Positions 1 through 20,612 of a DNA stretch of 20,612 nucleotides are shown here, one piece after another. Source of the stretch: Bilabrum cf. latius (taxonomy: Eukaryota); the NCBI GenBank assembly GCA_965178125.1, contig OZ237740.1:1488001-1508612 (forward strand). The letters run 5' to 3'. The notes under the pieces were generated by a model, which searched no databases, was not told where the DNA came from, and worked only from the letters and a program-made list of their open reading frames with translations. Within the stretch, counting starts at the first letter, position 1; every line of letters starts with the position of its first letter. The translations under genes and the position numbers were made by a program.

Positions 1-593
1 AGCATCAGCGCCACTGAGACCACCGAGGACAACACCGGTGGAATCGAGGGCGAGGATGTGGATGATGCCGAGGAGCGCAAGCTGAACTATTTCTGGCAGA
101 TGCCCCACATGGAGAATGATCACACCGATTCTCTGCTCACCAAGGGCAAGGACCCCAAGGGGAAGGCTGTGAGTGCAACCGTGCATTCGGTCAAGATTCT
201 GTTGGGTTGCTGCTGAGAATCGCATGTTGGCCTTCCATTTCTAGCTCATTTCGTGCGCAGCTCTCTAAGTTCAAGAACTGGGAGACGTACTACTTCAAGC
301 CGTACGGCAAGTCTGTGATCGCTTCGCTGCAGAAGGAGCACGGCGTCGAGAACGTGGATGTAGAGGAGGTGCAGAAGGCGCTCATGAAGCTGCACGGCTG
401 GGTCAAGGAGAACAAGGGAGAGCTCTCCATCTTCGGCCCTGCCCAGTACGTCGGTGACGACTCGATCGACCTGACCATGCCGGGCAAGAGCGCCAAGGCT
501 GTGCGCGCCGTGTCCACCCTGGCCTTCCAGATCTACTCGGCTGAGTGCAACTTCTTCGTGTTCCGCCCCGCCTGCAAGCCCGAGAAGTTCTGA
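1..593 (+). CDS. TCTP: Translationally controlled tumour protein (TCTP)-like, 5'-partial; exons <1-168 and 261-593
   Basis: Frame 1 is open from base 1 (...GGIEGEDVDDAEERKLNYFW...). Phase-0 intron GTGAGT(169)...GCGCAG(260). Exon 2 reads ...YFKPYGKSVIASL...NFFVFRPACKPEKF-TGA, which resembles the TCTP acidic loop, YxKxYxK helix and C-terminal 'F.F....K.EKF'. Strong C/G third-position bias and no TAG codons. Divergent. Confidence 0.7.
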
Positions 594-897
594 GATGTGT
601 GCAGTTTTGATGGCGTGTTGGGCGCTCCGGCAGCCTACCGACTTCAGGGTTTAACTTGCTTCTTGAGTTGAAATGGACAGCCAGCGTTCAGTAGAAGACA
701 ACTCGGACCGCTGCTGCGGCGTGCCACACGCTGTGCGGTGTAGGACTCGTACAAGACGCTTTGTTCGCCACCGCGAATGAATTTTGCCATGATACTGCCT
801 CAAACCCACAACTGCAAGCACTCAACACGCCCGTCCGACGCGTATTCGGAGCCACTGCCAGTGCCAGCATCCAGCGCAAACAACACAGATTTAATTG

Positions 898-2754
898 ATG
901 CAGCAAAGTGCCGCAAAGACAGTATGCACAGTTTGCAAACTTCATCCTAGCAAGTACAAGTGCCCGCGATGCTCCGTCCAGACGTGTTCTTTGGGCTGCG
1001 TCTTGAGCCACAAACAACAGACTGGCTGCAGCGGCAAGAAAGAAGCTGTTCCGTTCATTGCTGTCAAAGAGTATACCGACAAGAAATTCCACAGGGACTA
1101 TCATTTGTTAGAGTCTATGGCGCAAGCATCTGATGCTGCACGGCGGGATATTCGGCAGTATGGCACTCAAATCGGTGCGAGCCGGCAACGCGGACGGAAA
1201 AAGCAGCCAGAAACGTCAAAATGGAACGAATCACTGCAAATGGACGGGCTACAAAACTCCCCAAAGCTCCCTACTCTGCCAAGACCGCTGTATCGTCTCG
1301 TGATGGCAGCAAGACAACGGGGAATCGATCTGCGTCTCATGCCAAAGGGGATGGTGAAGAGGGATACGAATACAACGCGGTTGTGCTCGTCTCGAAGTTT
1401 GTGCGGTATATTGCCAAGTAGAGGATCTGTGCTGGCTCATAGGGTTGCCAACGGGAACAGACCCTCACCTGGGACGTCTGTCGTTGTTAGTCCAGCATAC
1501 GCAGCGGGGCGACTAGCGTACGGTCTGGTTGGGACGCAACCGACTGGCGTTTCGGAGTCAGATCAAAAGCGACGGCAGCCTAGCTCTATAGCACCTCACT
1601 CGCAGAGTGAAGCGATAGATCGATCACGAGCATCAAGGAGGCGGTCCAACCGGAAGCGGCGCCGCATCGAGGTCGAGACCCGCACGGTTGCAAGCACGGT
1701 CACACCGCAGTCTGGAGAAGAGTTGCGAGCAGAAAATGAAATAGAAGATCCACGAGAATCAAAGAAATCAAGAGTAGGGCAGCTGGAGAGCCAACCGGGC
1801 AGGTTGGTTGGGCCGAAGGATACCGCCGCAGACCAGCAGTCGGCTGGGCCGAAGGATACCGCCGCAGACCAGCAGTCGGCTGGGCCGAAGGATACCGCCG
1901 CAGACCAGCAGTCGGCTGGGCCGAAGGATACCGCCGCAGACCAGCAGTCGGCTGGGCCGAAGGATACCGCTGCAGTCAGGCAAACTCTTGAGTCTGGCAC
2001 ATCTTCCTAGGCTGCCGGGTAGGTGATATGCTGGAAAGTTGAGATCATTGTGCGCTTCGCTCTGAGCGAAACTCGAGGTGCGCCATCGAAGGGCACCCCC
2101 TCGCACGGCATGGCTCAAGTCAGCTCGATTCGAGTCGTGGAGGACCTGGTCCACGAGAATTGCACGCTGCTGGACCTACTAGCAGTCTGGGAGGAAGAGG
2201 TGCACCACCCGCGCTACGCTGCCCTGAGACCCATCTGGAAGCGAGGCAGGGCGCACGAAGCCAGAGAAACTTCGACCTAGGCAAGCAGCACCAGAGGCCC
2301 CACAATCGATCGAGTCAGCTCGGCCCGCGAAGGTACATGCTCAACGAATGGTCCTTCAGGCCACGATGGACCGCCAGCAGCTTCAAAGCGACCTCAGTTC
2401 GTGGCTCTAGTCTAGCGGCCGTTCAGGTACAAAGGCTCTACACAGTTCGTGGCGTTTCCGAGCCCGTCGATACCGCTGCGAAGCATGCTTCAGCACGAGG
2501 CGGTGCTAGAGCACCCCACTGTCCACCTCGTGTGTCTGCCGCCTGGAGATGACCCGCACGGGGCCATTGATGCTGCTACGAGTGCTGCATCTGGCATGTC
2601 GATGCCACCCAGCTAGACGAATGCCAGTGCGATGGATGCGCCAGAGCTGGCCGGCACCTCCCGCGCAGTTCTGACTGGCACTATTGACACGCTGGTACAG
2701 TAGCTAGTGCAGAGGTGTGCAGGTCCAGCTACTGCGGTTGCCCGAGGTACCTGA
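898..2754 (+). CDS. BCD1: Box C/D snoRNP assembly factor BCD1/ZNHIT6 (zf-HIT), about 618 aa when 6 TAGs are read as sense
   Basis: N-terminal zf-HIT CTVC..KYKCPRC...TCSLGCV..HK..TGCSG, then DYHLLE and AARQRGIDLRLMPKGM.KRDTNTT. The same frame continues past TAG 2008, 2020, 2278, 2413, 2614 and 2701 into the BCD1 motifs ICWKVEI, VHENCTLLDLL and LRSMLQHEAVLEHPTVHLV. First TAA/TGA is TGA 2752-2754. Confidence 0.9.
1810..1975 (+). repeat. 36-bp coding tandem repeat, 4 perfect copies plus a partial (GPKDTAADQQSA)
   Basis: gggccgaaggataccgccgcagaccagcagtcggct x4, then gggccgaaggataccgctgcag, within BCD1. Confidence 0.95.
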
Positions 2755-2790
2755 ACACCTGGATCGCGTGCAGCAGCCCATGCAGCATAC

Positions 2791-3914
2791 TTACAGCTTG
2801 GCGCGCGAGTGCAAGGGACGAGCCGTGCCTGCACCACTGCGCTCTTGAATGGCGCGAAAGGACACCTGTTTGCGGGTTGCTGCTCGCTGTGCCGCCGACC
2901 ATGCAGCTGCTTCCATGGACTCGCCGGAATCAAGGCGAGCGAGCAGGCACCCCATCTCAGCCCGTGCTACCTCTTGCACGCGGCTCGACCAGACCCCATT
3001 GACTGCATCGGCGCCTGCAGCTTTGCTTGCCTCGCCGGCAGGGCTCTCGGGGATCCTCGTGGTGGAGTCATCTCCAGCACTCCGCCTCGAGACGCCGCCT
3101 GATCGTAGCAGTGCCTTGCACAGCATGGCGCTCTTGGAGGCGTGCGGCGCTGCAAACATGCGCTCCAGCTGCTCCAGCGCGACCCCGAGGCAGTGCTTGG
3201 CCGGCACTTCGGCGGGGATCACCTCAGTCACCAGGCCCCAGGCTTGCGCAGTCTCTGCAGAGATGCACCTGCCGCAAAACAGGAGCTGAAACGACCTCTG
3301 GTGTCCCTGCGCATCAAAATTGTTGCAATGAGCGGCAATGCCAGTGGTGGCATGCGGGCTGGTGCTGGCAGGCTGCAGGCAGGATCGGATCGACACACTA
3401 CAATTTGACGCATGCGTTTGGGCTTGGTCGTGCGTCTCACAATAGCAGCCGGCAGCAACATAGATGAGCCCAGCTCTGGCACTATGGCCAGCTCGCGGAA
3501 TGGTGCTCGGAAAGATGCCCTTGCCGAAGCGTACACCAGGTCTGCCAGCAGCATGAGGGTAAGGCCTGCACCTATCGCAGGGCCGTGGACCACGGCAACG
3601 ACTGGAACTCGTAACTGAGCCAGCGCCGCCGTCAATTGGTATGCCCCTGCTTGGTCTGGTGACTTTGGAGGCTCATCGGCAGCCGCGACGTCAGCCCCAG
3701 CAGTGAAGTACGGCGACCTTGGATCTGAGCACAGCACCAGTGCGTCGCAATTCCCATTCGCTTCATCGCATAGAGTAGCCAGCTATTTGAACGATCTTCC
3801 GTCGATACTATTGTATCTATCCACTTTTGATATCACGATCACTCGAAACCGCAACGTTGTCTCGCTTGCATTCTGGAACTCATGATCAAAAAATGATATG
3901 GAGGGCGTTGCCAT
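2791..3914 (-). CDS. Crotonase-family enoyl-CoA isomerase/hydratase (ECI2-like), peroxisomal PTS1 -AKL; exons 3914-3441 and 3306-2791, about 329 aa
   Basis: ATG 3914. Motifs YNSIDGRSFK[TAG 3785-3783]LATLCDEA, YFTAGADV, PVVAVVHGPAIGAGLTLMLLADLVYAS, FRAPFRELAIVPELGSSMLLP. Intron GTGAGA(3440)...GCGCAG(3307) joins LLPAAI|GHQRSFQLLFCGRCISAETAQAWGLVTEV. Ends SRAKL-TAA. Confidence 0.9.
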
Positions 3915-4185
3915 AGACAGAATAATCGGCCAATGGAGCCTTATGAGACGCGGTGTTGCATTTGCGGCTGCTTGACCGGTTCTAACCTCATCTCAGCTTG
4001 CGGAAATCTGCAATTGGCCATTGCAAGGCGAACCACTCAAAGACCAAACCCGGCCCGAGCTGCTCAGTCATGATGGTCTGTAGCTCTTATATTCGTCTCG
4101 TGTTGCCGTGATTTGGGCGTCAGTATCTATCTCGTCGGCTGGCATCATCACATCGAATCACAAGGCAAGCCCGACCTCCCAGACC

Positions 4186-6183
4186 ATGGCAGGTGCACTG
4201 TGGGCCTACTTTGATAATTGTTATGGTGTTGATGACAACAAATAGGGAGCTCAATCTGGTGACTAGGTAAACGCTGACGTATTCGCATCAGTTGAAGCCT
4301 GGGAAAGCGCTCTGCCAGGCCAGAGCAGTCGAGAGAGTATGCTTCCAACGGGAAACCGATTGTCTAGAAACCGTGCAAAGTTGCAGGAAATGTTGCTTCT
4401 GGAGTCTCGCAAATCAGAGAGCAGGCAGCTTCAGCAAGCAATGCTTTAGTCGCGTCACGAATAGGAACAAAGGCTTCTTGACAGCAAGATACAAGGGAAA
4501 TGGCGTTCAAACCGGGCCCATGCCTAGATTGCGGCAGCTTCATTTCGAGCCGAGCATGGCTCGTCGCTGTCCTCGAGTGAGCTTGCGGTTGAACGGCATA
4601 GAGCCGTTGGTGCGAGCTCGATGTGTGGCTTCCTGAGCGAGATGGACAAGCTTGAGGACGGATTCGTTTCTAGGCAGGGTTATACGCATGGTGCAGATGG
4701 GATCATTCGGCTGTCTCGCGGGTACAGGAAGTATGTCACGTCTGTACGAGGACGTTTGCTGGAGCATCTCGATTCCAACCGGCACCAGCGTCCCGGGAAA
4801 GACGTTGGAAATGAACCACCAACAGAAGTCGCAACAAGTGAGCGAGGTATTATCGTGAGCGTTAGATCGGCTGGCATGAAGCTAGCTGCGACCAAGGCGG
4901 ACAAACAAGGAGGTGGCATGAACAAGGCTAGGCTACCTGCGACCAAGGCGGACGGACAAGGAGGTGGCACGAAGAAGGCCATGAGGCCTGCAACCAAGGC
5001 TGCTAACAAATCAAGGCCTCCCTCTACAACGAAGGGCCTTGATGTTGATGTTGATGAAATGAAAGTCAAAGTTAATGCCGATGATTCGGACTGCAGGGGC
5101 AGCACCGGCCTGAATAGATATAGGCCATCTCCGCCCTCCCCTACTAGCCGCAAGCTTCAGCAGCAGCAGATAAGATCAACTAAATGGTGGCACCTGCATG
5201 CACTAGATGTCGGCGCTAAGAGGCATACTACCCAATCGGGCCGGCATAGGCGGACGTCCGGTGCCAGGAACGATTTTCAGCCGGACATCCTGATCACGAC
5301 CTTGGAAGGGGTTGAGGGACGGGCGGGCAGACCTGGTGCGCTACCGGTCGTGCGCCCAGATCGTGGCCGCGAGGCAACACCGACCTACAGACCTTTGAGG
5401 GACACCGGGTCAGAGACAATGCGCAAACTTGATGGTGACAGGAAGTTGCCGATTCTGTCTAATTGTTCAGACAGAGCTGGAGGGACTGGGCCATCTATGC
5501 CGACTAGTGCACATCCGCAGGACAAATTGGAGATGTGCGGCCTTCTTTCGCACAGGGGGTTCCGGTGGATGCGTCTGCGACAAGCCGGCTCGGTGCGCGC
5601 CCAGCCCAAGACCAGCGCTGGTGCTAGTGCTGGATCGCCGTCGCCAGGGACGGTTTCAGCGCCAGTGGCTACGACCAGGCAACCTTCACTGCCACTGCCA
5701 GCGCTAGCTGCGCGAGGGAAATCGGGACTTGATGCATCGTTGGCTGACCCTGCACAGTCCGCAGAAGCGCAGGATGATCTACCGGTAGAAGCACCCACTT
5801 CAAGCCGTGGGAGAGCATCGTTCTCTTCTCCTGGCACGGCGCGATCAAGTACCCCGTTTATGGAGGGGTTTCTAGACAAGCATGGTAAACAACGGAATGG
5901 GGGTCCGGTGCGTGCAATGACGACGGTGCGCCGAGGCTTGCGCTTGTCGCAAACATCCCCGAGGGCCCAGGGCATGAGTTTTCCAATGGGCTAGCACCAG
6001 AGGAGAAGACAGCACCAGCGGCCGCAGTGGTCACCGGTCACTGCCGAACAGGCAAAATCTTGGTCGGTCAAGCAACGGCGACAGGAGCTGGCACTGGGGT
6101 GTGTAAGTGGTGAGGTCGTGTCTACGACTGACGCTGCTAAGCCTACTTATGTCACTCGTAGGTAGGGCGGAGGACATGCTTAA
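4186..6183 (+). CDS. Hypothetical protein, about 665 aa with TAG as sense; N-terminal coiled-coil-like segment then low complexity; 3' end uncertain
   Basis: Frame is free of TAA/TGA from 3976 to TAA 6181 and contains TAG at 4243, 4264, 4447, 4462, 4525, 5992 and 6163. First ATG is 4186 (accATGg). A possible intron GTAAGT(6103)...CGTAG(6161) would move the stop to TGA 6321-6323. No family recognised. Confidence 0.65.
4888..5001 (+). repeat. Degenerate 51-bp coding repeat (ATKADKQGGGMNKARLP / ATKADGQGGGTKKAMRP / ATKA)
   Basis: gcgaccaaggcggac units start at 4888 and 4939, and gcaaccaaggct at 4990. Confidence 0.85.
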
Positions 6184-6511
6184 GACCACTCCTCGCCGGC
6201 GAACGAATGGGACAACCGTGGTCAGTAGGTATCCCGGGGTTGCCAGAACCACTGCGTCCCACACCACCAGCAAACCACGTGCAGTATGCGGCGTGCAGAC
6301 GGGCTACTGTTGTGCTATGTTGATATCAAGATGTGGCTGTGCCTGCCCACGCCACCGCCACATTTCTTTCTGTGTCATTCTGCATTCTGTTAGGCCCACG
6401 CCCGGATGGATCCGGAGTCGTTTCGTCCGTGGCTCGGTGCACAATTCTCTTTGTGCTGCCCAGTGTCCAGGTATTGGCTTGTCATCATTCGTAGTACTAG
6501 CCGGAGTAACT

Positions 6512-7503
6512 ATGGATGGTGTTGGAAAGTCAATGATGAGATCCCTCGGTCGGAAAACAAATGAAGGAGCAGGTAGTGCAGTGTCGTCCTTCGCTCTCAA
6601 GCAGTTGGAGAAATTTGGTTGGAAGTCGGGAATGGGGCTTGGTAAGGAAAAATAGGGCAGAAAAGAGCACGTGCGTGTGAAAAAGAAGGATGATAACACT
6701 GGGGTGAGGTTTGTAGCAGCTATGCAACTGCAATTTCCCGTGTTCGTCATGGTTGCCCGCTTCCAACACAGTTGGTGTGCCCGTCACTTTACTTTTCCCC
6801 ACGACAGATTGGAGCAGATGCTGCAAAAGCTAGTTAGATGGCATCGCAGTGGTGGTGGTCGTCGCACTCAGCTCCAAGCGTGAAGGCTGACGCTTCTTTG
6901 CTCTCCTCGAGTGCGCCGAGCAGCAAAGATGCGCTCAGCAGCTCCAAACTAGACCTTGATACTAATAATACTAGACCATCCAAGTCGATAGGTAGCGATG
7001 GCCGTAGTCGCAGCCGTAGCGACAGCGACAGCGATAGCGACAGCGATAGCGACAGCGACAGCGATGGCGGTGGTGCCCCAGGTGTCATTGGCTGGGCAGG
7101 GTAGGCACCCCCTTCGGACGCAGAATTATTTCGAATGTGCGGGGGCAAGCGACTTGGAATGCGAGCAAGGTCCTCATAGCAAGGCAAGTGGTTGAGGGTA
7201 GAGGGAGACGTGCTGGAGGGGCGGCTTTCGAAGGAGATGGGCCAAAAACGGCGGAGGACGCAGGATTCTGCAGACGTAGTCGAATCGTCGGACAGGGCCA
7301 CTATGAAGGAACCATCAGCAGCGAGCGCATCAAAGAAGCCAAGAGTTGACGAAGCAGAAGTCGCACGCTCAGTCAAGGCTACTGGCTCCATGGATCAAAG
7401 GGGTGGTAGTGCATCGGGGGGAAAGAGCAAAAAACGTGCCACCAAGAAAGCCAAGAAGGAGAAGAAGGCCAAAAAAGACAGGAAGACTGCAACGTCGACG
7501 TGA
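6512..7503 (+). CDS. G-patch domain protein (GPATCH4/PINX1-like); exons 6512-6703 and 6808-7503, about 295 aa
   Basis: G-patch SFALKQLEKFGWKSGMGLGKEK[TAG 6653]GRKEHVRVKKKDDNTG|IGA across intron GTGAGG(6704)...GACAG(6807). Then a WW motif, an SD tract, SDAELFRMCGGKRLGMRARSS[TAG 7177]QGKW and a lysine-rich tail. Other TAGs at 6835 and 7102. Stop TGA 7501. Confidence 0.88.
7018..7065 (+). repeat. (AGCGAY)8 hexamer microsatellite encoding (SD)8
   Basis: agcgac/agcgat run within the G-patch gene. Confidence 0.9.
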
Positions 7504-7859
7504 TAGAGTGGAACCTCACTACCACATTTGCCTTTCGCTGCAATTGATTGTTCCCGTTCGAACTCCAATGCTACCAGTCCTGTACCACTTCCTTGGTCAA
7601 GTGTGGAAGAGTTTTCAAGCTTGCGGGTTCCATGATTATGCTTGTGACCGGATCGAAAGTACCTTCTAAATCTGCGACCAAACTCGCTGCCTGCCAGAAA
7701 ACTTACGGCACTTCGAGCGCCGACATTTGGCCATGGTTCTGGTTCGCGACCTAGCTATGAACTGGCCAAGTATAAAGCTGGTTTAAGGCTCTTGACAAAC
7801 ACAGCGCTCCTCATTCATTCCCGGCATCGACTGTAGATCCCTGTTGAAAGCTGAGGCGA

Positions 7860-10800
7860 ATGCCAGCGAGCACCTTTCTCTCAATTTTGCATGCCATTGC
7901 AAGCAACGATAGCATTGGCATCGTACAGTTTGGGTCGGGCGGCTCTGGTCTCATAATTACGCATGCCAAGATGTTCGAGCAGGCAGTGCTGCCGGCCAAC
8001 TTCTCGACAACGAAATTTGCTAGCTTCTTGCGATCGCTGAGCTACTACGGTGTAAGACACAACGCCGAATGGTAAAATGTAATTCGATGAGTTGTTTCGA
8101 TTTAAAGCAAGTCATTGCTGATCACTAGGCAGTTCCGAGCAGTTCTGATGATTCTCGGCTTTTACTGCACTCGTCAAGTGTTCCCAGAAGCCAACCAGTA
8201 CCGCAGTTTCGACGCGTAAAAAGCAAAGTATTTGATACAGAGAGAGGTACTCGAGATAGGCATGTGGAGTGGTCGCACGACGTGAGCCAAGACTGAGTGA
8301 TTTGGGGAGGCGAGATAGCCCCAACAGTAGGACCGCCTCTCATCCTGCATTGGAACCACTGCTCGCAGAAATTTGTTGCCAACCACCCTGAGCTGGTTAT
8401 CGGTCTGAAACGAGCCGGTCGTGAACCAAAATCTCGGCGAAATCCGGAGGGCCGAGCAAGGAACCGCGGGGCTGCTAGCCAGCAGGTAAGCCCAGGGGGC
8501 AACTCTGTGGCCGGGGCCGCGGGAAGCGCCGCTGGTGGGCTTGGGGGTAAATCTAGTCAACAGGCTGCCGCGGCAACGTCAAAGCCGCTGCGGGACGCAC
8601 CAGCACGAAGCCAGCCAACAGCTGCGCGAGGCGCCCGACGGTCATCCCGGGCGCGACGGGCCCCGAAAGCAGCCTACGAAGAAGTGAGAATCGGCTGTTA
8701 GCCATGATTTCATGCCGTCGTCAATATAGAACTCTTCATTACCCCACCTTCCCTCAGCAAGTTGCCCCTACTCCGCAGTTGCATTCGCGTGGACCGACAG
8801 TGACAGGGCATCCAGCGGCTGGCTCGGGTTCTCGCCCGAGCCCGAACGAGAGAGGGGCAATGGGCACCATCCCATGCGTGCACAATGGACTAGTGGATGC
8901 CAGCCAGGGCTCCTTTCTACCCGCAGTAGCATCGTCACAGTCTATGCAGGTGCGCATGAGCATGCCCCCTCCACGGCAAGACGCGGCACCGTTTGTGAAT
9001 GCAGCGGGTGAAAAGCACCATGAGTCGCAGCAGAGCGTGGCAGATGCGATGCTTGATAGTTACTAGATGTATAAGGACATCCGAGTGAGGTCAACTTCAA
9101 TGCAGGCACCAGGAGCAGCTGGCGGGTGGTCCACCCTGAGGCAGGACGCAGCAGAGCGGTGGCAGCTGCACCAGAACTCACGGGCGGGAGGGCACGGCAT
9201 GCTAGGGCAAGCCTGGCCAGCCAATATGCACTCTGAACGTGGGCCAACCATAAACGTAGCCCAAGAGGGTGATGGGATGTCTATCCTGTCAAGTCCTGCG
9301 GATGCGCGGCCTCCCACCTCCTGGGGCGGCTCGTCATCGTCGGCACTCTCGGCTGCATCTAGGTGGGTGCACTTGCATGGGTCTGTAAATTCTGCCGGGG
9401 ATAGTCGACCTTCAGGGTTGCAGTCGATCGTGCCGCCACCTCCAGTGGACACAGCAGTGGCTGGAGGCATACCGGTGAGTGCAATAACGGTGCCAGTTGG
9501 GCAGGACCTTCGTGGCATGCGAGGGGCAAGCCCACGTGGCGGCACCGTGCAGCAGGACGAAGGGGTCCTGGGTTACGAAAGTAGCGAGGACGTGGCCAAG
9601 ACGCTGGCGTCTATGAGTTCACCCTCTCAATCAGGCCGATACAGCCGCGGGAGCTCACGAGGCAACCGCCGGGGGAGGTTCGTGGCGGCAAGTCGAAGAG
9701 CTAGCCTCGCCGAAATGCAGCAAAGCCCTCTGGCAGGTGCTGTGCGGGGTTTCGAGGCTCCACAGACCGGGCAGTCTTTTCCGCCAGCCTCGTGGTCTTT
9801 AACCAGTGGCTCTGCACACCAAACCGACGATTCGAAGCGTCGATCAAGCTCGAGGTATGACTCAGAGACGAACCCGACTCAACTCGGGTTGTCCTCTCGG
9901 ATAAGCTCCACGCACCGGGGATCGGGCAAGGCTGCCGGGTCTCGGAGTGGAACGGACATCGGCGTGTCCAATGACCAGAGCAACACAGCCAGTGCGATTC
10001 AACGCGACACGTGGTCAACAGGCTCGGGCTCAGAGCGAATGACAGACAGGGCGCTTCCACCATCGCCACAAGGCAACGCTTAGGCTGAATTACCGGACCA
10101 CAGCGGTGAGATGGGCGGTGATACCACCCGCTCCGGGTACCAGATAACGCCTAGCAGTATCACTGGTGTTGGGAAGCAGCAGGATGTGCTGGCTTGGCCC
10201 TCTGGGCATCCTTGGACGCTGCATCGGAAGGTGTCGACTGAGCCTGCAGCGCTTCGTCGGGTGCATTTTCGTGTGCCAAGGCTTGGCGAGGCGCAGAGAT
10301 CAGGGTATAAACGACCGAGAGCTGAAAATGGGGACGTTTCTGGCGAGGGGCAAATGCAAAAACGTGCTCGAACAGAGGTCAATGCAAGCCGCGGCATGGG
10401 TTCTGCGGGGTCGCAAGCAACGTCGCCGAGCAGCAGCACTGGTGTACAGTCTGCAGTCCCATTTGGAGGGCCAACCAGCAGGAACAACGAATCGCGGGCT
10501 GATCAGGCCAACCGCAATCGAATTCGTCCCCTACAGTCCGATGGGCCCTCCGCTGCTGAAGTTGTCCAGCTCGAGCACGTCGGACACCCAGGAGCTTCTC
10601 GGAGGTCCAGCGGATCAGGCCCCTCCGTCGCTTGGTCCTTCGACGAATCAGGCTCGGCCCTCTGGACACGCCGCAATGCTAGCCGGAAATCGCCCAATCT
10701 AGCCCGGCCTGCTGCTGCAGGGTAGTCCCTAGGTGCGTGCAGCAGCGATGGCAGCATTACGACCATGGGCGTGTCCCCCCCCCCGTCCGGGTGGCAGCTG

Positions 10801-11838
10801 GGCCAAGCCATTCCCGGGGGCGTGCAGCATCGCCTTGATGCTGCTTCGTTAATGCAGTCTGCTAAATCGGCTGGCACCCCTCCGGGTGGCCTTATGAACG
10901 GTGCTGCTAGATCCATGCTCTCTCGAGCAGGAGGGTTTGACAGAATCGCAGTCTACCACGGGTCTGCATCTGCCCAGCAGCCCGCTGTTCCGAGCTTTTA
11001 GCCTGTGCCATAGCCACAAGCGGGTAGTCTACACCATCCATAGTATTCGCATCGAGCTTAGCGGTATAGCGCTATGATGACTGCAGGCCGGTCGCCGACG
11101 GTGACAGCTTCGCGTCGGTCCTGGGACTCGGGTGGGCCTGCAATGCAAGCCTCGGTTCGCACGCAGGCAGGTAGCTCTGGACCATATGGTCCTGATAGGC
11201 ATTCCGGAGAAGCCTTCTCTTTTGATACCTCCCTCTAGGACGCAGAGATACAGCCTGGCGGCTCGTCGCTCGCCCCACGGCCAGCAACCTACTTACCAGA
11301 AGTGGACCGTCTGTCGGCTGCAGCAGCCCAGGTGATTCGTGTTCGGTAGCGCATGCAATCCATGGCCACTACTAGCTATGAGAACGAGCAAGGTGGCAGC
11401 GAGGCAGCAAGTGGAGAGTTGGGGTAGGATACGAATACCCTTGGTAGGAGCAGCCAGCGGGGCACACGAGGCATCGCGCCGCACCAGAGTATGCTCGGGA
11501 TTCAAGGTTCCTCCGGGGACCATTCTGGTAGAAGTTCACAATCTGCTGCAACGGTTCCGCCGACAGTGTCCTCGGATCACTTCCGCTTGGCCCGAGGTGG
11601 GCCGCCCTCACTGGCTGCTCGCACCACCGAGACTGTGGGCGGTGCGCAACCACCGAGCATACCGAACGGGACTCCTGTGGTGGAGCCGGCTTCAGCTGTT
11701 CAGAATTTAGCCGAGGTGCTTCGTGAAACCCTGGGTCCAGAAGTGGCCGCCAGTCTGGCCCAATAGCTTGCTGACTCCTCCTCGGTAAATGAAAGCGTCG
11801 GCTCAGCGGGCAATGGCGCGCGTGAGAGGCGCGAATGA
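7860..11838 (+). CDS. HSF-type DNA-binding transcription factor with a very long disordered C-terminus; exons 7860-8051, 8207-8281, 8369-8683, 8758-11838, about 1220 aa; start uncertain
   Basis: Spliced domain reads STFLSILHAI...FEQAVLPANFSTTKFASFLRSLSYYG|FRRV...VEWSHD|KFVANHPELVIGLKR, the HSF DBD pattern. Introns 8052-8206, 8282-8368 and 8684-8757 are all GT...CAG. The last exon is a single 3081-nt frame with 11 TAGs and no TAA/TGA until TGA 11836. Confidence 0.85.
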
Positions 11839-11912
11839 CGCTCAAAGCTCAGTGAGTGACACTCAAATAGACCAGCTGATGCAGGGAAAATTTTTCCGGG
11901 CATTCAATCAGA

Positions 11913-12525
11913 TTAAACCTCCTGGGGGGACGGAGCCAGAGCAAGCCCAAACACCGTGCATATGCACTCAACATACCCATTGTCGAGGGTAAGTTTGCAC
12001 AAACCTGCAAAATTTGAAGATCATATAGCAAGTAGAAGAAACTAAAGGCTGTAAGTGGCATGCCGTGCCAAGAGCTGAAACGCGCTCACCATCCTTGTCC
12101 CTGTCCCAATACGCGGCTGCCGCCGTATGCAAGCCCGCTCCTACCTTTTGCTGCAAGATGCATGTCACCACATACTTAAATTTCTTTTGTTGCTGTTGCA
12201 AACCCTTGAGGCAGTGTTCAATGATCTGATTGGACCAGAGATTGACCTTGTCTGCCTAAAACGTCGATTCTTTAAGGGTAGCCTTGAGTGCCTGCGTATA
12301 GACTCGATTCGTAAGATTCAACCATCGGTACTGTGTTCATATGAAGGAGTTATCGAATTCGAACAACCAAACTCACATCTCTGACCACGCGTTCGACATC
12401 GTCTACTACAAATTCCTCCTGCGAACACAACAACATACCGATTGAGACCTCGCACTGTCAATCTGCTGCATCTAAGGTATGACAAGTTGGTACATTTTAC
12501 TCACTGCATCTGCACCCATTGCCAT
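11913..12525 (-). CDS. DYNLT1: Dynein light chain Tctex-1 type; exons 12525-12505, 12418-12377, 12291-12090, 12004-11913, 118 aa
   Basis: MAMGADA|EEFVVDDVERVVRD|ALKATLKESTF[TAG 12258-12256]ADKVNLWSNQIIEHCLKGLQQQQKKFKYVVTCILQQKVGAGLHTAAAAYWDRDKDG|LCKLTLDNGYVECICTVFGLALAPSPQEV-TAA. Three GTGAG...GCAG introns of 85-86 nt. Confidence 0.95.
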
Positions 12526-12754
12526 GGCTGCAAAAATACAAGCTGCCCGCGCAGCAGAGGAAGGATAATGCTCAATGGAAAGCAGAAGTTGCCGTTAGCC
12601 AAAGTGCAGGGCACTGTACAGCCAGCTGTGCCGCTTGTTTTTCATCCGGCCAATTGTCGCCAGTCGACCAATGCGGTGGTTGTGCAGGCTTGCTTCCATT
12701 CATGCTTCCTCCCCGATGCGGGCGTATGCAGCATATGATCGCTGAAGGGACTGC

Positions 12755-15700
12755 ATGGGGAACTCTCCCGCAGTCATCGCCTTGGTGATCGCAATTTTGT
12801 CCGGTTCGGAATCGTTTGCTCGCACCCGAGTTGCGATAATTGATACAGGGGTGTCTAAATGTATGGTGTGTCGTCAGAGTAGTCAGGAAGAAGACTAGTG
12901 CAGACATTGCATTTCGACCCTAGAACCGACGCACAGTATTGTCACCGAGCACGTGGCCGACTTGTCAGATTGGGTCGATCGCCATGGACATGGCTCGTTT
13001 GTCGCAGATTAGTTGTTGAGATTTGCGCCAACACGTCCACAAGTTATCTCCATCAAGGCGTTCGATATTGCTGGACAGACCCGCGCCACTTGGATGGTTT
13101 CTGCAATCAAGAAAGCGATTGAAATCAAGGCTCATATCATTCTCCTGAGTAATGGAGCTGCCGAACAGGAAGATGGGGCAGTCGCAGCAGCGATAACACA
13201 GGCCATTCGGTACGGTGCAGCGGTGTTGGCAGCAGCCGGCAACGATGGAGCGTCTCCAGGAACAGTCCTATCCCCTGCGATATTACCGGGTGTTGTTTCT
13301 GTCACTGCGTGTAGTTTCTATCATGCGCATCACCGTCATCCTGATGCGATGCCTGGCCCAGGCTCTAGGTGCCCACTGGAGCTGCTGGAGTTCAGCTCCA
13401 GGGGCCCTGCCGTCTCAGCTGGAGGCCAGCTACGATTCGTAAGCGGTGCCTCGTTGCCTGGATTCAAACTGGCCGGCGTAGGACTGCTTGGTTAGCCGAT
13501 GTACAAGTCAGGGACCAGCGTGGCTGTGCCGCTGATGGCTGCCCTGGTGGCATCTGGGACGCAGTGGGCGAGCGACTTGGTGTGGTGGCAAGCAGAGTGC
13601 GCGCAGGGGAATTTAACGGAATGCTAGGGTGGCCCCACGTATCACCGAGCTGTTCCACAATCGCTTCCACGCTGGGTGCAGCTGGCTGCCTAGCAGCATG
13701 TACGAGCGTGGGCCCGGCTGGGCTCGCTGTGTAATGCTACTTCGTCGCAGTCGTGGTGGGATGAGCTGCGTGAGGCCTGGTCTCTCAAATGGCAGCTGAT
13801 ACGGTCCCACCATAAAGGTGGCATCAGTAATGATTGGGACAATGTGATATCCGCAACAACCCCGAGCAGCATCAAAAAGAGTGGTGGGTAGAGTCCAGCA
13901 TAGACGGGAGTAAAGTGCAGCGCCCTGCACTCTTTGTGCCATATGCTCAGCGCTCATTCTGCCCATTCCATCGATGCCAGTGGCGTGATTCGACCCACTA
14001 AAGGCTTGACACTGGACATGGCCGAGCTCACGCGGGATGAGGCTGCTTGGTTGCATCAGCTCAAAGTGGGTCGTCAGTGCGGGCCATCATCAAGCTCCGG
14101 CCGGTCATCCATTCGTTCATCAGTGCTTTGCAACTCGATTTTGTTTCCTGGGTCTCTGCCGTTGGAATTCTCAGTCGATTTCGTCGGAACTGGGTCAATT
14201 GCCTTCCAGACGGGCAGCAATGCTCTCGCGCAGTGGTCCCCTGTTCGTTGCTGGACTGGGGCCATTGCACTCGTGCCGTGCTCTGAGCGCCAGCTGCTGG
14301 CTGTCTCATAGAGACTCGAGGTGCGAGCATCTCTTGCGGCACAGAGCACAACTTTTAGTGCAGCGCAAGACCTGACCATTCGGATTCAAGTGAAGCCAGC
14401 GGATAGCGCCGCCCTGGCTGCTGGGGAACCACTCGTCTTAGAGGGTGAAGCTGTCGTTGATGTCCCACTCTGCAGACTTGTACCGGACCTAGCCGTCGTT
14501 GCCCTCGAGGCGGCAGCTTAGCACCGATGCAACGGTTGCTCGACCCGCCGATTCGGAGCGTCCGCCCATGTATTTCCAGCCCATATCGCATGGGCCGTTG
14601 GAAACGAATCGAGCTCCGAACATGAAGCGGTGGAATACTGCCAGCACCCCAGTGGGATATCAACAACCACAGTGAAGACCCGATTCAGGTTTCACTCCCG
14701 AAAACCACCGTAGCGGTTCCGTATGGCCGTAGACACGCATCATTCTGCAGCGTTTCCTCGAGCAAAGAGCTACCGAGACGATCTTCGAGCTGCATCGACA
14801 GCAATGGACGCTGCGGGAGACTCAATTCGCACCAACTTTGGCCAACTGCTACAGGTGGCTGGCACGCAGGGTGTTATCCTGGACGAGGTCCACACGCACT
14901 TATACACTGTAAACCTTTGCCAGTACGGTGCAATCATCATTCCCGATACAGAGGTCCCGTTTTCAAGTGCCGAGAAGTAGCACCTGTGGGGAGCAGTTTG
15001 GCCGACCATCTTTACGAGCTAGACACAAACGAGCGATCGTGGCAGCCAAGCATCAGAACAACCGGATGAGTGCAGGCCGACTAGTGTCATCGTACTAGCT
15101 GAGTGGGATGACAAGCGTCTGTATCCTGGTGGGCCGATATGGAACCAGAACGAGCAGACTTGGTGGACTTACAGTTCCCCGGGAACCCAATCCGGCGTAG
15201 TTGATGCGATTTTGGAGCCTGCACAAGTGCGTATGGTTCCTAGATCTGCATCTGGAGTGGTAAGGTAGTCTCTCAGGTCGAGCGAGTTGGTGCTCCCCTC
15301 CTGCCATGACCCCATAATGGCTGAACTACGATCTGCTTCACCCATTGGAGGGCTGCCTCGCGGAGCCCTCATGCAGTTCGCGTGGATGCGCGATGACGTT
15401 GTGGATGGCAGTGCTCGTTCGCACGATGGAACTGCTTCAACTACAAGCCAATAGCTCGGGCCGTTTGCTGATGAGCTCCAGGTGCCAGCCGATCGGTCGG
15501 GCCTTTCGCCATTCGGCTAGGCTGGGTGTGAGCAGCAGCTCTAGTGTTCCAAATGGGGCGTGGTGATCGCTGCTCTTGATGAAGAAACCTCATTCCGTGC
15601 TGCGACTGGGTTTTGTAGGTACCGGAACGCCGTCAATATTGGTGCAGTGAGTGCACGTCCGGAACCCTGCGCAACTGATACATCTAGTCGAGTCCCTGGA

Positions 15701-16240
15701 ATACCGTCAACGAGCAACGCTACCCACGTATCAGCGGCACGCGCGCAGACTGCTGGCCGGATCGTTGTGTTCAGTGATACCGCTTGTTTCGATTCTGATT
15801 ACAGATGGCCGTCGAGCTCGGTTGATCCTGATGCACCACGAGCATCCAGACTGTTCTGTCGCGGACTACTGCAGCATATGATCCGGTATGCAGCATTCGG
15901 GCGCAGGCAAGATGCCGCAGTGTTCGCGCAGAGTGGGCCACTTTCGCACCATTTCATCGATCCAATCATACTGCAGTAGGCTGCTGCTGAGAAAACATCG
16001 GCAGACAGCAGGTCGGTAGCCAGAGCAACTCCTCACGCCCACAGCAGGCTTCGGTCGTCTCCTCGCAGCACAACGCCCCGCACGGAGGGTCCCCGAGCTG
16101 ACAGTGTTGGTGTTTGGCTTGGGCCTGAGCCGCGGGTCGGGCAATGCGAGCAAGAAGATGTTCAAACGGTATCGGCTGATATTTCGCTGGCAATAGCGGA
16201 TGTATTGGGTGCCTGCGATTAGGCCAGCGGCCCTTGCTAA
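12755..16240 (+). CDS. Site-1 protease (MBTPS1/SKI-1)-like subtilase (S8), apparently single exon, about 1161 aa with 18 TAGs read as sense
   Basis: Signal-peptide-like MGNSPAVIALVIAILSGSESFA. Catalytic motifs VAIIDTG (D 12842), HGHGSFVA (H 12989), AAGNDG, FSSRG and SGTSVAVP (S 13517). S1P-type C-terminal motifs RDDLR...D..GDSIRTNF, QYGAIIIPDTE, VIVLAEW...TWW and GRIVVFSDTACFD. All in one frame ending TAA 16238. Confidence 0.88.
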
Positions 16241-16334
16241 TGCCCAAATTCGATTGAGTCCATCGTGACCATTCCATACGAGCTGCATGCTTATCGAAAT
16301 TCAACGCACATCAACAGTGACCCTGACGAGAGTC

Positions 16335-17477
16335 TCACACGCCGCCGCCGCTCGCGGCCGCGCCGCTCCAACTGCCATCTGCCCGCGGGCCCGCCCCCCC
16401 CATGGCGCGAGCACCTGCGGCACCCAGAGACCCACGCGAGTAGCTCGCGCTCAGTCCACCGCGAGAATAGCCTGCACTTCCTGCGGAGACATCGTCAACT
16501 CCTCGTGACGCAGAGGCTCCGGTGTCCCCAGGCCCGCCATACCCCCCGAGCCCCGCTTCCCTGCCTCTTGCCGGCGGGTAGCCATAGCTGTCTCCAGCGC
16601 CTGGTGCTGCCGCTGCAGGAAGACCAGACGGAGCGCCCATCAAGGCAGGCGCAGACGCGCCATGCTCACCGGCGTAAGACGGCCCACCCATCCCTCCGGG
16701 TGCGTCGTACCCACCCTCATACCCACCCCCCATCATGTCCCCATCGTACCCACCTGCAGTGCAGAACGTGAGGTCGAACAATAGGACACAATTATTTTGA
16801 AAACTCACGCGCAAAACTAGCAAGATGACTTTTGCAATTAATCTCTGACAGCACTTACCTGTAGCATAGCCCTCTGCACTGGAGTGCCTGCCGCCCATGG
16901 CACTTGAAGCGCCTCTTCGCGAAGCTGTAGGCTTGAACTCAGAAATCGTCTCCAGATACTTCTCGCTCTTGATCCGGTCTTCCTCCCACTTCCAGTGCGA
17001 GTACACTGGTTGCACTGTGCGCAGTCTCCGGAGTATTTTTTGATTCTCCTGCGTGATTCTCTGCAGCTCCTTCTTCCGAGAGCTGCGGTTCATCGACCGG
17101 CCGTACTTATGTGACTTTGAGACCATATCAAGGGAGCCCTTCCGCATAATTTCGCTCATTTTTGCCAGGAGCAAACGGTTTTCGTGTTCAATCTTGGCGT
17201 ACCTCTCTGCGGTACTAAATTACTACGAGAAATATGGGACATGAGCGTGCATTGACTTTTCGTGCCGGAAACGGCTTATCGCGAGCTCGATCTCACCCTC
17301 CATCATTTGTTCACGTTTTAAATTCCGCTGCATGTGCTTCGGTCTCTTCGGGGCCCGATTGTCCACCGAAGCCTTCATGTTGCGGAGCCGTTGGCGATGG
17401 CGCCGTTGCTTCTCGGCTATCTCGCGCTCATACAGCAGCTTGCTCGACTTTGGCTCCGCTTTGCGACCGAAGTACAT
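16335..17477 (-). CDS. CFAP97/Hemingway (KIAA1430)-domain flagellar protein with a Gly-rich tail; exons 17477-17297, 17206-16859, 16753-16335, about 315 aa
   Basis: HRQRLRNMKASVDNRAP...KREQMME|ERYAKIEHENRLLLAKMSEI...RSMNRSSRKKELQRITQENQKILRRLRTVQPVYSHWKWEED. Introns GTGAGA...CCGCAG (90 nt) and GTAAGT...CTGCAG (105 nt). Stop TGA. No TAG. Confidence 0.88.
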
Positions 17478-17663
17478 AATTCTATGATAGTACGGAAAGT
17501 CCAGACAGGCAAAATGTTCGACTCAATGGCGCTTCCAGCTCTTGTCGTAAAATCGACAAGCCCACTGGCCGTTGCGGAACCAGTGAGATGTCGCGCGGCG
17601 CCACTTTATTCGAGCCTTGACGCATTTTGCTCGTATGTGGCGGTTTCAGTGTGATTAAGCGCA

Positions 17664-19190
17664 ATGCAAGAGGAAAAGAAGTTATTGCCTAAGCGGACAA
17701 GCCGTGGAAGGCGCAACACAGCACTAGTTGGAGAAGCAGCAGATGCTGACAAGAGCTTTTGGGACCAGGATGCCTTCAAGGAGGATTCTGGCGATAGTGA
17801 GTTCGACTCAACTGATGCATCTTCGGACAGTGAGGACAGTGATATAGATAACGATGAGGGCGACGCCGCCAATGATGACGGTGAAGAAGCGGACGATGAT
17901 CTCGAGGCCGGCCAGCAAGCGAAAAGGGTATACCTTGACCCTGCCCTTCGCCGAAAGATGGGCATAAAAGGGTTGATGTCCGGAGTTCTGGGAGCATAGG
18001 ATAGTGACACCTCTGGATTTGACGCGAAGCCGATCATATTTGATGCCTCAGTGGAACTTGACAGTCGAGCACGAGAGTATCTCGATAGAGTATTGCGGCG
18101 ATAGGCAGAATTGCAGTCTCTGGAAGCAAAAAATCGCGGTGCGCAATATTTTCCTGACATAGACTCAGCCAGTGATGATGGCTCGGGTTCGACTTTGGCA
18201 GACCAGCTCAACCTTGAGTCCGAACCAGAACTTCCCACTAGAGAGAGCGGACCTCTCGACCCGACAGTGGTATTGCGAAGTGCTGCGGAAACAGCCATGG
18301 CATCGTTGGAGTCGCTTCAGTCTATGACAGCTGCTGCAGCAGATGGAAGTGCTCATCGCAGCAAAGGTGTGGGACGTGGACGTGATCGGCTCGCTCACAC
18401 ATCCGGTGCCACTGCAGATAGCCACCAGTCACTGGGTGTTGCTCCACTTCTGTTAGGCAAGAGCATGCACAGAGCAAGCACATTTCTAGTGACTACAGCT
18501 GCAGCTGGAGGTGTGGCTGGCCTGCTGGATGCATTTGTAGATGACTCTGCTTCCATCGGAGCTGTAGGCTAGTCAGATTTCACCTCGGTTACCCGATCCA
18601 GCTTGAGCTCGGCGGCGCAAAGACAGCTAGCATCTGTGCCATTCGTGTCTCCTGCTGCAGCTCTCGGTGCGTCTGCAGGGGATGCATACCGTGCTGCGAG
18701 GCGGGAAGTGGAGCGCGCAGTGGAGACAGCACAACCGGGGCTCGAGCTGGGCAACAAAAGACAGCGGGGTGCAGCGGCTGCGGGTCGGGGCAGAGGCAGG
18801 GGAAGAGGGAGAGGAAGGGGGAGAGGAAGGGGTAGAGGTAGGGGTGGTGGAGGACGGGGAGGGGGTGGTTCAGCAAGCAGCTACTAGGTGCCTGCACAGA
18901 GAGCAACAAAGATTCGACGCATTTCCACGATTCGTCAGACTGCTGGGACGGCTTCTGCCTCGGCAGCTGGGGCGCCGTCAGGCACTCGATCGGAAATTGT
19001 GCTCCTTGACCAGCTTGGGCAGGTCCCACGCACCCTGCAGGCTGTTGCACCTCCCCCTATGCCACGAGTGTCCAGGCCTGCGGTCGCTGCTTCCCAGGAG
19101 CAGCCTGGGGACAGCGTGCAGAACTGGTTCGTGGTTCGTGGGTCATCGGACACGGCTGCGTTCATGCAGCCCATTCGAAAATTAAAGTGA
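17664..19190 (+). CDS. VPS72: VPS72/YL1/Swc2 (SWR1/SRCAP H2A.Z chaperone subunit), about 508 aa with 4 TAGs read as sense
   Basis: LPKRTSRGRRNTALVGEAADADKSFWDQDAFKEDSGDSEF...DSDIDNDE matches the YL1 N-terminus, followed by RVYLDP and VLRSAAETAMASLESL. Frame runs through TAG 17997, 18102, 18570 and 18885 to TGA 19188. A possible short intron 19187-19236 would move the stop to 19249. Confidence 0.8.
18783..18869 (+). repeat. Gly-Arg (GR)n / RGG coding tract
   Basis: GRGRGRGRGRGRGRGRGRGRGGGGRGGGG encoded with mixed codons within VPS72. Confidence 0.9.
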
Positions 19191-19487
19191 GTGATAAAAT
19201 GCAGTGTGGCTGGCCATGTAGACTCCTATTTTGCAGAGCGCAATGTTGAAGAATAATGCGGCTTGCAATGCTCACCCGATCCTGGGTAGGAGGCCCTCAG
19301 CAAGATGCATTTATCCGGCCATTCGCGTGATTTGTGGTGTGCATAGCAGTGGCAAGCTCACCTTGGCAACAAGTGGGACTCCCTGTTCGAATGGAAAGAG
19401 TTGAAACATGCTCTGGGGCCAGGACCCACCTCCCAGCTCCCGCGCACAGCACCTCAACCGCCCTCCGTGCCCATCCTACAAGCATTC

Positions 19488-19629
19488 ACTTCCCATCCGC
19501 CGCACTCACTGTCCATCTTCCAGCTCCCTGACTTCCCATCCGCCGCACTCACTGTCCATCTTCCAGCTCCCTGACTTCCCATCCGCCGCACTCACTGTGC
19601 ATCTTCCAGCTCCCTGACTTCCCATCCGC
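19488..19629 (+). repeat. Subtelomeric 43-bp tandem repeat, about 3.3 copies
   Basis: acttcccatccgccgcactcactgtccatcttccagctccctg at 19488, 19531 and 19574 (one C>G), plus a partial at 19617. Confidence 0.95.
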
Positions 19630-19640
19630 GACTCCACAGA

Positions 19641-19687
19641 TAGGGTAGGGGTTGAGGGGTTTAGGTGGGTTTGGGTTAGGGGGTTTT
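19641..19687 (+). repeat. Degenerate telomere-variant repeats
   Basis: tagggtaggggttgaggggtttaggtgggtttgggttagggggtttt immediately precedes the perfect array. Confidence 0.85.
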
Positions 19688-20612
19688 TTAGGGTTAGGGT
19701 TAGGGTTAGGGTTAGGGTTAGGGTTAGGGTTAGGGTTAGGGTTAGGGTTAGGGTTAGGGTTAGGGTTAGGGTTAGGGTTAGGGTTAGGGTTAGGGTTAGG
19801 GTTAGGGTTAGGGTTAGGGTTAGGGTTAGGGTTAGGGTTAGGGTTAGGGTTAGGGTTAGGGTTAGGGTTAGGGTTAGGGTTAGGGTTAGGGTTAGGGTTA
19901 GGGTTAGGGTTAGGGTTAGGGTTAGGGTTAGGGTTAGGGTTAGGGTTAGGGTTAGGGTTAGGGTTAGGGTTAGGGTTAGGGTTAGGGTTAGGGTTAGGGT
20001 TAGGGTTAGGGTTAGGGTTAGGGTTAGGGTTAGGGTTAGGGTTAGGGTTAGGGTTAGGGTTAGGGTTAGGGTTAGGGTTAGGGTTAGGGTTAGGGTTAGG
20101 GTTAGGGTTAGGGTTAGGGTTAGGGTTAGGGTTAGGGTTAGGGTTAGGGTTAGGGTTAGGGTTAGGGTTAGGGTTAGGGTTAGGGTTAGGGTTAGGGTTA
20201 GGGTTAGGGTTAGGGTTAGGGTTAGGGTTAGGGTTAGGGTTAGGGTTAGGGTTAGGGTTAGGGTTAGGGTTAGGGTTAGGGTTAGGGTTAGGGTTAGGGT
20301 TAGGGTTAGGGTTAGGGTTAGGGTTAGGGTTAGGGTTAGGGTTAGGGTTAGGGTTAGGGTTAGGGTTAGGGTTAGGGTTAGGGTTAGGGTTAGGGTTAGG
20401 GTTAGGGTTAGGGTTAGGGTTAGGGTTAGGGTTAGGGTTAGGGTTAGGGTTAGGGTTAGGGTTAGGGTTAGGGTTAGGGTTAGGGTTAGGGTTAGGGTTA
20501 GGGTTAGGGTTAGGGTTAGGGTTAGGGTTAGGGTTAGGGTTAGGGTTAGGGTTAGGGTTAGGGTTAGGGTTAGGGTTAGGGTTAGGGTTAGGGTTAGGGT
20601 TAGGGTTAGGGT
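19688..20612 (+). repeat. Telomere (TTAGGG)n, about 154 copies
   Basis: Uninterrupted TTAGGG array to the window end, G-rich strand running 5'->3' toward the terminus. Confidence 0.99.

What the first reader, a model, noticed from the sequence alone, without database searches (positions are those of the whole stretch)
898..19190. Variant nuclear genetic code: TAG is a sense codon while TAA and TGA terminate
Seen: about 50 in-frame TAGs by hand count (BCD1 6, crotonase 1, orphan 6-7, G-patch 4, HSF 11, Tctex-1 1, subtilase 18, VPS72 4) in 8 of 10 genes, on both strands, with no in-frame TAA/TGA and no frameshifts. Family motifs resume in the same frame after the TAGs. All ten genes end in TGA (6) or TAA (4), none in TAG. 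Known: nuclear reassignments nearly always move UAA and UAG together (many ciliates, hexamitid diplomonads, some ulvophytes). UAG-only nuclear codes are rare (e.g. Iotanema UAG=Gln, an uncultured rhizarian UAG=Leu, some phyllopharyngean ciliates). Inference: a GC-rich genome with 74-155-nt introns and TTAGGG telomeres does not look like a typical ciliate, so this may be an independent origin. I cannot identify the organism or confirm novelty from the window.
Basis: partly seen in the sequence, partly recalled or inferred. Interest (0 to 1): 0.97.

Follow-up and report, generated by a model that had tools for sequence, protein, structure and literature searches.

The report
Nuclear genes reading TAG as sense
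This chromosome end belongs to a eukaryote whose genes are full of in-frame TAG codons that stay in the spliced messenger RNA, so TAG is read as an amino acid (probably glutamine) while TAA and TGA still end genes, a rare kind of genetic-code change.

Summary
With RNA-supported gene models, 10 genes carry 52 in-frame TAG, 0 TAA and 0 TGA in 5,544 codons. They end in TGA (6) or TAA (4), never TAG. In the other two frames TGA is the commonest stop triplet (218 TGA, 122 TAG, 58 TAA).

Pfam domains run across TAGs in one frame. Contigs of two runs from two studies are spliced at 9 GT..AG introns and show no differing letter. 50 of 52 TAGs lie in the listed pieces of run X6. Three protein fragments from an 84-91% identical relative stop exactly at three of our TAG sites, so the TAGs are inherited.

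The amino acid is not settled. Glutamine fits best: a 93% identical relative has Q at the Tctex-1 site, and G-patch and Tctex-1 homologues have Q or E there. One relative site shows E, one F and one H, and the subtilase columns carry no information.

The organism could not be placed, and no whole genome, tRNA or eRF1 was available. I found no paper describing such a GC-rich, TTAGGG-telomere lineage. Verdict: a real UAG-only reassignment and probably a new member of a known, rare kind.

The parts
1..593 (+). Gene0, cut at the window's 5' end. Exons 1-168 and 261-593, stop TGA, 0 TAG in 166 codons. No Pfam family; by far the highest RNA contig depth in the window.
   Evidence: Intron 169-260 (GT..AG) is removed in X6 and X7 contigs, depth 1506 and 462. 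Frame. Pfam gives only a weak, sub-threshold match.
898..2754 (+). BCD1 / zf-HIT protein, 618 codons, stop TGA. 6 in-frame TAG with first bases at 2008, 2020, 2278, 2413, 2614 and 2701.
   Evidence: zf-HIT E 3.4e-9 and BCD1 E 2.8e-12. BCD1 profile 2-34 lies before the TAGs and 39-142 after them in the same frame. Yeast Bcd1 zinc finger in the PDB. Counts.
2791..3992 (-). Enoyl-CoA hydratase/isomerase family gene, stop TAA. 1 in-frame TAG at 3785-3783. Predicted intron at 3307-3440 (134 nt, GTGAG..CGCAG).
   Evidence: ECH_1 profile 18-147 lies in the upstream frame and 145-204 in the downstream frame. The intron joins the two frames exactly. It is not spliced in the one listed RNA contig, X6 record 17.
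4186..6183 (+). Orphan protein, 665 codons from the first ATG, stop TAA. 7 in-frame TAG at 4243, 4264, 4447, 4462, 4525, 5992 and 6163.
   Evidence: No Pfam family. The frame is 735 codons between TAA/TGA stops. Covered without differences by X6 record 18 and X7 record 23.
6107..7503 (+). G-patch (PinX1/PXR1-like) protein, intron 6703-6806, stop TGA. 4 in-frame TAG at 6653 (inside the G-patch), 6835, 7102 and 7177.
   Evidence: G-patch E 2.5e-11. PXR1 is the best PDB match. The intron is removed in X6 and X7 contigs that also carry the TAGs.
7848..11838 (+). HSF-type transcription factor, introns 8052-8206, 8282-8368 and 8684-8778, stop TGA. 11 in-frame TAG between 9064 and 11764.
   Evidence: HSF_DNA-bind E 1.4e-9 on exon 1. 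All three introns are removed in X6 and X7 contigs. Spliced frame of 1217 codons. All 11 TAGs lie in X6 record 19.
11913..12594 (-). Tctex-1 dynein light chain, introns 12003-12087, 12291-12375 and 12418-12503, stop TAA. 1 in-frame TAG at 12258-12256.
   Evidence: Tctex-1 E 1e-17. PDB alignments. Minus-strand introns are removed in RNA contigs, with the 203-nt exon that carries the TAG lying between two joints. A relative, P0151, has Q at the TAG site.
12746..16240 (+). Subtilase of the site-1-protease type (S8 domain plus MBTPS1 fourth domain), intronless, stop TAA. 18 in-frame TAG, at codons 51, 89, 250, 294, 316, 382, 386, 522, 592, 656, 745, 759, 841, 903, 925, 933, 1078 and 1159.
   Evidence: Peptidase_S8 residues 28-282 span 3 TAGs, and MBTPS1_4th 654-744 spans one. 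The catalytic residues D33, H82 and S258 are invariant columns in one frame. X6 record 20 covers 12664-16245 with 0 differences. Relative fragments P0001, P0002 and P0026 end at TAG codons 522, 759 and 592.
16335..17522 (-). CFAP97/Hemingway family gene, introns 17207-17296 and 16754-16858, stop TGA, 0 TAG.
   Evidence: Hmw_CFAP97 E 3.7e-15. The first intron is a joint in X6 and X7. The second is inferred from loose ends in X6 and X7 that match 16739-16751, with GTAAGT..CTGCAG ends and 105 nt in frame.
17655..19190 (+). YL1/VPS72-like protein, stop TGA. 4 in-frame TAG at 17997, 18102, 18570 and 18885.
   Evidence: YL1 E 8.8e-8. Weak VPS72 match in the PDB. 3 of the 4 TAGs lie in listed RNA pieces; the fourth lies beyond a skipped repeat.
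19488..20612 (.). Chromosome end: a 43-nt subtelomeric repeat (3.3 copies, 19488-19629), then (TTAGGG) x154 running to the window's end (19688-20612).
   Evidence: Tandem Repeats Finder.

Best explanation
The window is the end of a nuclear chromosome of a eukaryote in which UAG has been reassigned from stop to sense, while UAA and UGA still terminate.

Shown here:
- TAG occurs in coding frames about as often as out of frame.
- It sits inside conserved domains.
- It is kept unedited in spliced mRNA.
- It is shared at the same sites by a related organism.

Inferred from established knowledge of such codes (passages of PMC5304391):
- UAG is read by a tRNA with anticodon CUA, which pairs with UAG but not UAA.
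- The single release factor eRF1 has lost or weakened recognition of UAG.

The amino acid is most likely glutamine (my estimate about 0.55). That would make this the same code as NCBI table 15, with a tRNA-Gln(CUA) one anticodon change away from tRNA-Gln(CUG). The confidence of 0.9 is for the stop-to-sense reassignment, not for the amino acid.
For: Frame statistics and gene ends:
- 52 TAG, 0 TAA and 0 TGA in 5,544 in-frame codons of 10 genes on both strands. Off-frame counts are TGA 218, TAG 122 and TAA 58.
- All 10 genes end in TGA (6) or TAA (4).
- Long frames appear only when TAG is read through: 1164, 1095, 735, 619 and 511 codons, against a maximum of 488 under the standard code, 488 with TAA read through and 676 with TGA read through.

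Domain continuity across TAGs:
- The S8 match at 28-282 crosses 3 TAGs, with the catalytic D, H and S in one frame.
- MBTPS1_4th, ECH_1, G-patch and Tctex-1 each cross one TAG.
- BCD1 profile 2-34 lies before its TAGs and 39-142 after them.

RNA:
- Contigs of runs X6 and X7 (two studies) lack 9 GT..AG introns that the DNA runs X1 and X5 keep, and show no differing letter.
- 50 of 52 TAGs lie in the listed X6 pieces and 33 of 52 in the listed X7 pieces.
- The G-patch and HSF TAGs lie on contigs that are themselves spliced.

Relatives:
- Fragments P0001, P0002 and P0026 are 84-91% identical to the subtilase. All 3 end immediately before our TAG codons 522, 759 and 592, as expected if a gene caller stopped at the same TAGs.

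For glutamine:
- P0151, 93% identical in the Tctex-1 exon, has Q at the TAG site between conserved flanks.
- Fly and human Tctex-1 have Q there.
- Of 4 ungapped G-patch alignments, 2 have Q and 2 have E at the TAG column.
- An empirical column model of the subtilase family ranks Q first.
- The sequence neighbourhood of the 52 TAGs resembles that of L, F and Q, and is unlike that of E, K or D.
Against: On the reassignment itself:
- Only 10 genes could be examined and no whole genome is held. That TAG never terminates is therefore shown for 0 of 10 genes only.
- In the orphan and the subtilase a TAG lies 6 codons before the TAA, so termination there cannot be excluded.
- No tRNA gene lies in the window, and eRF1 is not available.
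- Run X6 is labelled 'probably DNA' by the tool. RNA status rests on the spliced joints and the uneven depth.
- The intronless subtilase contig cannot by itself be told apart from DNA.
- The predicted ECH intron is unspliced in the listed contig.

Against glutamine:
- At three other TAG sites the close relative has E (codon 386, where 26 of 30 family members also have E), F (codon 745, perfectly conserved flanks) and H (codon 382, poorly aligned).
- Conserved subtilase columns at TAG sites show E, R, G and V/L/I, which point to no single residue.
- A fixed-tree likelihood test gives E 0.45, A 0.33 and Q 0.001. The terminal branch is 3.6 substitutions per site, so this mostly reflects the model's base frequencies.
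- Substitution matrices applied to the 4 relative sites leave H, Q and E tied.
Confidence: 0.9

Rival explanations
1. UAG is a sense codon but encodes an amino acid other than glutamine. Candidates are glutamate, histidine, leucine and serine, all but histidine with precedents elsewhere. It would be read by a tRNA(CUA) derived from that amino acid's tRNA.
For: - The relative has E at codon 386, where 26 of 30 family members have E. It has F at codon 745 and H at codon 382.
- The likelihood test on the subtilase prefers E and A.
- Columns 89 and 841 are V/L/I.
- The context model ranks L first.
- Chlamydomonas Tctex1 has S at the TAG site.
- Precedents are UAG=Leu (rhizarian exLh), Ser (Scotinosphaera) and Glu (an uncultured ciliate), from passages of PMC11687900.
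Against: No alternative fits all lines of evidence.
- E, K and D rank 17th, 20th and 16th of 20 in the context model.
- L ranks 13th in the empirical column model and 15th by BLOSUM score.
- The best-flanked relative site shows Q.
- The likelihood preference for E and A is largely the model's base frequencies on a saturated branch.
Confidence: 0.35
2. UAG has a dual, position-dependent meaning: sense inside genes but also a terminator near some 3' ends, as in ciliates and trypanosomatids with ambiguous stop codons.
For: In 2 of 10 genes (orphan and subtilase) a TAG lies 6 codons before the TAA. In two more it lies within the last 25 codons. Ambiguous codes exist (abstracts of PMC4967479 and 10.1101/2022.04.12.488043 in the listing).
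Against: From the TAG density (10 genes x 6 codons x 0.0094), I expect about 0.56 genes with a TAG in the last 6 codons. Observing 2 has a Poisson probability of about 0.11 (my arithmetic), so there is no significant excess. No gene ends at TAG without a nearby TAA or TGA, and 10 of 10 have a TAA or TGA where the frame closes.
Confidence: 0.07
3. The TAGs are not translated: the genes are decaying pseudogenes, or the TAGs are assembly errors, are edited in the RNA, or lie in unrecognised small introns.
For: None found. The divergent subtilase has TAG at some columns that are conserved in the family (G, R, E), which could be read as decay.
Against: - Decay would also give TGA and TAA and frameshifts. 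About 109 and 29 are expected from off-frame densities; 0 are seen.
- Four runs from four studies carry the same letters.
- The spliced contigs keep the TAGs, with no joint around any of them.
- A relative keeps three TAG sites.
Confidence: 0.01

Closest known systems
Iotanema spirale (fornicate): UAG=Gln, with UAA and UGA as stops (PMC5304391 and PMC9161772, passages read)
   Same: A non-ciliate nuclear code with only UAG reassigned. UAA and UGA are kept as terminators. Glutamine is the likely meaning. The predicted mechanism is a tRNA(CUA) plus an altered eRF1.
   Different: Iotanema is an anaerobe with a reduced mitochondrial organelle, known from a transcriptome only. The window has an enoyl-CoA hydratase family gene, about 56% GC, regular 85-155-nt introns and a TTAGGG telomere. 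Identity or kinship with Iotanema could not be tested, because no marker gene lies in the window.
Rhizarian exLh: UAG=Leu, with UAA (56 genes) and UGA (15 genes) as stops (PMC5304391, passages read)
   Same: UAG-only reassignment in a non-ciliate, discovered inside sequence data filed under another organism. The window's sequence likewise occurs in runs filed under four organism labels.
   Different: In exLh the TAGs sit at conserved leucines. Here leucine ranks low on family columns, and the best relative site shows Q.
Phyllopharyngean ciliates (Hartmannula sinica, Trochilia petrani) and Protocruzia tuzeti: UAG=Gln, NCBI table 15 (PMC11687900, passages read)
   Same: The same code table if glutamine is right, with UAA kept as a terminator.
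   Different: By my recall, ciliate telomeres are of the TTGGGG or TTTTGGGG type and their macronuclear genomes are mostly AT-rich. Here the telomere is TTAGGG and GC is 49-61%. In those ciliates UAA is the dominant stop; here TGA ends 6 genes and TAA 4.
Scotinosphaera (green alga): UAG=Ser with UAA as stop (one sentence in PMC11687900; original source not seen)
   Same: UAG-only reassignment in a non-ciliate.
   Different: Serine is a weaker fit here: third on BLOSUM columns, fourth in both naive-Bayes models, and not seen at any relative site. By my recall green algae mostly have TTTAGGG-type telomeres.
UAR=Gln codes (NCBI table 6: many ciliates, Hexamita, some Ulvophyceae, Streblomastix, Amoeboaphelidium)
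   Same: Stop-to-glutamine reassignment through mutated tRNA-Gln anticodons.
   Different: In those codes UAA is also a sense codon. Here TAA is absent from 5,544 in-frame codons and ends 4 of 10 genes.

Membership tests
UAG-only stop-to-sense nuclear code | In-frame UAG inside conserved protein-coding genes, with homology continuing in the same frame | tested here: met
   52 TAG in 8 of 10 genes. Pfam matches cross TAGs in S8, MBTPS1_4th, ECH_1, G-patch, Tctex-1 and BCD1.
UAG-only stop-to-sense nuclear code | UAA and UGA are absent in frame and serve as the terminators | tested here: met
   0 TAA and 0 TGA in 5,544 codons, against about 29 and 109 expected from off-frame density. Stops are TGA 6 and TAA 4.
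UAG-only stop-to-sense nuclear code | UAG is not used as a terminator | tested here: inconclusive
   0 of 10 genes end in TAG. Two genes have a TAG 6 codons before the TAA. The sample is too small and no genome is held.
UAG-only stop-to-sense nuclear code | UAG is present unedited in mature mRNA | tested here: met
   The spliced contigs of X6 and X7 carry the TAGs with no differing letter. 50 of 52 lie in listed X6 pieces and 33 of 52 in listed X7 pieces. These are assembled contigs, not raw reads.
UAG-only stop-to-sense nuclear code | A cognate tRNA with anticodon CUA | not testable with these tools
   No tRNA gene in the window and no whole genome held.
UAG-only stop-to-sense nuclear code | eRF1 altered in its stop-codon recognition motifs | not testable with these tools
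   eRF1 is not in the window and no genome is held.
NCBI table 15 (UAG=Gln) | UAG aligns with glutamine in homologues | tested here: inconclusive
   - Q in the 93% identical relative and in fly and human Tctex-1.
- Q, Q, E, E in 4 G-patch alignments.
- But E, F and H at three subtilase sites in a relative.
- Family columns are uninformative.
NCBI table 6 type (UAA and UAG both Gln) | UAA also occurs in frame as a sense codon | tested here: not met
   0 in-frame TAA, and 4 genes end in TAA.
Ambiguous stop/sense codes (Condylostoma and karyorelict type) | The same codon is sense internally and a stop near the 3' end. All or several stop codons are affected. | tested here: inconclusive
   Only TAG is affected. 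Near-terminal TAGs occur in 2 genes but without a significant excess (my arithmetic).

The most novel reading that the evidence does not exclude
This is an independent origin of a UAG-only reassignment in a eukaryote lineage that is not yet described. The organism is GC-rich and flagellated, probably aerobic, and has ordinary spliceosomal introns and TTAGGG telomeres. Relatives in environmental data already share the recoded sites. Because a telomere-reaching assembly and RNA data exist, it would be the first non-ciliate case in which the tRNA(CUA), the eRF1 changes and the genome-wide fate of UAG can be read directly. That would make testable the open question of how UAG becomes uncoupled from UAA.
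Probability: 0.45. Interest if true: 0.85.

Novelty: new member of a known kind. Interest (0 to 1): 0.72.

Why it matters
Nuclear code changes are rare, and those that separate UAG from UAA are rarer still. The passages of PMC11687900 that I read name a rhizarian, Iotanema, Scotinosphaera, Protocruzia, one uncultured ciliate and some phyllopharyngean ciliates.

For the two classic non-ciliate cases, PMC5304391 states that the tRNAs were unknown because no genome existed. If this organism is a further lineage with a chromosome-level assembly, the decoding tRNA, the eRF1 changes and the spread of TAG across all genes could be read off directly.

There is also a practical consequence. Annotating this genome with the standard code would break most long genes into fragments. 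That is what the database fragments of its relatives look like.

Tried and rejected
Tools that were unavailable or found nothing:
- Whole genome: none held.
- tRNA scan of the window: 0 genes.
- Word-based protein search with the subtilase: no hit at near lengths. At shorter lengths it returned only the two fragments already found.
- DNA of relatives was sought in metagenome contigs, prokaryote genome contigs and viral contigs. No relative was found, so no codon-level comparison could be made.
- The look-up of sequencing runs listed no holder on record as RNA. RNA status was inferred from spliced joints only.

Attempts to place the organism:
- The protein atlas on the Tctex-1 relative gave generic Tctex-1 clusters only.
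- The named best subtilase homologues are a choanoflagellate, two jakobids, a chlorarachniophyte and a haptophyte, at about 22-25% identity. This gives no placement.

Attempts to read the meaning of TAG from the subtilase family:
- BLOSUM column scores rank E, A, S, Q. Calibration shows a true Q ranks first only 1% of the time.
- The empirical naive-Bayes model ranks Q, R, A, S, E and has low power.
- Fixed-tree likelihood gives E 0.45, A 0.33 and Q 0.001, but on a terminal branch of 3.6 it follows the model's base frequencies.
- I rejected all three as not decisive.
- Substitution matrices on the four relative sites leave H, Q and E tied.
- PDB alignments for ECH, BCD1 and YL1 gave variable or unaligned TAG columns.

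Readings rejected:
- Pseudogenes, assembly error, editing and hidden introns: rejected on the evidence in rival 3.
- Nucleomorph or organelle origin: not pursued, given the spliceosomal introns, the TTAGGG telomere and nuclear-type genes.

Literature:
- Six searches found no report of a GC-rich non-ciliate with this code.
- The library lacks most subscription journals, and supplementary files were not opened.

Full report
WHAT THE WINDOW IS

The window has 49-61% GC. It ends in 154 copies of TTAGGG (19688-20612), preceded by a 43-nt subtelomeric repeat. No whole genome is held for it. It carries ten closely packed genes on both strands.

CHECK OF THE OBSERVATION

Frames from stop to stop:
- Under the standard code the longest frame is 488 codons.
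- With TAG read through the longest are 1164, 1095, 735, 619 and 511 codons.
- As controls, reading TAA through gives a maximum of 488 and reading TGA through gives 676.

Pfam assigns these frames as follows:

| Gene | Pfam family and E-value |
|---|---|
| BCD1 / zf-HIT | not repeated here |
| Enoyl-CoA hydratase | ECH_1, 6.9e-15 |
| G-patch protein | G-patch, 2.5e-11 |
| HSF-type factor | HSF_DNA-bind, 1.4e-9 on exon 1 |
| Dynein light chain | Tctex-1, 1e-17 |
| Subtilase | Peptidase_S8 plus MBTPS1 fourth domain |
| CFAP97 | Hmw_CFAP97, 3.7e-15 |
| YL1/VPS72 | YL1, 8.8e-8 |

Two further genes, the orphan and gene0, have no family.

RNA EVIDENCE AND GENE MODELS

The stretch is held by runs filed under four coded organism labels in four studies. 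I laid four of them on the window.
- X1 and X5 carry it collinear with the window, as DNA would.
- Contigs of X6 and X7 lack nine segments of 85-155 nt with GT..AG ends on the strand of the gene concerned, so they contain spliced transcripts.
- No differing letter and no insertion or deletion was reported for any run.

The tool itself marks the RNA status of X6 and X7 as a guess. My inference rests on the joints and on depth that varies more than 50-fold between genes.

With these introns the HSF, G-patch, Tctex-1, CFAP97 and gene0 frames close up. Two more introns are inferred:
- 3307-3440 in the hydratase joins two frames exactly and restores profile continuity (ECH_1 positions 18-147, then 145-204). 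It is unspliced in the one listed contig.
- 16754-16858 in CFAP97 is supported by loose ends in X6 and X7.

COUNTS

From the first ATG to the stop, the ten genes hold 5,544 codons, or 5,509 after the second CFAP97 intron is removed. They contain 52 TAG, 0 TAA and 0 TGA.

| Gene | In-frame TAG | Stop |
|---|---|---|
| gene0 | 0 | TGA |
| BCD1 / zf-HIT | 6 | TGA |
| Enoyl-CoA hydratase | 1 | TAA |
| Orphan | 7 | TAA |
| G-patch | 4 | TGA |
| HSF | 11 | TGA |
| Tctex-1 | 1 | TAA |
| Subtilase | 18 | TAA |
| CFAP97 | 0 | TGA |
| YL1/VPS72 | 4 | TGA |

The two earliest orphan TAGs would fall in the 5' UTR if a later ATG is used.

In the two other frames of the same genes there are 218 TGA, 122 TAG and 58 TAA.
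- In-frame TAG density (0.94%) is close to off-frame density (1.10%).
- About 109 TGA and 29 TAA would be expected in frame if the frames were not coding. None is seen.
- The chance that all 52 in-frame stop triplets are TAG is about 2e-27.

Of the 52 TAGs, 50 lie in listed pieces of X6 and 33 in listed pieces of X7. The Tctex-1 TAG lies in a 203-nt exon bounded by two joints in an X6 contig.

DOMAIN CONTINUITY

- The S8 match (residues 28-282) crosses three TAGs.
- The catalytic Asp33, His82 and Ser258 are invariant columns in an alignment with 30 site-1-protease-like homologues.
- MBTPS1_4th crosses one TAG.
- The BCD1 profile is matched at positions 2-34 before the TAGs and at 39-142 after and across them.

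RELATIVES

A full HMMER search of 1.84 billion representatives with the subtilase found three short, unnamed proteins at 84-91% identity.
- P0001 covers codons 382-521, P0002 covers 660-758 and P0026 covers 551-591.
- Each ends immediately before one of our TAG codons (522, 759 and 592).
- They look like pieces cut by a gene caller that took TAG for a stop. They show that a related organism has TAG at the same three sites.
- All other hits are below about 35% identity.

WHICH AMINO ACID

This could not be settled from one window.

Close relatives give four sites:
- P0151, 93% identical over the Tctex-1 exon, has Q between conserved flanks.
- P0001 has E at codon 386. There 26 of 30 family members also have E.
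- P0001 has H at the poorly aligned codon 382.
- P0002 has F at codon 745, within perfectly conserved flanks.

More distant homologues:
- Fly and human Tctex-1 have Q, Chlamydomonas Tctex1 has S, and the 63% identical P0152 has D.
- Four ungapped G-patch alignments give Q, Q, E and E.
- Conserved subtilase columns at TAG sites show V/L/I (codon 89), G (250), E (386), R (656) and V/L/I (841).

Three scoring schemes on those subtilase columns disagree with each other, and calibration on known residues shows low power:
- BLOSUM scores rank E, A, S, Q. A true Q ranks first only 1% of the time.
- An empirical naive-Bayes model ranks Q, R, A, S, E.
- A fixed-tree LG+G4 likelihood gives E 0.45, A 0.33 and Q 0.001. 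The terminal branch is 3.6 substitutions per site, and per-site differences mostly equal the model's base-frequency ratios.

A model of the ten neighbouring residues around all 52 TAGs ranks L, F and Q highest. E, K and D come near the bottom.

Glutamine is the only residue acceptable on the relative sites, the moderately conserved columns and the context. It is also one base from TAG (CAG) and is the commonest precedent. I put it at about 0.55, with the remainder spread over Glu, His, Leu, Ser and others.

MECHANISM

Shown: TAG is in frame, transcribed, kept after splicing and conserved between relatives, while TAA and TGA close all frames.

Inferred from passages of PMC5304391:
- Reading UAG but not UAA requires a tRNA with anticodon CUA.
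- eRF1, the single eukaryotic release factor, must lose or weaken UAG recognition.
- For glutamine the tRNA would be one anticodon change from tRNA-Gln(CUG).

Neither component could be examined. There is no tRNA gene in the window and no genome is held.

RIVALS

- Dual meaning of UAG is not excluded. Two genes have a TAG six codons before their TAA. About 0.56 such genes are expected by chance (my arithmetic), so the excess is not significant.
- Pseudogenes, assembly errors, editing or hidden introns are contradicted by four things: the absence of TGA, TAA and frameshifts; identical letters in four runs; unedited spliced contigs; and the shared TAG sites.

COMPARISON WITH WHAT IS KNOWN

Passages of PMC11687900 list the nuclear cases in which UAG differs from UAA:
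- an uncultured rhizarian (Leu)
- Iotanema spirale (Gln)
- Scotinosphaera (Ser)
- Protocruzia tuzeti (Gln)
- an uncultured ciliate (UAA=Lys, UAG=Glu)
- phyllopharyngean ciliates (Gln, Leu)

PMC9161772 (passages) shows that Iotanema's closest studied relatives keep the standard code.

The present case works like these. If glutamine holds, it uses NCBI table 15. It fails the table 6 test, because TAA is not a sense codon here.

It does not look like a ciliate. By my recall ciliate telomeres are not TTAGGG, and the GC content and ordinary introns also differ. Its hydratase gene sits oddly with an organelle-reduced anaerobe such as Iotanema, though that is weak evidence.

The organism could not be placed:
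- The named best homologues of the subtilase are a choanoflagellate, two jakobids, a chlorarachniophyte and a haptophyte, at about 22-25% identity in the alignment.
- The protein atlas gave only generic clusters.
- No DNA of relatives was found in five collection scans.

Six literature searches found no report of such an organism. I read listings and abstracts, plus passages of three papers. Supplements were not opened, and subscription journals are mostly absent from the library.

VERDICT

The amino acid is probably glutamine but remains open. The novelty class is a new member of a known, rare kind, provided the organism proves to be an undescribed lineage, which this window alone cannot show.

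Noticed in passing
window 1-593: Gene0 is cut at the window's start. Its RNA contig depth is about 20-60 times that of its neighbours (1506 in X6, 462 in X7). It matches no Pfam family above threshold and has no TAG in 166 codons.
   Followed up: partly
window 8500-16500 (runs X1-X8): The same stretch, without any differing letter in the runs laid, is held by runs filed under four different coded organism labels in four studies. The organism may therefore live with, in or on others, or the same material may be filed under several labels. I did not pursue this.
   Followed up: no
window 11838-12002 and 6107-6183: Genes are packed tightly. One RNA contig (X6 record 19) bridges the 3' ends of HSF (+) and Tctex-1 (-) and carries introns of both strands. 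The orphan's frame overlaps the start of the G-patch frame, and one contig (X6 record 18) covers both.
   Followed up: partly
window 1809-1975: A 36-nt tandem repeat (4.6 copies, 99% alike) lies inside the BCD1 coding frame. It encodes a repeated 12-residue unit between the two parts of the BCD1 domain.
   Followed up: no
window 3307-3440: The predicted 134-nt hydratase intron is needed to join two frames and restore domain continuity. It is not removed in the one listed RNA contig that crosses it (X6 record 17). This could be intron retention, low expression or DNA carry-over.
   Followed up: partly
window 16754-16858: A 105-nt in-frame intron in CFAP97 is not in the joint table. It is indicated by short loose ends in X6 and X7. 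Removing it deletes an odd hydrophobic stretch from the protein.
   Followed up: yes
window 169-17296 (all introns): Most introns start with GTGAG or GTAAG, and most end in (C)GCAG or TGCAG. Lengths are narrow, at 85-155 nt.
   Followed up: no
window 12746-16240: The site-1-protease-like subtilase is very divergent, at about 22-25% identity to 30 homologues. It sits on a terminal branch of 3.6 substitutions per site, yet it keeps the catalytic Asp, His and Ser.
   Followed up: partly

Follow-up and report, generated by a model that had tools for sequence, protein, structure and literature searches.

A crotonase gene with an in-frame TAG, and with TAA after a candidate peroxisomal signal, points to UAG-only reassignment

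UAG-only codes in other lineages and in this window

UAA and UAG are almost always reassigned together. In the few UAG-only lineages, namely exLh, Iotanema, Scotinosphaera and some ciliates, the eukaryotic termination machinery distinguishes UAA from UAG, a discrimination relevant to both code evolution and the engineering of amber suppression. Panek et al. 2017 (PMC5304391) describe two such codes: that of Iotanema spirale (Fornicata), an anaerobe known from its transcriptome in which UAG encodes Gln and UAA and UGA are stops, and that of the insect-dwelling rhizarian exLh, in which UAG encodes Leu and the same two stops are used. In the green alga Scotinosphaera (Scotinosphaerales), Li et al. 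2021 (PMC8271138) give TAG as Ser and TAA and TGA as stops, with TAA terminating actin, EF-1alpha and histone H3. For phyllopharyngean ciliates and Protocruzia tuzeti, McGowan et al. 2024 (PMC11687900) report that UAG is Gln or Leu and that UAA is the preferred stop.

The window studied here (the whole stretch of 20,612 nucleotides that was analysed) would be the chromosome end of a flagellated, intron-bearing eukaryote in whose nuclear code UAG specifies an amino acid and only UAA and UGA terminate. Going by its sequence, we think it quite probable that UAG is translated, that UAA and UGA terminate, that a 329-aa crotonase ends at a UAA following a PTS1, and that the GTAAGT overlapping this codon is a chance match. 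Such a code belongs to a kind that is rare but has been described before; among formal codes, NCBI translation table 15, in which TAG is Gln and TAA and TGA are stops, describes the window best. Because the decoupling of UAG from UAA has been published for other lineages, the crotonase case is less novel than the first-pass annotation implied.

Compared by their published codes, Iotanema and exLh resemble the window in having a nuclear code outside the ciliates with UAG as sense and UAA as stop. Iotanema is an anaerobe, whereas the window is GC-rich and carries introns, flagellar genes and a candidate peroxisomal enzyme. The stop pattern of Scotinosphaera equals that of the window (TAG sense, TAA and TGA terminating), but the telomere repeat of the window, TTAGGG, counts as a difference. 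Phyllopharyngean ciliates and P. tuzeti likewise have UAG alone reassigned and UAA as a fixed stop; the window, however, is not that of a ciliate, with its long telomere array of 154 TTAGGG copies, GC of 49-61%, spliceosomal introns with GTGAG donors and genes on both strands. Beyond the Iotanema/exLh, Scotinosphaera and ciliate reports, our literature search found no GC-rich non-ciliate with this code, nor did it find a nuclear genome paper for Scotinosphaera.

A crotonase gene and its neighbours

The crotonase gene has two exons, carries an in-frame TAG within conserved sequence and contains no in-frame TAA (Table 1). Its start codon (3914..3912) is the first in-frame ATG past an upstream TGA, and the ORF starts 33 residues ahead of the match to Pfam ECH_1. 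Exon 1 scores 55.5 bits against this profile (cut-off 27, profile positions 17-143), and exon 2, which alone falls below the cut-off, scores 18.7 bits (profile positions 145-204). PDB crotonase sequences matching at E <= 0.001 number 111, and the alignment of exon 2 to PDB crotonases starts at about chain position 148-186. The intron is supported by two observations: one contig of run X8 skips the 134 bases (CT..AC on the plus strand), and the matches of NCBIfam NF006699 to exon 1 (positions 21-159) and exon 2 (positions 160-225) abut at the splice, with NCBIfam scores far below their cut-offs. Contigs of runs X6 and X7 retain the intron. A low-complexity insert of 40 residues lies within exon 2.

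Table 1. Features of the crotonase gene and of two neighbouring genes in the window
Feature	Position	Strand	Assignment or evidence
Crotonase gene, 2 exons, 329 aa	3914..2791	minus	enoyl-CoA hydratase/isomerase superfamily
Crotonase exon 1, 158 codons	3914..3441	minus	translation; ECH_1 profile match; PDB crotonases to E 1.1e-19
In-frame TAG, crotonase codon 44 (X44)	3785..3783	minus	translation; homologue alignments span the codon
Crotonase intron, 134 nt, GTGAGA...GCAG, phase 0	3440..3307	minus	contig joint and profile continuity
Crotonase exon 2, 171 codons, ends ...HSRAKL	3306..2794	minus	ECH_1, PDB alignments, relative P0152
AKL, candidate PTS1 tripeptide	Ala 2802..2800, Lys 2799..2797, Leu 2796..2794	minus	
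TAA after crotonase AKL	2793..2791	minus	putative stop codon
GTAAGT overlapping the crotonase TAA	2794..2789	minus	considered a chance match rather than a splice donor
zf-HIT/BCD1 gene, convergent, 6 in-frame TAG, TGA 2752..2754	895..2754	plus	Pfam zf-HIT and BCD1
Tctex-1 gene, last two exons, TAG 12258..12256, TAA 11915..11913	12291..11913	minus	Tctex chain matches

The predicted product is a crotonase-superfamily enzyme, an enoyl-CoA hydratase/isomerase with ECI2-like motifs. In an alignment of ten crotonase sequences, P146, E147, G111, G115 and G117 are invariant; we take the first two to be the active-site Pro-Glu pair and the three glycines to be those of the oxyanion hole, with a predicted catalytic role. 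The first-pass annotation had treated the enzyme as an ECI2-type isomerase, an assignment that is not established. The gene shares the motif F-x-A-P-F...P-E-x-x-S-S with the ECI2-like match P0004, ECI2 chains in the PDB match it at E 1.5e-10, and the C-terminal tripeptide also fits the PTS1 pattern. However, bacterial hydratase/isomerases outscore ECI2 (5ve2 at E 1.1e-19; entries from E 1e-19 to 1e-13), and the acyl-CoA-binding domain that stands at the N-terminus of metazoan ECI2 is missing, since ECH_1 and ECH_2 are the sole Pfam families detected on exon 1. Among NCBIfam models, those that match best describe crotonases in general, and all stay far below their cut-offs.

Downstream, the convergent zf-HIT/BCD1 gene has its stop 36 nt from the crotonase TAA. 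Its ORF matches the Bcd1 zinc finger (PDB 2n94) at E 2.7e-8, and bases 2026..2532 align with BCD1 profile positions 39-142 through two TAGs, so that the coding region reaches at least 2532 and the ORF 2754. The Tctex-1 gene would be a second case of an internal TAG combined with a TAA near a conserved C-terminus. Tctex chains match its exon 3 with E values of 8.6e-19 and 4.8e-18. The last exon gives an E value of 0.35, weak alone, in an alignment to residues 99-114 of Chlamydomonas Tctex1, a chain of 114 residues, and the TAA stands 7 codons past ...CICTVFGLA, the motif that closes the Chlamydomonas chain. The window as a whole carries introns, flagellar genes and several genes on both strands of a 20-kb chromosome end. 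GC by codon position did not separate coding from non-coding sequence in the window, and a search for TGTAA or AATAAA near its gene ends revealed no pattern.

In-frame TAG codons and the amino acid they may encode

TAG behaves as a sense codon throughout the window. Among 5,062 candidate codons, 53 TAG, 0 TAA and 0 TGA were in frame, while the two off-frames of the same codons together contained 110 TAG, 50 TAA and 201 TGA. When TAG was read through, the longest frames grew from 488 codons to 1,164, 1,095, 735 and 619; reading through TAA barely altered them. Several of the TAGs fall within matches to six conserved domains (ECH_1, BCD1, G-patch, Tctex-1, Peptidase_S8 and MBTPS1_4th). The in-frame TAG that the first-pass annotation had placed at crotonase codon 44 was confirmed: homology to the ECH_1 profile, PDB chains and homologues runs continuously across it, and X6 record 11 and X7 record 19, from runs of other studies, cover it with 0 differing letters. 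Neither tRNA genes nor Rfam matches were found in the window.

A conventional reading would keep TAG as a stop and explain the crotonase as a pseudogene, as a gene that starts after codon 44, or as one subject to occasional readthrough. The residue at this position is K in the close relative P0002 and R in P0003, and the AAG (Lys) of the relative against TAG here, taken alone, looks like a nonsense mutation in this genome. We nevertheless consider TAG termination very improbable for several reasons. First, the 53 in-frame TAGs are as dense as TAG is in each off-frame (110 in the two together), whereas neither TAA nor TGA occurs in frame. Second, TAGs are found within six different conserved domains. 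Third, ORF fragments of a relative of about 90% identity stop exactly before the TAGs at S8 positions 522, 592 and 759, and the same relative has K, E and F at three further TAG positions. Lastly, the first in-frame Met past codon 44 lies only near residue 120, and a start there would remove about half of exon 1.

With UAG translated, a standard-code annotation truncates or splits almost every gene of the window, and a code with both UAR codons as Gln wrongly extends at least the crotonase and Tctex-1 proteins. It is possible, and we propose it only tentatively, that a reassignment of UAG alone, with Gln or some other polar residue as its new meaning, had an undescribed, independent origin in a GC-rich, intron-bearing, flagellated, peroxisome-bearing non-ciliate. 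Since the standard-code ORFs of the relative stop at three TAG positions, the reassignment would then predate the split between the two. If an independent origin were true, a PTS1 before UAA would serve as a simple single-gene test of stop versus sense in any such genome.

Gln is the front-runner for the amino acid, with Ser or Glu possible, and for codon 44 of the crotonase mRNA, too, Gln is the likeliest candidate. A BLOSUM tally over 18 residues aligned to TAGs gave Q 21, E 12, R 8, K 7, S -5 and L -28, in agreement with the Gln assignment in Iotanema and a poor fit to the Leu given for exLh. Hints compatible with a green alga and with Ser come from the S of Chlamydomonas Tctex1 at the Tctex-1 TAG position, from the shared ...CICTVFGLA, from a T in subtilisin at another TAG position, and from the small residues in the crotonase column, which is mostly Ala (150 homologues: A 73, E 19, and 10 for each of R, Q, G and S). 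This column, and the alignment of other TAG positions with T or V, weigh against a clear call for one amino acid. Against a Scotinosphaera-like Ser stand the G-patch homologues, in which Q or E aligns with the TAG, and the tally for Q versus that for S. Residues on either side of the 53 TAGs, judged by their composition, pointed to no particular amino acid.

Termination at TAA and the C-terminal tripeptide

The TAA very probably ends the crotonase gene. On the minus strand, the 3' codons read CAC TCG CGC GCC AAG CTG TAA GT, that is, H S R A K L and stop, as the first-pass annotation had it; the range it singled out, 2791-2810, corresponds to the TAA and the SRAKL codons. Bacterial homologues stop at the position of ...VSF, 21 residues before AKL, and P0008 and P0009 stop there or slightly later, within a few residues, so the crotonase fold is complete at this point with no domain missing. 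Reading on in frame, one meets another TAA or TGA only after 135 codons, antisense to BCD1. The earlier claim that one mRNA needs UAG decoded and UAA terminating is supported and strengthened, but the term direct evidence is too strong for a conclusion that we infer from sequence.

It had also been noted that the TAA overlaps a GTAAGT that could be a splice donor. The overlap is real, and the donor GT would be 2794-2793. Were it used, the TAA would be intronic, the protein would continue downstream and AKL would not be the C-terminus. GTAAGT does match the generic eukaryotic donor consensus, and hypothetical downstream acceptors leave frames of up to 167 codons open. The relative P0152, 89% identical on exon 2, has an ORF that also ends in ...HSRAKL, so the comparison of C-termini called for earlier yields a shared ending; it does not discriminate a stop from a donor, because the outcome would be the same if a GTAAGT donor were conserved. 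Other orthologous ends were sought: an exhaustive homologue search returned the nearest relatives P0002, P0003 and P0006 as exon-1 fragments only, and the 12 crotonase loci on metagenome contigs were all distant, matching query residues 1-30 to 1-79 only, with no orthologue among them.

Contigs of the sequencing runs, whose type (RNA or DNA) is a guess, bear on splicing in a one-sided way, as they can show presence and cannot show absence. No junction at GTAAGT is listed in contigs of runs X6, X7, X8 and X1, while genuine joints appear in the same runs, that of the crotonase intron in X8 and that of a second intron in X6, X7 and X8. Two contigs, X6 record 11 and X7 record 17, are collinear through the GTAAGT and TAA; as both also keep the genuine crotonase intron, they may represent unspliced RNA, DNA or an antisense transcript of BCD1. 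Among the contigs listed, a single one, X8 record 22, is spliced in the crotonase gene, and it begins at 2872, short of the stop, so that positions 2791..2871 of the mature mRNA lie outside its coverage. Three further points speak against a donor. All six introns observed or deduced in the window have GTGAG donors rather than GTAAG (two seen as contig joints, four deduced from homology); within the first 19,650 bases, counting both strands, the hexamer has 8 copies, an unremarkable number of chance matches; and an additional exon, appended to a fold that is already complete, would sit antisense inside the BCD1 coding region. We regard splicing at this site as highly unlikely.

Another view would make TAA ambiguous, with a sense meaning inside genes and a stop at their ends as in Blastocrithidia or Condylostoma, so that the two codons are not cleanly decoupled. 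Ambiguous codes are known, TAA is scarce in this GC-rich window (GC 0.49-0.61; 85 TAA on the plus strand), and a 20-kb window holds few genes. However, the absence of in-frame TAA among the candidate codons compares with about 25 predicted from off-frame density, and frames bounded by TGA only gain just terminal extensions that lie antisense to neighbouring genes. A TAA that seemingly interrupted the CFAP97 domain was rejected as in-frame, as it lies inside an intron. Judged by where the ORFs end, TAA closes 4 of the 10 genes of the window and TGA the other 6. In this small sample of 10 genes, TAA is thus never in frame within genes and is present at conserved C-termini (crotonase and Tctex-1), and we hold an ambiguous TAA to be most improbable.

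With UAA as a dedicated stop, termination right after ...HSRAKL would free Ala-Lys-Leu as the C-terminus, and the free tripeptide could act as a candidate PTS1 recognized by PEX5, by which the enzyme would be imported into peroxisomes. AKL is a canonical PTS1, and PTS1 functions only at a free C-terminus. A localisation signal of this kind thus offers a cheap and general test for a real termination codon.

This argument would add nothing if TAA were a stop but AKL coincidental and the enzyme not peroxisomal, which we judge unlikely, though less so than the readings above. Only 6 of the 150 best homologues have PTS1-like tripeptide ends, and the nearest families are bacterial. PTS1-bearing auxiliary beta-oxidation crotonases are nonetheless common in eukaryotes. 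By chance, an ending of the form [SAC][KRH][LM] is rare, found in 3 of the 666 TAA- or TGA-terminated frames of the window (about 0.5%), and the crotonase is the one frame of the 666 that ends in SKL or AKL. Basic residues (HSR) precede the AKL, and the last six residues are identical in the relative. Among the best longer matches, P0004 has ...KKAKL near its end and P0005 ends in ...NKL.

Gene content and the reading of TAG

The window, with a GC content of 0.49–0.61, carries eukaryotic genes on both strands and terminates in 154 perfect TTAGGG repeats (19688..20612), which places it at a chromosome end. The 19482..20612 region also has, ahead of this array, 3.3 copies of a subtelomeric tandem repeat of 43 nt (19488..19629) and a short degenerate stretch.

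Genes of the window, with strand and supporting match
Gene	Position	Strand	Evidence
zf-HIT/BCD1	ORF ends TGA 2752..2754	+	domain match
Crotonase	3914..2791	-	Pfam ECH_1
Unknown gene	~4186..6183, ORF to TAA 6183	+	
G-patch, PinX1/Pxr1 type	6512..7503, intron 6704..6807	+	
Unknown ORF, 1,095 codons	8551..11838	+	
Tctex-1	internal TAG 12258..12256, TAA 11915..11913	-	
S8 protease, MBTPS1 type	12746..16240	+	
CFAP97		-	domain match
YL1		+	

Frame structure indicates that TAG is a sense codon in the window. Reading through TAG extended the longest frames from 488 codons to 1,164, 1,095, 735, 619 and 511 codons, while reading through TAA instead left frame lengths almost unaltered. In ten genes comprising 5,062 candidate codons there were 53 in-frame TAG and no TAA or TGA; because these stretches were picked as TAA/TGA-free frames the zeros are partly built in, but the lengths are not. 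In their other two frames these stretches held 110 TAG, 50 TAA and 201 TGA, so that TAG is equally common in and out of frame and TAA is kept out of frame. The TAGs fall within matches to ECH_1, BCD1, G-patch, Tctex-1, Peptidase_S8 and MBTPS1_4th, with two of them spanned by the match to BCD1 profile positions 39–142. The S8 ORF has 18 in-frame TAGs and the 1,095-codon ORF, a Ser-, Gly-, Ala- and Pro-rich frame to which no Pfam family matched, has 12. The crotonase TAG was seen without differing letters in contigs from other studies (record 11 of run X6 and record 19 of X7).

A ~90% identical relative, known solely from ORF fragments in public assemblies, has Lys at crotonase codon 44 (P0002, covering exon 1) and Glu and Phe at two S8 TAG positions. 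Three other fragments (P0153, P0155 and P0154) stop directly before window TAGs at S8 positions 522, 592 and 759, so that the relative has standard-code stops there and most likely shares the window's genetic code.

Several minor features of these genes were recorded. The S8 ORF contains two neighbouring Ser-motif-like stretches (FVSGASLPG... and YKSGTSVAVP...), with no obvious membrane anchor upstream of its TAA. The G-patch protein has an SD dipeptide run from a short AGCGAC repeat (7018..7064), where contigs of other genome places attach, and YL1 has an RG-rich run from a GGAAGGGGTAGA repeat (18801..18845). Single ~3.4 kb contigs of X6 and X7 cover 4038..7582, comprising the unknown gene and the G-patch gene, and represent either UTRs that overlap in a compact genome or a single two-ORF transcript.

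Structure and identity of the crotonase

The first-pass annotation had described a crotonase with an internal TAG, an HSRAKL-TAA end and a GTAAGT overlapping the TAA, all of which the minus-strand reading reproduced. The ATG at 3914 is the first after an upstream TGA, the TAG at codon 44 lies at 3785..3783, and the 3' end reads ...CAC TCG CGC GCC AAG CTG TAA GT, with AKL at 2802..2794, TAA at 2793..2791 and GTAAGT at 2794..2789. Exon 1 (3914..3441, 158 codons) scored 55.5 bits against Pfam ECH_1 (cut-off 27) and matched 111 crotonase sequences in the PDB (best E 1.1e-19). The frame then shifts and is brought back by a 134-nt GT..AG intron (3440..3307), followed by exon 2 (3306..2794, 171 codons), giving a 329-residue protein. 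This intron is real, because exactly those bases are skipped in one contig of run X8 and because the exons abut both on NCBIfam NF006699 (profile positions 21–159 and 160–225) and on PDB chains. Its position seems conserved across a wider eukaryote group, since two exon-1 relatives (P0003 and P0006, 48% and 57% identical) break off at the same place, reading into GT.... The X6 and X7 contigs keep 3307..3440, possibly by intron retention, antisense BCD1 read-through or DNA in the runs.

The protein belongs to the crotonase superfamily; it has the invariant Pro-Glu and glycines, and an F-x-A-P-F...P-E-x-x-S-S motif common to it and ECI2-like P0004. Its earlier designation as an ECI2-type (enoyl-CoA isomerase) enzyme is plausible, but bacterial hydratase/isomerases outscored ECI2 in the PDB search and a Pfam search of the gene found no acyl-CoA-binding domain. 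All NCBIfam matches were generic and below their cut-offs. Given termination at the TAA, peroxisomal import is probable but inferred, because a PTS1-like (peroxisome-targeting) C-terminal tripeptide was found in just 6 of the best 150 homologues, and most of these homologues are bacterial-sized.

Probable termination at TAA

The reading of the crotonase TAA as a stop is supported by what precedes it. The chains of bacterial homologues reach no further than the position of ...VSF or a little beyond it (P0008 ends ...EKRPAKF), and ...VSF lies 21 residues before AKL, so the crotonase fold is complete before the TAA, and the remainder is a short tail, as expected of an exposed PTS1. AKL fits the canonical PTS1 pattern, with basic residues just upstream; among 666 TAA/TGA-terminated frames of the window, three end in [SAC][KRH][LM] and one, the crotonase gene, in SKL or AKL. 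The PTS1 argument advanced previously is sound, and can be reused for stop/sense questions in other genomes.

Read-through of the TAA would add 135 Cys- and Arg-rich codons up to the next TGA. On the opposite strand, the convergent BCD1 gene has its domain to 2532 and its stop codon 36 nt from that of the crotonase; any extra crotonase exon would therefore be antisense within BCD1, and the two 3' UTRs must overlap. One X6 contig covers 1941..3928 unbroken. The BCD1 ORF also holds a 36-nt tandem repeat (4.6 copies, 99% matches, 1809..1975), whose translation is a recurring GPKDTAADQQSA unit; it lies in a large insert dividing the domain (profile positions 2–34 before, 39–142 after).

Splicing at the overlapping GTAAGT is very improbable. 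Donors were GTGAG in all six introns, comprising two seen as contig joints (crotonase, and G-patch in X6, X7 and X8, not X1) and four inferred from homology (three in Tctex-1, one in CFAP97), and GTAAGT occurs eight times in the window. None of the runs X1, X6, X7 and X8 has a joint listed at 2794, and X6 record 11 and X7 record 17 continue through it without a break; the contigs argue weakly against a donor, as these two records also keep the genuine crotonase intron, the listed spliced X8 contig begins at 2872, and contigs can show presence but not absence. The orthologue comparison proposed earlier yielded the same ...HSRAKL end before a stop in the relative's exon-2 fragment (P0152; 145 residues aligned, 89% identity), an end equally compatible with a conserved donor, which would look alike.

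Other genes of the window show TAA behaving as a stop too. In the last Tctex-1 exon the alignment to Chlamydomonas Tctex1 covers residues 99–114 of 114 and includes a common ...CICTVFGLA; the TAA follows seven codons later. Exon 3 matched with E 4.8e-18, the 29-residue last exon no better than E 0.35. By ORF ends, mostly predicted, TAA closes 4 of 10 genes and TGA 6. Upstream of the CFAP97 ORF, the one TAA with the look of a domain interruption is intronic, and the donor of that intron is GTGAGA. The evidence on both codons supports the earlier proposal that one mRNA needs UAG decoded and UAA terminating, though as inferential rather than, as then stated, direct evidence.

The amino acid at TAG and published codes

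Summed over seven TAG positions, with 18 aligned residues in all, a BLOSUM62 tally gave Q 21, E 12, R 8, K 7, S −5, Y −21 and L −28, a ranking that owes most to G-patch (Q, Q, E, E, M) and Tctex-1 (Q, S, Q, A; S in Chlamydomonas Tctex1). The crotonase codon-44 column of 150 homologues (A 73; E 19; R, Q, G and S 10 each; T 7; K 3; D 3; I 2; L 2; gap 1) counts against a clear Gln call. S8 position 89, also a TAG, is T in subtilisin BPN' and V in human S1P, and the composition of residues flanking TAG carried no signal for its identity. On these alignments Gln has about an even chance, Ser is rather unlikely, and Glu is slightly less likely again, as is any other amino acid; Leu, the reading of the rhizarian exLh, fits badly.

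Panek et al. (2017, PMC5304391) were the first to show sense UAG with stop UAA, in exLh (Leu) and Iotanema spirale (Gln). To these McGowan et al. (2024, PMC11687900) add phyllopharyngean ciliates; their list also has Protocruzia tuzeti, as well as Scotinosphaera, a green alga, and they give TAG as Gln in table 15. According to Li et al. (2021, PMC8271138), TAG is Ser in Scotinosphaera, and stops are TAA in actin, EF-1alpha and H3 and TGA in GAPA. The window's code is therefore of a known kind, and possibly it is the Scotinosphaera case itself: should the DNA come from a scotinosphaeralean, its code would already be in print for that lineage. The literature searched gave no other candidate for such a code beyond those papers. 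Hints in favour of a green alga are the Tctex-1 C-terminus shared with Chlamydomonas and the GTGAG/GCAG splice sites, which resemble those of Chlamydomonas. The TTAGGG telomeres and G-patch Q/E signal do not obviously fit one.

What the first reader, a model, noticed from the sequence alone, without database searches (positions are those of the whole stretch)
6653..7179. TAG falls at conserved Gln positions of the G-patch protein, indicating TAG=Gln
Seen: GLGKEK-TAG-GRKEHVRV and GMRARSS-TAG-QGKW. Known: the G-patch consensus is GLGxxxQG (GLGKNEQG; PINX1 GLGAQEQG), so TAG 6653 occupies the Q. Supporting contexts elsewhere: LVQ*LVQ (2701), F*PVP*PQ (10999/11011), LAQ*LA (11764), ML*SRHE*EQ (4447/4462). 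One site is less clear: FVAD*LL (13010) aligns to a usually hydrophobic subtilase position. Gln is the best inference, Glu is less likely and Leu fits poorly.
Basis: partly seen in the sequence, partly recalled or inferred. Interest (0 to 1): 0.88.

Follow-up and report, generated by a model that had tools for sequence, protein, structure and literature searches.

The report
TAG read as glutamine in a eukaryote
In this chromosome-end piece of an unidentified eukaryote the usual stop codon TAG sits inside nearly every gene and is best read as glutamine, while TAA and TGA still end genes; this is a rare but already known kind of genetic-code change.

Summary

**TAG is a sense codon.**
- Both TAGs (6653, 7177) lie in frame in a G-patch gene, join(6512..6703, 6808..7503).
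- Contigs of two spliced, RNA-like runs from two studies skip its 104-nt intron and keep every TAG unchanged.
- In the seven + strand coding stretches the coding frame holds 50 TAG, 0 TAA and 0 TGA. The other two frames hold 43/57 TAG, 21/23 TAA and 55/115 TGA.

**TAG means Gln.**
- TAG 7177 sits in a column that is Q in 11 of 11 homologues.
- A syntenic metagenome relative (L001) also carries in-frame TAGs. In well-conserved contexts its partner of a TAG is Q (CAA/CAG) in 5 of 5 sites, in both directions.
- A goodness-of-fit test on 70 site-1-protease homologues fits Q (and K). It rejects L, E, S, Y and W.

**Caveats.**
That column is Q in L001 but D/N/T in six PINX1-like homologues.
- TAA and TGA remain stops.
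- No tRNA(CUA), eRF1 or peptide evidence could be examined.
- The lineage is undetermined, but it is not ciliate-like.
- UAG-only reassignment to Gln is known from Iotanema, Protocruzia and some phyllopharyngean ciliates, so this is a new member of a known kind.

The parts
6512..6703 (+). G-patch gene, exon 1 (64 codons); holds TAG 6653-6655
   Evidence: Pfam PF01585, E 4.7e-12, residues 25-64 = profile 2-41 of 45. 75% identical to exon 1 of L001, where the TAG column is CAA.
6704..6807 (+). Intron of the G-patch gene, 104 nt, GT..AG, phase 0
   Evidence: Skipped by one contig each in X6 and X7 (two studies), not in X1 or X5.
6808..7503 (+). G-patch gene, exon 2, ending in TGA 7501-7503; holds TAG 6835, 7102 and 7177
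   Evidence: C-terminal motif ELF..CGG.RLGMRAR..Q.GK shared with 11 homologues. The TAG 7177 column is Q in 11 of 11. L001 has CAG, CAA and CAA opposite 6835, 7102 and 7177.
898..2754 (+). BCD1 / zf-HIT gene, 6 in-frame TAG (2008, 2020, 2278, 2413, 2614, 2701), terminator TGA
   Evidence: Pfam BCD1 2.8e-12 and zf-HIT 3.4e-9. TAG list.
3228..3992 (-). Enoyl-CoA hydratase/isomerase gene, 5' part, 1 in-frame TAG. The rest of the domain lies in ORF 2791-3672 in another frame.
   Evidence: Pfam ECH_1 6.9e-15. In solved homologues the column opposite the TAG varies: A, R, W, A, G.
3976..6183 (+). Gene of unknown family, 8 in-frame TAG, terminator TAA
   Evidence: ORF opens only with TAG as sense. 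Covered by RNA-like contigs 4050-6702 with 0 other letters. Orthologue in L001.
7860..11838 (+). HSF-type DNA-binding gene, join(7860..8051, 8207..8281, 8369..8683, 8779..11838), 11 in-frame TAG, terminator TGA
   Evidence: Three GT..AG introns skipped in X6 and X7. The joined frame is open. Exon 1 matches Pfam HSF_DNA-bind, 1.1e-9.
11913..12525 (-). Tctex-type dynein light chain gene, four exons, 1 in-frame TAG (12258-12256), terminator TAA
   Evidence: Three CT..AC joints in X6/X7. Open joined frame of 117 aa. Pfam Tctex-1 7.2e-17. The TAG lies opposite CAA in L001, and an L001 TAG lies opposite window CAG. Q in fly and mammal chains, S in Chlamydomonas. L001 ends at the same place with TGA.
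12755..16240 (+). Subtilase of the site-1-protease (MBTPS1) type, no intron, 18 in-frame TAG, terminator TAA
   Evidence: Pfam Peptidase_S8 5.1e-12 and MBTPS1_4th 2.4e-15. One RNA-like contig covers 12664-16245 with 0 other letters. Aligns over 1001 columns with L001, which also has 18 TAG.
16335..17206 (-). CFAP97/Hemingway gene, 3' exon, no TAG, terminator TGA; intron 17207-17296
   Evidence: Pfam Hmw_CFAP97 3.7e-15. Joint in X6 and X7.
17664..19190 (+). YL1 (VPS72/Swc2-like) gene, 4 in-frame TAG, terminator TGA
   Evidence: Pfam YL1 8.8e-8. TAG list.
19688..20612 (+). Telomere, (TTAGGG) x 154, running to the end of the window

Best explanation
The window is the end of a nuclear chromosome of a eukaryote whose cytoplasmic translation reads UAG as glutamine and keeps UAA and UGA as terminators. 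The pattern is that of Iotanema spirale, and of NCBI table 15 (table number recalled).

**Shown here**
- TAG is an ordinary in-frame codon: about 11 per 1000 codons, and 19% of CAG+CAA+TAG. It occurs in 8 of 9 genes.
- It is present unchanged in spliced transcripts.
- Where its meaning can be read from relatives, it stands for Gln.

**Inferred, following Panek et al. 2017 (PMC5304391, section 9 read)**
- Decoding is by a tRNA-Gln with anticodon CUA, which cannot pair with UAA.
- An eRF1 with weakened recognition of UAG goes with it.

A divergent environmental relative (L001) shares the trait, so the reassignment predates their split.
For: **(1) Sense use**
- In 4623 codons of 8 coding stretches there are 51 TAG, 0 TAA and 0 TGA.
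- In the seven + strand stretches TAG is as common in frame (50) as out of frame (43, 57). TAA and TGA are absent in frame.

**(2) Transcripts**
- Contigs of X6 and X7 (two studies) skip nine GT..AG introns.
- They cover 4050-7582, 8369-12002 and 12664-16245 with 0 other letters, so there is no editing or splicing-out of TAG.

**(3) Invariant column**
- TAG 7177 faces Q in 11 of 11 homologues.

**(4) Orthologue pairs with L001**
- With flank identity at least 0.67, 5 of 5 partners of a TAG are Q, where Q makes up 6.4% of residues.
- With flank identity at least 0.5, 8 of 15 are Q.
- A BLOSUM62 likelihood puts Q first at all four thresholds. The runner-up trails by 2.2 to 5.5 log10 units.
- The relation is reciprocal: window TAG faces L001 CAA/CAG, and L001 TAG faces window CAG.

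**(5) Tctex gene**
- The window TAG faces Q in fly and mammalian chains.

**(6) Site-1-protease alignment (70 homologues, 19 TAG columns)**
- The score under Q is -2.26. True Q codons give -2.25, sd 1.19 (fraction 0.50).
- Fraction of 2000 subsamples of true codons scoring at or below the TAG columns: E 0.0015, S 0.002, R 0.02; L, Y, W, V, I, F, G, D, N, H, T, P, M and C all 0 of 2000.

**(7) TAA is a terminator**
- The Tctex gene ends with TAA exactly where L001 ends with TGA.
- The subtilase RNA-like contig stops 5 nt after its TAA.
Against: **Site-1-protease columns that do not look like Q**
- 13010: V/L/I in 60 of 67.
- 13901: E in 60 of 70, and E in the close fragment P0014.
- 14711: R in 60 of 70 and K in 7, with TAG kept in both the window and L001, in a well-aligned block.
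- 13493: G in 45 of 70.

**Close fragments**
- P0015 (91% identical) has F opposite TAG 14978.
- P0014 has H opposite 13889.
- None of the three TAG sites replaced in those fragments is Q.

**Other points**
- Over all 66 window-L001 pairs only 11 are Q (S 10, V 7, R 6).
- The column of 6653 holds no Q in six PINX1-like homologues.
- The fit test does not exclude K (0.58) or A (0.13); only the pair data and the invariant column do.
- The codon classifier cannot recover true CAA or CAG from that alignment (ranks 8 and 3), so it has no positive power for Q.
- No tRNA gene lies in the window or L001. No eRF1 and no peptide data were available.
- Only about 32 kb of two genomes was seen.
Confidence: 0.85

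Rival explanations
1. TAG has two meanings. It is Gln inside genes but also a terminator near the 3' end of some mRNAs, as in the context-dependent codes of Condylostoma, karyorelicts and Amoebophrya sp. ex Karlodinium veneficum.
For: - Two of the three window genes whose terminators were examined and are TAA (the unknown gene and the subtilase) have a TAG six codons upstream of the TAA. BCD1 and the HSF-type gene have one 17 and 24 codons before their TGA.
- The subtilase RNA-like contig ends 5 nt after the TAA, which is 23 nt after that TAG, so the 3' UTR is very short either way.
Against: - At 11 TAG per 1000 codons, two of six genes with a TAG in the last six codons is only mildly unusual (about 0.07 by my rough estimate).
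- L001 shows no such pattern: the last TAG lies 185, 74 and 12 codons from the terminator.
- Every gene has a TGA or TAA terminator. The Tctex terminator is confirmed by its orthologue.
- A contig end is not a mapped poly(A) site.
Confidence: 0.08
2. TAG is a sense codon for another amino acid: Lys, Glu, Ser, Leu or Tyr. All except Lys are known meanings of reassigned UAG in other eukaryotes.
For: - Lys fits the site-1-protease test (0.58) and the R/K column at 14711.
- Glu fits 13901 and the D-rich column of 6653.
- Ser is the second commonest partner over all pairs, 10 of 66.
- UAG=Ser is reported for Scotinosphaera and UAG=Leu for a rhizarian (PMC11687900, passages read).
Against: - An invariant Q column, 11 of 11.
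- 5 of 5 Q partners in conserved contexts.
- Likelihood relative to Q, in log10 units over the four thresholds: E -2.2 to -6.1, K -2.9 to -5.9; S -3.6 to -7.2; L is not among the eight best at any threshold.
- E, S, L and Y are rejected by the fit test: 0.0015, 0.002, 0 and 0.
Confidence: 0.05
3. Both TAA and TAG encode Gln (the common UAR=Gln code, NCBI table 6), and TAA merely happens to be absent from these genes.
For: - UAG and UAA nearly always change together (PMC5304391, abstract).
- The genome is GC-rich, which would make TAA rare.
Against: - There are 0 TAA against 51 TAG in 4623 codons, although CAA:CAG is 77:138.
- TAA occurs 21 and 23 times in the two other frames of the same stretches.
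- TAA ends the Tctex gene where L001 has TGA.
- TAA ends the subtilase ORF 5 nt before its RNA-like contig stops.
- Reading through the TAA would run the subtilase ORF into the convergent CFAP97 gene.
Confidence: 0.02
4. The TAGs are not translated: the genes are pseudogenes, the TAGs are assembly errors, or they are removed by RNA editing or splicing.
For: None beyond the standard-code expectation.
Against: - There are 52-53 TAGs in 8 of 9 genes, against no TAA or TGA.
- The letters are identical in contigs of four runs from four studies.
- The spliced contigs keep the TAGs.
- Protein similarity to L001 continues across 18+18 TAGs over 1001 aligned columns.
Confidence: 0.005

Closest known systems
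Iotanema spirale (Fornicata): UAG = Gln, UAA and UGA stops (Panek et al. 2017, PMC5304391; abstract and section 9 read)
   Same: The same code table. UAG is decoupled from UAA, and a tRNA-Gln(CUA) is predicted there as here.
   Different: - Iotanema is known from a transcriptome of an anaerobic metamonad.
- Here there is genomic DNA of about 56% G+C with a TTAGGG telomere, introns of 85-155 nt and an enoyl-CoA hydratase gene.
- No relationship was tested. The eRF1 T32G change reported there could not be looked for.
Ciliates with UAG-only reassignment to Gln: Protocruzia tuzeti and two phyllopharyngean lineages (McGowan et al. 2024, PMC11687900; passages of the discussion read)
   Same: UAG goes to Gln while UAA is kept as a stop.
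   Different: The window is not ciliate-like. It is a long chromosome with a TTAGGG telomere, and one DNA-run contig spans 3000-18773 across many genes. That ciliate macronuclear telomeres and base composition differ from this is recalled, not tested.
UAR = Gln code (NCBI table 6): many ciliates, ulvophytes, hexamitids, Streblomastix, Amoeboaphelidium (listed in PMC11687900)
   Same: TAG means Gln.
   Different: TAA is a terminator here and never occurs in frame in 4623 codons.
Amoebophrya sp. ex Karlodinium veneficum: all three stop codons in frame, contextual termination (PMC12005148; passages read)
   Same: A non-ciliate protist with in-frame TAG thought to mean Gln, unedited in transcripts, and suppressor tRNAs in the genome.
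   Different: There TAA and TGA are also in frame, only about half of the gene models are affected, and the genome is described as more AT-rich than other Amoebophrya genomes. Here only TAG is in frame, and it is in nearly every gene.
PINX1 / Gno1 / PXR1-type G-patch proteins
   Same: An N-terminal G-patch, followed by a WW motif, an acidic Ser/Asp run, the C-terminal ELF..CGG.RLGMRAR..Q.GK motif and a Lys-rich tail. One homologue is named Pin2-interacting protein X1 by its source.
   Different: Function was not tested. Identity to named homologues is only 26-37%.

Membership tests
Nuclear code with UAG = Gln and UAA/UGA = stop (Iotanema type) | In-frame UAG in conserved, expressed protein-coding genes | tested here: met
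   51 TAG in 4623 codons. 8 of 9 genes are affected. Spliced RNA-like contigs keep the TAGs.
Nuclear code with UAG = Gln and UAA/UGA = stop (Iotanema type) | Columns opposite UAG indicate glutamine | tested here: met
   - Q in 11 of 11 at 7177.
- 5 of 5 Q in conserved orthologue contexts, with Q first in likelihood.
- The fit test is compatible with Q and rejects E, S, L and Y.
- Several single columns disagree.
Nuclear code with UAG = Gln and UAA/UGA = stop (Iotanema type) | UAA is not a sense codon and terminates genes | tested here: met
   0 of 4623 in-frame codons. The Tctex TAA stands where L001 has TGA. This covers the window only, not the whole genome.
Nuclear code with UAG = Gln and UAA/UGA = stop (Iotanema type) | UGA is not a sense codon and terminates genes | tested here: met
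   0 of 4623 in frame. Four + strand genes and CFAP97 end in TGA.
Nuclear code with UAG = Gln and UAA/UGA = stop (Iotanema type) | Cognate tRNA-Gln with anticodon CUA | not testable with these tools
   No whole genome is held. No tRNA in the window or L001.
Nuclear code with UAG = Gln and UAA/UGA = stop (Iotanema type) | eRF1 altered in stop-codon recognition motifs | not testable with these tools
   There is no eRF1 gene in the sequence available.
UAR = Gln code (NCBI table 6) | UAA used as a Gln codon alongside UAG | tested here: not met
   0 TAA against 51 TAG in frame. TAA terminates at least the Tctex gene.
Context-dependent stop/sense codes (Condylostoma, Amoebophrya sp. Kv) | The same codon both encodes an amino acid and terminates genes | tested here: inconclusive
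   No gene needs TAG as its terminator. Two genes have a TAG six codons before their TAA, and one of them has a very short 3' end.
G-patch domain proteins (PF01585) | Match to the G-patch profile above the curated cut-off, with the conserved glycines | tested here: met
   46.1 bits against a cut-off of 22. G36, W37, G40, G42, L43, G44, G49 and G64 are invariant in alignment A1.

The most novel reading that the evidence does not exclude
The window's organism and the organism behind metagenome contig L001 may belong to an undescribed, non-ciliate clade of flagellated eukaryotes. The two are syntenic, yet only about 29-55% identical in most proteins. In this clade UAG would have been reassigned to Gln while UAA stayed a terminator. 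That would be a further, independent and old decoupling of UAG from UAA, this time with genomic DNA in hand. The predicted tRNA-Gln(CUA) and the eRF1 changes could therefore be read directly, which Panek et al. 2017 could not do for Iotanema.
Probability: 0.4. Interest if true: 0.72.

Novelty: new member of a known kind. Interest (0 to 1): 0.62.

Why it matters
**Rarity.** Nuclear stop-codon reassignments are rare. Cases where UAG changes and UAA does not are a handful: a rhizarian (Leu), Iotanema, Protocruzia and some phyllopharyngean ciliates (Gln), and Scotinosphaera (Ser), as listed in PMC11687900. They bear on whether the two codons are mechanistically separable in eukaryotic termination.

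**What a new case offers.** A further case in a GC-rich, intron-bearing, non-ciliate genome with public DNA and RNA data would allow three things:
- direct identification of the suppressor tRNA and the eRF1 variant;
- a check of whether TAG ever terminates;
- dating of the change, because a divergent relative shares it.

**Practical consequence.** Any annotation of this genome with the standard code would truncate nearly every gene. The database proteins of its relatives (P0003, P0014, P0015, P0039) are such fragments; three of them stop where the window has a TAG and the fourth at L001's own TAG.

Tried and rejected

**Homologue searches that added little**
- G-patch exon 1 against longer proteins found nothing. 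The frequency of Q in the G-patch family at column 6653 therefore rests on 5 solved chains and 7 homologues. The Pfam consensus letter at that position was not seen.
- The search for shorter fragments of the subtilase returned only P0014 and P0015, both from a contig of 1689 bases.

**Solved-structure searches**
- ECH and the L001 HSF exon showed variable columns opposite TAG.
- For YL1 and BCD1 none of the alignments shown covers a TAG.

**Other tools**
I did not resend it.
- No tRNA and no Rfam family in the window or L001.
- Earlier findings of the scan: nothing on this genome or its relatives.
- The look-up of sequencing runs: no RNA holder listed on record. X6 and X7 are called RNA-like here only because their contigs skip GT..AG introns.

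**Lineage not determined**
- The best named site-1-protease hits are scattered: Salpingoeca, Andalucia and Diacronema.
- The best named G-patch hits are from Blastocystis.
- I considered Amoebophrya. I dropped it because the published species uses all three stop codons and is AT-richer. This is no proof.

**Literature**
- Five searches listed no paper whose title or abstract describes a GC-rich non-ciliate with UAG-only Gln.
- Supplements were not consulted.
- Papers outside the library, such as the Scotinosphaera report, were not seen.
Full report
**What the window is.** The window has about 56% G+C. It ends in 154 perfect TTAGGG repeats (19688-20612), so it is the end of a eukaryotic nuclear chromosome. 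Genes run to within about 500 bases of the telomere.

**Reading TAG as sense opens long ORFs.**
- Under the standard code the longest ORF is 488 aa.
- With TAG as sense, + strand ORFs of 619, 735, 1095, 1164 and 511 aa appear.
- Reading TAA as sense instead, with TAG and TGA kept as stops, produces no such long ORFs.

**The ORFs are real genes (Pfam).**

| Gene | Coordinates | In-frame TAG |
|---|---|---|
| BCD1/zf-HIT | 898-2754 | 6 |
| Enoyl-CoA hydratase | minus strand, 2791-3992 | 1 |
| Unknown family | 3976-6183 | 8 |
| G-patch | join(6512..6703, 6808..7503) | 4 |
| HSF-type DNA-binding | 7860-11838, four exons | 11 |
| Tctex dynein light chain | minus strand, 11913-12525 | 1 |
| Site-1-protease-type subtilase | 12755-16240 | 18 |
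| CFAP97 | minus strand | 0 |
| YL1 | 17664-19190 | 4 |

**The observation.**
- Both belong to one gene, interrupted by a 104-nt GT..AG intron (6704-6807).

**TAG is translated.**
- In 4623 codons of eight coding stretches there are 51 TAG, 0 TAA and 0 TGA. CAG occurs 138 times and CAA 77 times.
- In the seven + strand stretches TAG is as frequent in frame (50) as in the other two frames (43, 57). TAA (0 against 21, 23) and TGA (0 against 55, 115) are excluded from the coding frame.
- I laid four public runs on 3000-19300. X1 and X5 give long unspliced contigs identical to the window.
- X6 and X7 come from two further studies. Their contigs skip nine GT..AG or CT..AC introns, including the G-patch intron.
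- Those contigs cover 4050-7582, 8369-12002 and 12664-16245 with 0 other letters. The TAGs are therefore present in spliced transcripts and are not edited.
- The runs are labelled RNA only as a guess by the tool. The splice joints are my reason for calling them RNA-like.

**A relative with the same trait.**
- A search with exon 2 of the G-patch gene found 11 homologues.
- The best of them, P0003, lies on a metagenome contig of 11,895 bases (L001).
- L001 is syntenic with window ~3700-16200 and has 51% G+C.
- It also opens into long ORFs only when TAG is read through: ORFs with 12, 3, 14 and 18 TAGs.
- Orthologues are 29-55% identical. The exceptions are G-patch exon 1 (75%) and the Tctex exon (91%).

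**What TAG means: evidence for Gln.**
- *Invariant column.* TAG 7177 (RARSS-TAG-QGKW) sits in a column that is Q in all 11 other sequences of alignment A2.
- *Orthologue pairs.* Where at least 0.67 of the 12 flanking columns are identical, all 5 partners of a TAG are Q. Q makes up 6.4% of residues in such contexts.
- At a threshold of 0.5, 8 of 15 partners are Q. Over all 66 pairs Q is still the commonest: 11, then S 10 and V 7.
- The relation holds in both directions. Window TAGs 6653, 6835, 7102, 7177 and 12258 face CAA or CAG in L001. L001 TAGs face window CAG at 6847 and 12153.
- A BLOSUM62 likelihood ranks Q first at all four thresholds. The next candidates trail by 2.2 (E), 3.5 (E), 5.5 (R) and 3.8 (S) log10 units.
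- *Distant homologues.* The Tctex TAG faces Q in the fly chain and in three mammalian chains (not independent of one another), and S in Chlamydomonas.

**What TAG means: evidence that looks contrary.** The subtilase is very divergent from its family; its best distant hit has E 8e-15. I aligned 70 homologues holding both the catalytic and the fourth domain with the window and L001 proteins. Several TAG columns are conserved for other residues:
- 13010: V/L/I in 60 of 67.
- 13901: E in 60 of 70.
- 14711: R in 60 and K in 7 of 70. It is TAG in both genomes, in a cleanly aligned block.
- 13493: G in 45 of 70.

Fragments of a closer relative (P0014 84% and P0015 91% identical) show E, H and F opposite three window TAGs. 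Those fragments, and P0039, end where the window has TAGs 14309, 14519 and 15020.

**Weighing the contrary evidence.**
- I scored every codon of the two genes against the column profiles. The true amino acid comes out first for 41 of 53 codons.
- The true amino acid does not come out first for CAA (rank 8) or CAG (rank 3). Gln is simply not conserved in this family.
- I then asked, for each amino acid, whether the 19 usable TAG columns score as 19 randomly drawn columns of that amino acid's own codons do.
- Q fits exactly: -2.26 observed against a mean of -2.25, sd 1.19. K fits (0.58) and A marginally (0.13).
- R (0.02), E (0.0015) and S (0.002) do not fit. L, Y, W, V, I, F, G, D, N, H, T, P, M and C never reach the observed value in 2000 draws.
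- So this protein cannot prove Q, but it excludes the reported alternatives Leu, Glu, Ser and Tyr. K is excluded by the pair data and the invariant column.

- Column 6653 of the G-patch is Q in L001 (CAA).
- It is D, D, D, N, D, T in the six PINX1-like homologues that contain the domain.
- It is M, Q, Q, E, E in five solved G-patch proteins.
- It is compatible with Q but not diagnostic. The claim that the Pfam consensus has Q there could not be checked. The tool gives only the matched range, residues 25-64 = profile 2-41.

**TAA and TGA.**
- Four + strand genes end in TGA (BCD1, G-patch, HSF-type, YL1), as does CFAP97.
- Three genes end in TAA: the unknown gene and the subtilase and Tctex.
- The ECH ORF 2791-3672 also ends at a TAA, but that gene model was not resolved.
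- The Tctex TAA stands exactly where L001 has TGA.
- The subtilase RNA-like contig ends 5 nt after its TAA. Read-through would run into the convergent CFAP97 gene.
- The code is therefore UAG = Gln with UAA and UGA as stops, within the limits of about 4600 codons.

**An open point.**
- The unknown gene and the subtilase each have a TAG six codons before their TAA.
- Whether TAG can also terminate in some contexts cannot be decided here. L001 shows no such pattern.

**Mechanism (inferred).**
- Because UAA is not read, the decoding tRNA should have anticodon CUA, most simply derived from tRNA-Gln(CUG). The eRF1 should recognise UAG poorly. This is the argument of Panek et al. 2017 (PMC5304391, section 9 read).
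- Neither component could be examined. No genome is held. No tRNA or Rfam family lies in the window or L001.

**Comparison with what is known.**
- UAG-only reassignment is documented for a rhizarian (Leu), Iotanema spirale (Gln), Scotinosphaera (Ser), Protocruzia tuzeti (Gln) and phyllopharyngean ciliates (PMC11687900, discussion passages).
- Amoebophrya sp. ex K. veneficum has all three stop codons in frame (PMC12005148, passages).
- This window has the Iotanema-type table. It sits in a GC-rich genome with TTAGGG telomeres, introns of 85-155 nt, and flagellar genes (CFAP97, Tctex).
- The lineage could not be placed.
- Five literature searches listed no paper whose title or abstract describes such an organism. 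The library is incomplete and supplements were not seen.

**Verdict.**
- This is a new member of a known kind of code variant.
- Confidence that TAG is a sense codon is about 0.99. Confidence that it means Gln with TAA and TGA as the terminators is about 0.85.

Noticed in passing
window 19688-20612 and 19488-19629: A perfect (TTAGGG) x 154 telomere runs to the window end. It is preceded by 3.3 copies of a 43-nt subtelomeric repeat. The last gene (YL1) ends only about 500 bases before the telomere.
   Followed up: partly
window 16220-16245 and 6163-6183: The subtilase and the unknown gene each have an in-frame TAG six codons before their TAA terminator. The subtilase RNA-like contig stops 5 nt after the TAA, about 30 nt from the start of the contig of the convergent CFAP97 gene. 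This may be a very short 3' UTR, or a hint that TAG can terminate near mRNA ends.
   Followed up: partly
window 14711 and L001 10520: This is the only TAG shared by both genomes. It lies in a cleanly aligned site-1-protease column that is R in 60 and K in 7 of 70 homologues (PPR..R.LWDQ.HS..YP block). Under TAG=Gln both lineages keep Q at a conserved basic position.
   Followed up: partly
window 11913-12525 (minus strand) and L001 ~7650-8100: The Tctex gene region is unusually conserved at the DNA level between the two genomes: 73.5% over 351 nt, and 91% protein identity in one exon. Neighbouring orthologues are only about 29-55% identical. Its 3' end overlaps, convergently, the 3' end of the HSF-type gene in one RNA-like contig.
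   Followed up: no
window 3228-3992 and 2791-3672 (minus strand): The enoyl-CoA hydratase domain is split over two frames. One RNA-like contig of X6 runs unspliced through 3000-3928, and X7 has a loose end at 3259. The gene model was not resolved: it could be an intron, a retained intron or a frameshift.
   Followed up: no
window 1809-1975, 7018-7064, 18801-18845: There are in-frame coding tandem repeats. A 36-nt unit occurs 4.6 times (GPKDTAADQQSA) in the BCD1 gene. A Ser-Asp hexanucleotide run lies in the G-patch gene. An Arg-Gly run lies in YL1 and draws spurious matches to Sm D1 tails.
   Followed up: no
proteins P0003, P0014, P0015, P0039: Database proteins of relatives are standard-code fragments. 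P0014, P0015 and P0039 end where the window has TAG. P0003 ends at L001's own TAG. Public gene calls for this group are truncated by the unrecognised code.
   Followed up: partly
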